Positions 1 to 64,000 of a DNA stretch of 64,000 nt are shown in pieces; position 1 is the first letter of the stretch, and each line of letters begins with the position of its first letter. Below the pieces are notes generated by a model. The model ran no database searches, was not told the origin of the DNA, and saw only the letters and a list, made by a program, of their open reading frames with translations. Source of the stretch: a bacterium (GTDB lineage Bacteria; UBA8248); NCBI GenBank assembly GCA_965204535.1, contig CBDBEV010000001.1, positions 1,472,001 to 1,536,000 of the forward strand. Reading direction: 5' to 3'. The translations under genes were made by a program, and so were the position numbers.

Positions 1-1895
1 GAGCCCGCCGAGCGAACCCCGCCGGTTTCCGGGTCGGTCGTGACGAACGCGCCATGGGCTTCATGGTAATGGCCATCCGTCGGCGCGAACATGCTCGCCG
101 CCGCGCGGGTATGCGCCGGGAATCTCCTGCCGCCTCCCCTGACGTCGACGATGCGCGAGAGCGCCATGTTGTAATACGCCCCGCGGACGCCGCCCACCGC
201 GACAGGGACGGCTTTCAGCCCGGCGCCCACATGGGCGAGCGCCGGTGACAGGGTGATGCGGGCGTCGCGCAACCCGAACGACCGCGTCGTTCCGGCGACC
301 GAATACGGCAGGCGGACCGTCCCCTGCATGGCGATGGCCCTCCCCAGGTTCAGCCGCCCCCAGCCGTATACCGGGTCCGGCTCGTCGCGATCAGTCAGCC
401 GCGTTCCCATCGGGTCCGCGGAATAGAGCAGCACGGCCTGCACCACCTCCATCGGCAGGCTGGGCAGCCGGCTCTTGAGCACGGCCAGCGCCCCGCTCAC
501 CATCGGGGCGGCGAAAGAGGTGCCATCGAGCGCCTCGTCGGGGCCGACCCTGAGACCCTGTCCCGGCGCGAACAGGCACCAGTTCCGTGCCTCGCCGCAC
601 CCGTTGGAAAACCGCGCGATCCTGCCGTTCCCGTCCAGCGCCCCGACCACCAGCCATTTCCCCAGCAGTCCGGGCTGGAACAGCGGCGCCACCGCCCATC
701 CCCCGATGGAGTTATAATCGGCGCAGTCGCCGCCCCCGCAGTCCGTTCCCCACATCTCCCTGAAAGAGATCGTGGGGCCGTCCCTGTCGCCATCCTTGCC
801 CTCATGCAGCCAACTGAAATTCTTCATGAAGTCCTGGGCGGTGAAGGTCAGGTCGCCCAGCAGGCAGCCGTCCTCGCCGATGTAGTTCTTGCCGCACATG
901 TGAACCCTGTTGTTGATGGAGTTCCAGCTCTCGTTGCCGGCCGCCCACACCGCCACGATATCCTGGTTCTCGAGTACTCTCGCGGTAGCGGCGAAATCCC
1001 CATGGAGGAAACTGCCGGTTCCCAGACCCCTCTCCATAAGCGGCCGGAACAGCGGCTTGCCCGGGGCCAGCCATACGCCGTCCCTGCCGGCGTACTTCCC
1101 GTAGTACCACTCCGACAGCCCGATGCTGAAGTTGAGCACTTGCGCCCCGTTGGCGACCGCGTGTTCCATCGCCTGCACAGGCTGTCCGCCGCCGGCGAGC
1201 TGTATCGGCATGATCGAGGCCCGCGGCGCGACGCCGTGGACGTTGTAGGTGGGGATCGCACCGCCGCCGGCGGCCCTTATCTCGAAAGTCCCCGCGGTAT
1301 TGTCCCTCGCCCCCGCGGCGAGCAGGGCGACATAGGTGCCGTGCCCTGTTCCAGGAGCCCCCGCCCGGCCCGGCTCGAACACGTTGGCGTTTCGGTTGCG
1401 CACGTGACGCGGCGCCCTGATCCTGCCCGCCAGATCGGGGTGCGTGGGGTCCAGGCCGTCGTCCGCCACCGCGATGGTAACGTCCTGGCCGAAATAGCCG
1501 CGCTGGTAGGCCCCGTCCGCGGAGATGGCCGCCAATCCGTGATGGCGCATGAACTCCGGGCTCCGGTAGTCCCGGCCGTCCGAAGGGCGCGGGGCGCCGA
1601 GTTCCGTGGAGCGGAACGCGAGGGCGACCGGATTCGAGCCGGCAGGCGCCGCCGGGCCGCCGCCGGGCGGGCCGCCGCCGGACGGGTCGCCGCCGCAGCC
1701 AATCGTCCCGAGGTGGACGCAGGCCAGAAGCAGCAGACACAGCGCGAACCGAAGGACCTCCCGAGGGTGGCGGGGCACGCCGTTCACGGAATCCGCCGCG
1801 GGTCCATGCTTCCGCCACATCTTCGAGAGGTGCGGTCTTAGGGGGCGGTTTTCGCACGAACGCCACAGGATGGCGGCAATGCCGGCGTAGTTCAT
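1..1895 (-). CDS. S8 subtilisin-like serine protease, probable lipoprotein; 3' end beyond the left edge
   Basis: Manual translation (not in ORF track because no stop lies in the window): AGGAGG RBS then ATG at 1895; lipobox-like LGTIGC; catalytic motifs VADDG, GHGT, AAGN, GTSFAAP; YGWGRLN; frame open to base 1. Confidence 0.9.
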   Translation of the reverse strand, partial: MNYAGIAAILWRSCENRPLRPHLSKMWRKHGPAADSVNGVPRHPREVLRFALCLLLLACVHLGTIGCGGDPSGGGPPGGGPAAPAGSNPVALAFRSTELGAPRPSDGRDYRSPEFMRHHGLAAISADGAYQRGYFGQDVTIAVADDGLDPTHPDLAGRIRAPRHVRNRNANVFEPGRAGAPGTGHGTYVALLAAGARDNTAGTFEIRAAGGGAIPTYNVHGVAPRASIMPIQLAGGGQPVQAMEHAVANGAQVLNFSIGLSEWYYGKYAGRDGVWLAPGKPLFRPLMERGLGTGSFLHGDFAATARVLENQDIVAVWAAGNESWNSINNRVHMCGKNYIGEDGCLLGDLTFTAQDFMKNFSWLHEGKDGDRDGPTISFREMWGTDCGGGDCADYNSIGGWAVAPLFQPGLLGKWLVVGALDGNGRIARFSNGCGEARNWCLFAPGQGLRVGPDEALDGTSFAAPMVSGALAVLKSRLPSLPMEVVQAVLLYSADPMGTRLTDRDEPDPVYGWGRLNLGRAIAMQGTVRLPYSVAGTTRSFGLRDARITLSPALAHVGAGLKAVPVAVGGVRGAYYNMALSRIVDVRGGGRRFPAHTRAAASMFAPTDGHYHEAHGAFVTTDPETGGVRSAG

Positions 1896-2469
1896 TCCGA
1901 GACCTCCTATGCAAGACACATGGCCCGCGCTCATGACGCCCTGGGCATGCTCATGAGTGAACGTTCAGTAGAAATGCGTTTACGGGCGGCGCAAATGATT
2001 GTAGCAAAATCTTATATTTTTTTGTGTGTTGATTCGAATACTTTTTTCGCGTAGTTCCGGGTTTTTCGTCGTACCGGCAGGTCCCGATAAGCGCGAGCGA
2101 TGAAAAGAAACGACAAACCGGGGCGCGCGGCAGGGGCCGACGAACGGCGCACGTGGCAGCCCTGTGTGTATTTGGAGCCAGTCACCGCGCCTTGATGCGG
2201 TACATACTGCGGCCGAACATTGTCCGCGCAGCCGGCAGGGCCGGGAAAGCGGTCGCAAGCCGGGATTTGAGCCTTCGGCACCGGTTGCTCCAGCGAACCG
2301 GGCGATGAACTGACCCAGCCGGACGCGCGCGGTTTCGTCGCGCCAGCGGCCGGGAATGTCCTCGCCGAGAGGCCGCGCCACGCGGCCGCCTCAGACAGCC
2401 CCGATCCCGGATTTGTAACGGCCGAAGCCAGTAGCGCAACATGGACGCGACCCTGCGAAGCTACGACGC

Positions 2470-2625
2470 CGAACTTCCGCCAGATGGCCCCGCAGGGCGT
2501 TGATTGCCTGAGCGCGCTGGCGAACCAGCATCCACCGGGCCTGCTGCTCTTCCGTCTTCACCGCCATAAACCTCATGCTCGAGCGGGAGGCCGCCTCGCG
2601 GATCGCATCCGCATCCGCAGCGCGG
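2470..2625 (-). pseudogene. IS110/IS1111-family transposase fragment
   Basis: AADADAIREAASRSSMRFMAVKTEEQQA...LVRQRAQAINALRGHLAE matches the IS110 N-terminal region, with an internal deletion; rest of gene absent. Confidence 0.75.
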
Positions 2626-2714
2626 ACGAGCCGCGTTGGTGAAATCCGGACAGTTGTGGAACCTCGTGAAACCTGCGCCTCGAAGCGGTGTGGCCGGAGT
2701 TCGAGCGGGGCGTG

Positions 2715-3314
2715 TCAGTCGAGGATCTGGAAATGCGCTTCGGTCGGCTCGCGCGCCTCGCCGTTGACGGGCAGGATGTCCTGCGGGCAGGCGGAGAAGA
2801 CGACGACGACGTCGAGATTGGCCTCGAACAGCACGTGGTCGCCCGCTTTCGAGACCGGCGCGGCAAATTCGAGGTTGCCGTCCGCCTCCCAAGGGATGTT
2901 CATGAACAGGTTGAGCGGCGAGGGCGTCTCGGGCGGCGTCAGTCCGAGTTCGTAGAGGGCTGCGGCCAGATTGTCGGTGCAGTTGTCGTGGTATTCCGTG
3001 CAGCCGAGCAGGCCGTAGCGGTAGTCGTCACATGCGGCGATCAACGTGTCGTGAACGCCGGGCGAGGTGTCCTCGACGAGCGTCAGGATGGGACGGCGGC
3101 GGTTGCTGTAGAGTGCATCGCCCACCTCAGGGCGCATCTTCGTCAGGGTTGCGCGGGTATGCTCCATCGACATGAACTCGCGCAGGTCGCGCTGCGTGAA
3201 GGCCCATGTGTCCACGACCTGCGCGCCGTGGGTGTTGACGACCTTGATCTTCTGGCCCCTGGCGACCGGAGCGGCCCTGCCGCATCGCGCCGGAATCGTC
3301 TGCAGCCCGGACAT
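2715..3314 (-). CDS. DUF1989 / urea carboxylase-associated family protein
   Basis: GAQVVDTWAF, GVHDTLIAAC, HDNCTDNL, PLNLFMN, SACPQD motifs; GGGAGG RBS before ATG 3314. Confidence 0.9.
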   Translation of the reverse strand: MSGLQTIPARCGRAAPVARGQKIKVVNTHGAQVVDTWAFTQRDLREFMSMEHTRATLTKMRPEVGDALYSNRRRPILTLVEDTSPGVHDTLIAACDDYRYGLLGCTEYHDNCTDNLAAALYELGLTPPETPSPLNLFMNIPWEADGNLEFAAPVSKAGDHVLFEANLDVVVVFSACPQDILPVNGEAREPTEAHFQILD

Positions 3315-3344
3315 GACCTGCCTCCCGTGATGGATGGGAACGCC

Positions 3345-3432
3345 AACATAACCCCCGCGTCGCGGCGGCGTCAAGGCATCGCGGCGCCTCCGGCGCTCCG
3401 GGTTTGACAGGCGCCGGGGAGTGCACTAGATT
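3345..3432. promoter_or_regulatory. Back-to-back sigma70-like promoters
   Basis: + strand TTGACA(3404-3409)-17 nt-TAGATT(3427-3432); - strand TTGACG-18 nt-TATGTT toward DUF1989. Confidence 0.6.
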
Positions 3433-3526
3433 TCGAGGGCGAGGCCGTCATAGGCGCTCGCTGAGGCTTTATTCCATTCCGCGCCGGCGGAGCCGGCGCA
3501 ACGCATGAGAGGGGAGGATCGGGGCA

Positions 3527-4381
3527 TTGACTTCATTCAAACGGGCGTGGGCGGTCGCATTCGCGGTTGCCGTGGCGGCGAGTCTTGGCTTTTCCGGCGG
3601 TCCGGCCAGGGCGGATCTCCTCTCCGATATCAAGAAACGAGGCGAATTCATTGTCGGGACCGAGGCCCGGTTCCCACCGTTCGAGTTTGTCAAAGACGGC
3701 AGGATCGTGGGCTACTCGACAGACATCATGGCGCACGTCATGAAGGCGTTGCCGGGGGTCAGGCTGACCCGGCTCGATCTTCCCTGGCAGGGAATACTTC
3801 CCGGCCTGTCGGCGGCCAAGTTCGACTACGTCGTCACCTCCGTGACCGTCACCAGGGCGCGCTACGAGAAGTACGCGCTGAGCCTGCCGGTCGCCGACGC
3901 GACGATGGCGCTGGTCAAGCGCAAGGGCGACGATTCGATCAGGGCGCCTGAGGACATCGCCGGGCACGTGGTGGGCTCACAGGCGGGCTCGGCGCAGTTG
4001 CAGGCCCTCCAGGCTTTCGCCGGTAAGCTCAAGGGCGCAGGCAAGGGGGTCAAGGGGATCAAGACCTACGTCGATTTCAACGAGGCCTTCGCCGATCTGG
4101 CGGCAGGAAGGATCAGCGCCGTCTGCAACAGCCTGCCGAACCTGCTGGATCTCGTTCGCAAGCGGCCGGACAGGTTCGAGATGGTGCTGCCGACATTCGG
4201 TCCCAAGAAGTATTTCAGCTGGGCCGGGCGCAAGGACGCCAACAGCGCTTCGCTGGTCGCCTTCATGAATGAGCAGCTCGCCAAGCTCAACAGGGCGGGT
4301 GTGCTGACCGCGCTGCAGAAGAAGTGGTTCGGCGGGCCCATGGAGTTGCCGTCCGACAAGCTGCCGGTGCCGCACGACTAG
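3527..4381 (+). CDS. Polar amino-acid ABC transporter substrate-binding protein (family 3)
   Basis: Signal peptide; VGTEARFPPFEF, GILPGL, DLAAGRI motifs; GGAGG RBS and TTG start. Confidence 0.92.
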   Translation: MTSFKRAWAVAFAVAVAASLGFSGGPARADLLSDIKKRGEFIVGTEARFPPFEFVKDGRIVGYSTDIMAHVMKALPGVRLTRLDLPWQGILPGLSAAKFDYVVTSVTVTRARYEKYALSLPVADATMALVKRKGDDSIRAPEDIAGHVVGSQAGSAQLQALQAFAGKLKGAGKGVKGIKTYVDFNEAFADLAAGRISAVCNSLPNLLDLVRKRPDRFEMVLPTFGPKKYFSWAGRKDANSASLVAFMNEQLAKLNRAGVLTALQKKWFGGPMELPSDKLPVPHD

Positions 4382-4411
4382 GCGCCGGCCGGTAATCGAC
4401 GGGTCCCGCCG

Positions 4412-5065
4412 GTGGATTTTTCTGGCGTCATTTCGAACCACTATGGTGCGTTCCTCGCCGGGGCGGGGATGACCGTCACGGTTTCGGCGGTCTCCATCGC
4501 CGCCGGCATGGTCATGGGTCTCGGGCTCAGTTTCGGCCTGATCTCCCGGAGACGGTCGATCCGGCGGCCCTCGGCCGCCTACCGGAGCGTCTGGCGAGGG
4601 ACGCCCATCCTGGTGCAGTTGCTGATCGTCTTCTACCTGCTGCCGGAGATCGGCCTCGACGTGCCGCCGGTCGCCGCGGCGATAATCGCGCTGGCGATGA
4701 ACACCGCGGCGTTTCAGGCCGAGATATTCCGGGGCGGCCTGTTGTCCATCCCGCCAGGTCAGGTCGAGGCCGCGCGCATGCTCGGGATCGGCATGCCGGC
4801 CATCCGGGTCAGGATCCTGATTCCACAGATGATGCGCCTGGTCCTGCCGGCGCTCGTCAACGAGACCATCAGCATCCTCAAGAACTCCTCGCTGATCTCG
4901 GTGATCGCGGTGACCGAACTCATGCGCACCAGCCAGCAGGTGGTGTCCGTCACGTACCGGCCGCTGGAAGCCTACATGATCGCGGCCCTCATATACCTCG
5001 CCATGAACCTGGTGCTGGCCCGCGCCGGGGCCTGGTTCGAGAGGCGCTACGCGGCGGCGCGCTAG
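4412..5065 (+). CDS. Amino-acid ABC permease (HisM/GlnP type)
   Basis: [29 protein letters not shown]. Confidence 0.92.
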
Positions 5066-5083
5066 CCGCTCAAGGGGGAAACC

Positions 5084-5740
5084 GTGTCGTTCGACATCGA
5101 CATCATGTTCCGATACGGCCCGCTGTTGCTGTCGGGATTGTGGACGACGGTCTATGTCTGCGCGCTGGCGTCGCTTCTGGCCGTCGCCGCCGGTCTCGGG
5201 GTTGCGGTGCTCTACGGCCTGCCGATGCGCCCCGTGAAGCTGCTGTGCCGGGCCTACATCGAGGTTATGCGCGGGACCCCGATACTGACCCTGTTGTTCA
5301 TCCTCTACTACGGGGGGCCTTCGTTCGGCCTCACCCTGGATGCCGAACCGGTCGGGATCATCGGCCTCGGGCTCTACGGCGGGGGGTATTTCGCAGAAAT
5401 ATTCAGGGCCGGGTTCCAGTCCATCCCTGCGGGGCAGCTCGAGGCCGCGCGCATGCTCGGCATCCCGCGACGGCTGATCGTCGCCCGCATCCAGATCCCC
5501 CAGATGCTGACGCTGATCATCCCCCCGTCCACGAATCAGATCATCATCCTGGTCAAGGAATCGGCCCTCCTGTCGATCATCACCGTCGCCGAGCTGACGA
5601 AGAACACGACACAGATGGTCAACGAGACCTTCGCGGTGGTCGAGCCCTACGTGGCGGTCGCCCTGCTCTACTGGCTGATCATCGAGGGCATCGCGCTCAC
5701 CGGCGGGGTGCTCGAGCGCCGGTTCAGGTACGCATCATGA
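5084..5740 (+). CDS. Amino-acid ABC permease (HisQ/GlnP type)
   Basis: RGTPIL, AEIFRAG, GQLEAA, KESAL. Confidence 0.92.
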
Positions 5741-6543
5741 CGGGCGAAGCGCGAGGCGGCGCCATGGAACACAAACCCGTGGTCCTGGTCGAGGGCCTGC
5801 ACAAGCGCTTCGGCGCGGCTCACGTCCTCAAGGGGATCGACCTCGCGGTCGAGAGTTCACGGGTGGTCTGCGTCATCGGTCCGTCGGGTTCGGGAAAGAG
5901 CACGCTTCTGCGCTGCATGGCGTTTCTCGACCGCTACGATGAGGGCCGGGTGTTCATCGAGGGCCGGCTGCTGGGCTACCGCGAGGTCGACGGGGGGCTT
6001 GCGCCCGACAGCGAGCGCAACATCGACAGCGTGCGCAGCGTCATCGGCATGGTCTTCCAGCACTACAACCTGTGGCCGCACAAGACGGCGCTCGGCAACG
6101 TGACCGAGGCGCTTCGCGTGGTGAAGGGACTCGGCAGGCGGGAGGCGGAGGCGATCGGCATGGAGACGCTGGCGAAGGTGGGGATGGACGACAGGGCCCA
6201 CGCCTATCCGGCCCGGCTCTCGGGCGGGCAGCAGCAGCGCACCGCGATCGCCCGGGCGCTGGCGATGCGGCCGCACGTGATGTATTTCGACGAGCCGACG
6301 TCGGCGCTGGACCCCGAACTCGTGGGCGAGGTGCTTCAGGTGATGCAGGAGCTTGCGGGCGAGGGCATGACCATGGTCGTGGTCACCCACGAGATGGGAT
6401 TCGCCGCGCACGTGGCCGACGAGGTCGTGTTCATGGACGGGGGCGAGGTCATCGAGCGGGGTTCCCCGGACGATGTCTTCAAGCGGCCGCGAAGCGAGCG
6501 CCTGCGCGAGTTCCTCGATACCTGGCGGGCGCGCTCGATATGA
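5737..6543 (+). CDS. Amino-acid ABC ATP-binding protein (GlnQ/HisP type)
   Basis: [31 protein letters not shown]; ATGA overlap with permease stop (alternative start 5764). Confidence 0.93.
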
Positions 6544-6650
6544 CGGCCGGGACCGGTCGGAGAAGGGCCTGAGACCGTTGCCCATCCCCTCGGCCGGACC
6601 CGAACCGGGCGGCTGAGGGTCTCGCAGGCAGGCGCGGGGTTGCCCTCGTT

Positions 6651-7121
6651 CTATTCGGCGGGCTCATCTTTGAGGTACTTGAATACCGCGTACCCCGCCG
6701 TATCGTCCGATTCATCCACCACATGCCTTATCGGAACGATCTGCAGGTTTTTCCATTGCGTGTATTCGGCGAAATCCAGGGTCTCCGCCAGAAGCAGGCC
6801 GACGGAGACAACGCGCGCGCGCCCGGTCCGATCCCTCGCCCCGAACCGGCAGTCGTATCCCCCGACAAAGGTGGAGCCTGCGGGGGACACGAGATTGGAC
6901 AGGCTGTTCAGAACGCTCTCGAGGAGCGATTTCCGTTCCACGCGTACGGAATCCGGAGACAGCGAATACCCCTTGTTCGCCGTCCATTTCGCGGCGAAGC
7001 TCCTGCAATGCCCCTGCAGGCTCACGCTCTCTTCCGGGGACGACCGCCCCCCGTGGCCTTTCCCGCCGGCGAAGCCTGCGAAAATGGCGATGGAAACGAC
7101 GCAAACGGCAAGAATTCTCAT
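6651..7121 (-). CDS. Hypothetical exported protein
   Basis: N-terminal hydrophobic signal, GAGGA RBS, two Cys; no family recognised. Confidence 0.6.
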   Translation of the reverse strand: MRILAVCVVSIAIFAGFAGGKGHGGRSSPEESVSLQGHCRSFAAKWTANKGYSLSPDSVRVERKSLLESVLNSLSNLVSPAGSTFVGGYDCRFGARDRTGRARVVSVGLLLAETLDFAEYTQWKNLQIVPIRHVVDESDDTAGYAVFKYLKDEPAE

Positions 7122-7295
7122 TTGCGCTCATCCTCTCCGCAGAAAAAAGACGGGAGGCGGGGCCGGCGACGACCCTCCGAGCGGCGGGCCGAACGCGCTG
7201 CCTTCAGGCGCTCCTGCCGGCCACCGGTCCCGTTTTCCAAAGGGCGCCACCCCTCCCTGCAAACAGGAAAAAGCCGGTAGGGGTGGCCGGCCGCT

Positions 7296-7586
7296 TCAGG
7301 GAGGCGACCCAGGGTCACGAGGAGGCGACCCGTTTTCCCCCCTGAAACGTCCTTCCCTGCAAAAGTCGCCACTCCTTCCGCTTGCGCAAGGCATTAAAGA
7401 GCGCTCGCCCGTGGCCTCCAGCGCGGCGCGGAATTTTTTCGCCAGGGAAACGTGCTGCTGGGCATCGAGAACTATCCAGCCCTCGGGCTTCAAGAACGCG
7501 CCTGCGTTCGAATCGCCGCCCTCGCCGATGAATGCGTGAACGCCCTCGGCGAGGGTCACGAGTTCCGCATCCGAATAATGCGTCAT
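7296..7586 (-). pseudogene. Truncated MBL-fold metallo-hydrolase (cyclase-like) N-terminus
   Basis: LAEGVHAFIGEGGDSNAGAF...WIVLDAQ is a typical MBL start; similarity stops near 7400, before the HxHxDH motif. Confidence 0.65.
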
Positions 7587-7619
7587 TTCCAATCCTTATT
7601 CTACGGCCTGGACGCTCTG

Positions 7620-8393
7620 CTACCCGATCCTTTCTTCGGTGTTGAGGTACTGTCGCACCTGCCTTGTAAGGTTCGTAAATTCGAGTGTTTCCGTGGAAGC
7701 CACCGTACGCGGACGTGACAATTCAACCTTTATCTCCCCGACGATGCGGCCTGGACGCGGTGACATGACAAGAACACGGTCGGCAAGATAAACGGCTTCC
7801 GATATGCTGTGCGTTATAAAAAGGACGGTCTTGCGGCGTTTCATCCAGATGCTTTGCAGTTCACTGCTCATCTGTTCTCGCGTCATGGCGTCGAGGGCGC
7901 CAAACGGTTCGTCCATCAGCAGCAAATCAGGATCATGAATGAGCGCGCGGCAAAGGCCGACACGCTGCTGCATCCCGCCGGAAAGCTGGTGCGGATAGGC
8001 ATTCTCGAAGCCTTCGAGCGCGACCAGTTGAATCAACTCCTGCGCTGTCTCCCGGTAGTCCTCTACGCGCAGGCCCCGTATTTCGATCTGGAGGAGAATG
8101 TTCTCCAGGATCGAACGCCAAGCCATTAACAGAGGACTTTGAAAGACTACCCCGACCGAGGCTGTCGGCCCCTTTATCTCCCGCCCGTTCACCCGGATTG
8201 CCCCGCTGGATGGCGAGAGCAATCCGGAAACGAGCTTCAGAAGCGTGCTTTTCCCACAACCGCTGGGGCCGACGAGGGCGACGAACTCGCCCTCGGAAGC
8301 AAAGATGGATACATTGTCGAGCGCGTGTACATCGGCGTTCGCAGCGTGATAAGTGAGACTGACGTCGTCAATCCCGATTACCTCGCCATTCAT
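7620..8393 (-). CDS. NitT/TauT-family ABC ATP-binding protein
   Basis: GPSGCGKS, LSGGMQQR, MDEPFGALD, ITHSISEA, SPRPGRI. Confidence 0.93.
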   Translation of the reverse strand: MNGEVIGIDDVSLTYHAANADVHALDNVSIFASEGEFVALVGPSGCGKSTLLKLVSGLLSPSSGAIRVNGREIKGPTASVGVVFQSPLLMAWRSILENILLQIEIRGLRVEDYRETAQELIQLVALEGFENAYPHQLSGGMQQRVGLCRALIHDPDLLLMDEPFGALDAMTREQMSSELQSIWMKRRKTVLFITHSISEAVYLADRVLVMSPRPGRIVGEIKVELSRPRTVASTETLEFTNLTRQVRQYLNTEERIG

Positions 8394-8399
8394 CGTATT

Positions 8400-9419
8400 T
8401 TAGTTCTTCGGAACAAACTTGTTGCTGTAGAATTTCTCGGCTGGCAGAGACTTCTTGAGCCGTCCCGTTTTCACGAGGATCTGTACGGCATTGTCCCAAT
8501 CCGCCTTGCTCGTCCATCCGTAGGGCTTGCCCGCCGTGTTCTTCGTTCCGAGCCGTCGATGCGTCTCCTGCCATTGGAGCTTAACCGATTCCCTGCGCTT
8601 TTCCGCCGTCTTGGACAATCTCATGGCGATGTCGACAGCCTCGTCGATGTTCTCTTTCTTCACCACGTCCTTCAGCGCCCGCGCAACCGCGCGCACAAAA
8701 CGCTGCACTTGTCCGGGTTTCTCGGCAATCCTTTGCTCGTGAACCACCACGCCATGGCCCAGGGGAGAAATGCCGAAATCAGAGAATTTCATAAAGTACA
8801 CCGGCTTCCCTTTTCCCTGGCGGGCGCGCACGACGAGATCAAGCGGTGAGCCGATGACGACACTGATGAATGAATCGACTTTGCCGTTCACGAAAGTGGT
8901 GTTGCGCGTAGCGCCGCTGGTAACACGGATCTGCACTTTCTCCGGCGGAATTTTATTGACGGACAGCAAAAGGTCGAACATGGATTTGTGCCCAGCCGTC
9001 ATGGCCACCGATCTGCCAATCAGGTCCTGGGGCTTTCGAATCGGGCTGTCCTCGTGCGAAATCACGGCCCATGCTCCCTTCTGCACCACCCCGAAAACGC
9101 CCTTGAGCTTCATGCCTTTGGCGACGCCGGAGGCCATGAACATATAATCCGCAACCCCGAAATCGTCATGCTTTCCACTAATCAGACCAACCGTTTTACT
9201 GGAGCCTGCGCCTTCCTTTATGGTCACGTTCAGTTTTTCCGCCGCAAAATACCCCTTCTCCTTCGCCCAGTAGAACGGCAGATGATAGCCGGACAGTCTC
9301 CAGTCCAGGCGCAGGCTCACAGATTCTGCCGCCTGTGACGAGTGGACGGGGAAAATGCTTGCAGCCAAAAGAAATGCGGAAACAACAAGCAGCCCTTTGC
9401 GCAAAATGGAACCCATCAT
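8400..9419 (-). CDS. NMT1/THI5-like (TauA/SsuA class) substrate-binding protein
   Basis: Signal peptide; LRLDW..GYHLPFYWAKEKGYF, EGAGS. Confidence 0.88.
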   Translation of the reverse strand: MMGSILRKGLLVVSAFLLAASIFPVHSSQAAESVSLRLDWRLSGYHLPFYWAKEKGYFAAEKLNVTIKEGAGSSKTVGLISGKHDDFGVADYMFMASGVAKGMKLKGVFGVVQKGAWAVISHEDSPIRKPQDLIGRSVAMTAGHKSMFDLLLSVNKIPPEKVQIRVTSGATRNTTFVNGKVDSFISVVIGSPLDLVVRARQGKGKPVYFMKFSDFGISPLGHGVVVHEQRIAEKPGQVQRFVRAVARALKDVVKKENIDEAVDIAMRLSKTAEKRRESVKLQWQETHRRLGTKNTAGKPYGWTSKADWDNAVQILVKTGRLKKSLPAEKFYSNKFVPKN

Positions 9420-9436
9420 CTTACAATCCTCCTTTA

Positions 9437-10360
9437 TTAGGATTGGTAGGCAGTCGTCGACTCGATCCGAACCGAGACGTGCCAGGGAATCAAGAGACGT
9501 TCCAGTTTTGAGACTATGGAGAACAAAATGACGCCCATGGCGATCAATACGAAAAGCGCCGCCCAGATCAGCGGTCCGTCAAGATCGCCTGCGGATGTAA
9601 GGAGCAAAAAACCCACCCCTTTGTCGGACCCGACGAACTCCCCGACGATGGCCCCGACAACCGAAAAACATATGGCGATCTTGAAACCGCCGAACATCTG
9701 GGGCAGCGCCGCCGGGCCTCTAACCTTGAGCATGATTTTGGGGGTTTTGGCCCCCATCGAGCGAACGAGATCGATCATGTCGTTCTCGACGCCTTTCAGC
9801 CCGACGATCGTCGACACGATGATCGGAAAGAACGAGATCAGGAACACGACCGCGATCTTCGGTAATATCCCGAATCCAAGCCAAACGACCAGTATGGGCG
9901 CAATCGCAACCTTCGGTATCGTTTGGGACATCACGAGAAACGGCATCAGCATACGTTCGATGCTGCGGCTGCAAACGACCCAAAATGCAAGTGGTACGCC
10001 TATCAGGACGCTGGCCGAGAAACCCAATAGCACGGATTGCAGCGTATAGAAGCATTCGTCGGCTAATCTGCGCCACTCCTCACCGAGCCGTACCACCACG
10101 TCCAGGGGCGCCGGCAACAGGTACTCCGGGATCTCGAATACCTTTACCGCAGCCGACCACAACACCAGGGCCACGGCAACAGCCATGACCGGCATCAAGA
10201 TGTCCAAGGCTCTCTCGCGCCGGGCCGAATTGGCTTTGAAGACGTTCCACGAGGAAGGCATCGTTCTCCGTGCTCTGCCATCAGAGGAGTCGGCTGCCAT
10301 CGGTTCGTCTTTCTCCGGGCTCAGGGAGGAAGTGTCGGGATAATCGGCTCGATCGCTCAA
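9437..10360 (-). CDS. NitT/TauT-family ABC permease (start may be 10300)
   Basis: QTIPKVAIAP, WLGFG, GAIVGEF. Confidence 0.9.
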   Translation of the reverse strand: MSDRADYPDTSSLSPEKDEPMAADSSDGRARRTMPSSWNVFKANSARRERALDILMPVMAVAVALVLWSAAVKVFEIPEYLLPAPLDVVVRLGEEWRRLADECFYTLQSVLLGFSASVLIGVPLAFWVVCSRSIERMLMPFLVMSQTIPKVAIAPILVVWLGFGILPKIAVVFLISFFPIIVSTIVGLKGVENDMIDLVRSMGAKTPKIMLKVRGPAALPQMFGGFKIAICFSVVGAIVGEFVGSDKGVGFLLLTSAGDLDGPLIWAALFVLIAMGVILFSIVSKLERLLIPWHVSVRIESTTAYQS

Positions 10361-10503
10361 GAGAAGAATTATCCGCAGCCTGGCCCGCTGGTACTATTGA
10401 GAATGATTAGATGCCTGATCGTAGCGATAACGCGGCCATCGGTCAATCTCATGAACCTCGTCGGTTTCGTCGCCGGACTTGTGATTACGACACGAACCCG
10501 GGG

Positions 10504-11844
10504 TCAAACGGCGAGGTTTTCTCGCAGAGTCTTGCCCCCATACGATTTCCTGTACCTCCCCCGTCTTTGCAATTCGGGAACCAGGTAATCCACAATGTTG
10601 AGCATAATCTCGCGCGGCCCGGCCTGGGACTGCTTGACCATGAAGCCGCCGCGACTCCCGGTCGCTTCGAATATCTCTTCGAAACGATCGGCAATCTGTG
10701 CCGCCGTACCGGTGACCGCGGTGGCGTAACCCGTTGCCGACTCGAGTCCATGCCGGAAGAATTCGTCGCGATCAATCTCGGCGTGCTCGCCGTATTTGTG
10801 CGCCAGTTGATTGACGAAACCCACCGGAGAAGCCTGCGCGGCGACGATTCGTTCCTGAAGTTCCGCCAGGGAGAATCGCGGCGGAAGTTTGGACAAGTCG
10901 TAGCCGGTATTGTGTGACAGCCATACTCCGACGGCTTCCATAGGCACATCGGAAATCAGCGCTTCTCGCAGCGCATGCGCCTGTTTCTCGGTTTCACCGA
11001 CGATGGCCCTGAGTGCCCAGATGATGCCGACCTCTTGCGGGTCCCGCCCCTCTGCGAGGAGAGCGTCATCAAGATCTTGTCGTTGCTTCGTCATAAGCGG
11101 CAACGTTTTGGTTCTGCCAAAAACATGATCGGCAACATGAGCGGCGCCTTTGACGCCGCGCGGAGAGCCTCCGGCCTGTATGATTACGGGACTTCCCTGA
11201 GGAGACGGAACGACGCTTAGTGGCCCCTTGACCTTGAAAAACTTTCCCTCGTGATTGATCGGATGAACTTTGGCAGGGTCGGCGATCCGGCCCGAAGCCT
11301 TGTCCCAGAAGAAAGCATCCGCCTCGACGCTATTCCACAACGCCCGACAGACGTCGATAAACTCTTCCAGCCGCTCGTAGCGCTCACCATGCTCCGGCAG
11401 CCCGTCGTAGCCATAGTTCGCAAAATCGGAACGGCGCGCCGAGGTGATGACGTTAAAGGCCATTCGACCGTTGGTGATATGGTCCAGGGAATTCAAAAGA
11501 CGCGCCGTATAAAATGGATGCATAAAGCTGGATGAGTACGTCAAGCCGAACCCGAGATGTTTGGTGACGCGTGACATCGCAACAATCCACGGACTCATGT
11601 CGAATCTTGGCCATGCGACGCCGTAGCTGACCGCATCGTCAATCGAGTCTTTCCACATGTCGGGAATGCCTGTCGAGTCTCCAACAAAGATGAGGTCAAG
11701 ACCGCCACGCTCCGCGACGCGCGCAATTTCCTCGAACATGCCGATATTTGGATGGTGGCGATCTACCCAAGTACCCGGATTCCTCCAATTGGTCTCTACC
11801 TCGGTCCACGAGATATCAAATGCCAATTGGATACGCTTCTTCAT
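10504..11844 (-). CDS. NtaA/DmoA/SnaA-family FMNH2-dependent monooxygenase
   Basis: AERGGLD, LDHITNGRMAFN, HEGKFFKVKGPL, QAGGSPRG, VPELQRRG, TLRENL. Confidence 0.92.
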   Translation of the reverse strand: MKKRIQLAFDISWTEVETNWRNPGTWVDRHHPNIGMFEEIARVAERGGLDLIFVGDSTGIPDMWKDSIDDAVSYGVAWPRFDMSPWIVAMSRVTKHLGFGLTYSSSFMHPFYTARLLNSLDHITNGRMAFNVITSARRSDFANYGYDGLPEHGERYERLEEFIDVCRALWNSVEADAFFWDKASGRIADPAKVHPINHEGKFFKVKGPLSVVPSPQGSPVIIQAGGSPRGVKGAAHVADHVFGRTKTLPLMTKQRQDLDDALLAEGRDPQEVGIIWALRAIVGETEKQAHALREALISDVPMEAVGVWLSHNTGYDLSKLPPRFSLAELQERIVAAQASPVGFVNQLAHKYGEHAEIDRDEFFRHGLESATGYATAVTGTAAQIADRFEEIFEATGSRGGFMVKQSQAGPREIMLNIVDYLVPELQRRGRYRKSYGGKTLRENLAV

Positions 11845-12779
11845 TTCGTTTTCCCCAGTATTTGACTATTGTTCTCACTCTCGTCGGTAAGCCGACGATG
11901 TCCGAGATTTTCCGTTTGCCTTATTTACCGCGAAGTTTACTACGACTGGATGTAATCTGCCAGAACGGGCTCGATTGAGGCGCGGCCGAGAGTTGGTGAA
12001 CAGGAAAATGGACTCCCTCCCTTCTTTGCCACCCCGAAGTCGAGTGAAAAGTATTTACAACACCAAAAGGAGGTTATATTGGAATTTCAGAATCGCATTT
12101 GATGCGATTCGGGCTCCGTCACTCAACGCGGAGGACCAGTGGTTCCTGATCCAAACTTGTGGGCCAGACTTTGGAGGTCAGTTGCAAAACTGTCCGACAG
12201 GAACAAACATTCAGTCGTCAAGTGAGATTGTTGCCAGAGACAGTTGTTAATATTGTGCGGTGAAGTCGGCTTGGGCCAGTGCTTTCTCGACCGTCATCAC
12301 TCCACGACTGAATGCTTACCGAATCTTCACGGACGCCCGCCCGCCGTGATGCGCGCGAGTTGTAACGAGTCCGCTTTCGGCTTGATTACATGTTGCGCAA
12401 GAGGGATTCTGGAGGAGACTGGAAAAACCGTCTATCCCAAAGGATTTCAGCTGATTATGAGAATTCTTCGACCGTTGGACATTGCTTGATGTCTCTGAAA
12501 TTCGATAAAATTGGATAAATTCACGGGGTTTTTCGATAAATGCACGAGGCAAAAATACCCATTATCTATTGAAATCTTTAATGGATGCAGCCGTATTTCG
12601 CGCATCCGGCCCGTCGCCCGAAGAACTCGATTTCGACAGGGCGGGACGCTACGGTATTTTGCATTGGACGATGGGAGAATAGAATGGTAAATTCCGATTT
12701 GTCTTGATGGTAGAGTGTTTTGACCTCGCGGGGTTCGGAAGACGGGCGAGGCGTTGAATTTATGGGGAGAATGCGACTC

Positions 12780-13061
12780 ATGCGAAAAATGGCTGGTATC
12801 TTTCTGGCGGTTGGAGTGGTTTTCGTGGTTGCGGGGTGTTCGACGCCCGAGCACAACGTCTGGTTCAAGCGCGGCGTGGGCGTAAAAATGGACCAGGCTG
12901 TGAAGGACCTGAAAAGTTGCGCGATGAAGGAAGAGTTCATATTCGATGCGAAGGCCAAAGGCGGTGCCGAAGTGACCAGTTCCGCGACGTCTTATGCGCA
13001 GAGCAATTTCGATTCGTGCATGATGGCCAAGGGCTTCAAGAAGAAGAAAATGATGAAATAA
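12780..13061 (+). CDS. Small hypothetical lipoprotein
   Basis: Lipobox VAGC; C...CMMAKGF pattern; start 12771-12789 uncertain. Confidence 0.75.
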   Translation: MRKMAGIFLAVGVVFVVAGCSTPEHNVWFKRGVGVKMDQAVKDLKSCAMKEEFIFDAKAKGGAEVTSSATSYAQSNFDSCMMAKGFKKKKMMK

Positions 13062-13147
13062 ATTCCGAGGGCGTATGCGGCGAGCTTGCCGGAGGATTGA
13101 AGCGAACTCCCGACGCGCCTTCTTGATGGGTTGTTTCGCAAGCCTCG

Positions 13148-13180
13148 AAGAGCCGGAGAATTCGTTCTCCGGTTCTTTTG
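13148..13180 (+). terminator. Intrinsic terminator
   Basis: AAGAGCCGGAGAA-TTCG-TTCTCCGGTTCTT followed by T-rich tail. Confidence 0.65.
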
Positions 13181-13213
13181 TTCTAGGACGTGAGCGCATC
13201 ACAACGAATATCA

Positions 13214-13813
13214 ATGAAATCCGAAGAGCAGGAGACGAGAATGAACCAGGGCGAGGGGCCGTCCCGTCGCGAAGTCGAGCGGGCGGCCGAACTGAAAACT
13301 TTCGAGGACCACCGCGCCGAGGGGCCGGACGCCGTCACGTGCGGCGTCCTCACGGTGAGCGACACGCGCACCGAAGAGAGCGACACGAGCGGAAAGTTGA
13401 TCATGAACATGCTGGGCGACATGGGCCACAAGGTCGCCTTCTACCGCATCGTGAAGGATGAGCCGGACCAGATTCGCGAAGCCCTGCTCGAGGCGTGCGC
13501 CGACCCCGGCATCCAGGTGGTGATATCGAACGGGGGGACGGGCATCACCAAACGGGATACGACGTACGACGTCGTCGTCTCGCTCCTTGAGAAGGAAATG
13601 CCCGGCTTCGGCGAGTTGTTCCGGCACGTGAGTTTCGAGGAAATCGGCACGGCCGCCATGCTCACCCGCGCGACGGCGGGCACTTGCCGCGACACCATCA
13701 TCATGACGCTGCCCGGCTCGGGGAACGCCTGCCGCACGGGAATGGAAAAAATCATCCTTCCCGAGATCAGCCACATGGTGCGGGAGGTCCTGAAGCCCTC
13801 AGGCATTCCGTAA
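13214..13813 (+). CDS. moaB: Molybdenum cofactor biosynthesis protein MoaB/Mog
   Basis: LTVSDTRT, DTSG, NGGTGITKRDTT, MPGFGELFR, LPGS. Confidence 0.9.
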   Translation: MKSEEQETRMNQGEGPSRREVERAAELKTFEDHRAEGPDAVTCGVLTVSDTRTEESDTSGKLIMNMLGDMGHKVAFYRIVKDEPDQIREALLEACADPGIQVVISNGGTGITKRDTTYDVVVSLLEKEMPGFGELFRHVSFEEIGTAAMLTRATAGTCRDTIIMTLPGSGNACRTGMEKIILPEISHMVREVLKPSGIP

Positions 13814-13858
13814 TGGATACGGGAAGCCGACTCGCGGCTGAATGAGAAAGTCCTCGAT

Positions 13859-14271
13859 CAGCCCCGGAATGCGGTTGTTGAGAAAGCCCCTCGCGGATCG
13901 CGATAGTTCTGTCGGGGCGGACCCGTGTGTCCGCCCATTCGCTCGGACGAAAACACTGAAAACGGGAGCACACGCAGTCAGGCATATATGTCTGACCCCT
14001 ACGGGGTACTCATTATTAGTGTAGGGACAGGTCGCGACCTGTCCCTACAGATAATGATGACCGAAACACGTGGACAGGCACAGGGGCCTGTCCCTACAGG
14101 AGGGGCAAACCCGAGCCGGGGGGATGTTCATGTTTTGCCGACACCTTTGAAATTCACTTCTTCCTGACCGCTTGCCCTCCCTCAAGAAAAGCAACCCCCC
14201 TGTCCCCCCTTGTCAGGGGGTAGAAAACCGATGCCCCCCGACGAGGCCTTTCCAACAGCCCCGGAATGCGG
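13859..14271. repeat. GTAG-type REP palindrome cluster inside a MITE-like shell
   Basis: REPs at 13911-13936, 13977-14002 (reverse), 14020-14049 (perfect palindrome), 14072-14097 (reverse); 16-bp direct repeat CAGCCCCGGAATGCGG at 13859 and 14256. Confidence 0.75.
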
Positions 14272-14426
14272 GGATGCACCGGGCGAAATGGAGCGCAGGC
14301 CTCGCCTGATCCACCCGGCGGCGTATTCACGTCGGTCAAGTTGACACGAGATATCCAAAAGACTAGTTTTAACGCGCATTTTGCACGGGGCAGAGGCTCC
14401 TTTCGCTCCAGATGAGGTTCGTTTCC

Positions 14427-14912
14427 ATGGAAAGTCACGCGGTATACCCGGGAACCTTCGATCCGCCGACGAAAGGGCATTTCGACGTCGTTCGCCGGAG
14501 CCAGAGGCTTTTCTCAAAAGTTACCGTGGCCATCTCCGTTCACCCCTCGAAAACGCCGCTGTTCAGTTTCGAGGAGCGCAGGAATTTCTTCCTGGAAGAA
14601 TTCGAGGCATCGAACCAGATCGAGGTCGCGAGCTTCGAGCGTGAACTGCTCGTGGATTTCGCCATGAAAGTGAATGCCCAGGCCATCATTCGCGGCCTGC
14701 GCGCCGTGAGCGATTTTGATTACGAGATGCAGATGACGCTCATGAACAGAAGGCTGAACGAGGAGATCGAAACGATTTTCCTCATGCCCAGCGAACAGTA
14801 CAGTTTCCTCAGTTCCAGCCTCGTCAAGGAAGTCGCTTCACTCGGCGGAGACGTGGGTGAACACGTGTCCGCTTCTGTACGGGAAGCGCTCGGCGAGCGG
14901 TTCCACAGCTGA
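14427..14912 (+). CDS. coaD: Phosphopantetheine adenylyltransferase
   Basis: YPGTFDPPTKGH, RGLRAVSDFDYE, SSSLVKE. Confidence 0.96.
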   Translation: MESHAVYPGTFDPPTKGHFDVVRRSQRLFSKVTVAISVHPSKTPLFSFEERRNFFLEEFEASNQIEVASFERELLVDFAMKVNAQAIIRGLRAVSDFDYEMQMTLMNRRLNEEIETIFLMPSEQYSFLSSSLVKEVASLGGDVGEHVSASVREALGERFHS

Positions 14913-14939
14913 ATTCATTTTCTAACCCTGGAGTTATTC

Positions 14940-16136
14940 ATGCGTTTTGCATCCCGAATGAGCAAGTTGTCTCCCATCCCCACGCTGGCGATGAACACCA
15001 AGGCGGCGGAAATGAAGGCACAAGGCGTCGACGTCATCTCGTTCGCGGCGGGAGAACCCGATTTCGATACCCCCGAGCATATCAAGGAAGGGGCCATCCA
15101 GGGTCTGCGCGACGGCGCCACGAAATACACGGCGGTTCGGGGCATACCCTCCCTCCGAGAGGCGATTTGCGATTGGGCCGAGGAGCACAAGGGTCTCCGG
15201 TATGACCCGAAAACGGAAGCGATCGTCACCGTGGGCGGGAAGCAATCGGTCTTCAACGCCCTGCACGTCCTCGTCGAGGAGGGCGATGAGGTCGTCATCC
15301 CAGCGCCCATCTGGGTGGCGTACGAGCCCGTCGCCACCCTGACCGGGGCGAAACCGGTTCTGGTGGAGACCAGTGAGGAAAACGGCCACAAGATGACGGC
15401 CGCGCAGTTGCGCGAGGCCGTGAATGAGCGGACGAAAATCGTGGTGATCAACAGCCCGTGCAACCCTTCGGGATGCGTCTACAGCCGCGAGGAGTTGGAG
15501 GCGATCGCCGAGGTGGTTTTATCGACCGGCGCGATGGTCATGTCCGATGAGATTTACGGGAAAATCACCTATGACGGCGAGGCGCATTACTCGATCGCCG
15601 GTTTTTCCCCCGAGATGAAGGCGCGCACCCTCGTTTTGGACGGGTTCTCGAAAACCTACGCGATGACGGGCTGGCGGCTGGGCTATACGCTCGGGAGCTC
15701 TGAAATCATCGAGGCCATGGACACGCTGCAGGGCCAGAGCACGAGCAACGCCACCTCCTTCGCCCAATTCGGCGGGGTGGCGGCCTTGAGGGGCTCGCAT
15801 GAGTTCGTGAACGAATGGCTCGCGCAATACGACGCGAGGAGAAAGGCGATCGTCGAGGGACTGAACTCAATCGACGGGCTCAGCGTCGTGAATCCCAAGG
15901 GTGCGTTTTACGCCTTCCCCCGGGTGAGCGGTGTGTTCGGGCGACGGGGGCCGGACGGAGTATTGAAAAATTCAATGGATGTGGGGCTGTACCTCCTCGA
16001 ACACGCCCACTGCGCCGGCGTCCCCGGCGCCGGTTTCGGCGCGGATGACTACGTGCGTTTCTCCTACGCGACTTCTCTGGAAAACGTCAAAGAAGGGATT
16101 GAGCGAATCAGAGCGGCCTTGGGACAGCTTGGTTGA
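14940..16136 (+). CDS. aspC: PLP-dependent class I/II (aspartate) aminotransferase
   Basis: GEPDFDTP, NSPCNPSG, SDEIY, GFSKTYAMTGWRLG, RFSYA. Confidence 0.9.
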   Translation: MRFASRMSKLSPIPTLAMNTKAAEMKAQGVDVISFAAGEPDFDTPEHIKEGAIQGLRDGATKYTAVRGIPSLREAICDWAEEHKGLRYDPKTEAIVTVGGKQSVFNALHVLVEEGDEVVIPAPIWVAYEPVATLTGAKPVLVETSEENGHKMTAAQLREAVNERTKIVVINSPCNPSGCVYSREELEAIAEVVLSTGAMVMSDEIYGKITYDGEAHYSIAGFSPEMKARTLVLDGFSKTYAMTGWRLGYTLGSSEIIEAMDTLQGQSTSNATSFAQFGGVAALRGSHEFVNEWLAQYDARRKAIVEGLNSIDGLSVVNPKGAFYAFPRVSGVFGRRGPDGVLKNSMDVGLYLLEHAHCAGVPGAGFGADDYVRFSYATSLENVKEGIERIRAALGQLG

Positions 16137-16357
16137 TGTATGGCTTGGGGCGCGCTCTTCAAATTCTCGCCATGGTGGATTGCGGGGTCGCCTTGCTCAT
16201 AGGAGCCTTGAATCCCTCCGCCTATGCCATCCAACTCGTTATTTTGGGTTCCGCGGTCATTTTGTTTTCCGTCGGGCGTTTGCTCCAGAAGAAGGCGCGT
16301 GCGACTGCGCCCTCAATCGGTGAGCAGGATCAATCATCCGTGTCCGAGAGCGAATGA
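16136..16357 (+). CDS. Small two-TM membrane protein
   Basis: Two hydrophobic segments; TGATG and ATGA coupling with both neighbours. Confidence 0.6.
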   Translation: MYGLGRALQILAMVDCGVALLIGALNPSAYAIQLVILGSAVILFSVGRLLQKKARATAPSIGEQDQSSVSESE

Positions 16358-17751
16358 GGGTGTCCCCAACCGTGCCGCGAAGCTTGTTTTGCGATTGGTG
16401 GGAGTCGTCTTGTGAGCGTTACCTGCGTGAGAATTTCGGGGATGTAGGCGAGCAAATCAGGCAAAATTTCACCCAAACGCTTTTTTCTCCCCAGACGGAA
16501 CCCATCCTGCCTGAGCAGGTTCTCCCGATTTCTTTCATCCATCTGAAGTTGTTGGCCGGTGAGGAGTTGGGGTTTGTTCTCCAGCGCATGGAGAAGCTGA
16601 CGGCGCTATATGGCGCTCAGGGCGTAAAGCCGGCGATCGGCACCCTGTACCTGGCGTTGACGGCCCTTACGTCGAGGCGCGGAAAATTATCCTCCATGGC
16701 GAAGGCGCAATCGGCGTTTTTCAGTTTGTTGCTTCGGCGTTTGGCGAACATGTTCGACGAAGGGGTGGGTGAAGGCGCCATACGAGAAGAACTTTCCGAT
16801 GTCTGGGAGATTCGTACGGAGCAGGCCGCAAGCACGACCCTGGAAAATGCCCGCGGCCTTTGGAGGCGCACAAGCGATCGGGATGTCGGTTTGCTTCCTT
16901 TGCCGGTGAATTTGGATTCATGGCTTCATGACAATGGTTTAGCCGAAAATGTCGCTGAAGCCCGGAAAATGTATGGAGATATGGCGGAAAATCCTCATTT
17001 GTCCGAATTGGTGGATCGTTTGGCGGCGATAGAGGGATTGAGAATTTCGATTGATTCTGGAGGTGCCCTGGAACGAAGAACCGCATGGGAGGATATGCAG
17101 GCTGTATTGATGAGAAGCTTCAATGGCGCCATGGTGGGTATGACACCTTGGGAGTCGAAAACCCTGCGCCCTGCGCCACCTCTGTTGATTTCTCTGCTTG
17201 CATGGGCGAACAAACTCCAGTTGTTGAATGACGGTGAAACACCTACGGCTTACCCCGGACGGGAGAGGCTGCCTGATTGGCTGAAAGAAATCTTGAATAA
17301 GAAACATTCCAAGGACGGTGTTCTCTCGTCATCGAGAATCGCCGTGGGTGGCGAAACTTACATCATGGTTGGCGTAGATGCGTCTGCTTCTTCCGAGTTG
17401 CTTTCGGTCGTTTTCGATGCGCCGGAGCGAACGGATTCGGCCGCGCTGAAATTGAGCATTCGATTCGGAGATGGTACGAAAAAATCTTTTCCATTCGATT
17501 TGGAGAATGGACGAGACCTTTTGGCCGCGATATGTCTGGCGAGGCAGGACGACTTTCGACTCGACGTCATCGTCCGTGGCTCGGACAAGGATTGGCGTTT
17601 CGGGACGTCTTTGTACTTGATGATGGCGCAAGAGCATCATGAGATTTGGGTGCGGTGTCTCCTCTCTTTTTTAGAGGAGAAATTTGGAAGTGACGAGGAC
17701 AGAATTCGCCTCGAAATACTGAGGGGCATAAAACGGAAAAACGATAATTGA
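16354..17751 (+). CDS. Hypothetical protein (465 aa)
   Basis: Long ORF coupled to upstream gene; no motif recognised. Confidence 0.7.
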   Translation: MRVSPTVPRSLFCDWWESSCERYLRENFGDVGEQIRQNFTQTLFSPQTEPILPEQVLPISFIHLKLLAGEELGFVLQRMEKLTALYGAQGVKPAIGTLYLALTALTSRRGKLSSMAKAQSAFFSLLLRRLANMFDEGVGEGAIREELSDVWEIRTEQAASTTLENARGLWRRTSDRDVGLLPLPVNLDSWLHDNGLAENVAEARKMYGDMAENPHLSELVDRLAAIEGLRISIDSGGALERRTAWEDMQAVLMRSFNGAMVGMTPWESKTLRPAPPLLISLLAWANKLQLLNDGETPTAYPGRERLPDWLKEILNKKHSKDGVLSSSRIAVGGETYIMVGVDASASSELLSVVFDAPERTDSAALKLSIRFGDGTKKSFPFDLENGRDLLAAICLARQDDFRLDVIVRGSDKDWRFGTSLYLMMAQEHHEIWVRCLLSFLEEKFGSDEDRIRLEILRGIKRKNDN

Positions 17752-17804
17752 CGGCCAAGCTCTAGTACGCGGGCTTATCCATATATCCGAAGAAGAACGA
17801 ACGC

Positions 17805-19082
17805 TTATGCCCGCACCCTCCAGACGAGTAATACCGCGATGAGCCGACTGGCCGCCATGGCCGCGAACACCCAGAACCACCCGTTTGAAATCGCCAGAGA
17901 CAACCATCCGAAGAATACGGCTTGGAGCGCGCCGTAAATATACCCGTGAGCATCCAGCACGCCCGCCGCTGTTCCAGCCAGCCGCCTGCCGGCCAGGTCT
18001 ACCCCCAGCGCCTGCACGGTGGACATGTTGACGCAAAATCCACCGACAATGAGCAAAATAACGGCGAGAGGAATGTTATCGGCGGGCGCATAGGCGATTC
18101 CCATCATCGCGGCGGCGCTCAGAAACGCGGCGAGTATGATGACGATGGACCGATTACTCTTGAAGAATCGATCGGAAATGATTCCGCCGAAGATGGGCCC
18201 GAACAAATACCCCAAAGGATATGCGAAGGTCAGCAAACCCATCTCTTTCAGATTGAATCCACCCACCTGAGCGTAATACAAAGGCGCCCATGAGACGACG
18301 CCGTAGCGAACCACGTTATCCAGTCCTTTTACGTGGCACGCCAAAAAGAAACGCAGATTGGTCATCAAGTGAAAATACGCTTTTAGGCCATGTTCACTCT
18401 CGCTGCCTGCCGCTTCTGCTTCGCGGGACACGTCATCTGACTCTATATACTCAGGGAGGTTGAGTTCGGCGGGTTTGTCTTTGGCGATAAAGTAAAAAAT
18501 GATTCCCAAAACGGCAATGATCATAGGGGGGTAGCGAATCGCAACCCGCCAGCCGTATTGCGCCGCCGTCCAGGGTACGACCGCCCAAACGATGAGGAGC
18601 GCTATACCGGCGGCCGTTCCCACGAGCCCAATCGCCTGGCCCCGCTCGCGTCTCGGCCACCATTGCGCCACCAAGCCGAGTCCTGGCCCCCATGTGGCTG
18701 CGTTCACAAAACCGACCACCGCCCAGGGTATGGCGAGCGTGGAAATGGAATTTCCAAAACTCGCGATGAAGTTGAACAACGACGTGGTGATGGCGGCGAA
18801 GAGTATGGTGTTTCTGTAGCCTACTTTTTCCGCAATCCTGCCGAAGACCAAGTCGCCGAAAGCGAATCCCCAAAACATCCATGAATTGATCCACCCGGTA
18901 TCGACTCGCGTGATGCCCAGATCCTGGATGACCGCGTATTGCACCAGGCTGAAGTTGAATCTGCCCAGATAGTTGAAGGCATAGAAAACGCAAAAGGCGA
19001 TGAGGATACGCCATTTCCACTGGTGAAACTCGGGAGGCAGGTCATGATATTCGACCTGGGTGGCGCTTCTTCGTCCATTCAT
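17805..19082 (-). CDS. MFS transporter, OPA (GlpT/UhpC-like) family
   Basis: YLGRFNFS, QWWPRRERG, GGIISDR; about 12 TM segments. Confidence 0.88.
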   Translation of the reverse strand: MNGRRSATQVEYHDLPPEFHQWKWRILIAFCVFYAFNYLGRFNFSLVQYAVIQDLGITRVDTGWINSWMFWGFAFGDLVFGRIAEKVGYRNTILFAAITTSLFNFIASFGNSISTLAIPWAVVGFVNAATWGPGLGLVAQWWPRRERGQAIGLVGTAAGIALLIVWAVVPWTAAQYGWRVAIRYPPMIIAVLGIIFYFIAKDKPAELNLPEYIESDDVSREAEAAGSESEHGLKAYFHLMTNLRFFLACHVKGLDNVVRYGVVSWAPLYYAQVGGFNLKEMGLLTFAYPLGYLFGPIFGGIISDRFFKSNRSIVIILAAFLSAAAMMGIAYAPADNIPLAVILLIVGGFCVNMSTVQALGVDLAGRRLAGTAAGVLDAHGYIYGALQAVFFGWLSLAISNGWFWVFAAMAASRLIAVLLVWRVRA

Positions 19083-19224
19083 GTTGGAAGGGTTGCTTCG
19101 GCACAGCCGAAACGCCGTCTGATTAGCCAGTTCATTTTCACCATCTGTAGGTGTCTCGGAGTTTCCAAGAGGATTTGCTCAACTCTTATGACCGAATGCG
19201 GCAAATGGTCATTTCTGTATTTGC

Positions 19225-20502
19225 TTATTTTTCAAATTCTAACAGATGATAGTTCTTTTTTCCCTTCCGAAGCAGGATGTATTGACCAAATAACATATCA
19301 TCAGCAGATAATACGCTTTCCTCATTCGTGATGCGGCGATTGTTCACATAAATGCCGCCCCCGCTTAGTTCTTTTCGCGCCAATGTTTTCGACCTGGAGA
19401 GACCGGTTTCCAGCAGGATGTCAATAAGCGGATATGGGGGTTCACCCGAGCGCAGGGTTTTGGGCATCTCCTCCGCTGCCGAGAGCAAGTCGGTTTTCTC
19501 GATTCCATCCAGTTGTGCGCCAAAGAGAATTTTCGCGGCGCGCTCTGCGCTGCGCGCGGCGGCGGCGCCGTGTACGAGCGTCGTCAACTCCTTCGAAAGG
19601 CGGCGTTGCCCCTCTCGTTTCTCCGGGGATTCGAGGTGTTCTTTTTCGATTTCATCAATCTCGTCAAGTGATAGAAAGGTGAAATATCTCAGAAACCTGC
19701 CGACATCCCTGTCGTCCGTCTGAATCCAGTATTGCGAGAATCGGTATGGACTGGTTCGCTTCGGGTCCAGCCAGATATTACCTTCTTCCGTTTTGCCGAA
19801 TTTCCTGCCGTCGGAAGTCGTGATGAGAGGAAAGGTCATTCCGAATGCGGGTTTTCCATGAACGCGCCGGATAAGCTCGATTCCTGCTGTGATGTTGCCC
19901 CACTGATCGGAACCGCCAATCTGTAAAGTGCAATTCTCTTTCTCGAACAGGTGGAGAAAGTCATACGCCTGTAGCGCCATGTAGCTGAACTCGGTGTACG
20001 ATATTCCTGCATCGGCGATGCGTGACTTCACAGATTCTTTCGCCATCATATAACCGATGGAAAAATGTTTGCCTACATCGCGGAAAAAATCGATGAGGCG
20101 GATCTCGTTCAGCCACTCCGCGTTGTTCATCATACGCGCAGAGTTTGAACCCGCATCAAAATCCAGGAACCTTTCGAATTGAGCCCTGATTCCTTTGAGG
20201 TTGTGTTCCAAAATTTCTGCGCTTAGGAGGTTTCTTTCTTCTGATTTTCCCGAAGGGTCTCCTATCATCCCGGTTCCGCCGCCCATGAGGGCAATCGGCC
20301 GGTGTCCTGCGCGTTGAAAACGCATGAGCCCCGTAATGGGAATCAAATTTCCAATGTGCAAACTGTCTGCTGTGGGGTCGAAGCCGCAATAGAGGCTTAT
20401 TCCACCTTTTCCAAATGCACTCGTCAGTTCCGCCTGGTCCGTGTGATCGTGGACCAAACCGCGGAGCTTCAGTTCATCGAACAAGTTCATGGTGTTCCCC
20501 AT
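19225..20502 (-). CDS. tyrS: Tyrosine-tRNA ligase
   Basis: YCGFDPTADSLHIGN, QIGGSDQWGNI, KFGKT, C-terminal S4 domain (RKGKK). Confidence 0.97.
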   Translation of the reverse strand: MGNTMNLFDELKLRGLVHDHTDQAELTSAFGKGGISLYCGFDPTADSLHIGNLIPITGLMRFQRAGHRPIALMGGGTGMIGDPSGKSEERNLLSAEILEHNLKGIRAQFERFLDFDAGSNSARMMNNAEWLNEIRLIDFFRDVGKHFSIGYMMAKESVKSRIADAGISYTEFSYMALQAYDFLHLFEKENCTLQIGGSDQWGNITAGIELIRRVHGKPAFGMTFPLITTSDGRKFGKTEEGNIWLDPKRTSPYRFSQYWIQTDDRDVGRFLRYFTFLSLDEIDEIEKEHLESPEKREGQRRLSKELTTLVHGAAAARSAERAAKILFGAQLDGIEKTDLLSAAEEMPKTLRSGEPPYPLIDILLETGLSRSKTLARKELSGGGIYVNNRRITNEESVLSADDMLFGQYILLRKGKKNYHLLEFEK

Positions 20503-20645
20503 CTTGTTTCTATTGCATAGGGATCAGATATTAGAAGATTCCCGATTATAAAATGTTATCCTTCTGTCACTATTGTATCGTATTCGATATATAGCAGGGC
20601 AGGAGGTTTGCTGAAAGTTGGATAACAGCTATTGAGGTAAACAGA

Positions 20646-21392
20646 ATGCCGCTCCGCTTCGATTTTCATGGCAAAAGAGTGATTCTCACCGGCGCTACAG
20701 GAGACGTGGGCAAGACGCTCGTTCGGGCATTTCTGGATACGGGCGCCAAACTCGCCGCCACGGGGCGGAGTCCAGAGAAACTGCGTCTCATCGGTGGCCC
20801 CGAGGAGATGCTGAAAAAATTGCCTTGTGATTTCGAGAATTTCGCTGAAGTGAAAGTCATGCTCCAGGAAGCAATCGCATGGCTGGGTGGATGCGACGTC
20901 CTGGTTTGCACGACGGCGAACATGCTGGTGAAAGACCCGCTCTCGCTCAATGAGTTCGATTGGAGGCGCGCTCTGAACGTGAATCTCTTGGCGCCTTATT
21001 TCTGCATTCAAGGCGTGATGCCTGCGCTCATGCAGTCTCCATCGGGGCGGATTATCCTGTTTGGCTCCGGGGCCGGAAAATCAGGGGGACTGGGCCATAA
21101 TCTCACATATGGTGCTTCAAAAGGTGGTATCTTGGCCATGACGTTTAACCTTGCCCGAGAGCTTGCGAAAACCAAAGTGACCGTGAACTGCCTGGTCCCC
21201 GGGCCGATTGATGGTCCTTTGATGCGAGAATTTGGACCAGATTTGTATAACAAGGCACTGGCGAAACATCCGATGGGGAGGTTTGCAAAGGCTTCGGAAC
21301 TGGCGCCAGCCACTTTGTTTCTTGCAAGCGAAGAAGCAGCGCATATCACCGGAGAAGCCCTGGATGTAAACGGGGGGTATTTTACGGATTAG
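20646..21392 (+). CDS. SDR-family oxidoreductase (FabG-like)
   Basis: [31 protein letters not shown]. Confidence 0.9.
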
Positions 21393-21462
21393 GGTTTGTT
21401 CGGAGAATGCAAGTGCGAAACGTCCGGATTATTTGAGGCGAATTCTGGAACAGGAGTCGATT

Positions 21463-22431
21463 GTGCACGATAAAATATCAGGGAATGAAGAATCGAGGGT
21501 AAGAACAGTTGAAATCGAAGGGGTGTCCCTGCATCTGAGCGGACACACCGCCCCCGATCAAGTTTGGATCGGTCAGACAGAGGTGCTGCGTCAGCTTCTG
21601 GCCTGCTGGATGATCGTAGCGGAGGAGGACGTTTCTCTTTCTCCAAGAATTGTCGGCCCACCCGGTATCGGGAAGACGACGCTGGCGATGGCGGCAGCGC
21701 GAGAGAGAAAACAGGAATTGTTCATATTTCAGTGTACCTCCGATACCCGCCCGGAAGATCTCTTGATCACACCCGTCTTGGCGGAGTCGGGAAAAATCGC
21801 ATATCACGCATCCCCTCTCGTTACGGCCATGATGAGGGGTGGTGTCTGTGTGCTGGATGAGGGCAACCGGATGAGCGAGAAGAGTTGGGCGTCGCTGGCT
21901 CCGTTGCTTGATCATCGCCGTTATGTGGAGTCTATCGTTGCGGGTATTACGGTAAAGGCGCACCCGGATTTTCGTTGTTGCGTAACGATGAATGAAGATG
22001 CCTCGACATACGAGGTGCCCGACTACATTTTGTCGAGACTCCAACCAACTTTGGAGCTTGAATTCCCGAACAAAAAAGATGAAATGACCATCCTGAAGTA
22101 TCATTTGCCGTTTGCGCCCGAAGAGATGTTGGCTTTGACGGTGGAGTTTTTGCAGGAAGCCCACGAACTGGACTTGGAGTATTCTCCAAGAGACGGAATC
22201 CACATTCTTCAATTCGCACTGAAGCGTCTTGCGCAGGACCCGGAGCATCCACTCTCCCGAGACAAAGCGTGGCGAGAGGCGCTCGCCAAGGTTTTGGGAG
22301 ATGAGGCATTGGACCTGAAAAGCCTTGCGCAAAGAAGACGGCAAGCCCTCGGTGACGAACCCCCGTCGCTTGATTTCGGCGATATTTTCTTTGGGGGTGA
22401 CAGCCCCTTGGACCCTGAGCGAGACGATTGA
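21463..22431 (+). CDS. MoxR-type AAA+ ATPase
   Basis: GPPGIGKT Walker A, VLDEGNR Walker B, TMN sensor, SRL; AGGAG RBS before GTG 21463. Confidence 0.88.
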
Positions 22432-22434
22432 TTC

Positions 22435-24408
22435 ATGGCCTCACGAGATTTCCTGAACATCACCGAGCGGATCAGCGTACTGCCCGTCATCCACGGGTCG
22501 GGAGACTTTGCCGTCGAAGTGCGCGACAGGATTTTGCGACTTGAACCCGATTGCGTTGCGATTCCATTACCACCGTCTTTTCAGGATGAAGTTGAAGCGG
22601 GTGTGGATGAACTCCCCTACGTCTCTATGGTGTCGGTGAATGAAGATGCCCCATCATATTTCAGAGATGATGAAACAGTATTTGATGAGCCATGGGAGCA
22701 GTCCTCACAGCCGGAAGATGATTTCGGTGCTGAAGAAGACCTGGTGGCGGATGAAACAAATTTATCTTCTTATAATTATGTCCCCATCGACCCTTGCCAA
22801 CCCGTTATTTCCGCCCTCAGGGTAGCGATGGGGGAGCGCATTCCCAGAGTCTTCATTGATATGGAAGTAGAGCGTTTTCAGCAGGATATTCATACGCTGC
22901 CGGATCCGTATGCGCTGAAAAAAGTGCCGATGGAGGCTTTCGCCGCATCTCTTTTGACGGCGGCTCCCAAGCCTTCGGCTTCCTCACAGCGCGCCGCGAG
23001 AATCCGCTGGATCGCGAACACCTTGCTCGATCTCGAAGCGCGATACAAGCGCATCGTCTTGGTATGTTCCGCGTTGGATTGGCCCTGGATTCGATCGGCC
23101 TGTCGAGAAGGGCCATCCGGTGGGGATGAATTATTCGAGCTCCACTTGGGCGCGTCGCTCAATCCGCCCCGAAGGCATGGGGTATCAGAAGATACCCTGG
23201 CTTTCCTCTTGGGGGAGTTTCCCTATCAGACGTATTTGTACGAAAGAAACCGCGAAGAATTCCTGGGGGACTCCAACCTTTCCATCGACGGCGTCAAGGA
23301 ACTTCTTCTGGAGGCGAGAGCGTCGTGGTTGAGAGAACATCGGCCGGCGCAGAACTGGGTGACGCCTCAAAGACTCCAGATATTCTTGCAATATGTCCGC
23401 AATCTGACGCTTCAGGGAAGGAGGCTGACGCCAGATTTGTTCACGCTCGTCCTCGCCGCCAAGCAGACCGCGGGCGATGCTTTCGCCTTGGCGATATTGG
23501 AAGTCGCGCGAGAATACCCCTATCAGCGTGAAGCCCCGGAATTCTATGAAGACGATTTTGTCCACGTTGGCGTGGATCGTGCGGTATTCCCGAATGGAGA
23601 CGTTGGGACGCTCAAGAGCCGCCTGGGCGGCTCAGCCGTCACTTGGAGGAACATTTCTCTCAAACCGAAGCCTACTCCGTTTGAAAAGCAGAAATGGGCC
23701 CAGAGGTGGAATCCGTTTGGCATGTGTTCCTGGCCACCGGAAGATGACGCCATAGAGAGCTTTCATACCCATGTGCGTGAGCAGGCCAAGGCGCTCTTGG
23801 GAGAGGATTTGGCACGCACCGAGAAATTCACGACATCAATAAAAGATGGCCTCGATATCAGGGAAACGCTTCGCAACTGGCATACGGGCGAGCTCTATGT
23901 GAAGGAAATTCCCCCCGCGCGAGGAAATCTGGAGGTCGTCGTCTTTTTGTTCGATACGCCTGCCGATTCCGGGAAGTACTCCTGGCGTACGATGTGGTAT
24001 GCGGAACATGATGAGGAATCAACTCTTTGCATGTATGCGACCCCATTTGAGAACAACTTGGTGGGGCCGGGAATAGCGGAATCTCAGTATGGCGGAGCAT
24101 TTTTTGTTTTTCCTCCCAGATATATCGAGGATGTCTGGCGGGATTCGCGCTTTCACTACACAAAGACATTGGAGGAGCGATTGATCGCAGGAGCGTGTTT
24201 TCATTCGCAAGAGCAATTCATCGCTCTGGTGAGTCCCCAACCGCCTAACTCACGCTGGCGGCAGATTGCGCGGTTGTATAAGAAGCATTTGATTCACATT
24301 CCCATTGGTCGATTTTCTGGAGAAACAATCGCCCGAATCCGTCGTTTTCATGTTCTGAACGGGAAAAATATCAGAAGCTATGCCGCGCGGTTTATCCGAG
24401 AAAAGTAA
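22435..24408 (+). CDS. Large hypothetical protein, probable MoxR partner
   Basis: 657-aa ORF 3 nt after the ATPase; N-terminus reminiscent of YehM/TraB-GumN; LDIRETLRNW motif. Confidence 0.8.
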   Translation: MASRDFLNITERISVLPVIHGSGDFAVEVRDRILRLEPDCVAIPLPPSFQDEVEAGVDELPYVSMVSVNEDAPSYFRDDETVFDEPWEQSSQPEDDFGAEEDLVADETNLSSYNYVPIDPCQPVISALRVAMGERIPRVFIDMEVERFQQDIHTLPDPYALKKVPMEAFAASLLTAAPKPSASSQRAARIRWIANTLLDLEARYKRIVLVCSALDWPWIRSACREGPSGGDELFELHLGASLNPPRRHGVSEDTLAFLLGEFPYQTYLYERNREEFLGDSNLSIDGVKELLLEARASWLREHRPAQNWVTPQRLQIFLQYVRNLTLQGRRLTPDLFTLVLAAKQTAGDAFALAILEVAREYPYQREAPEFYEDDFVHVGVDRAVFPNGDVGTLKSRLGGSAVTWRNISLKPKPTPFEKQKWAQRWNPFGMCSWPPEDDAIESFHTHVREQAKALLGEDLARTEKFTTSIKDGLDIRETLRNWHTGELYVKEIPPARGNLEVVVFLFDTPADSGKYSWRTMWYAEHDEESTLCMYATPFENNLVGPGIAESQYGGAFFVFPPRYIEDVWRDSRFHYTKTLEERLIAGACFHSQEQFIALVSPQPPNSRWRQIARLYKKHLIHIPIGRFSGETIARIRRFHVLNGKNIRSYAARFIREK

Positions 24409-24541
24409 TCCTTGCGGTTTTCTTGTGATTAGCTTGTTTTGGAACGCAGGAAGAGGATGGGGAGTCAAGCTATGGAATATCTGCTAGACTCAAAGAGTCG
24501 TTTCATTGAAAATAACCCACTCCCATAAAGGAGTTATAATA

Positions 24542-24877
24542 ATGAATGTCCAGGAACTCGTAGCGAGATTTCCCGAAATTCCGGCAGATTTACATCATGA
24601 AGAAGTCCTGTCCCGATTTGCAGATGTTTTTGGGGGACCTCTTTCCATCGCCCAAAAACCTTCTGCGTGCTCTACGGAGCATGACGCTGCAAACCATTAC
24701 TATATGAAGCTTGTGAACCCTATGGGTATATATCGTCTGGGACTGATGAAACGCGAGATGCTGCTCTCACAAATCGCTGAACTGATTGAAAAGCAAGAAA
24801 TGGACCCGAATTTTGCCGAGACGCTCGTTCCATCTGGTGTTGCGGCGAGTGAGGTCAGGGGTCCTGGCTGCGGATAA
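24542..24877 (+). CDS. Hypothetical protein
   Basis: AAGGAG RBS, 111-aa ORF, terminator downstream. Confidence 0.75.
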   Translation: MNVQELVARFPEIPADLHHEEVLSRFADVFGGPLSIAQKPSACSTEHDAANHYYMKLVNPMGIYRLGLMKREMLLSQIAELIEKQEMDPNFAETLVPSGVAASEVRGPGCG

Positions 24878-24890
24878 GCATTGCGCATGT

Positions 24891-24930
24891 AGAAATTCCC
24901 TCACTCTTTTATGGGTGAGGGATTTTCTTT
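24891..24930 (+). terminator. Intrinsic terminator
   Basis: AGAAATTCCCTCACTC-loop-GGGTGAGGGATTTTCT then TT. Confidence 0.65.
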
Positions 24931-24970
24931 GCGCGCTGGGAATGGTCAATTCATGATGCGGGTCTGATAT

Positions 24971-25897
24971 ATGCAGGCTGTCTCCAAAATTGATCTTGTG
25001 GGCGCATTCGCAAAGGATTTCTTCGACGCACCGGATGAAGCAAAAATCATCGGTGTGTTTCGCCGAAGTTTCTATGCAGAAAATACATTCGGGCAGGTCG
25101 CGTGTATCGGAAAACGGGGTATCGGGCCGGGTCCTCTGAATGCACTTTGTGAATTTTCCGAAAATGTGGATTTTACTGAAATCATTGGTGTCGGAAGTCC
25201 TGTCAGGCTCCAGAATCGTTCGATTCGTCTTGGCCCGAAGGTGAAGATCGACGCGTCCCGCCCGATGGCGTGGGAACCGGAGCCACTACCTAACGGCTGG
25301 GATTTGGAGTTTTTTCTGGGAAATCTCTCGTTTCTTGTTCAGTGGATAGCCGAAACAGGCCCTCGGCAGGGTTTGGCGCCACTCATTGAACACATCGTGA
25401 GTGGCGAGGAGTTTTCAAATAAAGGGGCATTTCAAGCAGTCTCCTGGAAGGGAATTGCGGATTTTGGGCACTGGCTTTCGCATTCGTTGAATGGAGAGAA
25501 AACCCTTGAATTTCCTGCCTCCGCCCGCAGGCTCGTAGGCCTCGGTCCGGGACTCACTCCGGCTGGAGATGATTTTTGGTGCGGTGTGGTGATAGCGTTG
25601 CGCGCGCAGGGCTTTGGGGACATCTTGGAAAAAGTCTCCGACGCCGTCTTGAAACTGGCTGAAGAACGGACGAACAAAATCAGTCGCGCGCATATGGAGT
25701 GCGCGGCCGGAGGCCAGGGAGCGCAGGCCCTGCATGAGACGATTTCGGCGATGGGGATGGCGGATGAGGCGCGCTTGCGTTCCGCTTTGCGTGAGTTGGA
25801 CAAAATAGGACATACCTCGGGCTGGGATTCTCTGACCGGTGTTGTGTGTGTCTTGGAATCCGTGGCGTCATGGAAGGGCCGCCGGATTCTGGCATGA
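24971..25897 (+). CDS. DUF2877 (AllH/YahE-like) protein
   Basis: LVGLGPGLTPAGDDF and IGHTSG..D signatures. Confidence 0.85.
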   Translation: MQAVSKIDLVGAFAKDFFDAPDEAKIIGVFRRSFYAENTFGQVACIGKRGIGPGPLNALCEFSENVDFTEIIGVGSPVRLQNRSIRLGPKVKIDASRPMAWEPEPLPNGWDLEFFLGNLSFLVQWIAETGPRQGLAPLIEHIVSGEEFSNKGAFQAVSWKGIADFGHWLSHSLNGEKTLEFPASARRLVGLGPGLTPAGDDFWCGVVIALRAQGFGDILEKVSDAVLKLAEERTNKISRAHMECAAGGQGAQALHETISAMGMADEARLRSALRELDKIGHTSGWDSLTGVVCVLESVASWKGRRILA

Positions 25898-25916
25898 ATT
25901 TCCTGGAGCGTGGTTG

Positions 25917-26813
25917 ATGAGCAATGTAGCCGTGGTGGGGGCTGGCGCCATAGGCGGCGTGTTCGGGGTGCGGTTATGCCACTCGGACAGGCACGACGTT
26001 ACGCTGTGTGTGCGAAAGCCCATCGACAGACTCGTGGTGGAAACGCCCGATTCCGTCATCGAATCACCGGTGAAGTGCGTTACCTCTCCCTCGGAGGTAG
26101 GGCCCGTGGACTGCGTTCTCCTGGCGGTGAAGGGGCATCAGGTGCCCGATGTCGCGCCTTGGCTGGAGGCTCTCGTGGGTGAGGATACCATCGTCGCCGT
26201 TTTACAGAACGGCGTGGAGCACAGGGAACGAGTGGAGCCGTATGCCCGGGGAGCGGAGGTCGTCCCCGTTGTGGTGAATTGTCCGGCGGACAGGCTGGCT
26301 CCCGGCCACGTGGCGCAGCAGGGAGGCGCCCAACTCGTACCCGAAGAAGGCCGGGGGGCGCGATTTCTCGCGTCCCTTTATGAGGGCACGGATGTTCCGG
26401 TGAAGCCGACAATCGATTTCAAAACAGCCTCTTGGGCGAAGTTGTGCAACAACATCGGCGCAGGACCCGCCACCGCGCTGACGAACAAGGGTAGGGGGGT
26501 GCTGCATGAGCCGGAAGTCGCCGAACTCTGCCGCGGGCTCGTGCGCGAATGCGCCGCCGTGGGGAGAGCGGAGGGCGCGAAGCTGGCGGATGACGTCGCC
26601 GAGCGAACCATCGAGCGCTTGCAGGATGCCGACCCGGAAGCCACCACTTCCATGCTCGTCGACAGGCGCGCCGGACGGCGGGTCGAGGCAGATGCCATGA
26701 CGGGGGCGGTCGTTCGCATCGGCGCCAGGCACGGAATCCCCACGCCCCTGAACGCCGCGATACACGCCCTGCTGGGTTCCATCAATATGCCTGTTATGAG
26801 AAAAACGAATTAA
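25917..26813 (+). CDS. panE: 2-dehydropantoate 2-reductase (PanE/ApbA family)
   Basis: GAGAIGG, LAVK, LQNG, WAKL, TSMLVD, GIPTPLN. Confidence 0.88.
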   Translation: MSNVAVVGAGAIGGVFGVRLCHSDRHDVTLCVRKPIDRLVVETPDSVIESPVKCVTSPSEVGPVDCVLLAVKGHQVPDVAPWLEALVGEDTIVAVLQNGVEHRERVEPYARGAEVVPVVVNCPADRLAPGHVAQQGGAQLVPEEGRGARFLASLYEGTDVPVKPTIDFKTASWAKLCNNIGAGPATALTNKGRGVLHEPEVAELCRGLVRECAAVGRAEGAKLADDVAERTIERLQDADPEATTSMLVDRRAGRRVEADAMTGAVVRIGARHGIPTPLNAAIHALLGSINMPVMRKTN

Positions 26814-26931
26814 ATATCAGTTAGTTATAGATTATTACTGAAATGCCGCGCGATGTCCGGCTCTCCCGGAAACACCCCCCGTTCAATCAGGCTCTTGCCC
26901 CATGCCAAGCGCGCCCGGGTGAATTTGACCC

Positions 26932-27103
26932 CCGCAAATCCGCGCATTTGCCGTCATCGAGTGGAGCGCGGACCGTGGCAGAATTCTCCTGCGCTTGGGT
27001 GCGGCGGCGGAATCCGGCCGTCAAAACCGGTTTTCGCACGCGCATCTGCCCGCATTTGCGCACATCGGGCCCCCGCTGTTGCCCGTATTTGCGCGCATTT
27101 CCC
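26932..27103 (+). repeat. 10-bp CGCATTTGCS-type repeats, probable integrase arm-type sites
   Basis: GCAAAT-CCGCGC-ATTTGC (26934-26951); CGCATCTGCC/CGCATTTGCG/CACATC (27041-27066); CGTATTTGCG/CGCATTTCCC (27084-27103). Confidence 0.55.
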
Positions 27104-27241
27104 CTCGAAAATTTTCAGTAATTTATCGAAAGGCGCGTTCATAATTTAGCTCTATAGACAATGATACTACCTGATACTCTCAGATATGATAAAATGCTGT
27201 ATTCAATGCAGTAATCTTTGCATATCCTTTTTCGCTCCCAC

Positions 27242-27270
27242 TTGCATTTACGTCATACTTACGCTATAAC
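27242..27270 (+). promoter_or_regulatory. Sigma70-like promoter of the integrase pair
   Basis: TTGCAT-17 nt-TATAAC. Confidence 0.55.
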
Positions 27271-27358
27271 GGACTCACGTTTGATGCCGGACGTATGCGT
27301 TTTGATTACGGATCGCCCATACCTTCCGGCCTGCCACACGATTTTCCGGGGATCGCCC

Positions 27359-28540
27359 ATGCCCAGAAGAAGCGACACCAAGCTTACCAAACGCGTGATC
27401 GACGCGCTATCCGTCGAGAAGGACGACGCCGTCTTCTGGGACCGGGACCTGGCGGGTTTCGGGGTGCGGGTCTACGCTACGGGCCGGAAGGTCTACGTGG
27501 TGCAGTCACGGGGTCCGTGGGGACCGAAGCGCGTGGCGCTGGGCAAACACGGCGAGATGTCGTGCGATGAAGCGAGGAAGACGGCGGCCGGCGTCATCGA
27601 CAGCATCAAGCGGGGCGAGGATTTTAGCAATGCGGCGCGCGAGGCGGAACTCACTGTAGCGGGTCTTGCCGGGCGCTTCATGCGCGACCATGCCGAAACG
27701 CACTGCAAGCCCGACACCGCTGCGTCGTACCGCTCCCTGATCGAGAACCACGTCGAACCGGCGCTGGGTGGGATGGCGCTCGCCGAGGTCGGCCGGGCGG
27801 AGGTATCGGCGCTTCATCACGGCCTGCGCGAGACGCCAGTCGCGGCCAACGCGGTCCTGGGGCTGCTCTCGAAGATGTTCAAGATGGCCGAGGCGTGGGG
27901 CCTGGTTCCTCCCGGGAGCAACCCCTGCCGGGGGCTTCGCCGCTACCGGACGCGCAAGCGTGAGCGATTCCTGACGCAGGATGAGTTCCGCCGCCTGGGC
28001 CGGGCGCTGAGTGACTTGGAGACGGAGGGGAAGGCGTGGCCGGCCGCGACCGCGGCGATCAGGCTCCTGACCCTGACCGGTTGCCGGAGGGGCGAGATAC
28101 TGGACTTGCACTGGGACGACGTGGACCGCACGGCGGGGGATCTGAGGCTTCAGGACGCCAAGGCGGGTCCGCGCATGGTTCCGCTCACGGCGCCCGCCAA
28201 GAGGGTGCTGGATGGGATTCCCCGCTCGCCGGACGACCCCTGGGTGATCTCCAGAGGGAACGGGAACGGCCGCCCGTTGAACCTCTCCTACTACTGGGAG
28301 GCCGTGAGGGAGCGGGCGGGGTTTCATGATGTCCGCATTCATGACCTCCGGCATTCGTACGCCAGCCGGGCGCTGGCGCTCGGCGAGAGCCTCTCCGCGA
28401 TCGGCAGGCTGCTCGGCCACCGGCACGTGATGAGCACGGCGCGCTACGCGCACCTGATGCGAGACGCCGAGAAGGCGGCGGCCGCCCGGGTGGGCGAGAG
28501 CATCGGCGTCCACGTCACGAACGGGAGGGTGGAGCGATGA
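27359..28540 (+). CDS. Tyrosine integrase 1 with N-terminal arm-binding (DUF4102-type) domain
   Basis: FWDRDLAGFGVRV; TGCRRGE, K, HDLRH, LLGH, RYAH catalytic set intact. Confidence 0.93.
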   Translation: MPRRSDTKLTKRVIDALSVEKDDAVFWDRDLAGFGVRVYATGRKVYVVQSRGPWGPKRVALGKHGEMSCDEARKTAAGVIDSIKRGEDFSNAAREAELTVAGLAGRFMRDHAETHCKPDTAASYRSLIENHVEPALGGMALAEVGRAEVSALHHGLRETPVAANAVLGLLSKMFKMAEAWGLVPPGSNPCRGLRRYRTRKRERFLTQDEFRRLGRALSDLETEGKAWPAATAAIRLLTLTGCRRGEILDLHWDDVDRTAGDLRLQDAKAGPRMVPLTAPAKRVLDGIPRSPDDPWVISRGNGNGRPLNLSYYWEAVRERAGFHDVRIHDLRHSYASRALALGESLSAIGRLLGHRHVMSTARYAHLMRDAEKAAAARVGESIGVHVTNGRVER

Positions 28541-29811
28541 CGACGAAGCCAGCCATGAAAACGCTTTCCAACCGCGCGGTCGCGAAACTCGCTGTCGAGA
28601 AGGACACCGTGTTCTGGGACCGGGATCTGACCGGCTTCGGGGTACGGGTCTACCCCACCGGTTCAAAAGTCTATATCGCCCAGGCGCGGGGGCCTAAGGG
28701 ACCCAAACGGGTGGCGGTGGGCCGCCACGGGGTGATACACGCCGATCAGGCGCGCAAGCGCGCGGCGCTCGTCATCGCGCGCATCAAGGCGGGCGAGGAA
28801 CCTGTGCCCGAGCCAATGAAGCCGGCCTGCGGTCCCACGGTGGCAGAGCTCGCAAAACGCTATCTAACGGAATACGTCTCGGTGCGGTGCAAGCCGCGCA
28901 CCGTGAAGACGCTCCGCTCCGTGGTCGGCAGGAACATCGTGGCCGCGCTGGGGAAGATGCCGATATCCGCGGTCGAGCGCAAACACGTGGCGGAACTCCA
29001 CCAGAGACTGAGCGCCACGCCCGCGGCGGCGAACCATGCCGTGCGGGCGCTGTCCGCCATGTACCGCCTCGCAGGTGAATGGGGTCTCGTGCCCGAGGGA
29101 ACGAACCCCTGCCGCGCCATCACCGAATACCCGGTCGGCCGTCGGGAGCGCTTCCTCACCGAGGCGGAATTCGACCGACTAGGACGCGCACTCGACAAAG
29201 TCGAGACGGAGGGCGGCGCGTCCGCGTCAGCCGTGGCCGCCATCCGTCTCCTGATAGGGACCGGGTGCCGGAAGTCGGAGATCCTCACGCTGCGCTGGGA
29301 GGAGGTGGCGCTCGATCAAGCGGAACTACGGCTCTCAGACTCCAAGACGGGCGCACGGGTGGTCTCGCTCTCGGAACCCGCGGTGAAACTCCTCGCGGGT
29401 CTGCCGCGCACCCCCGGGGTTCCCTGGGTGATCCCCGGCAGGAAGCCGGGCACGCACCTGCGAAAGCTCGACGACGCCTGGCGGACCGTCCGCTCGCGGG
29501 CGGGCCTCGAAGACGTGCGCCTCCATGATCTCCGTCATTCGTTCGCCTCGAGGGCACTTGCGCTTGGCGAGGGGCTCACCGTGATAGGGAAGCTCCTCGG
29601 CCACGCCCGCATCGAGACCACCTCGCGCTACGCGCATCTCGCGCGCGATTCGGTGCGGGAGTCCGCCGAGCGGGTGGCGAAGAGCATCGCGGAGGACATA
29701 TTAGACGAAAGATATCCAGTCACGAGCGCGACGGACGAGAGACTGACTCCCGGACAAAAACCAGCCAGCCGCCGACGCTGTGACGGCTCATTGAGCAACG
29801 AAACACGATAA
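28537..29811 (+). CDS. Tyrosine integrase 2, paralogue of integrase 1
   Basis: Same architecture; TGCRKSE, DSKTG, HDLRH, LLGH, RYAH; ATGA overlap with integrase 1. Confidence 0.93.
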   Translation: MTTKPAMKTLSNRAVAKLAVEKDTVFWDRDLTGFGVRVYPTGSKVYIAQARGPKGPKRVAVGRHGVIHADQARKRAALVIARIKAGEEPVPEPMKPACGPTVAELAKRYLTEYVSVRCKPRTVKTLRSVVGRNIVAALGKMPISAVERKHVAELHQRLSATPAAANHAVRALSAMYRLAGEWGLVPEGTNPCRAITEYPVGRRERFLTEAEFDRLGRALDKVETEGGASASAVAAIRLLIGTGCRKSEILTLRWEEVALDQAELRLSDSKTGARVVSLSEPAVKLLAGLPRTPGVPWVIPGRKPGTHLRKLDDAWRTVRSRAGLEDVRLHDLRHSFASRALALGEGLTVIGKLLGHARIETTSRYAHLARDSVRESAERVAKSIAEDILDERYPVTSATDERLTPGQKPASRRRCDGSLSNETR

Positions 29812-29945
29812 CAGAATGGTTGCTGCTGGGCGTGTTGGGCGCTACATGATGCCCATGAACCGTTCGACTGACCGATATCGAGACCGACTCCCGGAACGTA
29901 TGTTCGTGGTACCTGTCGCGTTCAGTGGCCAGTGAGGATGGGGGT

Positions 29946-30182
29946 ATTAAGAAACCGGAGATATTCGGCTATATTACCGGTCAGGTGGTCGCGGAAAGCG
30001 CAGTCAAGGCCGTATTCGCGGCCATCGGCGACGCACTCGCAAGGGACGAAAACGTCATGATCGCCGAACTCGGCGCCTTCTCGATGAAAAACCGTTCTGC
30101 TCGCACGGGTCGTAATCCCCGTACTGGCGAGGTCCTGGCGTTCCCGTCACGAAAACAATTGCGCCCTCTGCTGATCGGGTGA
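29946..30182 (+). pseudogene. Degenerate HU/IHF-family DNA-binding protein
   Basis: LGAFS..RSARTGRNPRTGE signature; ATT where ATG is expected (IKKPEI), shortened N-terminal helices, lost C-terminus. Confidence 0.75.
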
Positions 30183-30263
30183 TAAAGCGCGTGATGATGA
30201 ATCGAATTGCGAACATGGCGAGTCGACTCCTGCTTCATTTTGTGATCTTGGAGGCTTTCGTTC

Positions 30264-31070
30264 ATGTATAGGGAAGAACCGCTCCTTGCTCATCCTCCAC
30301 CGGATGCCACCTTGTGGCGCTATATGGACTTTACCAAATTTGTTTCGATTCTCGAGAAAGACGCTTTGTTTTTTCCTCGGGCGGACAAACTAGGAGATCC
30401 GTACGAGGGATTTTTGCCGGAACGTGTTTTAGAAACCCTGCGGAAATCATTTGCAAATCAAGCCGATCCACGATCCAACATTTATTGGAACATCACTCAA
30501 GCTTTCAGGACTATATGTGCGTTTACGTTAATCTCTTGTTGGCACGAGAGCACCGACGAATCGGCAGCGATGTGGAGGTGTTATGCTGAGTCAAATAATG
30601 GAATTGCTATTAAGACAACCTTTGGATCACTGTGTCAAAGTCTGATTTGTGAACCGGATGTATTCATTGGTCGGGTCAGTTACATCGACTACGAATCACC
30701 GGCTCCTGTAGGAGTTCTCGACGAGGATGATCCATTATTTCATATGAAGAATGGGGACCATCCCCTGAGACTTCGAAGTCAATTCTTCAAAAAAAGAAAA
30801 GCTTTTTTCTATGAACAGGAAGTCAGGGCACTATGTTCACTTTCGTTAGATGGCTTGTTTGCTGGTGGCATGACGAAAGAAATCCCTGAGCCATCCTGTG
30901 GTATTGGGATGCCCCTTGAGATAAACCTTCATCATCTGGCCCATGAGTTTGTTGTCTCTCCCTTTGCGGTGGACTCCTTCTTTGAGCTGGTTTCTGCTTT
31001 GCTCCAACGATACCAAGTGGATATTCCTGTAAGGCATTCATCCATTAGAGGTAATCCTTTGTGGAGCTAA
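30264..31070 (+). CDS. DUF2971-family protein (AT-richer cargo)
   Basis: LWRYMDFTKF, DPYEG, SCWH, MWRCYA, KRKAF.YEQEVR. Confidence 0.8.
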   Translation: MYREEPLLAHPPPDATLWRYMDFTKFVSILEKDALFFPRADKLGDPYEGFLPERVLETLRKSFANQADPRSNIYWNITQAFRTICAFTLISCWHESTDESAAMWRCYAESNNGIAIKTTFGSLCQSLICEPDVFIGRVSYIDYESPAPVGVLDEDDPLFHMKNGDHPLRLRSQFFKKRKAFFYEQEVRALCSLSLDGLFAGGMTKEIPEPSCGIGMPLEINLHHLAHEFVVSPFAVDSFFELVSALLQRYQVDIPVRHSSIRGNPLWS

Positions 31071-31169
31071 CCGTTTCAGTCTGTGTTCGAAATTTGTTCT
31101 GCGCAGGTGTTCGAAACCAATTAAATTGCGCCGGGGTGCCCTGAGGCGCCAACCTGTGAGAGGGGATCG

Positions 31170-31505
31170 AGGTTGGTTCCCCTCCCGCCGCAGGCGGTCG
31201 CACTTCTCGCTGGCCTTCCTCGTACGGCCGACGACCCGTGGTTCATACCCGGCAGGAAGCCGGGGGCGCACTTCCGGAAGCTGGACGACGCCTGGCAGGC
31301 CGTCCGCTCGCGCGCGGGGCTCGAAGGCGTGCGCCTCCATGATCTTCCGCCATACGTTCGTCTCGCGCGCCCTTGCGCTCGGCGAGGGACTCACCGTGAT
31401 TGGAAAATTGCTCGGCCACGCCCGGATCGAGACCACCTCGCGCGCGATTCGGTGCGGGAGTCTGCCGAGCGGGTCGCCGCGAGCATTGCCGAATATCTGC
31501 TGTAG
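31170..31505 (+). pseudogene. Decayed copy of an integrase-2-like 3' end
   Basis: Closely similar to about 29360-29700; +1 frameshift in HDLRH; 16-bp deletion between CTCGCGC repeats removes the catalytic Tyr. Confidence 0.9.
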
Positions 31506-31555
31506 GATGCCGGACGCAACTCCCGGGAAATCCGTTCAATGATGGATGCGATTTT

Positions 31556-34393
31556 CTATATGTCCATCAGGCGATCGAAACGCCTCCTCTCCATCGCCGG
31601 CTGCCGCCCTTCACCCGGATGCAGCGCTTCGGTCTGCTTCTCCGTTCCGATGCTCCCGGCCTTGCCTGTTCCTATCGCCTCAAGCGCCGCGATCCGCTCC
31701 CCCGTCGCGGCTTCGAGCCGCTCGCGCAGGACCCCCGCGTCGTCCGTCACGAGTTCCGCCCGGTCCCGGGCGCGGCTGATCTCGACGTAGAGCGTCTTCT
31801 GGTTGGTGAGCTCGGGGTGGTTCGCCTCCATGGCGGCGATGACGGTACCGACCGTCCGGCCCTGGAAGGCGTGGACGGTCGAGGCCCAGGCGCGGTCGAC
31901 GTGGCGAAGCTGGGGATCGGCGGTCGTCATGTCGAGGACGCGTCCGTCCTCGATGCGGAAGGTGACGCGCTCGCCCCTGACGTCCATTACCTCGGCGGCC
32001 TGGCTGTTCATGAGACCGAGGTCCGGATCGTTCCGGGTCCAGCGGACCTTGTCACCCTGACGCAGTTCCATCCGCTCGACCTTGTAGACCTCGACACCGC
32101 CAGTACGCGCCGCCAGACGGCGGGGCTCCCAGCGGACTTCCTCTCCATGCCTGCCTTCGAGGATGACCGCGGCGTTCGCGTGATCGACACCCGCCACGCG
32201 CAACTCATCCCCCTTCTCGACGCCGAGACGCTTGTAGGGGCGATGGAAGGCCACCACGTCGCCCGGAGAATAGTTCGCGGCGAGCGATTTCTCGGGGTTC
32301 GTGTAGCCGCGCGAGACGAGACGCTCTGTGTGGAAAGCCGGACCGTGTACGACGCCGTCCCTGACCAGGCGCTCTCTGACGATGGCGTTGATCTGTTCAC
32401 GAATCGCGTGGCTCGGCGCCATGAGCCCGGCGTTTGCGCGCGCCTCGGGCGGGAGCGCGAGCCAGCGCGCGGCGGCGGCGCCCGCTAAGTTGTCGGGTTT
32501 CACTTCGGCCACGTTGGAACCCAGTTTCCCGAAGGCGCGCTTCACGTCGCCCGCGAGCGTGGCCTCGACGGCGGCTTTCAGGTCCTGGTCGCGCTGGCGC
32601 ATGATCTCGTCCATGGTCGCCGTCTTCATACCCGCTGCCTGCAACTGCGCGAAGGGTTTGCCGGCGTCTACGGCGTCGAGCTGTTTCTCATCACCCACGA
32701 GAACGACCCGTGGCAGACGCAAGGTGCCCGCGATACGCAATAGTTCACGTACCTCGCGCGTCGATGCGAGGGAACCCTCGTCCACGACGAGGGCTGTCTT
32801 CCCGTAGCTCGCGCGCAACTGTTTTTGGGCCTTTCTCGTGAGGCGGCCCTGGGCGACATCTGCGTTTCGCATGAGGAAGCGCTGGAGCGTCTCGCTCTCG
32901 ATCCCGGCTTCTGCTTCGAGTGTCCGCGCGGCCGAAGCCGAGGGCGCGAGGCCCCGGACCTCGTAGCCGCGCTTCTCGAACAGAGCGCGGGCGCGCTTCA
33001 GCATCCTGGTCTTGCCGGTGCCGGCGTAGCCCTGCACGCCGACGACGCGGTCGGAATCGGTGAGGATCAACTTGACGGCCTCGCGCTGGCCATGTGTCAG
33101 CGGACCATTTCTGAGCGCCTTGTCCACGGCGCGGCCGCGCATGGCGGGCGCGCCCCGTCCGCGTCCGGAATTCAGGAGGGCGATGGTCTCGCGCTCTGCC
33201 GCCGCGGCCTTCTCCGTCGTGAGCATGTCCTTCACTCCGGGCAGGTCCGCCGCGTGCAGGACGCCCGTTTTTTCGAGCCTGGCCACCTCGCGCTCCGCTC
33301 CCGCCATCGACACCGCGCCCGGCCGCCAGGCGAGCGCGCCCGCGAGCAGAGCGGCGCGGTCGAAGACGGCCTCGCGTTCCGCGAGATGCGCCACGGCCCA
33401 CTCCACGGCCTCCCGAACGGGTTCGACGTCCACGGCTCCCCGGCCGGAGTCGCGGGATACGGCGCTCCTCGCCATCGCCTGGACGGCGAGGACCCCGGCG
33501 TTGAAGTCGAGATCAGCGGCTTGTTTTTGCCACACGGCCGCGAGAGTGGTCTTGTCGACCTCTCGCTTGCGCGCGCGGGTCATGAGCGCAGCCCTCCGGG
33601 CTGCGCGCTGATTCTCCTTCGTCGCGCCGAGTCCGCGTTCGGCCATCGCGGCCTCGATCTCCGCCCGCCGGGTCGAGAACGCCTCGATCACCTCTCTCGG
33701 GACGCCCGCGACCTCGAAGCGCCCGTCGGCGTGGGTCTTCTCGATATGGTAGCCGATTCTTTCAAGTTCACCTGCGAGTTCGGTCCGGTATATCGCGCCG
33801 ATCAGCATCTTCTGCGCGTAGAGCTTCTCGTTCGACATCGTGCGCCACTTGCCGTCCGTCCCCCGCACCATGTTGGCTACAACTGAGTGCGTGTGGAGCA
33901 TGGGGTCGAGGTTGCGCGACGTATCGTGCCGGAAGGTCGCGATGACGCTCTTCTGGTCTCCCGCCCGGACCATGCGCCCGGTCCCGGGATCGCTCACCCT
34001 GGTCTCGGCGACGTTTCGCTCGGCCCAGTCGAGGGTGCGCGCCACGGCCGCGTCGTGGGCCCTGATCGCGCGCGCGTCGCCGCCGAGGTAGGCCAGCAGC
34101 GAGACGGATTTAGGCGCCGAGAGGGTGAGGTCGCGGCCGGGGCGGTGGTGGAACGACCCGTCCTTTCCCGGGCGGCCGAGCCTGCGCCCCGAACCGTCGG
34201 GCACGCGGCCCTCGAGCACCGCTCGGAATACGTCCGGGTCGACCGGACCCGAGAGTCCCAAATCCTCCGCACCCCTGCCATGCCAGGCGCTCGCCTCCCG
34301 ATGCGCCGGGTCGTCCTTCGCGTAGTAGCCGTCGCGTTCGTAATAGGACGCCCCCTGCGCGGGAGCGGCGACGGCGCCGATGGATGCGACCAT
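31556..34393 (-). CDS. traI: MOBF relaxase-helicase (TrwC/TraI-like)
   Basis: YYERDGYY, DLTLSAPKSVS, HDTSRNLDPMLHTH, FSTRR, QGYAGTGKT, VDEGS, HAFQG. Confidence 0.95.
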   Translation of the reverse strand: MVASIGAVAAPAQGASYYERDGYYAKDDPAHREASAWHGRGAEDLGLSGPVDPDVFRAVLEGRVPDGSGRRLGRPGKDGSFHHRPGRDLTLSAPKSVSLLAYLGGDARAIRAHDAAVARTLDWAERNVAETRVSDPGTGRMVRAGDQKSVIATFRHDTSRNLDPMLHTHSVVANMVRGTDGKWRTMSNEKLYAQKMLIGAIYRTELAGELERIGYHIEKTHADGRFEVAGVPREVIEAFSTRRAEIEAAMAERGLGATKENQRAARRAALMTRARKREVDKTTLAAVWQKQAADLDFNAGVLAVQAMARSAVSRDSGRGAVDVEPVREAVEWAVAHLAEREAVFDRAALLAGALAWRPGAVSMAGAEREVARLEKTGVLHAADLPGVKDMLTTEKAAAAERETIALLNSGRGRGAPAMRGRAVDKALRNGPLTHGQREAVKLILTDSDRVVGVQGYAGTGKTRMLKRARALFEKRGYEVRGLAPSASAARTLEAEAGIESETLQRFLMRNADVAQGRLTRKAQKQLRASYGKTALVVDEGSLASTREVRELLRIAGTLRLPRVVLVGDEKQLDAVDAGKPFAQLQAAGMKTATMDEIMRQRDQDLKAAVEATLAGDVKRAFGKLGSNVAEVKPDNLAGAAAARWLALPPEARANAGLMAPSHAIREQINAIVRERLVRDGVVHGPAFHTERLVSRGYTNPEKSLAANYSPGDVVAFHRPYKRLGVEKGDELRVAGVDHANAAVILEGRHGEEVRWEPRRLAARTGGVEVYKVERMELRQGDKVRWTRNDPDLGLMNSQAAEVMDVRGERVTFRIEDGRVLDMTTADPQLRHVDRAWASTVHAFQGRTVGTVIAAMEANHPELTNQKTLYVEISRARDRAELVTDDAGVLRERLEAATGERIAALEAIGTGKAGSIGTEKQTEALHPGEGRQPAMERRRFDRLMDI

Positions 34394-34394
34394 A

Positions 34395-36335
34395 TCAGTA
34401 GCTCCTCAGGCGATTGCCTTGCGGCTCCCCGGAGCCGGACGGATCGCCACCGTTATTTTCCGGAAGGGGAGGAGTCGAGCCGTTTTCAGGGTCTGTTTCG
34501 TGACCACCGGCCGGAGCAGTCTCCTCATCGGAGGGAGCGTTCACGGTTTCGGGCGCTTCGGTTCCCGCGCCGTCCTTCAAATCAGGAAGCGTTGCGTCAT
34601 CGCGCGGAATAAAACTCTCGGCCGCCTTGGCTCTATTCACGTAGTCGAGCTCGATGCGGGCCACCGGCCAGGGGCCGGGGAACTTGAGGTAGCCGTGCAG
34701 ATTCTCAAGACGCATGATCTCGGAAGGCAGGGCCAGAGGGCGCATCTCGCGGCGCTGCGTGAGCGAGACGCCGTCGCGCATGGCGCTCGCCCCGTAGCTG
34801 AGCCCCTCCGCGTATTCCGTGACCTCGCCGCGGCCCAGGCTCTCGGCCGACCAGCGCGCCGTCTCCTGGTCGGGCGCCGCCAGCACCACCCGGGTGCCGC
34901 ACAGGCCCGATACCGTCTCTGCGCCGTTTCGCCCGTAGAGGTCGCGAAGAGCCGATATCACCTGGATCCCCAGCACGAAACACCCCCCGAACTGGCGCGA
35001 TTCGGCGAGGCCGGGTTGCAGGCTCGGCACCTGGTGGAGGGTGGGGAGTTCGTCCAGCACAATCCAGACACGGCGCTCATCGTCCCGGCCGAGGGAGAGG
35101 AGCGCGTTCACGGCGATCTCGATCCAGGTCGAGATGAGGCCCCGGAGGCTCTCGTGCTGGTCGCCGCGCGAGGTCAGGAACAGGAAACCGGTCTCGTCCT
35201 CGCGCTCCACCCACTCCCTTATCGAGAAGGGCTTGCCTGAGTCGAGCAGGCATTCGAGCGCGCCCAGGTGCGCGGTCAGCATGGCGCGCACCGAGAGCGC
35301 GGTCTTGGGGTTCTCGGGGTCCACGATGGACTGCGCCACCGTGCCCTCCATGGCCTCGGCCAGGGAGGTGAGTTCGGTCTTGAGCAGGTGCTCGACGAGT
35401 ATCCGGTTCTCCGTCACGCCGCGCTTCCAGAGGACGCCCGCGCCGTTCGCGAACAGCTGCCGGGCGGCCGTGACCCAGAAGGGGTCCACCGTGTCCTTCT
35501 GCTGTGGGATCAGGGCGGCCGCCATCGTGTCGAAATCCCTGGGCGTCCTGGCTTCCAGGAAGGGCGACCAGCGCGGCGCGCGGGCGTCGAGGGGATTCAT
35601 CAGGACGTCGCGGGCGGGGTCAAAGAAGGCCCGCGTGTAGCTTCCCATCTTGTCGTAAAGGATGCAGCGCTCGCCCCGCTCCCTGATCTGGGCGACCAGG
35701 TCCGATATCAGGACGGTCTTGCCCGAACCCGTGGTGCCCGAGACGATGGTGTGCTGTGTCTCGGCGCGCTCGGGCCAGGGGACGCCCGCGACGCGGGGCC
35801 GCGTCCGCAACATGGAAGGGAACGCCGCTCCTGCAATTCTTGTGCAAAGCGGAAGCACGCGCCTTCCGAGCGCCTGCGCCGTGGTCATTTCCGCGCCCCG
35901 AATCCGCCTCGCGCGTGCCATGCGCCTGCCCAGCAGCCAGAAGGTGACGATGAATGCGGCGACACACGAGAGCCCCAGCCAGAGGCCCAGCCACGCTTTC
36001 GTATGAATGGTAGCGAGAAACCGCTTTCTGATACGCTCGATTCTGGGGTCGGACGCGATCAGGGAGATGGATTCGATCACCTGCACGCCTTCTCCCCACT
36101 CGTAGACCTGGCCCGAATCGGGAGAATAGCCGATGGCGAGCTTGGTCTCGGCGAGGGTCCCGAGTCCCACGACGCGCCATTCGTGCGCGCTCGTCGTCGT
36201 GAAGAGGCTCACCGCAGGGGTCAGGACGATGCTCAGTACGAGTCCCAGAATCCCCCAGCGCGCGAGCTGACCCCACATGCGGGCGTCGTGCAGCAGCGTC
36301 TGGCCGCCGCGAAGGGTGGCGTTTCCGATGGTCAT
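34395..36335 (-). CDS. traD: Type IV coupling protein
   Basis: Two TM segments, GTTGSGKT, YDKMG, LDELPTL; GGAGGAG RBS before ATG 36335. Confidence 0.93.
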   Translation of the reverse strand: MTIGNATLRGGQTLLHDARMWGQLARWGILGLVLSIVLTPAVSLFTTTSAHEWRVVGLGTLAETKLAIGYSPDSGQVYEWGEGVQVIESISLIASDPRIERIRKRFLATIHTKAWLGLWLGLSCVAAFIVTFWLLGRRMARARRIRGAEMTTAQALGRRVLPLCTRIAGAAFPSMLRTRPRVAGVPWPERAETQHTIVSGTTGSGKTVLISDLVAQIRERGERCILYDKMGSYTRAFFDPARDVLMNPLDARAPRWSPFLEARTPRDFDTMAAALIPQQKDTVDPFWVTAARQLFANGAGVLWKRGVTENRILVEHLLKTELTSLAEAMEGTVAQSIVDPENPKTALSVRAMLTAHLGALECLLDSGKPFSIREWVEREDETGFLFLTSRGDQHESLRGLISTWIEIAVNALLSLGRDDERRVWIVLDELPTLHQVPSLQPGLAESRQFGGCFVLGIQVISALRDLYGRNGAETVSGLCGTRVVLAAPDQETARWSAESLGRGEVTEYAEGLSYGASAMRDGVSLTQRREMRPLALPSEIMRLENLHGYLKFPGPWPVARIELDYVNRAKAAESFIPRDDATLPDLKDGAGTEAPETVNAPSDEETAPAGGHETDPENGSTPPLPENNGGDPSGSGEPQGNRLRSY

Positions 36336-36501
36336 TTTCTCCTCCCGTTCAAGTTTTGATGAGCAAAAGTGTTTCGGGTGATTCCGGCCCGCGATGCGCC
36401 GGGCAGAGGCCGGGGAGAGAGACCTGAGGGAGCGGGTACGGGGCCGGGAGAGAGACGGCCGCGCCCGCAACAATCGACTCACGACCTGGGAGGAGCCATC
36501 C

Positions 36502-36849
36502 ATGAAAAACCGAAGACCATCCGCTTTGGCCCATTGTCTGGTCCTCTCCGGACCCGCAATCGCTTTTCTCTTCACCCTCTGCGTCCTCGCGTCCGGGAGA
36601 GGAGCGAGCCTGCTGTTCGCCGTCTGGTTCATCGCCGTGATCTGGAGTTTTCTCACGGCGCTTGCGGGCGCCCTGTGGTGGGCGTATCGCGGCGACCGGT
36701 CCGCCTTCACCGGCTACACGCTTCCTGAAAAAGACATCGATCGCTTCGAGTGGGCTTCCCGCACGGGGCGTTACGCCTGGCGCCGTGATTACGAGGAGGG
36801 GGGGCTTTACGATGACGATGGTCCCTTCGGTCACGGCCCCATCACCTGA
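36502..36849 (+). CDS. Small membrane protein, candidate entry-exclusion factor
   Basis: GGAGGAG RBS, two TM segments, convergent with and overlapping the traG 3' end. Confidence 0.6.
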   Translation: MKNRRPSALAHCLVLSGPAIAFLFTLCVLASGRGASLLFAVWFIAVIWSFLTALAGALWWAYRGDRSAFTGYTLPEKDIDRFEWASRTGRYAWRRDYEEGGLYDDDGPFGHGPIT

Positions 36850-39752
36850 TCGCCAGAAAAACCGCTCCCGCTTTCCTTCTTCCTCTCAGAGGTGGACTCG
36901 AGTTTCTTTCCCGCTTCTTCCTGCGACACGTTGCGCGCCGTGCCGTAGAGTTTCCCGCCCATCCATTCGCCCACGACGGGCAGGTCCCTGACGACATGCT
37001 CACCGAGGGGTTTTTCGGTCTCCTCTGCCACCTTGGGACGCCCCTCCTTGATGGATTCCCCCGCCACGCCCGCGCGGGCCGTACGTCCTGCCTCCCTGAT
37101 GTCCAGTTCGGTCTCTATCTCCGCGCGCCCGCGCGCGGCCCGCCTGCCTGCTCCGCCCGGCCGGGGCGCGCCTGCGCCGCTTGCCTTTTCGCGCACCGAT
37201 GTCGACCAGTCATTCCACGCCGCGTCCGTCCCACCCGCTTCGCGCAATCCTTCCCTCGCATGATCGAATTCTGCTCGACCCGGCGCCGGCTCCACCCCTC
37301 CGCCCGCCGGAAAACGCTCCGCGATGAAGGCGGCGGCATGGGCGCGCAGCACTTCCGCGTCTTCCGTCGTCTGAGGCGATGCCAGGCGCATCGCGCCCGC
37401 GGCGCCTATCTCGCGCCCGTCCGCGCCCACCCGCGTCGTGAGCCACGTGAAGAAGGGCTGTCCGAGTTCGCTCTCTATCGATCGCGCGTTTGCGCGCACC
37501 TCGGCCGCCTGCGTGCTCCAGTTTTCCGCCTCGCGCCTGCTCACCGCCTCCTGCTCGCTGAAGCGCCGCATGCGCGTGAGATTGGCGCCCATACTCTCCT
37601 CCAGGCTTTTCATCTCGCTCTCGCCGGTTGCGCTCGTGTAGCGCCTCGAAGCGTCCGCCACGCGCGACCAGAGGTCGAGCAGGCCGCTCTGGCCCGCGTA
37701 GTCCGTCATCCGGTTCCAGGCCTCGCGCGAGAACGTCTGTCCGCGCCAACTCGCGGATCCGTCGGCGCCTATCCTGACGATGAAGTCGAAGCCGCCTCCC
37801 ACCCTGGCCTCGCTCGTGAGACTTGCCGCCTGCTCCTTCGTGATGCCGCCGGCCTGGGATAGTTTTTCGATATGGGATTCGAGGCGCTGCGCGCCCGCGT
37901 TCTCGCTCTCGGCGACGCCCCGCGCGTGGGTGACGCCGCTTCTCACGTCATGAGAGAACCGCTCGACCATGGCGGCCGAATCGGTCGCGGCGGCCGTTCT
38001 GGCTGTGGCCGCCTCGGCCGAGAAGTGGCGGGCCTGCTCGATTGCGGCGCCCGCACGGACCTCGTGGCTCTGGGCCAGGGATTCAGACAGCCTGACGCCC
38101 GCCGCAGGCACACGGCTCGTCGCGGAGCCGGCGTCCATGACGGCGGCGCCCTCTGCCGTCACGGTGTAGGCGGCGCCGCCGGGAGCGAAGCCGGTGTACC
38201 TCCCTGTGTCCACCTGCGCGGAGGTCCTGACCTGGTGACCTTCAATCGAGGCGAAGCGGTGCGTGTCCGCGCTCGTGTTACCGAGCGAGATGTTGCCCGT
38301 CGTACCCTCCTGCGCGGCGGACGAGGCGGCCTCCTGTCCGACCGAAAGCACCGAAGTGGCGAGCGAGGTCGCGCGGCCCACCCCGTAAGCGAGAGCCGCC
38401 GCGAGGAAGGGCACCGACATCGAGAGGTAGCCCGACATCACGGCCACGTCGGCCGCCACGGCCCTGATACCCGCCTGCGCCACGAGCGAAACGCCTATGT
38501 CGCCTCCCGGCATGAGAGCGGCCGCGCCCATGCGCTGCGCCGCCTCGCCCATGGCAACCCGGTGGAGGATTGCGTAGAGCGGACCCCAGCTTTGCAGCCA
38601 CACCAGGCCCGAGAAGTATGAACGGAATATCGACCCGCCCGCAGGGGTGAGCATCAACAGGACCGCCAGCGGAAACGCCCCCACGTAGAGGCACTCGAAG
38701 ACGATCCGCAGCATCGGCACCCAGGTCTCCGCCTGTCTCCCGATCGCCCGGTAGGCCGATACGGTCTGGGCTTGGGCGCGGGCCTCGGTGTAGGATCTGA
38801 GCGCCGCGGCGTTTCCCGTTTCCGTATTCCACTGCTCGCCCGCGTCGTGCACGGCGTTCAGCACCATCTGCTGGCGCAGCACCTCGGCGGCTGAGCGCGA
38901 CGCCCCGATCAGGAAATCGTGCGCCGCCGGAAGCGCCGCCATGAGTTCGGCCCGCGCGAGCGCCTCGCTCGCGGCCCCGGGGAAGAGCCTCATCCCGAAT
39001 ACGCCGGTCGCCCTCGTGACCTCCGCCGCCCAGAGGGCGTCGAGGCGCGAGGCGGCCGTAGCGCAGGTCACGATCTCCCGGTCCAGCGTCGTGGCGCCCG
39101 TGCCCGAGGCCGCGCCCCGGCTCACGTATTCCACCATGCGCGCGGGCGAGGCGCCCGCAGACGGCGAGCCCGGGGCGGTGACGAGCGCCCAGAGGTCCGT
39201 GCTCTCGCGCAGGTCATCCGCCGATATGTGGCCGAGCAGCAGGGCGTGGAACACGCATTGTCTCGCGTAGGCCCTCAGGTTCCGGGCGAAGACGGCGTCG
39301 GTCACCTCCATCCGGGTCGTTGCGGCCGCGAGCCTGGCGCCGAAGATGAGCCCGTGTCGGCGGTAGGCGAGGTCGGCCGGAAGGGAGAAGGCCTGTTCGG
39401 TCAGGCGCGTGAGCCCGTCTCCCACCCGGCTCGTGAGCGAGGCGAACAGCGCAAGGCCCAGCGGCACGTTCGCAACGACCGCGGGCGCCAGGGCCGGGTC
39501 CAGCCTGTCCACCACGCGCACCGTCGCCCTGGGAACCACCAGCGCGCCCCAGACGCAGACGAAGAGCAGCAGCCACCTGGCGTTGTCCTTCCATGACCCG
39601 CCGAAAGCGGTGCGGAAGAGCGCCCAGGCGAGTCCCGAGACCCCCGCGATCCGGGCGAGCGTGACGAAGGCGCCGCCTCCCGTGATGGCGGCGACGGCGT
39701 TCAGGAGGTCGACCAGGTAGGTTCCGCCTCCCAGGGTGAAGATTTCATACAT
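36831..39752 (-). CDS. traG: F-type mating-pair stabilisation protein TraG
   Basis: MYEIFTLGGG..L..LLNAVAA, VANVPLGLA, WLQSWGPLYAIL. Confidence 0.92.
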   Translation of the reverse strand: MYEIFTLGGGTYLVDLLNAVAAITGGGAFVTLARIAGVSGLAWALFRTAFGGSWKDNARWLLLFVCVWGALVVPRATVRVVDRLDPALAPAVVANVPLGLALFASLTSRVGDGLTRLTEQAFSLPADLAYRRHGLIFGARLAAATTRMEVTDAVFARNLRAYARQCVFHALLLGHISADDLRESTDLWALVTAPGSPSAGASPARMVEYVSRGAASGTGATTLDREIVTCATAASRLDALWAAEVTRATGVFGMRLFPGAASEALARAELMAALPAAHDFLIGASRSAAEVLRQQMVLNAVHDAGEQWNTETGNAAALRSYTEARAQAQTVSAYRAIGRQAETWVPMLRIVFECLYVGAFPLAVLLMLTPAGGSIFRSYFSGLVWLQSWGPLYAILHRVAMGEAAQRMGAAALMPGGDIGVSLVAQAGIRAVAADVAVMSGYLSMSVPFLAAALAYGVGRATSLATSVLSVGQEAASSAAQEGTTGNISLGNTSADTHRFASIEGHQVRTSAQVDTGRYTGFAPGGAAYTVTAEGAAVMDAGSATSRVPAAGVRLSESLAQSHEVRAGAAIEQARHFSAEAATARTAAATDSAAMVERFSHDVRSGVTHARGVAESENAGAQRLESHIEKLSQAGGITKEQAASLTSEARVGGGFDFIVRIGADGSASWRGQTFSREAWNRMTDYAGQSGLLDLWSRVADASRRYTSATGESEMKSLEESMGANLTRMRRFSEQEAVSRREAENWSTQAAEVRANARSIESELGQPFFTWLTTRVGADGREIGAAGAMRLASPQTTEDAEVLRAHAAAFIAERFPAGGGVEPAPGRAEFDHAREGLREAGGTDAAWNDWSTSVREKASGAGAPRPGGAGRRAARGRAEIETELDIREAGRTARAGVAGESIKEGRPKVAEETEKPLGEHVVRDLPVVGEWMGGKLYGTARNVSQEEAGKKLESTSERKKESGSGFSGDQVMGP

Positions 39753-39771
39753 GGGTTGTCTCTCTCCGTCG

Positions 39772-41184
39772 CTATCTCGAGGCCCCGGCGCCGCGCGTGA
39801 AGGCGAGCGCGGCTCTGAGATCCGCCGAGAGCGCACCGCTAAGTTCGGTCTCGATGAGGCGTAGCTTCTCGACCACGGCCAGGGCGGTGTTGAACCGCTT
39901 GAGACCCTCGTTCCGGTGGCGCGCGAGGGCGGCGCGGTTCCTGCGCAGTCCCTCGCGCCAGCGCGTGAGACGCTCGCCGTCCGCGATGTCCATCGAGCCC
40001 GCGCGCTCCTCGATCGCGCGGTGAAGGTCCGATATCCATACCTGGAGCACGTCGAGCGCCACGGCTTCGGCCAGCGCGTCCACCTCCTGCTCCACCACGG
40101 CGCCGCGGTAGGCGGCGGCCGCGTTCACGAGCCGGTAGACCGGCAGCGTCGTGAGGTTCACGAGTCCCAGCGCGTCGGCGGGTGGCGCCGTGTCCGTCCG
40201 CACCGCATCGACCAGGCGCCGGAGCAGTTCCGCGACCCGGTTCCGGAAACCCCGCGCCGCGGGCACCGTGAGGCGACCGAGTGTGGGGTTGAGACACTCG
40301 ACGGGAGTGTCGCAGCGGTAGACGGGCAGGTTGCCGCCGCCTTCCATCAGGATTTCGGTCACCCTTCTGTCCAGCGCCAGGGGTTCGAGCACGCGCACGC
40401 GGGGACCGGACGTGTCCGAATCCGTAACCGGCGCCGTCACGATGACGGAGCCCGCGACCGACATGGCGAATTCCCCTAAATCGCGGTCCGAAGCCAGGAA
40501 GCTCGAGGCCCTTACCGCGCGCCAGGCGTAGTTCACGTTGACGGGCGCCTGTTCCCTGAGCGGCCCCGATGCCGCGGCCAGGGTCGAATTGCGTTTCCCG
40601 TCCGCGCCGCAACCGTGGCGCGCGGCGGCGTAGTCCGAAAAAATCCCCTGCCTTGTTCCAATCGCGGCGCATATCGCGGCGCTCGCCCGGTCGTTCTTGG
40701 ACCAGACCGCGCCGACGAGCGCCTGGGCCGTCTCGCAGGAGTTCAGGTTCTGGTTGTTCACCCACTGCGCCAGGGCGCGGAGTTTCGACATGGTCTCGGC
40801 GATCACGGGCGAGATGGTCTCGAGCGCGAGTTCGAAGGCAAAGCCCGCCGCGTTCTGCGCCACGGCGCGGGCGAAGGCGATCATCTGGTCCGAATCGATG
40901 AAGGAAAACGCGCCCGCGAACGCGTCGATGCCCCCGCAGCCCGCGCGGTATGAGGGAAGACTCACCGTCGCGATCGACTCGGAGCGCACGGGCGCTCTCA
41001 AATAAAGGTTCCCGAGCGTCCAGTGGCCGGACGCCTGGCCGTCGAATGCGGTGGGTCCGGTCGTGTTCACCGCGGCGCCCCGCCAGAAGTTCTCCATCTC
41101 CGACAGGACGTCCGCGCGGGCGGGGGCAGTAAATAAGAACGCGGCGCCCAGGACGAACAGCATGAAAATCCGTCTAGTAGTCAC
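39772..41184 (-). CDS. traH: TraH pilus assembly protein
   Basis: PSYRAGCGGIDAFAGAFSFI, NSCETAQALV. Confidence 0.93.
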   Translation of the reverse strand: MTTRRIFMLFVLGAAFLFTAPARADVLSEMENFWRGAAVNTTGPTAFDGQASGHWTLGNLYLRAPVRSESIATVSLPSYRAGCGGIDAFAGAFSFIDSDQMIAFARAVAQNAAGFAFELALETISPVIAETMSKLRALAQWVNNQNLNSCETAQALVGAVWSKNDRASAAICAAIGTRQGIFSDYAAARHGCGADGKRNSTLAAASGPLREQAPVNVNYAWRAVRASSFLASDRDLGEFAMSVAGSVIVTAPVTDSDTSGPRVRVLEPLALDRRVTEILMEGGGNLPVYRCDTPVECLNPTLGRLTVPAARGFRNRVAELLRRLVDAVRTDTAPPADALGLVNLTTLPVYRLVNAAAAYRGAVVEQEVDALAEAVALDVLQVWISDLHRAIEERAGSMDIADGERLTRWREGLRRNRAALARHRNEGLKRFNTALAVVEKLRLIETELSGALSADLRAALAFTRGAGASR

Positions 41185-41968
41185 TTCCGACCTCCCTTGC
41201 GGTCAGGGCGAAGATGCGCTCCGCCAACTGGTCCTCGGCGACGACGCCGAACGATACCGGGATCGCTCGCCCCGTCTTCGTGTCGTAGAGGACGACGGCG
41301 GGCAGTACCGGGACTTCAATGCCGAGACGCGCGGCGCGGCCGCTATCTGCGACCGCTTCGGGCCAGCCCTCGAGCGCACCCCCGGTCATCGAGACCGCGA
41401 GCATCTCGATCCCGTGACGCAGCGCGAAGGCGCGAAGTAGCGGCCCGAAGACGCGGCATCCCGGACATTTCTCAGAACCCAGGTAGATGAGGCCGTAGCG
41501 CTCGCCGAGCCCTTGCAGGACGCCATCGCGCTCCGCCCTTCGCTCTTCCGTCCAGAGCCTCTTGGCCAGCGCGCCCACCGGGCGCCTCAGCGTGTAGTCG
41601 AGGCCCGGGTTCGCCCAGACCGCGCGCCGGAAGGCGTCCGAGAACGCGGCGGCGGATTGTAAGGCCTCCTGCTGGAGGCGCAGGTAGGCCGTGACGTTCT
41701 TTGGTGTGGGTTCGAGGACAGCCCGCGCGCGGGCCTCCTCTAGCGCCCGGCGTGTCGCGAGGATCCGCTCTTTGGCGCTCGTGGCCGGCGGCGCCTTCGT
41801 CGCCCGCGCTTCCTCTTCCGTTTCCTCCTCGCTCCGGTCGCAATAGAAGTGCCAGCCGAGCGGCGACGCCTCCGCGCCGCACCAGCGGCGCCACTCCCGC
41901 GCCTCTGCGGGCAAGGCCGTAATCAGCACGAAAAGATAGGCGAAGGCCAATGCGCAGATTTTCGTCAT
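41174..41968 (-). CDS. traF: TraF thioredoxin-like protein
   Basis: LGWHFYC, A..EPT.KNV..Y, CPGC. Confidence 0.9.
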   Translation of the reverse strand: MTKICALAFAYLFVLITALPAEAREWRRWCGAEASPLGWHFYCDRSEEETEEEARATKAPPATSAKERILATRRALEEARARAVLEPTPKNVTAYLRLQQEALQSAAAFSDAFRRAVWANPGLDYTLRRPVGALAKRLWTEERRAERDGVLQGLGERYGLIYLGSEKCPGCRVFGPLLRAFALRHGIEMLAVSMTGGALEGWPEAVADSGRAARLGIEVPVLPAVVLYDTKTGRAIPVSFGVVAEDQLAERIFALTAREVGSDY

Positions 41969-41977
41969 GCTCGTTCC

Positions 41978-43054
41978 TCACTTGTTCTTCGTATAGAAAT
42001 CGCGTATGCGCCCTCTCATCAAGGAGCCGGTATCCCCCGAGTCGGGGAGCGTGACGGAAGGCTCGCTCGCGCCGTCCATGAGGTTTTCCGTGAACTCCGA
42101 CAAATCCACGGCCTCGAAGTCGATCCGCTCCATCTCCTCGACGGTGAAGCCGCGGCAGCTGCCCCAGCCGATGCCGAGTTGCGACCGCGCCGCCTCCTGC
42201 AGGATGCGGCCGAGCTTGGAGCCGAAGACGCACCAGACCCGCTCCCTGCGCACGCAGACCCCCAAGATGCGCTTCGCGCACCGCGTGCCCAGGTAATGCG
42301 TGTTCCCGGCGTGGCGCTCCTGCGCCAGGAGGCGCTCCGCCTCGGTGCAATCGCCGAGGCCGATGAGAAGGCCCGAGTCCTTGCAGCAGTTCGCCAGTCC
42401 GCCCCAGCGGATCCGGCACGATCTGCGCTCGCCCCTGAAAAACCTCAAGCTCCCGCGGTCGAATTCCTCGCCGCCGAGTTCCAGCACCATGTTGAGTTTC
42501 GCCGCCGCGTCGACGAAGCCGATACCCGCCTGAGAGGACCTGGCTTCGCAGTCCGCTCCCACGCACCAGGCGACAGAGCCGCAAGTTCCGCCCGATTCGG
42601 CCTGATCGAGGCCCGCGCCGCAGTTCGAGACGGACCCCGACGCCAGACCCGAGGCGCCGAAGCGCGAAGCGCCGGGATCGCCCTGCACCTCATCACCGCG
42701 CACGGATACCGGGTCATCGGTTTCGACCGACGCTTCAGGACGCGCGGTCGTCCCCTCGATCACGGAGCGCCCGGCGCGTCCACCGGGGTCATCGGGATCG
42801 GCGAGCGCACGGGCAGCGGCGTTTTCCAGATCGGCCGCATTCAGGTCCCGCTCGGGCCGGTCCGTTCCCGCGTAGCCGGGCACCCTGGACGTCGATGTCG
42901 GGTCTCGCGCAACGGTGGCGGCCGCCGCCCGGCCCACGTCCCCCATCGCGCGGGCGGCCGCCTTGGGGTCTTCGGCGCGCGAGTCGCCCGCTGACAGGTG
43001 CGCCAGGATGAGCAGGAACAGAATGATGCCCTTCATTTTGTCGTTGCGCCTCAC
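41978..43054 (-). CDS. traN: TraN, unusually short
   Basis: C-terminal NCCK, YLGTRC, CVFGSKLGRILQE, CRGFT..E..IDF; position between trbC and traF. Confidence 0.88.
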   Translation of the reverse strand: MRRNDKMKGIILFLLILAHLSAGDSRAEDPKAAARAMGDVGRAAAATVARDPTSTSRVPGYAGTDRPERDLNAADLENAAARALADPDDPGGRAGRSVIEGTTARPEASVETDDPVSVRGDEVQGDPGASRFGASGLASGSVSNCGAGLDQAESGGTCGSVAWCVGADCEARSSQAGIGFVDAAAKLNMVLELGGEEFDRGSLRFFRGERRSCRIRWGGLANCCKDSGLLIGLGDCTEAERLLAQERHAGNTHYLGTRCAKRILGVCVRRERVWCVFGSKLGRILQEAARSQLGIGWGSCRGFTVEEMERIDFEAVDLSEFTENLMDGASEPSVTLPDSGDTGSLMRGRIRDFYTKNK

Positions 43055-43770
43055 CGATAATCTCCCCTGAGTTTCCCGAGGTGACGCCGCGCCGTCTCCC
43101 GGCCCGGCCCGCCTTCTGTCGCGATAATCGAAAGCGCAGCGTCGAGGCCGATGTTCCCCCCGATAACGTCATGGGGCGGCGCGGGGTCCGCCGAACAACC
43201 GCGGGTCGTACAAAGCGGGACGCCGCCCGGGACGACGGCGACGGTGGGGACCGCCTTCACCTCGAACAGCCGGAAAAGGCGCGGGTCTATGGCGGCGCCG
43301 GCATTTGCAGGGAGATGCGCCCCGACGCGTTTCACCGTGGCCCTGAGTCCTCCCCGCGCGACGCCGCGCAGAACCAGCGGCGCGCCGATCCTGGCCGCCT
43401 CCACGCTCCACTCCCGCCAGGCCGCTGCGGGAACCGACAGGCTCATGAAGACGATGACTTCCGAGCCTCGCGCAGGCTTTGACAAATTATCCGCGAGGCT
43501 CCCGGCGCGGCTTTCCGCCGGGAGGGGGGCGAGGGTCTCAGGGGCGTTTTTGGCGGCGCGCTCCAGAGCGCGTTCGAGCACGGAACGCGACCAGGAGCCG
43601 AGGTCGGCGGGTGGAGATTTTTTTCCCTGCCTGAGTATCTGATCCACGATCTTTTTCGCCGCCTCCGAGGGTTTTTCCTGGGAGTAAGCCGGAGCGTTCC
43701 AAGCCGCAAACAGGAGGGAGCAGGCGAGCAAGGCCATGATTGTGAACGTATGTATCTGATGCCGGCCCAT
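43051..43770 (-). CDS. trbC: F-type TrbC
   Basis: VFMSLSVP, LVLRG, IDPRLFRLF.V.AVP, GNIGL. Confidence 0.9.
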   Translation of the reverse strand: MGRHQIHTFTIMALLACSLLFAAWNAPAYSQEKPSEAAKKIVDQILRQGKKSPPADLGSWSRSVLERALERAAKNAPETLAPLPAESRAGSLADNLSKPARGSEVIVFMSLSVPAAAWREWSVEAARIGAPLVLRGVARGGLRATVKRVGAHLPANAGAAIDPRLFRLFEVKAVPTVAVVPGGVPLCTTRGCSADPAPPHDVIGGNIGLDAALSIIATEGGPGRETARRHLGKLRGDYR

Positions 43771-43780
43771 ATCAAAATCC

Positions 43781-44782
43781 TTAGAGTAGGCAGCAGTTGC
43801 GCTTGCGCCAGAGCAGGTACCCGAAATTCTCCCCCGCGACCGGGAGTTCGCGGAGCGTCTCCCAGAGAACCGTGGAGCGGCCCGTCGGGTTGCAGCCGGT
43901 CAGCGCCGAGGTGGCGGGCACCGGCTGGGTCATCTGCCAGCGGTACTGTGATTTCTTCATGATGGGCATGGGATAGCGGCCGCACAGCGCGGCCGAGCCC
44001 GACGTGCCCCAGGCGAGCAGGGTGCGGTGCAGGCGGAAGACGAGACGCTGTGCGGCAAGCAGCGATGCCTGCACGCCGCCCACGTGGGCGCCCACGTTGC
44101 CGGTCAGGGGGTACATCGCGCCCTGACAGCCCGCGCACCAGTAGAGCGCGTCGAGCGGCAGGCCCGCAGAGGCCGCCGCGCAGTCCGCGGCGCACGCCGC
44201 CTGGGCGGGCAGGTCCGCGAAGAGCGCGGCTTCGGGACTCAGCAGGAACGAGAGCTCATCATCCCGCCAGGCCGGGTCGAGCTCCGATACCCAGGCGATG
44301 TCGAGGCCGCCGCCTTCCAGACAGCCCAGGTCCAGCAGCGCCCCGATCCACGAGAGCAGCGGGTAGACGTAGTAGTGGACGTGCCAGGTGGAGCCTTGCG
44401 CGCCGTCCCCGCCCGATGCGCCCGTCCGACCGCGTCCGGCGGGCAAACCCCCGTCGATGGTCAATCCACCGAGATTCGGGAAACACCAGGGCGCGCGGCT
44501 CGCGTCGATCAGGCGCGCGGGTTCCCAGACGCCCAGCGAGAGGCCGATCCGGGGGATGGGACTCCCGCAGTAACAGATCGGGGACCCGGGATTGGGCGTG
44601 TCCGGCGCGCCGGCGGCCGCGCCTATCCGGATCGGTCCTATCGATATCGGAAAAAGGCACTCCCAGCACACGTCCGTCACGGGGTTCACGAAACGGCCCG
44701 TGCACGACTGCGCAGAAGCGCCCTGCGCTGACAGAACGGCGACGAGAAATATGATGAGTCCTGAAATTTTCAGGGACTTCAT
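43781..44782 (-). CDS. traU: TraU
   Basis: CTGRFVNPVTDVCWECLFP, WEPARL, SELDP.W, WRKRNCC. Confidence 0.95.
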   Translation of the reverse strand: MKSLKISGLIIFLVAVLSAQGASAQSCTGRFVNPVTDVCWECLFPISIGPIRIGAAAGAPDTPNPGSPICYCGSPIPRIGLSLGVWEPARLIDASRAPWCFPNLGGLTIDGGLPAGRGRTGASGGDGAQGSTWHVHYYVYPLLSWIGALLDLGCLEGGGLDIAWVSELDPAWRDDELSFLLSPEAALFADLPAQAACAADCAAASAGLPLDALYWCAGCQGAMYPLTGNVGAHVGGVQASLLAAQRLVFRLHRTLLAWGTSGSAALCGRYPMPIMKKSQYRWQMTQPVPATSALTGCNPTGRSTVLWETLRELPVAGENFGYLLWRKRNCCLL

Positions 44783-45444
44783 GGACGCTCTCCTGCGCTT
44801 TCGGGTTCGTCTTCGAGCGGCACTTCCGTGATCCGCAGGAAGACTCCTTCCGCCGCGACCAACGAAGGCGTGGCGACGACGCCCAGGCGCCTCGCGAGCC
44901 TGCCGCCCTGGTCGAAGAAGAACGCCCGCCCGTGGGCGCGGGCGAGGTCCAGCGGACGGCCAGCGAGCAGTACGATCACGGAGGGTTTTTCGCGGGCAAT
45001 CGCCCAGTCGACCTCGACCGGGCGCGTCCCGTCGATGAAGAGGAGATCGCGGGTTAAGGGGTGTTTTTCAAGGGGATTGATCCGGGTCCCCCGGGCCGCG
45101 ACCAGCGTCCCCTCGGCCGTCCTGATGTCCTGTCCGACCGTGATGGTGGGGTCGAACCGCCTGATCCTGAGAAAGCGCGCAGGCTTGACGCCCGCGACGC
45201 GGGGAGGCGCCTCGACCCGCTCCCGGGCGCGTTCCACGGCTTCACGCCTCATGCGGTCCGCCTCGCCCGTGTCCTCCATTTCCTCGAGCCTGGCCTCGAT
45301 CTCGCGCAAAAGGTCGGGCTCCTCGATGGGCCATACCGCTCCGCGGACGCCTAAGTCCTTCGCCGCAGCGGCGCCGGCGGCGAGGACGAAGACACATGCC
45401 ATCACGGTCCTCATGAGACGTGAATGAAGCGAGTGTCGCCTCAT
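44779..45444 (-). CDS. traW: TraW
   Basis: DLGVRGAVWPIEEPDLL, FDPTI, INPL, FFDQGG. Confidence 0.93.
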   Translation of the reverse strand: MRRHSLHSRLMRTVMACVFVLAAGAAAAKDLGVRGAVWPIEEPDLLREIEARLEEMEDTGEADRMRREAVERARERVEAPPRVAGVKPARFLRIRRFDPTITVGQDIRTAEGTLVAARGTRINPLEKHPLTRDLLFIDGTRPVEVDWAIAREKPSVIVLLAGRPLDLARAHGRAFFFDQGGRLARRLGVVATPSLVAAEGVFLRITEVPLEDEPESAGERP

Positions 45445-45995
45445 GGCCGCACCTCCCCGGGTTTCGCGAGAGGACCTTCGAGGCCCAGCCAGGGGAGGTC
45501 AGGCAGCGCCACGGCGCGGCCACGGATTCGCTCGCGCGGCACGAGGCCGATCTCGCGGTACCTGCTGTCGTGACTGTCCTTGTGCTCCGCATGGACGTAG
45601 TAGTGGCCCGGCGGGATGACTCCCGGTTCGATGGCGGCAAGCGGACGGCCGTCAAGCGCGCGCCGCTTTGCGACTCCTGTTAAAACGCCGTTCACGCTGA
45701 CGCGCCGTTCATCATCCACCTCCACGCGCTCGCCCGGCAGGCCGCTGACGCGTTTCAGATACGGAATCGGCGAATCGGCGGCTTCGGGCGGGTCAAAGAG
45801 GACGAGGTCGCCGCGCTGTGGCGCTCCGATCAGCGGCAGCGCGAAGTATCCCCATGCGCCGTCGGAGGTGCTGGCGTTCACGTGGACGCGCGATGCCGCC
45901 GCGAGCCACAGGCCCGAGAGAACGGCCATGCAGACCAGGAGCCTGAAGCCCCTGGGGTTCGTTCGGCCCTTTGCGGCCTCATCGGTCATCAGCAT
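45441..45995 (-). CDS. trhF: S26 conjugative signal peptidase (TrhF type)
   Basis: NASTS, YLKRVSGLPGE, DSHDSRY..IG. Confidence 0.88.
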   Translation of the reverse strand: MLMTDEAAKGRTNPRGFRLLVCMAVLSGLWLAAASRVHVNASTSDGAWGYFALPLIGAPQRGDLVLFDPPEAADSPIPYLKRVSGLPGERVEVDDERRVSVNGVLTGVAKRRALDGRPLAAIEPGVIPPGHYYVHAEHKDSHDSRYREIGLVPRERIRGRAVALPDLPWLGLEGPLAKPGEVRP

Positions 45996-46365
45996 TTTTC
46001 TTCTCCCTGTTCGATGAAGTCCTGCTAGCGAGTTCCGTCATCACGGCCTCGACCTCCTCCGTCAGGTCCTCTGCGCCCGCGGCGACGGCGCCCGCCGTGA
46101 GCAGGACGACGCCCCGGCGCGCGGCGGTTCGCGCGAGCGCCTCCTCCAGCCTTCTCGCCCAGTCGCGGGCGGCGGCCAGGGTTTTCCTGGAATCTCCACC
46201 ATCGCGCAGCGACTTCGTGACGTAGGCCGCCGTGAGGCTCGATAGCCGCACGCTCGCGATATGATGGGGTTTTCCGGGAGCAAACCTCACTGTCCCGGCC
46301 GAGACGGCGGCGGCGACGCCCGCCGCGAGCAGGAGAGTGGCCGCGAACCCGGAAACCCCGTTCAT
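45979..46365 (-). CDS. trbI: F-type TrbI-like protein
   Basis: N-terminal TM, VVLL...AV..GAEDLT; position. Confidence 0.75.
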   Translation of the reverse strand: MNGVSGFAATLLLAAGVAAAVSAGTVRFAPGKPHHIASVRLSSLTAAYVTKSLRDGGDSRKTLAAARDWARRLEEALARTAARRGVVLLTAGAVAAGAEDLTEEVEAVMTELASRTSSNREKKNADDR

Positions 46366-46610
46366 GGCCGCTCCCCCGCGGCGCAAAGCGCATCATCCAT
46401 CTCGACCCACTCCGCGGCGTCATGACGCCTGAACCACGCCGTTCCCTCCTCGTCATGGAACATGTAGTGGAACCGGCCCGCGTAGAGGCGCTCACCTGCG
46501 TCGGCCGAGAGCACGCCCGAAGCGATAGCGGCGCGGAACACGGCGTCGGCGTCCTCGTACACCCGAATGAAGCGCTCAGGATCCGAGTGCTGCCTGCGAT
46601 CAGGCCGCAT
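46362..46610 (-). CDS. Small hypothetical protein
   Basis: GGGAGG RBS, ATGA coupling to trbI; F.AAI..G.LS...YAG..YM pattern. Confidence 0.6.
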   Translation of the reverse strand: MRPDRRQHSDPERFIRVYEDADAVFRAAIASGVLSADAGERLYAGRFHYMFHDEEGTAWFRRHDAAEWVEMDDALCAAGERP

Positions 46611-47328
46611 CGCGCGAACCTCCCGCCCGGGGCGTCCCATCTTTTTCTTTCGGCGTTTGTGCTTGCGTGGCATATGCTTTCTCCTCACGGTTGTTGCCGG
46701 ATACCCCGGGATGGGGAGCGGAAATGCTTCCAGCCGCGCCGGGGGTTTCCCTGAGCGCGTTCAGGCGCTCGAGCCAGAGCCTCGCCGCGCGCTCCGGAGC
46801 AAGGGACCTGATCCTTCTCTCAATCGGCGGGAAGGTGAGGAGCGGGGATACATTCGCGCCCGCTCCCGGTACGTCGCGCTCCTCGGCCGCATCGGCCATC
46901 CGGGCCACGAAGCTAACGAGTTCCGCAGGCGCTGAAGCCGGCTTTGCATCGAGTCCGGCCGCCTCGCGTACCGCGCGGTCCGTTTTTTCACCGAGCCGTC
47001 TCAGCCGCGGCGTCGAGCGACGCGAGGGGGCGCCGCCGGACCCCAACCAGGCGACGGCGGCTTCATAAAGCAGGGCCAGGAGCGCCGCTTCCCTCACGTC
47101 GCCTCCCGCAGTGGCGGCCAGGTCCTCTATCGCCTCGCTCATCGCGACCCCGTGCGCCGCGACCGAGTGATAGCGCCTCACCCGTCCCTCCCTTCTGCAG
47201 GTGTTGGCGAGCACGTGGGCCAGGGCCTCGAAGTCGACCGAGTCGGCCGCAAGCAGTTCGGGGTCCCCCGGCCAGGCGAGGGGCTTCTCCCCGGCGGCGC
47301 CTGCGTGGACTCTTTTTTTCGCGTTCAT
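46600..47328 (-). CDS. Degenerate HD-superfamily (YfbR/YfdR-like) protein
   Basis: VDFEALAHVLANTCR..G....HSVAAH matches the family start; LLYEA replaces LLHDA. Confidence 0.7.
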   Translation of the reverse strand: MNAKKRVHAGAAGEKPLAWPGDPELLAADSVDFEALAHVLANTCRREGRVRRYHSVAAHGVAMSEAIEDLAATAGGDVREAALLALLYEAAVAWLGSGGAPSRRSTPRLRRLGEKTDRAVREAAGLDAKPASAPAELVSFVARMADAAEERDVPGAGANVSPLLTFPPIERRIRSLAPERAARLWLERLNALRETPGAAGSISAPHPGVSGNNREEKAYATQAQTPKEKDGTPRAGGSRDAA

Positions 47329-47374
47329 GTGATCTCCTTTTCGTGTTCATACAGATAATCTTGCGATGGATGAC

Positions 47375-49903
47375 TCATTGCGCGACCTCAGCTGACGCCT
47401 CCTCCGGGAGACCCTCATCCGCGATTCGCAGTACGGCTTCTTCCGTCGTGAGGCCATCACTTTTCAGTTTCTCGATCGCTGCGAAGGCGGGTCCACGCGA
47501 TGAGTAGAGCGCGCCCGACACGCGGTCGAGGGCGAGGCGGGCGACGCGCCAGCCGTCCGGGCCGTGGAGGACGAGTTCGGCATGGCGCCCGTCCACCGTG
47601 GCGAGGCTCTTGAGCGCCCGCTCCATCCCCGGATCGCAGTGGATGCGCTTTTCCTGCTTGAGGAGTTCGACGGACTCGTCCTTTTGCGCCAGAAATATCG
47701 TCCAGTCGGCGTTGTCCCAAGCGGCGCGGGCGGCGGGGTTCGCGTAGTAGTCGTTCACGCTCTGGGTGCCCGTCACGAGCGCGCCCCGGTATTTTCTCGC
47801 GCGGCGGGCCGCGCCTTCCAGGAACGCCTTGCTGTCCTCGCCCGAGAGCAGGTCCCAGGCCTCATCAATAACGATCGCCTTGGGCCGCGTCCTCGGCCCG
47901 TGGTACATCCGCTGCGTCGCGAGAAACACCACGAGCATGAGGACCACGCCCTGAAGGTCGCCGCGCCCCTTGAGTTCCGCGAGTTCGAACACGGTGAGCG
48001 CGGCATCGAGCGCGGGCGTCCCGCCTCCCTCGAAGAGCCTTCCCATCGCACCGCCCGGCCGCCAGGGACCGAGCGCGAGCGCCATATCGGCCGCGCGCCT
48101 GTCGCCCGCGGATTCCAGTCTTTTTTGCACGAGGCCTAAATCCGCGTCGTTTCCGGCGTCCTCCCAGGCGCGCGCGATGGCCTCATCAATCAGCGCGGCC
48201 TCAATGTCGTCTATCCGCCCGCGCCTCCGGCACATGCGGCCGATGACCGAAGCCAGCATGGCGAAGCACTCTTCCCGGTAGTCGCCGTCTCTTGCGGCCG
48301 TCTCCTTGTCGATCATGGCGAAGGGGTTCAGCCGCGCCGGGTCCTTGCCGAAGGCGATGAAGGCGCCGCCGAGCGCCTCGGCCGTATGCTGGAAGGATCG
48401 CCCGTCGTCGATGACGACGGCCTCGCCTCCCGCGCCGGCGATGCCTGCGACCAGTTCCTGCATCAGGACGGATTTACCCGAACCCGACTTCCCCGTGACG
48501 GCCACGTTGTAGTTTCCCGCCTCGTTCGCGAACGGGGACCAGGGGGCGGGCTGGCCCCGCCTTCCCAGGAGCAATAGCGCGGGCGGGGCGTCGGGATTCG
48601 GCCGCTGGCCGCGCCACTCCCCGTGTACTGGCGCCAGGTTGACGGCTGATGAAGTCAACAGCGTCTTCATCCGCCCCATCCGGGCGAGGTCGGCGTCGAG
48701 TCCGCCCGCAGGCGCCATGGGCAGGCAGGAGAGCCAGGCGGGGAGGTGGGCGTAGCGCTCCGCCCCCAGCCGCCAGCCCTGCCCGTGGTAGATGGCGCGC
48801 ACCGCCTGTTCGGCCTCATCCATCGCTTCCGGTGTCGCGTAGACGCAGACGGCGTAACAGGCCCGGACCAGGCGCTCGCCCTCTTTCAGCCTTTCGGTCA
48901 CGAAACGCCAGTCGCGCGCCTTCTCTGGAAGCCCCGGCAGGTAGCGCGCGATTCCCGTTCCGGCCTGCTGCGTCGCGCGGGCGGACTTCAGGAACGCTCG
49001 CTCCCCGTCCGCCGCCTCGCCCATCATCACGGTGAGCGCGGTCAGGACCGGCGCGCCGGGCTGCAGGAAGTCGCGATAGAAATCCCCTATCAGGGCGTTT
49101 CCCCGCCAGCCGGGCCAGACTTCAGGGTATCCGCGGGCCGTCAGGACGCGCACGGCGACGTCGGCGCCCTCATGATGATGGAAGAGCAGTCCCTCGGGCG
49201 CGACGCTCATCGCCCGTCCGGGGGCAGCGCATTGAAGATGGACCGGATCGCGCGGCGACCAGCGCCTCTCTGGCCGCATAAGACCCCCGTCGTACGCGCC
49301 TTCGATGTCGGGCGCCGTGAGTTCCGCGGCGAGTGACAACAATTCGTCCGGCTCCGTCCGCCGCGCCCATGTACCGATCGAGGCGAGCGCGCCCTCGAGT
49401 GCGCGCCGGAACCCGCCAAGCGCGGTCTCTGACGCGGGCCCCGGACGGCCCGGCAGGCTCGCCGTGAGGAACACCCGGCAGTCGTTCAGGGTGCAGGGCG
49501 GGCCTCCCGCGTGGAGCGGACGCCAGCCGGCGCCCGTGAAGAGCGCTTCTCTGCGCTTCGCCATCACGGCCAGGAGGCCGCCCGCCGTCTCCCTGGATCC
49601 CGCCCACTGTGCGAGCGCCGCCCCGTAGCGGGGACTCGCCCAGTGGATCACCTGCACCACCGAGCGATCGGGCGCGGAATCGGCGAGCGTTCCCGCAAGC
49701 GTGTCCAGCGTCCCCTCGTCCACGCCCGCGAAAGGCGGGAGTTCGAGCACGAAGCCGAGACTGCCCGCGTTCACGTAGAACTCGCCCGCCTCGTCCCAGG
49801 CCCGCCAGGGAAGCAGTTCCACCAGGGGCGCAGGCATGGCCGGGAGGGAGCGGGGCGCGAGCGCCTCCGCGCCGCCCAGGATATCCTTGAGACGCCCGAT
49901 CAC
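47375..49903 (-). CDS. traC: VirB4-family ATPase TraC
   Basis: GNYNVAVTGKSGSGKS, IDDGRS, IDEAW, RRARKY.G, TQS. Confidence 0.95.
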   Translation of the reverse strand: MIGRLKDILGGAEALAPRSLPAMPAPLVELLPWRAWDEAGEFYVNAGSLGFVLELPPFAGVDEGTLDTLAGTLADSAPDRSVVQVIHWASPRYGAALAQWAGSRETAGGLLAVMAKRREALFTGAGWRPLHAGGPPCTLNDCRVFLTASLPGRPGPASETALGGFRRALEGALASIGTWARRTEPDELLSLAAELTAPDIEGAYDGGLMRPERRWSPRDPVHLQCAAPGRAMSVAPEGLLFHHHEGADVAVRVLTARGYPEVWPGWRGNALIGDFYRDFLQPGAPVLTALTVMMGEAADGERAFLKSARATQQAGTGIARYLPGLPEKARDWRFVTERLKEGERLVRACYAVCVYATPEAMDEAEQAVRAIYHGQGWRLGAERYAHLPAWLSCLPMAPAGGLDADLARMGRMKTLLTSSAVNLAPVHGEWRGQRPNPDAPPALLLLGRRGQPAPWSPFANEAGNYNVAVTGKSGSGKSVLMQELVAGIAGAGGEAVVIDDGRSFQHTAEALGGAFIAFGKDPARLNPFAMIDKETAARDGDYREECFAMLASVIGRMCRRRGRIDDIEAALIDEAIARAWEDAGNDADLGLVQKRLESAGDRRAADMALALGPWRPGGAMGRLFEGGGTPALDAALTVFELAELKGRGDLQGVVLMLVVFLATQRMYHGPRTRPKAIVIDEAWDLLSGEDSKAFLEGAARRARKYRGALVTGTQSVNDYYANPAARAAWDNADWTIFLAQKDESVELLKQEKRIHCDPGMERALKSLATVDGRHAELVLHGPDGWRVARLALDRVSGALYSSRGPAFAAIEKLKSDGLTTEEAVLRIADEGLPEEASAEVAQ

Positions 49904-50385
49904 GGCAGCCTCCAGCGCGCGGGCCTCACCACGACGCGCACCCAGTGACCCTCGCGGTAGACGCCGCTCATGTCCACGTAGGGCGCTATCCAGATGCGGG
50001 CGATGCGTTCTTTCGTGCGAAGGTTTTCATGGGGCGAAATCAGTGTCTCCTCGACGACCGGGGTAGATAGCGGCTCCGCCGTGGCGGCGCCCTCGTCCTG
50101 TTCCTCCTCATTACGGAACAGTTCCACGAACCAGGCGATGAGGCCGCTCAGGCCCGGGAACCCGTTCGTTTCCGTGGGACGAGGGGGAGCGGGAAGCGTC
50201 GTTTCCCGTCCCTCTCCCGGCGCACGGGCGGCGGGATCCGCATCGGTGACGCTCTGACACGCCGTTCCCTGCGCGAGGGGGCACTGCCAGGACTCGCCCA
50301 CATGGCTGCTGCTCGCGCAACCCGTGACGAGCGCCGCTAGCAAGAGGGGCGCGAGCGCCCGCATGTAAAGTTTTGTTATTTTCAT
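49900..50385 (-). CDS. traV: TraV lipoprotein
   Basis: VTGC lipobox, WQC....G..C, RIWIAPYVD..G. Confidence 0.9.
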   Translation of the reverse strand: MKITKLYMRALAPLLLAALVTGCASSSHVGESWQCPLAQGTACQSVTDADPAARAPGEGRETTLPAPPRPTETNGFPGLSGLIAWFVELFRNEEEQDEGAATAEPLSTPVVEETLISPHENLRTKERIARIWIAPYVDMSGVYREGHWVRVVVRPARWRLP

Positions 50386-51608
50386 TTGTCGCTCCTCCGT
50401 TTTTTGGTTCTCGTGTCGTCTTGTCCGTCGATGCGCGCGCCCTCGATGAACACCACCGTGACCCGCGTGCCGGTCTGCAGCTGGATCACCGGCTGGTACT
50501 GCTCGGCGCGCCTGATCAGGTAGTCCGCCACCTTGCGGCCCGCAGAGCCCGCGCCGGCGCCCAGGCCCGCGCGTCCCAGATCGCCGAGGTCCGCCGCGCG
50601 CTCGGTTCCCCCGTCGCCTGCCGGGACGCGCAGCATGCCGGCCGCGGTCTCGCCCGCGCCCGATACCAGGCCCGCCAGGAACGCCTTCTCGACCAGCACC
50701 CCCTCCCGACTCACCACGGGTCCCCGTACGCCCGCCTTGCCGCCCCCCGCCACGAAGCCCGATACCCTGGTCTCGATCACGGTGCCGGGATCGGGGCCTG
50801 AGCAGGTCATGGTGCGAAGCCGCACGTAGACTTTTTCGGACGACAGATCACCGTAGGCCGCTCCCGTGAGCGTGCAGCCCGTGACGTTCGCTTCCAGCGC
50901 CACGCCGTCATCCGCCGCGCTCCTCGCCTTGCCCGTGAGCCTCAGCAGCACGGGCCGGGGGTCGCTCTGTGAGGACACGCCCACCGAGGCGTCCACCCCC
51001 GCGAGCACCACCGCCTCGGCATAGGCGCCCGCCGGCAGCCACCAGGAAAGCGGCCGGGCGCCTGCGGCGGGACTTTCGGCCTTGAGACTCGTTGGTTTTT
51101 CGAATTCGAGGATCATGGGCGCAGGCCGGGCCGGGGGAATCTTCCCGCCCCGAGCGGGACGTTTCATTCCGGCGCCCCGAGAGGGTTGTTTGGCCTGGGG
51201 GGGCGCTATGGGCCGCGCTTCCAGCTTCCTGCGCAGTTGGTCGATGGCCGCCGCCTGGCGGTCGATCACCAGTCGTCCATCCGCTGCGTCCTTGGTGATG
51301 CGTTCGCGGAGCCTGGCGTTCTCCGCGTCGATGCGCTTGTTCTTCGTATCGAGGTCCCTGAGCTGCGCCTCCATCTGCCCGATGCGGGATTCCGAACGCC
51401 TGATCCAGACCGTCTCCGCAGACTTTGCTCCCGCCAGTTCCGCCCGGACGCCGCTCACGGGCTTCGGGGGCGCGCCGCCCCCTCCCGCCAAGAGCCAAAG
51501 CGCCAGGGCGAACAGGACCGCCGCGACAAGAACCGAGAACAGGAGAAGCTGCCGGTTCCTGTTCTTCCTGCTCTCGGGGTCCACCCGGGTCTTCTCCTTA
51601 TCGCTCAT
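50382..51608 (-). CDS. traB: TraB (VirB10-like)
   Basis: TM, coiled coil, LPAG, GVDA, GDLSSEKV, G.RG.VVSR, RAEQYQPVI. Confidence 0.92.
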   Translation of the reverse strand: MSDKEKTRVDPESRKNRNRQLLLFSVLVAAVLFALALWLLAGGGGAPPKPVSGVRAELAGAKSAETVWIRRSESRIGQMEAQLRDLDTKNKRIDAENARLRERITKDAADGRLVIDRQAAAIDQLRRKLEARPIAPPQAKQPSRGAGMKRPARGGKIPPARPAPMILEFEKPTSLKAESPAAGARPLSWWLPAGAYAEAVVLAGVDASVGVSSQSDPRPVLLRLTGKARSAADDGVALEANVTGCTLTGAAYGDLSSEKVYVRLRTMTCSGPDPGTVIETRVSGFVAGGGKAGVRGPVVSREGVLVEKAFLAGLVSGAGETAAGMLRVPAGDGGTERAADLGDLGRAGLGAGAGSAGRKVADYLIRRAEQYQPVIQLQTGTRVTVVFIEGARIDGQDDTRTKKRRSDK

Positions 51609-52323
51609 CGCGCGCCTCCGTCGTGTAGGTTTCATGCACCGCCACAAGGAGGCGTCCGCCGGATGGCCCGCTTGCTTGCAAAGACCGCCACAGGGCGGCA
51701 GCGCCAAGCTCGATACTCTTCATGAGAACCTCATGGTCCGGTTCCGCCTTCGTCTCGTATACGCGCGCCGTGAAGCGCCGCCCGCGCCAGGTTGCCAGCA
51801 GCGTAAGCCCGTTCCGCCGCGGTGATTCATGCGGCGTCTCAACCACGTAGCCGGGAGGGACTTCGTGCAGCGCCACGGCGCGCACGAGCGCAGCGAGCGT
51901 CTCCACGCGGCCACCTCCCGCTATCGGACCTTCCGTCAGTGGGGTCGCGGCGGCGTTTCGGATCAGTATCTGCGCTGAATCGCGCGCGGCCGTCCTGAGC
52001 GAGAGTTTGTAGGTGAAACCCTTCGCCGTCCCGATGAAAAGCGTCACTGGCGCGGGGTCTGCACTTGCGCGCTTCAGGGGCCGCAGGTAGAGGTCCCCTC
52101 GTGCCGCATCGTGTTCCACCGCGAAACCCTCCGCTCCCCGGACCACGCGTGCGACCCGGTCGTCCGCCAGCGTTATCCGGCTCACCGCGCGGTCCGAGAC
52201 CACCGCCACGAGTTCGGCATGGTCGGCGGCTTCGAGTATCTGCATCGCCACTGCCGGAGTTGCACAAAACAGAAGCACCGCGAGAAACGATGCAGTGAGA
52301 CTCATCGAACAATTCCTCGTCAT
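51598..52323 (-). CDS. traK: TraK secretin-like protein
   Basis: Signal peptide, SRI.L..DRV, GDLYL, TLFI.T.KGFTY. Confidence 0.85.
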   Translation of the reverse strand: MTRNCSMSLTASFLAVLLFCATPAVAMQILEAADHAELVAVVSDRAVSRITLADDRVARVVRGAEGFAVEHDAARGDLYLRPLKRASADPAPVTLFIGTAKGFTYKLSLRTAARDSAQILIRNAAATPLTEGPIAGGGRVETLAALVRAVALHEVPPGYVVETPHESPRRNGLTLLATWRGRRFTARVYETKAEPDHEVLMKSIELGAAALWRSLQASGPSGGRLLVAVHETYTTEARDER

Positions 52324-52877
52324 TTCGTATCCTCCATCTCCTCGAAGCGGAGCAGGCCGATGCGGCCCGCGTCCACGCGGAAGGAGAGCCGGTAGCGCTT
52401 TCTCTCTCGCGATATGCGTTCCCTTCCCATCCAGGTCGCGAGCTCTCCGCTCACGAAGACGCTCATTCCCTCGGTGTCCGCCTCGACCCTTCCGGGGTAG
52501 AAGGCGGTCGAGAGGTCGCGTCCCTTCATGCGCGCGGCCTCCGCCGCCACCCATGCGCCTATCGCGCCGCGGGCTGAAGCGTGACTCATCCGCGCCACGG
52601 CTTCTCTGGCTAGTCCTGCGTTCTCGGGCGTGAGGGTGAGGAGCGTCACGGCGACGGTGCGGCCCACGTCTTCGAGATACCGCGCGCCCGTCCGTCCGCC
52701 GCCCACCTCCCATGCAGGCCCCGCAACGGCGGGTACCAGCACCGTCGTCCGCTCGACCGATGCGAGGCCGGCGCTCAGCGTAACGTTGGCCAGAAGCGAG
52801 AGGCCGAGCAGAACAGCCAGCGCCGCACGGCCGTCCCTGACACGGCGGCGCTCAGTTTCCATGAGTTCTCGTTTCAT
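52320..52877 (-). CDS. traE: TraE
   Basis: TM, TVLVP, YLE...L.LTPEN, FY, V.G.L; position. Confidence 0.85.
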   Translation of the reverse strand: MKRELMETERRRVRDGRAALAVLLGLSLLANVTLSAGLASVERTTVLVPAVAGPAWEVGGGRTGARYLEDVGRTVAVTLLTLTPENAGLAREAVARMSHASARGAIGAWVAAEAARMKGRDLSTAFYPGRVEADTEGMSVFVSGELATWMGRERISRERKRYRLSFRVDAGRIGLLRFEEMEDTK

Positions 52878-52887
52878 GTGCGTTTCC

Positions 52888-53181
52888 TCATCCGGTGAAG
52901 CGGCGCAGGTGGCTCGGCGGCGCGGCCTTGAGACCAAGCGCAAAGCCGGGCAGGAACCAGTAAAGGGCGCACAGCGCCGTATCGGCCCCGCCGCCCCTCT
53001 TCGCGCGGCGAAGCAGCGCCCAGCCGCCGAGTCCCGCGACGAGTCCCGTCACGAAGGCGTTCGCCGCAAGACCCAGAAGCACGGGCGCCAGGAGCGCCGC
53101 CGCCTCATCGAGCGTCCAGAACAGCCACCTCTCGGGATCGTCCAGACGCGCGGGAATCGCGTGTTTCGCCTGATCGTTCAT
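52888..53181 (-). CDS. traL: TraL
   Basis: IPARLDDPER.LFWTLDE, LYWFLP. Confidence 0.9.
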   Translation of the reverse strand: MNDQAKHAIPARLDDPERWLFWTLDEAAALLAPVLLGLAANAFVTGLVAGLGGWALLRRAKRGGGADTALCALYWFLPGFALGLKAAPPSHLRRFTG

Positions 53182-53190
53182 CTCCCCTCC

Positions 53191-53487
53191 TCACACGATC
53201 GCCGTGCCCACGAGGCCGGTCACGACGCCCGTGCCCGCGCCCGCCGCAATGCCCACCCCCACTGCGCCCGCGATCTGCGCCGCGTTGAAGCGAAGCACCG
53301 AACCCACGAGCGCCGCGCCCACCGCGAGCGCGGCAGCCAGCTGTCCGCCCGTGCCCGAGACGATGTCCGTCACCGTGCCGAGCGGACCCGCAAACGTCGT
53401 GTCCGTCGTCGCGAAGACAGCCTCCACTTCACACAACGTCCAGACGAACGCCGCGAGCAGATGCTTTCCCCTGAAATACGTTCTCAT
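53191..53487 (-). CDS. traA: Conjugative pilin
   Basis: Leader plus two Gly/Ala-rich hydrophobic helices directly upstream of traL. Confidence 0.75.
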   Translation of the reverse strand: MRTYFRGKHLLAAFVWTLCEVEAVFATTDTTFAGPLGTVTDIVSGTGGQLAAALAVGAALVGSVLRFNAAQIAGAVGVGIAAGAGTGVVTGLVGTAIV

Positions 53488-54224
53488 CACGCAACCCTCC
53501 TTCCGTCGTCCGAGGTGGAGGTCCGCCTCCGCGCAGCGGCCCAGGCCTCGAGGTCCGCGAGCAGGTAGCGCACCCGCGAACCGAAACGATGAAACGCAGG
53601 CCCCGCCCCGCTCACGCGGTATCGGTCCAGCGTCCTCGTCGAGAGGCCCAGCCACTCCGCCGCCTCCCGCGTGCTCAGGTAATGCTTGCCGTTCTCGTTC
53701 ATGTACATCTCTCCTTCTGTCTCGGTCCCGCCACTCGGGACCCCTGTAGTCTGCGGGCAGGACGCCGCCCGCAGGAAAGGTTTCATACCGGCCGTATCCG
53801 CCACCCGGCCGCGGATAACCTGCAGCTCCTCTTCGCTCACGTGCGAAGCCATCCAGGTGCGCACTCGCTCAATCGTCGCAAGCCGCGGCGAATACCCGCG
53901 GCGCAGTTTCCACACGAAGGAAGGACTGCCCGTGGCCTCCTCGCCAAGCACCCGCGGCTTGGTCCCCGTCAAGGCCATAAACGCCTCGACCTCGCTCCTG
54001 AAGGCCGGTCCCAGCGGCGGAGCCCCCATGAAGGCGAGCACCCGGTCCGCCGTCTTCATCCCCACGGAGCGTCCCCGGCGCAATTCGTCAACGAAATCCG
54101 GGTCTCCGAGCGCGGCCCTCCCGAGATATCTCGCACTCACGCCGTGGCGCACGCACCACGCGGCAACGCAGCGGTTCAATTTGTCGACCAGGGGCATCTC
54201 TGTGTGGTGAGCGAGTGTTTTCAT
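53487..54224 (-). CDS. Two tandem Cro-like HTH units fused to an AlpA/Xis-type (HTH_17) domain; internal start at 53702
   Basis: Repeated G...LG..A.G.P.FV..LRRG.S....T..RV..(F/W)M; then YLSTREAAEWLGLS.RTL..YR..G.GP.F.RFG.RVRY. Confidence 0.8.
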   Translation of the reverse strand: MKTLAHHTEMPLVDKLNRCVAAWCVRHGVSARYLGRAALGDPDFVDELRRGRSVGMKTADRVLAFMGAPPLGPAFRSEVEAFMALTGTKPRVLGEEATGSPSFVWKLRRGYSPRLATIERVRTWMASHVSEEELQVIRGRVADTAGMKPFLRAASCPQTTGVPSGGTETEGEMYMNENGKHYLSTREAAEWLGLSTRTLDRYRVSGAGPAFHRFGSRVRYLLADLEAWAAARRRTSTSDDGRRVA

Positions 54225-54870
54225 GTGATAAATATATATGAATATAAATATTATTATCAATAACTAAATATATCTAGTTTCCTGCGATTTTTTGCCACCT
54301 CCAGTCTCATCTGCGAACGGCTGCGCAGGGGTATGGCAAAAAAAAGTGATTTTCTTCCACAGCGACGGCGTGTACGGGAGCGAGGCGAAGCCCCGCGACT
54401 CCGTACGGGAGAGGAGCTGTCGCTTGAACCCGGAAAGACAGGCATCCCGATAAACGAATATAATACGAAAATAAACGAACCGCAACACAGGTCCATGCCG
54501 GGAAACCTGATTGCCTGAAATTCACGGGCACGCCGCGCGGCATCACGGGAAAAACGGATTCCGCCGATGACGGCCAGAAGGGTGGAATCGGGGTGAAGAC
54601 TTGACCTGGGGGCCACAGGTCATCGAAAGCTGCGCACCCTCCGGCCGGGATTCCACCAACCCGCACCCTCTCCAAACCGCCTAAAACCGGCCCGTAGCCT
54701 CCGTTGCGTGGTTCAATCGACGCTGAACGCAGGCGCCCCAGGAATCGCTCGTATCTCCTGCAACTCGCCTCTCACCGCCGGGAGGCCGAGCCGGGCGGGG
54801 CGTGGGCGAGGCCGGGAGACTCGAGAGCGTTCCCGGCACGTTCCCATCCCATCCACAGGAGGAAATTCGT

Positions 54871-57105
54871 ATGGCTCAGGCTGAACCGCTTATCCGTTCC
54901 ATCCCGCTCAACCGGCTGGAGCTCGCGCCGGAGAACGTCCGCAAGACCCCGCCCGACCCCGCCTTTTTCGCGGAGCTCAAGGCCTCCATCACGGCCCACG
55001 GTCTGATGAAGAACCTGGTCGTCAGGACAGAGGACCCCGGCGGTGACCCCGGATCGGGTCCGGAGCAGGCTCCGGCCGAGCACTATGCCGTGGTCGCCGG
55101 CGGACGCCGCCTCGCCGCCATGAAGGCCCTGGCGGAAGAAGGCGTCCTCGACGCGGACCACCCCGTGCCCTGCCGGGTAATCGGCGCGTCGGAGAACGCG
55201 GAAGAGTTCTCCCTCGCCGAGAACGTGGTGCGCGTCGCCATGCACCCCGCGGACCAGGTCGTCGCGTTCGCGAAGATCGCGGAGGCAGGGGTATCCGTAT
55301 CCGCCATCGCGGCGCGCTTCGGCGTCACGGAGCGCCTGGTCGAGCAGCGCCTGAGTCTCGGGGGCGCCGCGCCCGAACTGCTCGACGCCTACCGGGCCGA
55401 AGAGATGGACCTGGACACCCTCAAGGCCTTCACGGTCACGACCGACCACGCCCGCCAGATGGCGGTCTGGGAACAGGTGAAGGAATACGGCTACGGGCCC
55501 AGCGGCTGGCAGGTGAGGCGCATACTGACCGAGGAGAACGTCCCCGCCGTAACGGCCGTGGCGCGCTTCGTGGGCGAAGAAGCCTACGAGGCGGCAGGGG
55601 GTACGCTCACGCGGGACCTGTTCGCCGAAGAGGACGCCCGGGGAATATGGTTCGACGACCCCGTCCTCCTGAACGAGCTCGCGACGGAAAAACTCCGCGC
55701 GGCGGCGGAGGAACTGAAGAAGCGCTGGAAGTGGGCCGAGGCGGTGGTCGAGGCCGACTGGAGCGCGATCTCGGGCTTCGGGCGAATCCACCCCGAACCG
55801 GGCGCTCCCACCGATGAGGAGAAGGCCGAGCGGGAGAGGTTGTGGGCCCGCCACGATGAACTCGTGAACACGGACGAGGACGACTGGACCGACGAACTCG
55901 GCCAGGAGGCCGAAGCGCTCGAGGCGCGCCTGCGCGCGATCGAGGAGGCCGTGAACGCGCGGGCCGCCTATCGCGAGGAGGATTTCAAGGTGGCGGGCTG
56001 CATCGCCACCGTCGGCCACGACGGCGCGCTCAAGGTCGTCGAGGGCCTCGTGAGGCCCGAGGACATGCCCGAGCGCACGGAGGCGGGCGAGGCGAACGGC
56101 GCCGGTCCGGGCCGCGTGGACGCGCCGCTCGCGGCGCCCCCCGACCCGCGCGCGAAGGTCCGCAAGGAGACGGGGATCGGGATCGGACTCGCCGACGATT
56201 TGCGCGCCGTCCGCACGACGCTCGTCAAGGCGCACCTGTCGGGGGACTTCGAGGCGGCCTTCGACCTGACGCTCTTCCAGTTCGCCTGCGCCGCGTTCGC
56301 CAATGACCACATGGCGGGCGCCCTCGACATCGCCTTCCGGGAGACCGCCGACCGGCCGCCCGCGCGGACGGGCGACGAGGACTTCGCCGCCTGGAGTCTG
56401 GGCGAGGCCATGCTGGCGGAACGTCCGGACCTCTCCCTGGCCTGGATGGAGAACGAGGACGAAGACGCCGCCTTCGCGGCGATGCGGGCGCTGCCCCAGG
56501 CGGAGAAGCAGGCCATCTACGCGGCGGCGGTGGCGCGCTCGCTCAAGGGACAGCTCGCCTTCGAGCCGGACGCCCGGCCCGTGCTAGAAGCCACGGTCGC
56601 CAGGCTCGATATCGACTTCGCGAAGCACGTGCGTCCTTCCGCCGCGATGTTCTGGTCGCGCATCACGAAGGACCGCATCCTCGCCATAGCGCGCGCGACG
56701 CTGGGGCCCGTCTGGGCCTCCGCCCGCGCGAAGTTCAAGAAGGCCGACCTGGCCCTGGCGATGGAAGAAGCCTTCGCCGCCGACCCGCCCGAGAATCTGA
56801 CCCCGAGGGTACGGGCCGTCCTGGCCTGGACGCCGCCGGGGTTCGCGCCCTTTGATGCGGGCCTGGTGGGAGAGGCCGTGGAGGAAGACCCGCCGGCCGA
56901 AGAACCCGGACCGGAAGCCGTCGATGAAGAGGCCTCCGGTGCCGGCGGCGGCGACGCCCCCGCGGGGGGGGAACTCGCCCGGGCGGTCGACGCGATGAAC
57001 GCGGTGCCCACCGCGGACGGGGGTCCGAGGGTAATCGTGCACGGGATCGATCTCGCAAACGGCCAGGGCGGCGAGGAGAACGACGTCCCCGAATTCCTGC
57101 GCTGA
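54871..57105 (+). CDS. ParB/Srx-domain protein, long conjugative-element type
   Basis: NVRKT, LKASI..HGL, VAGGRRL, SLAEN..R..MHPADQ, HTH; AGGAGG RBS. Confidence 0.9.
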   Translation: MAQAEPLIRSIPLNRLELAPENVRKTPPDPAFFAELKASITAHGLMKNLVVRTEDPGGDPGSGPEQAPAEHYAVVAGGRRLAAMKALAEEGVLDADHPVPCRVIGASENAEEFSLAENVVRVAMHPADQVVAFAKIAEAGVSVSAIAARFGVTERLVEQRLSLGGAAPELLDAYRAEEMDLDTLKAFTVTTDHARQMAVWEQVKEYGYGPSGWQVRRILTEENVPAVTAVARFVGEEAYEAAGGTLTRDLFAEEDARGIWFDDPVLLNELATEKLRAAAEELKKRWKWAEAVVEADWSAISGFGRIHPEPGAPTDEEKAERERLWARHDELVNTDEDDWTDELGQEAEALEARLRAIEEAVNARAAYREEDFKVAGCIATVGHDGALKVVEGLVRPEDMPERTEAGEANGAGPGRVDAPLAAPPDPRAKVRKETGIGIGLADDLRAVRTTLVKAHLSGDFEAAFDLTLFQFACAAFANDHMAGALDIAFRETADRPPARTGDEDFAAWSLGEAMLAERPDLSLAWMENEDEDAAFAAMRALPQAEKQAIYAAAVARSLKGQLAFEPDARPVLEATVARLDIDFAKHVRPSAAMFWSRITKDRILAIARATLGPVWASARAKFKKADLALAMEEAFAADPPENLTPRVRAVLAWTPPGFAPFDAGLVGEAVEEDPPAEEPGPEAVDEEASGAGGGDAPAGGELARAVDAMNAVPTADGGPRVIVHGIDLANGQGGEENDVPEFLR

Positions 57106-57127
57106 ACCGCATCCCCGTTCAATCACG

Positions 57128-57162
57128 GCGCCCCGCGGCATTTGCTGCGGGGCGCTTTTTTT
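57128..57162 (+). terminator. Intrinsic terminator
   Basis: GCGCCCCGCGGCA-TT-TGCTGCGGGGCGC followed by T7. Confidence 0.8.
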
Positions 57163-57190
57163 CGTTTTCACGTCTAGAGGAGTCCACGAC

Positions 57191-58900
57191 ATGAACGACA
57201 CACCGAATGTTTCACCGCACCCCGGTCGGATCCGCGCCCGGATCCACGAGGGCGCCCTTCATCGCGTCACGAGGATGTACACGGCGCGTCTCGCCGACGT
57301 CTTCACCGAGGCGCTCCAGAACAGCCGCCGCGCGGGGGCGACGCGCGTCCGCGTCGCCATCGAGGAGGCGACAGGCGCGCAGGCCGTCACCATCACCGAC
57401 GACGGGGCCGGGATCGCCGATCCCGCCGTGCTCCTCTCCTTCGGTGAGAACGGCTGGAGCGAAGAACTGGTGAGGCGAGAGGACGCGGCCGGGATGGGGT
57501 TCCTGAGCCTGTCGCGCCGCGGCTGCACGGTCGCTTCGAGGACGCGCTCGGGCGCCGGCTGGCGCGTCGAACTCACGCCCGCCCACTTCCTGGGAGAGGC
57601 GGAGGCGATAGTCGTCCCCGCCGAGGAGGCGCCCCGTCCCCACGGGACGGAGGTGCGCTTCCGTACGGAAGAGAACCGAGAGGTTATCCGGCGCGCGCTC
57701 GAGAACGTGGCCCGGCACTACCCGCTCCCGGTCGCACTGGACGGCGGACCCCTCCCGCGCCGGGATTTTCTCGAAAACGCCGTCCACACGGAGTCCTGGC
57801 GAGGGCTCGCCTTCGGCGTCTTCGCGGACAGAAGCCGCTACCGCGACGAACCGGACCTGAACTTCCACGGCCTGGTCCTGCCCGTGCGCCTGCCCACGGT
57901 CCACCCCGTCGACGGCCCCGCCTGGTCGGTACGCGCCGAGGTCGCGAACTGCCCGGAACTCGAACTCGTCCTGCCGGCCCGCAAGGAGGCGGTCGAGACG
58001 CCCTTCCTCGAAGACATGCGCGAGGCCGCGCGGATCGCTATCTACCGGGCGATGGCCAGGGCCGGGACCGCGCCGGTCATCGCATTCGAGGAGTGGCGGC
58101 GCGCGCGTGCGGCCGGGGTCGAACTGCCGGAACCCTCGCCCGCGCTGCGCCCCTGGCGGCCTCCCATCGCCGATATCGACAACTGGCTCGCGGGACCCTC
58201 GTCCGAACCCCTGCCCGAAGACGCGCTCCTGATGGATACGGAACTCGGACCCCCCGAAGCGCAGGCGCTCTGGCGCGCGGCGGAGCGCGGCGGTACGGCG
58301 CCGCGGCTCTTCGAAGCCGACCGCAGGTTCGAGGGCTACCCCTGGTACGACGCGCTCCCGCGCGTCAAAGACGTCCGCACCGATGTCGCGCTCGGCGGCG
58401 AGGCCCGTCCGCTTGAGGATTTTCAGACCCCGCCGGATGGCTCCGGTCCGGGCACCGAGCCGCCTCCGCGCCCCGATGCGATCCGCATGCGTCTCGACGT
58501 CGAGGGCCCGGAGGGTGCGAGCGAGACCCTGGCGCTCGACGCCGACCTCGCCTTCGCGGGAGAGGCCTGGGCCTGGCTCGCGGACGTGGAGCCGCTCGTG
58601 ACGGCGGGGAGCGCCATCGAGCCGGCCGAACTCGCCGACGTCCTGCGCGACGCCTGGTTCTCGCCGTCAGACGAGGCGGACGCCGACAGCTGGGAGACGC
58701 AGCGCGCCCGCTTCGAGGAAGAAGCCCTGCACCTGGCGATCGGCATTTTGTGCTCGGAAGAGGAGGCGCTCAGGCGCACGATCGCCTGCGCGGTGCGGCG
58801 CGAACTGTTCTGGCTCATTCCCAAAGACCGCGCCGTCAACATCATCGTGCGAGGCGGTGCAGTCGGAGTCGACCTGGCCGAAGAGGAGGTTTCTCCATGA
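57191..58900 (+). CDS. GHKL (HATPase_c)-domain protein
   Basis: EALQNSRRAGA, ITDDGAGI, GMGF.SL, HGTEV. Confidence 0.82.
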   Translation: MNDTPNVSPHPGRIRARIHEGALHRVTRMYTARLADVFTEALQNSRRAGATRVRVAIEEATGAQAVTITDDGAGIADPAVLLSFGENGWSEELVRREDAAGMGFLSLSRRGCTVASRTRSGAGWRVELTPAHFLGEAEAIVVPAEEAPRPHGTEVRFRTEENREVIRRALENVARHYPLPVALDGGPLPRRDFLENAVHTESWRGLAFGVFADRSRYRDEPDLNFHGLVLPVRLPTVHPVDGPAWSVRAEVANCPELELVLPARKEAVETPFLEDMREAARIAIYRAMARAGTAPVIAFEEWRRARAAGVELPEPSPALRPWRPPIADIDNWLAGPSSEPLPEDALLMDTELGPPEAQALWRAAERGGTAPRLFEADRRFEGYPWYDALPRVKDVRTDVALGGEARPLEDFQTPPDGSGPGTEPPPRPDAIRMRLDVEGPEGASETLALDADLAFAGEAWAWLADVEPLVTAGSAIEPAELADVLRDAWFSPSDEADADSWETQRARFEEEALHLAIGILCSEEEALRRTIACAVRRELFWLIPKDRAVNIIVRGGAVGVDLAEEEVSP

Positions 58901-59379
58901 AAAAGACCTGGACCGTCCGCTGCGGATACGCGGCCCGCTTCGCCGATTCGTTCACCGTGGAGGCGGAGACCCTCGAGGAGGCGCTGGAGAAGGCCGTCGA
59001 GAACGCCCATGCGGACCGGGGGGCGATCGTTCGTTGCCGCAGGGTTTTCGTGGACGACATCCGGGAGGGCGCCGACTCCTGGGACCCGGACGCGGAATGG
59101 CCGGTCCCCGACCGGTTCACCGAGCGGGGCGAGCCGCCGGTCATCACCCTGACCGATCCCGGCCGTGCGGGCGGCGGCGCCGTCGAGGTGTCCCGGGGGC
59201 GGGTCCTGCTCCGCTTTGAGACGCCCGAGGCCACGATCACCAGCGAGCTATCCGATCCGCCCCACCCGCCCCGCAACAAGCCGCTCGTGACGATCCGCCG
59301 CCGCCCGGACGGCGCGCCGCCCGACGTCACCGTTACCGGGGGCCGGGCGAGGATACGGGTTCTCGGCTACCCGGCCTGA
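58897..59379 (+). CDS. Hypothetical protein
   Basis: GAGGAGG RBS, ATGA overlap; FTVEAETLEEA motif. Confidence 0.7.
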   Translation: MKKTWTVRCGYAARFADSFTVEAETLEEALEKAVENAHADRGAIVRCRRVFVDDIREGADSWDPDAEWPVPDRFTERGEPPVITLTDPGRAGGGAVEVSRGRVLLRFETPEATITSELSDPPHPPRNKPLVTIRRRPDGAPPDVTVTGGRARIRVLGYPA

Positions 59380-59437
59380 CTGTACCGGAATCCCTTCGTT
59401 CTTTCCGTTTCCCTCTTTCACGTAAAGGAGAACGCCG

Positions 59438-59812
59438 ATGGAACTCGTCACACCGGAACAACGCGAGCAATTGCTCGCGAACGGCGCCAGGCGCGGCGCG
59501 GATCACACGCCTGTGGTCAAGCTGTTCAACCCCTGCGGCGCAGGGACCTGGCTCGTGACCGAACTCGACCCCGAGGATGAGACCATAGCCTTCGGGCTCG
59601 CGGATATCGGCACACCGGAGATCGGGAGCTTCAGCCTCCAAGAGCTGGAAGCCTTCAAGGGACCGTTCGGCCTGGGGATAGAGCGCGATCTTTATTTTGA
59701 GGCGAAATACACCCTCTCCGCCTACGCCGAGGCCGCCCGCGCCGCGGGCCGGATCGTCGAATACGGCCCTGTGCTCGACGCCGCCGGTCGCGGGAAGGCC
59801 GTCGCCGGCTGA
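59438..59812 (+). CDS. DUF2958-family protein
   Basis: PVVKLFNPCGAGTWL.TELDP, FGLAD.G.PE.G, IERDLYF. Confidence 0.88.
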   Translation: MELVTPEQREQLLANGARRGADHTPVVKLFNPCGAGTWLVTELDPEDETIAFGLADIGTPEIGSFSLQELEAFKGPFGLGIERDLYFEAKYTLSAYAEAARAAGRIVEYGPVLDAAGRGKAVAG

Positions 59813-59847
59813 CCAATCCGTTTCCCGTACACATTCTGGAGAAAGCC

Positions 59848-60165
59848 ATGCCCGACACCGAAGCCCGGACTGCGGCCACACACCCCATGGACCCCCGGCG
59901 CGGGGAGAGCCTCTCGCCCATGTTCGCGGCCTTTCTCTGCTGGCTCCTGGAGCTGCCGCCCGTGACGAAGCCCGCCATCACGGGCGTCATGGTGGCAGGG
60001 GACAGCGTCCTCGCGGCCACGGACGCCGATCCCTTCTTCAACGCCCATCTCGGGAGCCTCGCGGAATTCGAGCGCAACCTCAGGGGCTGGGGCGAGGCCT
60101 GCGGCGCCGACGCCGCCATGATCGAAGGCCTCGTCACAAAGCTCCGAAGCGCCGGACGGACCTGA
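59848..60165 (+). CDS. Hypothetical protein
   Basis: GGAGA RBS, 105-aa ORF in operon context. Confidence 0.65.
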   Translation: MPDTEARTAATHPMDPRRGESLSPMFAAFLCWLLELPPVTKPAITGVMVAGDSVLAATDADPFFNAHLGSLAEFERNLRGWGEACGADAAMIEGLVTKLRSAGRT

Positions 60166-60282
60166 CCCTGGTTCACACCGGGTAGAGGCCGAGAGAGGCC
60201 CGGCCGGGGCGTTCCGGGAGGTCCCGGGGGAGCTATCCCCCGGACGGCCTCCCTCATTCCCACGACATCCGAGGAGAGAGCC

Positions 60283-63200
60283 ATGCCGCAAGCCCTGACG
60301 GCGGAGGTGCGTCCGCGCACCGTCCGCTCCGCACATCCCGCCGAAGCCGATGCGCTCTTTGAAGCCGCCCGGACCCTGCTGCCCGTCCTGGCGGCCGGCC
60401 GTCCGCTGGACGCGAATGCGCTGCGCGAGGCCATGACGAGCGCTTTCGGCGTGAACGACGCCGGGGGCGCCTGGGTCTGGAAGGACGCCTACGAGGCGGC
60501 GGAAGCCGCCGTCGTGCTCTTTCTGAAGCGCTACGGGCGGGCCATGCGCCGCCGGGCGGGGGCCGGACCCGATGGTCCCGCCGCCATGCTGGCCATGCTG
60601 CAAAAACTGTCCGCCCTGGAACCCTCCCACACGAAACGCTCGGAAGACCAGGTGCGCCTGCAGCAGTTCTCGACCCCGCTCGGCCTGGCCTACGCCGCGG
60701 TGCGGGCGGCGGCGCTCCGGTCAGGCGACGTCGTTCTCGAACCCTCCGCCGGTACCGGGATGCTCGCCGTGATGGCGCAGTGCGCGCTCGGTAACGAGGA
60801 CGCGCTTCACCTGAACGAGATCGCGAACGTCCGCGCCGGCCTCCTCGCTCATCTCTTCCCGAATGCCGGCATCACCCGCCACGACGCCGAGGCCATCGCC
60901 GACCGCCTCCCGGGAGTCCGGCCGGACGTCGTCCTCATGAACCCGCCGTTCTCGGCCACGCCGGGAGTCGCCAAGGCCCGGCGCGACACAGACCTGCGCC
61001 ACCTGCACTCGGCGTTTTGCGCGCTGGCCCCTGGCGGTCGCCTGGTCGCCGTCACGTCGGCGGGCTGCTTCCCGGGCGATTCGGCCTGGAAGGCGGCCTT
61101 CACCTCCCTGGAGACGCCCGCGCGCGTCGTCTTCACGATGGGCGTCGACGGGCGCGCCTACGCGAGGCGCGGGACCACCTACGACACCCGGCTCACCGTG
61201 ATCGAGAAGAGCGACGCGCCCGGCATCGCCGTCGACCCTGGAAGCCGCGCGGCGGACGCCTCCGAACTGCTCGACGCGGTCACGGCGAGTGTTCCGCCGC
61301 GCTTGTCTGCTCCCGCCGCCGGTACGCCCGCACCGGACGCCCCGCTCCGCGATCTTTTCGGCGAGACTCCGGCGTCCGGGGCGAAAACGCGCAAGAACAG
61401 GGCGAGAAAGCCGGTTTCCAAACCGGCGCACGACCGGGGAGCGGTCACCGAGCTCGCATACGAGGCGGCCCCGCCGTGCGGCGAGGACGAGACGGCAGGC
61501 CCCTACGCGCCCTGGAAGCCGGGCGTCGTCCATCTCCCGGGCGCCGTGGCGCATCCCACGCCGCTCGTCCAGTCGGCCGCCATGGCCGCCGTCGCGCATC
61601 CAAGGCCCGCGCACCGCCCGTTGCTGCCCGAGCGCGTCGTCACCGAGGGTTTGCTGTCCGATGCCCAGCTCGAGAGCGTCGTCCTGGCCGGCGAGGCGCA
61701 CGAGCGCCACCTCTCCGCACGCTACCGGATCGGATCGGGCTGGGAGACGGTCCGCCGCTTCGATGAGGAAGGCGGGTCCACGGCCGAGGAAGCCGTGACG
61801 GAAGACGGCGAAGTCCTATCGGCGCCGGCCCGATTCCGCCGGGGCTGGATGCTGGGCGACGGCACCGGGTGCGGCAAGGGCCGGCAGGTCGCCGCCGTCA
61901 TACTCGACAACATGCTCCGGGGACGGAAGCGCGCTCTCTGGCTCTCGGCCTCCGCCAACCTGCTCGAAGACGCGCGCCGTGACTGGTGCGCCCTCGGGGG
62001 AAGCGCTGAGGACGTGATCCCGCTGGGGAACTTCCGCCAGGGGGCGGACATCCCGCACGAGAGCGGTATCCTGTTCGCGACCTACGCCACGCTCCGGGCG
62101 CCGGCCCGGGAGGGCAAGGCCTCGCGGCTCGAACAGGTGGTCGCCTGGCTCGCGGGCGGTCTCGATGAGGAAGACCTCCACCGCTTCGGCGGCGTGATCG
62201 TGTTCGACGAGTCCCACGCCATGGCGAACGCGGCGGGTTCCAGGGGCTCGCGCGGCGCCGTCAAGCCCTCCGCCCAGGGACGGGCGGGGCTCAGGCTCCA
62301 GAACGCGCTTCCTGGCGCGCGCGTGCTCTACGTCTCGGCCACGGGCGCCACCACCGTGACCGGCCTCGCCTACGCGGGACGCCTGGGCCTCTGGGGCGCA
62401 GGAGAGACCCCCTTCGAGAACCGCGAGGAATTCGTAACCGCGATGGAGGCGGGCGGCGTCGCCGCCATGGAGGTGGTGGCCCGCGATCTCAAGGCCCTGG
62501 GACTGTACCAGGCGCGGGCGCTCTCCTATGAGGGGATAGAGGTCGACATCCTCGAACACCCGCTCACGCCCGAGCAGCGCCGCATCTACGACGCCTACGC
62601 CGGCGCCTTCAAGGTGATCCACGCCAATCTCCAGGACGCGCTGGAGGCCACCGGCATCATGCAGGGCGAGGAGACGCTGAACAGGAACGCGAAATCCGCC
62701 GCGCTCTCCGCCTTCGAGGGCGCCAAGCAGCGGTTTTTCGGCCACCTTTTGACCTCGATGAAGTGTCCCTCGCTCATCCGGGCGGTGGAGGCGGACCTGG
62801 ACGCCGGCCGCTCGGCCGTGATCCAGCTCGTCTCCACCGGAGAGGCCCTGATGGAGCGGCGGATCGCGGAGATCCCGGCGTCTGAATGGGACGACTTGTC
62901 CATCGACCTGACGCCCCGGGAATACGTGCTCGACTTCCTCGCCCACGCCTTCCCGGTACAGCTGCAGGAGCCCTTCACCGACGATGAGGGGAACCTCATG
63001 AGCCGGCCCGCCGTCGACGAGGACGGGAACCCCGTACTCTCCCAGGAGGCCCTCGCCAGACGCGAGGCTTTGATCGCGAAGCTGGCGTCGCTGCCGCCCG
63101 TTCCATCCGCTCTGGACCAGATCGTGCACCGCTTCGGCCACGACGCCGTGGCCGAGGTGACGGGCCGCTCCAGGAGAGTGCTCCGGATCGAGGACGCGCA

Positions 63201-64000
63201 GGGTACCAGGCACGCGCTCCGCCCGCGTCCTGCCTCGGCCTCTCTCGCCGAGACGGCGGCCTTCATGGACGGAGACAAGCGGATACTGGTCTTCTCGATG
63301 GCCGGGGGCACGGGGCGGAGCTACCACGCCGACCTCTCCGCGGCCAACACGCAGCGGCGGGTCCACTACCTGCTCGAACCCGGCTGGCGGGCGGACCAGG
63401 CGATACAGGGACTGGGCCGCACCCACCGGACGCACCAGGCTTCGGCACCCCTCTTCCGGCCCGTGACCACCGACGTGAAGGGCGAGAAGCGCTTCATCGC
63501 CACCATCGCGCGGCGGCTCGATTCCCTGGGCGCCATCACGCGGGGACAGCGCAACTCCCAGACCGCCATGGCCGGGAGCGAGGCGACCCTCTTCCGCGCC
63601 GGCGACAACCTCGAAAGCCCCTACGCCCGGGCGGCGCTGCGCCAGTTCTACGGCGCCTTGTGGCGGGGCGGTCTCCCCGGCTGGTCCCTCGAACGCTTCG
63701 AGGAGGCGACCGGCCTCAAACTCACCTACGAGGGATCGCTGAAAGAAGACCTCCCGCCCATGCCCAGGTTCCTGAACCGCCTGCTCGCGCTTCCCATAGC
63801 GGAGCAGAACGCGCTGTTCGCGGAACTCGAATCCCGCGTCGAGTCCAACATCGAGGCGGCCGTCGAGGCGGGGACGTACGAGGTCGGCGTCGAGACCCTG
63901 AGCGCGGACTCGCTCACGGCGGCCGGTTACGAAACCCTCTACACCCACCCGGGGACGGGGGCTGCCACCAGCCTCGTCGAGATCCTCCGCCGCGACCGGC
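60283..64000 (+). CDS. Methyltransferase-strawberry-notch SF2 helicase fusion; 3' end beyond the window
   Basis: Manual translation: QQFSTP, LEPSAGTG, MNPPF (amino-MTase); GDGTGCGKG, FDESH, SATG, QGLGRTHR (strawberry notch); no stop before 64000. Confidence 0.92.
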   Translation, partial: MPQALTAEVRPRTVRSAHPAEADALFEAARTLLPVLAAGRPLDANALREAMTSAFGVNDAGGAWVWKDAYEAAEAAVVLFLKRYGRAMRRRAGAGPDGPAAMLAMLQKLSALEPSHTKRSEDQVRLQQFSTPLGLAYAAVRAAALRSGDVVLEPSAGTGMLAVMAQCALGNEDALHLNEIANVRAGLLAHLFPNAGITRHDAEAIADRLPGVRPDVVLMNPPFSATPGVAKARRDTDLRHLHSAFCALAPGGRLVAVTSAGCFPGDSAWKAAFTSLETPARVVFTMGVDGRAYARRGTTYDTRLTVIEKSDAPGIAVDPGSRAADASELLDAVTASVPPRLSAPAAGTPAPDAPLRDLFGETPASGAKTRKNRARKPVSKPAHDRGAVTELAYEAAPPCGEDETAGPYAPWKPGVVHLPGAVAHPTPLVQSAAMAAVAHPRPAHRPLLPERVVTEGLLSDAQLESVVLAGEAHERHLSARYRIGSGWETVRRFDEEGGSTAEEAVTEDGEVLSAPARFRRGWMLGDGTGCGKGRQVAAVILDNMLRGRKRALWLSASANLLEDARRDWCALGGSAEDVIPLGNFRQGADIPHESGILFATYATLRAPAREGKASRLEQVVAWLAGGLDEEDLHRFGGVIVFDESHAMANAAGSRGSRGAVKPSAQGRAGLRLQNALPGARVLYVSATGATTVTGLAYAGRLGLWGAGETPFENREEFVTAMEAGGVAAMEVVARDLKALGLYQARALSYEGIEVDILEHPLTPEQRRIYDAYAGAFKVIHANLQDALEATGIMQGEETLNRNAKSAALSAFEGAKQRFFGHLLTSMKCPSLIRAVEADLDAGRSAVIQLVSTGEALMERRIAEIPASEWDDLSIDLTPREYVLDFLAHAFPVQLQEPFTDDEGNLMSRPAVDEDGNPVLSQEALARREALIAKLASLPPVPSALDQIVHRFGHDAVAEVTGRSRRVLRIEDAQGTRHALRPRPASASLAETAAFMDGDKRILVFSMAGGTGRSYHADLSAANTQRRVHYLLEPGWRADQAIQGLGRTHRTHQASAPLFRPVTTDVKGEKRFIATIARRLDSLGAITRGQRNSQTAMAGSEATLFRAGDNLESPYARAALRQFYGALWRGGLPGWSLERFEEATGLKLTYEGSLKEDLPPMPRFLNRLLALPIAEQNALFAELESRVESNIEAAVEAGTYEVGVETLSADSLTAAGYETLYTHPGTGAATSLVEILRRDR

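Follow-up and report, generated by a model that had tools for sequence, protein, structure and literature searches.

A recurrent two-box hairpin leader before establishment-type genes of an F-type ICE, a candidate mRNA leader regulon

A leader of about 100 nt precedes three plus-strand genes of a MOBF/F-type ICE within the window, the whole 64,000-nt stretch of DNA analysed here (Table 1), and this three-copy observation is confirmed as real and as part of a larger family. The explanation that we consider best, at a probability of roughly 0.45, is a shared 5'-leader regulon acting in mRNA on establishment-type genes. An RNA-binding factor or nuclease would read the hairpin together with single-stranded GAG boxes in the mRNA, and this reader would set the translation or stability of the establishment genes jointly. 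The leader would have to be transcribed whole, and a candidate trans factor would bind it. Copies also appear to undergo homologous recombination with one another, which would rearrange or remove genes as a side effect.

Table 1. Leader copies and genes of the element, in window positions (R1, sequence-only model of the motif)
Feature	Position	Strand	Remarks
Tandem tyrosine integrases	27218..29811	+	left end of element
MOBF relaxase-helicase (TrwC domain) and coupling protein TraD	31556..36335	-	no motif copy upstream
Leader copy 1	36397..36504	+	before eex-like gene; R1 E 1.2e-5, copy itself in R1 training set
Copy 1 parts	box A 36406-36414; degenerate box B GGGAG 36428-36432; hairpin 36432-36468 (loop 36447-36455); RBS 36488-36495; ATG 36502		
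115-aa hydrophobic protein	36502..36849	+	flanked by traD and traG; called eex-like from its position only
F-type tra operon (traL..traG), with upstream excisionase-like HTH_17 gene and second small gene	36831..54224	-	no motif copy upstream
Leader copy 2	54773..54873	+	before parB-like gene; held-out profile match E 0.035
Copy 2 parts	box A 54782-54790; box B 54804-54808; hairpin 54811-54837 (GAGA loop 54823-54826); RBS 54857-54862; ATG 54871		
744-aa ParB-like protein	54871..57105	+	ParB_N; PRTRC ParB-like match below cut-off
Leader copy 3	60176..60285	+	before methylase/strawberry-notch helicase; folding z -2.76
Copy 3 parts	box A 60185-60193; box B 60207-60211; hairpin 60216-60253 (loop 60232-60235); RBS 60271-60276; ATG 60283		
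Methylase/strawberry-notch helicase	60283..64000, continuing to window-equivalent 64716	+	AAA_34, Helicase_C_4

In leaders of the family, a spacer of 13±1 nt separates box A (GAGG(C)NGAG) from box B (GGGCG); a purine-looped hairpin and an RBS come next, and the ATG lies 80-105 nt past box A. The core that is conserved consists of GAG-N3-GAG and GGGCG rather than the 14-mer noted earlier, and GAG, present in box A, returns in the loop and again in the RBS. The leader is 71% GC, and composition turns from C-rich to purine-rich precisely at box A. The repeats described in the earlier note were found exactly where it had placed them (CCGGGCAGAGGCCG at 36399, CCGGGAGGCCG at 54778 and CCGGGTAGAGGCCG at 60178), at 103, 93 and 105 nt from the respective ATGs. 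Likewise, AGGAG precedes all three start codons, GGGGCGT and TTCCCA..CATCC are confined to copies 2 and 3, and folding prediction reproduces the three stem-loops that had been claimed. Copy 1 is the most degenerate of the window copies and occupies most of the 166-bp divergent gap between traD and the eex-like gene, with no conserved promoter upstream. The "eex" label itself found no family support, the 115-aa protein matching no Pfam, NCBIfam or Atlas family.

The significance of the motif comes from this family rather than from the short pattern in the window. Taken alone, the pattern noted earlier is within chance, with three window matches where shuffles average 1.02 and 10 of 100 reach three; the two-box pattern GAGGCSGAG-N13-GGGCG, drawn up after alignment, has two window matches, a number reached in 0/100 shuffles. 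Whole-copy folding z-scores are -0.85, 0.04 and -2.76 for copies 1, 2 and 3. When the host genome was searched with a profile of 19 parB leaders, taken from other lineages only and with the RBS trimmed, 12 leader sites outranked every other match (E 0.012-1.7), and the reversed genome gave three matches within the same range. The box spacer measures 13 nt in 50/114 leaders and 12-14 nt in 79/114, counts that are partly circular because the profile was built on these same leaders.

Profile matches in the host genome fall at gene starts in 29/29 cases, and 28/29 lie with or beside conjugative-element genes. In related loci, whose carriers belong to several phyla, 156/157 matches are on the helicase strand. 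The genes served include those for ParB-like, helicase, primase-like (toprim) and SSB proteins, ardC and other establishment-type genes; in locus L010 one copy precedes a radC gene. Two further copies of this ICE, one ahead of a 43-aa ORF and one ahead of ssb, lie just outside the window. As had been noticed earlier, no copy precedes the minus-strand tra genes, the only minus-strand two-box match in 48 kb being the traL RBS (53192, score 13.0). Model R1 finds no match in the tra region of a second ICE (L092), and no copy was found before tra, traD/traI or int genes. A 98-aa basic protein was rejected as trans factor, being missing from this ICE and present in 2/78 loci.

The pairing evidence favours the sense strand. 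At otherwise paired columns of 10 orthologue groups, G-T exceeds A-C by 47:24 (p 0.009), the sense-strand consensus is the more stable in 9/10 groups, and over the +22..+75 region the sense strand is more stable in 45/60 leaders (mean z -1.74 vs -0.84). Control hairpins before DUF2493 show the opposite bias (G-T:A-C 14:49 and 19:33), so the wobble test discriminates; alignment-free counts in the hairpin region are 31:25 and 37:25 and non-significant. Hairpin loops are 83% purine, with GNRA tetraloops in 10/52, and the predicted pairing probability of box B in the RNA fold is 0.7-0.9, which suggests that box B lies within the transcript. Covariation is weak. A consensus fold over 50 copies gave no consensus pair, and R1 was therefore built on sequence only; group-wise, more than one Watson-Crick type was seen at only 10/155 pairs, and in the six-sequence ORF98 leader group two-sided changes are absent and shuffles are not exceeded. 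The earlier statement that stems differ while pairing is kept thus holds for independent hairpins in each gene family and fails for fixed-register covariation, which is weak and without a shared fold. A further hairpin ahead of the main one, in which upstream CGCC would pair with box B around box A, was discarded, having no covariation and a z of about -0.3. At the gathering score, Rfam returned nothing in the window or in five related loci and only the unrelated ar15 in six others (L010 being among the 11), and E-value scans gave no match on motif copies; on the Rfam check named earlier, the copies of the window and 11 related loci thus match no catalogued family.

Several of these features argue for the mRNA-leader reading, namely the sense-strand bias, the purine loops, the pairing of box B and the recurrent GAG. 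To them may be added many helicase leaders in which box A lies about 20-30 nt past the upstream stop codon with no evident terminator, and three alphaproteobacterial copies whose stem adjoins or overlies the RBS (SD unpaired 0.0-0.26). Against this reading stand the weak covariation, the DNA-site-like boxes, the ssb leaders in which box A overlaps the final codons of the upstream ORF, the plasmid copies before L072 DUF6878 and the L093 helicase gene that begin 10-15 nt after a terminator-like hairpin, and the placement of copy 1 in a divergent gap. RBS accessibility in the MAG family also counts against it, being 0.39 vs 0.32 at tra starts and hence no lower; RBS occlusion as a general mechanism was rejected for that family.

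The same overlaps and placements, including the traD/eex gap, would suit a double-stranded DNA site, an operator or, as with the ICEclc BisDC motif or IncN CUP/ArdK, an element-activator site formed by boxes A and B with the hairpin just a 5' mRNA stabiliser, a possibility that we regard as doubtful. The boxes are unstructured (z -0.3 to -0.5) and sequence-conserved, with a tight spacer (the partly circular count above) that sets their starts about two helical turns apart; five copies lie in a single co-oriented gene run, and the element encodes ParB-like, HTH_17 and RHH proteins, of which the RHH and HTH members are candidate repressors that might bind the leader. An activated sigma-70 promoter still requires a -10 element, however, and most copies lack one downstream or upstream of the boxes: TAnnnT is absent from 85/92 leaders and, among the seven that have it, falls within the first 50 nt in two. 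Promoter scans found none in motif copies, the nearest plus-strand promoter-like site lying about 320 nt upstream of copy 2. Small integrative elements without parB and helicase also keep the motif, and the host has no match to PF10074 (DUF2285/FseA-type domain), a weak point as the control search was likewise silent. No element-borne sigma factor was found, the four Sigma70_r2 matches in the host falling at none of the mapped element genes; with a sigma-70 -10 lacking from most leaders and several host phyla, a host-independent RNA signal fits better than a promoter. That establishment genes across phyla are co-ordinated by a promoter-less start site on the incoming single strand, or by a GAG-reading RNA-binding switch, is unlikely in our estimate; if true, either would be a second, undescribed class of early-expression signal, at work beside the Frpo-like hairpins of these conjugative elements.

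The readings that involve the transferred strand (T-strand) depend on the nic, which was assigned by likeness to the F nic and by a NikA-like RHH neighbour. A nic-like word at 54322-54337 (+) was rejected as oriT; the site beyond DUF2493 was preferred for its greater likeness to the F nic, its varying inverted repeat and its RHH neighbour. From F-type nic similarity we infer that the minus strand is transferred, in which case the leader genes would point towards oriT and be templated by the strand entering first, in keeping with the geometry proposed earlier. The nic-like site is opposite in strand to the leader genes at 11/11 DUF2493-linked host sites and 18/19 locus sites. This geometry, the establishment-type genes and the switch from C-rich to purine-rich at box A speak for a non-canonical start site active only on the single-stranded T-strand. 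Host RNA polymerase or the element toprim would start opposite unpaired CTC repeats without -35/-10 boxes, yielding mRNA with a 5' hairpin, and the missing -10 would keep duplex DNA silent. We hold this to be decidedly unlikely, given that copy 1 lies 35 kb from nic, that a canonical-looking single-strand promoter, the Frpo-like hairpin before DUF4326/DUF2493, is already present in the same element, that the literature searched holds no precedent, and that the large -35/-10 stem-loop is lacking, which according to PMC12672017 is common to all three described classes. A relic is quite improbable; in that case a single GC-rich leader, non-functional or under weak selection, would have been duplicated and carried about by recombination, and its G-rich/C-rich composition would account for the hairpins. 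The chimeric eex/ORF98 leaders at G000:C2:313805 and C1:831521 do point to recombination between copies, covariation is weak and two window copies have low folding z-scores; yet the boxes have stayed constant where spacer and stems have diverged, among proteins that share only 55-75% identity, leaders are recovered by the held-out parB profile, and cultured Alphaproteobacteria carry a related leader. If the toprim primase of the element used the leader as a priming signal (ssi) to make the complementary strand, this would agree with the toprim, helicase and SSB encoded by the element and with the CTC repeats on the T-strand; such a role is very improbable, since the distance to the start codon is fixed, 17 kb of tra genes lack the motif and the hairpin favours the opposite strand. 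Least probable of all is a classical Frpo/ssi-type promoter hairpin on the T-strand. The strand geometry would be correct, but T-strand stems have z of -1.7 to 0.3 in five copies vs -11.9 for the DUF4326/DUF2493 hairpin, no -35/-10 boxes were found on either hairpin arm, and the wobble bias is opposite to that of the DUF2493 controls. The sense-strand bias, the missing sigma-70 boxes and the missing long T-strand stem thus argue that the leader is not Frpo; what stands of the earlier interpretation is an element-specific repeated cis-element before establishment-type genes, and its Frpo option finds no support.

Early expression of anti-restriction, SSB, ParB-like and primase/helicase genes from newly transferred DNA has been worked out mainly in enterobacterial and a few Bacillus plasmids. 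CUP copies can recombine, as leader copies appear to do. Like Frpo/ssi classes 1-3 of F, ColIb-P9 and pESBL, the leader precedes leading-region genes (ssb, parB-like, methylase) for which the transferred strand is the template, and is repeated within one element; unlike them it has no large T-strand stem or rebuilt -35/-10, is 71% GC and has a hairpin that prefers the mRNA strand (PMC11541004, PMC12672017). A conserved upstream repeat also defines the establishment regulons of CUP/ArdK (IncN) and Reg576/EGeRS2 (Bacillus), in these cases a repressor operator on active promoters, whereas the present leader overlaps no sigma-70 promoter (PMC6289460, PMC6294495, PMC8708921). EGeRS1 of pLS20-family plasmids is likewise a repeated structured region upstream of establishment genes with no strong housekeeping promoter; it is 400-600 bp long and Gram-positive, with the transferred strand non-template, in contrast to a T-strand-templated leader of about 100 nt (PMC8708921). 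The ICEclc BisDC regulon shares an element-specific motif across several core gene clusters and a ParB-like protein; there the motif is 27 bp, lies far upstream of the start site and takes in traI and integrase promoters, whereas our leader avoids tra and int genes and places its hairpin next to the RBS (PMC9286271, PMC12409273). HerB offers no consensus DNA motif for comparison (PMC13370423). The radC (RF01754) and STAXI (RF01728) RNAs are candidate structured leaders near mobile-element DNA-handling and anti-restriction genes (PMC2864571); the present leader differs in its lack of an Rfam match, pseudoknots and UUCG loops and in its weak covariation. The literature searched, which omitted most subscription papers, gave no description of the motif, and the main texts of PMC4992315 and PMC13055273 hold no relevant start-site passages.

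Two leader classes coexist on these elements, T-strand hairpins at DUF2493-type genes and the sense-strand leader at parB, helicase, toprim, ssb and ardC. Being compact, the motif can also mark leading-region genes whose function is unknown and indicate the direction of transfer. In the only RNA run compared (X1), 5% of words were present, in contigs mostly less than 95% alike. The pattern is absent from the pSymA and pAtC58 stretches examined. On cultured alphaproteobacterial plasmids a related leader precedes parB, ardC and helicase genes, with 14/14 regex matches on the gene strand vs 0-3 in shuffles; since R1 matches are weak (E 0.096-0.32), what ties the two together is that they have boxes, spacing and gene partners in common. 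Counterpart leaders occur on plasmids of the culturable Ruegeria, Methylorubrum, Mesorhizobium and Asticcacaulis, which makes the question directly testable.

The hairpin leader repeated before three plus-strand genes of the element (copies 1-3) was found to be a genuine, widespread and uncatalogued leader of establishment genes that are probably templated by the strand transferred in conjugation (T-strand). The three words described in the earlier note, with their coordinates and distances to the ATG, were all confirmed; the short word is present three times, but not at a frequency beyond chance (shuffle mean 1.02). Whole-copy folding was better than shuffles in copy 3 only (z -0.85, 0.04 and -2.76 for copies 1-3). 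In a set of 114 de-duplicated copies, a C-rich stretch with CGCCG or CACCG at -9 to -5 precedes box A, GAGG(C)NGAG, in which G0, A1 and G2 each reach 97%. The spacer measures 13 nt in 50 copies and 12-14 nt in 79, a partly circular figure that is flat in shuffles, and is followed by box B (GGGCG), then by a hairpin that loops near +45, a C/T-rich linker and the RBS, with the ATG mostly 80-105 nt past box A. A two-box scan of the element (48 kb) recovered copies 2 and 3 together with two further copies, and missed copy 1 because its box B is degenerate. On the minus strand it matched only the traL RBS, bearing out the claim that no copy precedes the minus-strand tra genes. Genome-wide, 15 of 23 strong two-box matches coincided with profile matches and 8 did not. 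Upstream of the fourth copy (L001:8600-8800) lies a GC-rich branched structure (T-strand z -1.4).

Leader copies and transfer features of the element (L001, fetched locus continuing beyond the window)
Feature	L001	Window or window-equivalent	Strand	Context or basis
Copy 1		36399	plus	eex-like gene, ATG at 103 nt
Copy 2		54778	plus	parB, ATG at 93 nt
Copy 3		60178	plus	methylase/helicase, ATG at 105 nt
Fourth copy	9070-9173	67070		before conserved 43-aa acidic ORF
Fifth copy	9279-9383	67279		before ssb; box A overlaps last codons of 43-aa ORF
Frpo-like hairpin	10205-10410	68205-68410	inferred T-strand	before DUF4326 and DUF2493
Predicted nic cut		71844/71843	minus	likeness to F nic
Predicted oriT	13844-13866 and 14243-14557	~71844-72557	minus	F-like nic, small varying inverted repeat

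Orthologues of parB, the helicase and the eex-like gene have leaders with the same motif. A first profile was built from 73 leaders, after exclusion of near-duplicates and of 26 of 128 leaders without the motif at position or with uncertain starts. Against the host genome it gave 29 sites at E<0.3, among them three identical duplicates on two contigs and 11 training leaders or their duplicate. An RBS and ORF directly follow 28 of these sites; the eex-like gene behind the other has a weak RBS. In 28 cases the site either belongs to an element gene or has element landmarks no more than 30 kb away, and the gene behind the last site encodes a copy of an element protein. In the fetched loci (1.67 Mb), 157 matches were obtained at E<=1, of which 156 lie on the helicase strand and one on the opposite strand, before an inverted parB. 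Leaders of parB, helicase or eex-like genes account for 85 and other ORFs (ssb, toprim, AAA ATPase, DprA-like, radC, small unknowns) for 58, while for 13 the script found no start. Furthermore, the 12 top-ranked host matches of a held-out profile (19 parB leaders of other lineages, RBS taken out) were leader sites. Of 31 genomes searched, 24 had matches to a sequence-only profile, with 44 as the highest number in a single genome; in this count kin are not independent and some genomes gave training rows. In ten stretches (309 kb) of cultured alphaproteobacterial plasmids, AGAG-N3-GAG-N28-40-GAGAG, a pattern composed after most of these leaders had been viewed, gave 14 matches, against 0-3 in 20 shuffles. 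They fall at 13 sites, always on the gene strand, and at 12 of these a start (parB, helicase, ardC, DUF6878) is no more than 92 nt away.

The integrative conjugative element begins about 27 kb into the window. Two tyrosine integrases stand at its left end; it also encodes a relaxase of TrwC type (MOBF) and TraD, and its F-type tra operon lies on the minus strand. The plus strand encodes a 115-aa hydrophobic ORF, a ParB-like protein, HATPase, DUF2958 and a strawberry-notch methylase/helicase; past the window end follow toprim, ssb, DUF4326, a YAcAr/DUF2493 gene, an insertion sequence and a NikA-like RHH gene. Downstream of DUF2493, TGCGT(CC/GG)GGTGT|G follows a small varying inverted repeat and resembles F nic, given as TTTGCGTGGGGTGT|GG in PMC2504302. 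This nic-like site lies opposite the motif-gene strand at all 11 DUF2493-linked host sites (14 host matches in all) and in 18 of 19 matches in loci; further elements inspected have the same nic strand, one weak reversed match (locus L123) lying without an ORF. The minus strand is therefore the likely T-strand and the relaxase gene, far from the predicted oriT that adjoins the NikA-like gene, would probably enter the recipient last. The five copies lie 4.6, 4.8, 11.7, 17.1 and 35.4 kb from the predicted nic.

A 200-nt T-strand hairpin between ssb and DUF4326 (z -8.0, arm TTGACC..TAAAAT), about 91-95% identical in several host elements, has the predicted geometry of Frpo, a single-strand promoter hairpin. 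In windows upstream of DUF2493 (30 loci, about a third in coding sequence and some near-identical), A-C exceeds G-T in sense letters (49:14 and 33:19), as expected if the T-strand folds. The motif shows the reverse: group alignments of its hairpin gave G-T:A-C of 47:24 (p 0.009), and without alignment the hairpin region gave 31:25 and 37:25 and the whole leader 51:40 and 57:30, of which 57:30 alone was significant. With this opposite bias, no long T-strand stem in the five copies of this element and TAnnnT in 7 of 92 leaders, the Frpo-like option of the earlier note was rejected. Promoter scans found no match inside the copies, the leaders average 71% GC, and the four host Sigma70_r2 matches all lie away from mapped element genes; the leader is not a promoter of known type. 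Divergent sigma-70-like sites at window 54225-54260 and 54435-54464 precede the HTH/excisionase-like/tra unit and parB.

Our preferred reading, at a probability of 0.45, is that the motif acts as an mRNA leader. This reading is favoured by the sense-strand hairpin (sense strand stabler in 45 of 60) into which box B is predicted to pair, by the recurrence of GAG at unpaired positions and in the RBS, by the missing promoter signature and by hosts of many phyla. Purines dominate the hairpin loops, in which GAGA and GGAGAG are frequent, and the box A-B segment is unstructured. Each gene family retains its own stem. A fold shared across 50 copies was not found, a second Watson-Crick type occurs at only 10 of 155 pairs, and a group of six sequences shows no change on both sides of a pair; these results count against a classical structured RNA. 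CsrA-like reading of GGA and lambda-nut-like loading sites offer analogies for how such a leader might act. The strongest points against it are positional: some copies lie right behind terminators, box A can fall within an upstream ORF, and the traD/eex gap is poor in promoters. These would suit boxes that are a DNA site, which we consider rather unlikely, or a single-strand start site, which is more doubtful still. Read-through control is conceivable, since terminator-like hairpins at window 57127-57165 and L001:7245-7278 immediately precede the RBS of HATPase and of toprim and leave no space for a promoter, so that read-through or processing seems needed.

The Rfam check was run and the copies matched no family. 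No description was found in topical literature searches, although supplements of RNA-motif surveys could list the motif, and PMC4992315 contained none of the terms looked for. The motif would work like the establishment-regulon repeats CUP/ArdK (PMC6289460), Reg576 (PMC6294495), EGeRS (PMC8708921) and BisDC (PMC9286271, PMC12409273), and shares the location of Frpo promoters (PMC11541004, PMC12672017) but lacks their defining features.

Related loci (68 kept out of 411 relatives) come from MAGs labelled Alpha- and Gammaproteobacteria, Nitrospinota, Binatia, Thermodesulfobacteriota and others. The host carries about a dozen related integrative elements with a common ssb-DUF2493-oriT, DUF2493 occurring in 12 copies and a near-full relaxase in at least 8; several have a relaxase but lack a tra operon close by, and the stretch immediately downstream of DUF2493 repeatedly carries an insertion sequence, in both orientations. 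Identical stretches on host contigs C1 (~183-197 kb) and C2 (~2956-2970 kb), a possible assembly duplication, inflate the host motif counts by three sites. In smaller elements the gene behind the motif encodes a basic protein of 98 aa that belongs to no known family (L090:556-852 and homologues; 9 full or near-full host copies). Leaders at C2:313805 and C1:831521 are chimeric, joining an eex-type 5' context to an ORF98-type 3' part, and suggest that recombination between copies may twice have deleted the eex-like gene. A degenerate piece of the second integrase gene lies beside the relaxase end (window 31130-31510), after a low-GC cargo ORF. A 30-35 bp block at window 54312-54345 recurs ahead of traI or traD in other host elements and may be a promoter of transfer genes or a site for a regulator.
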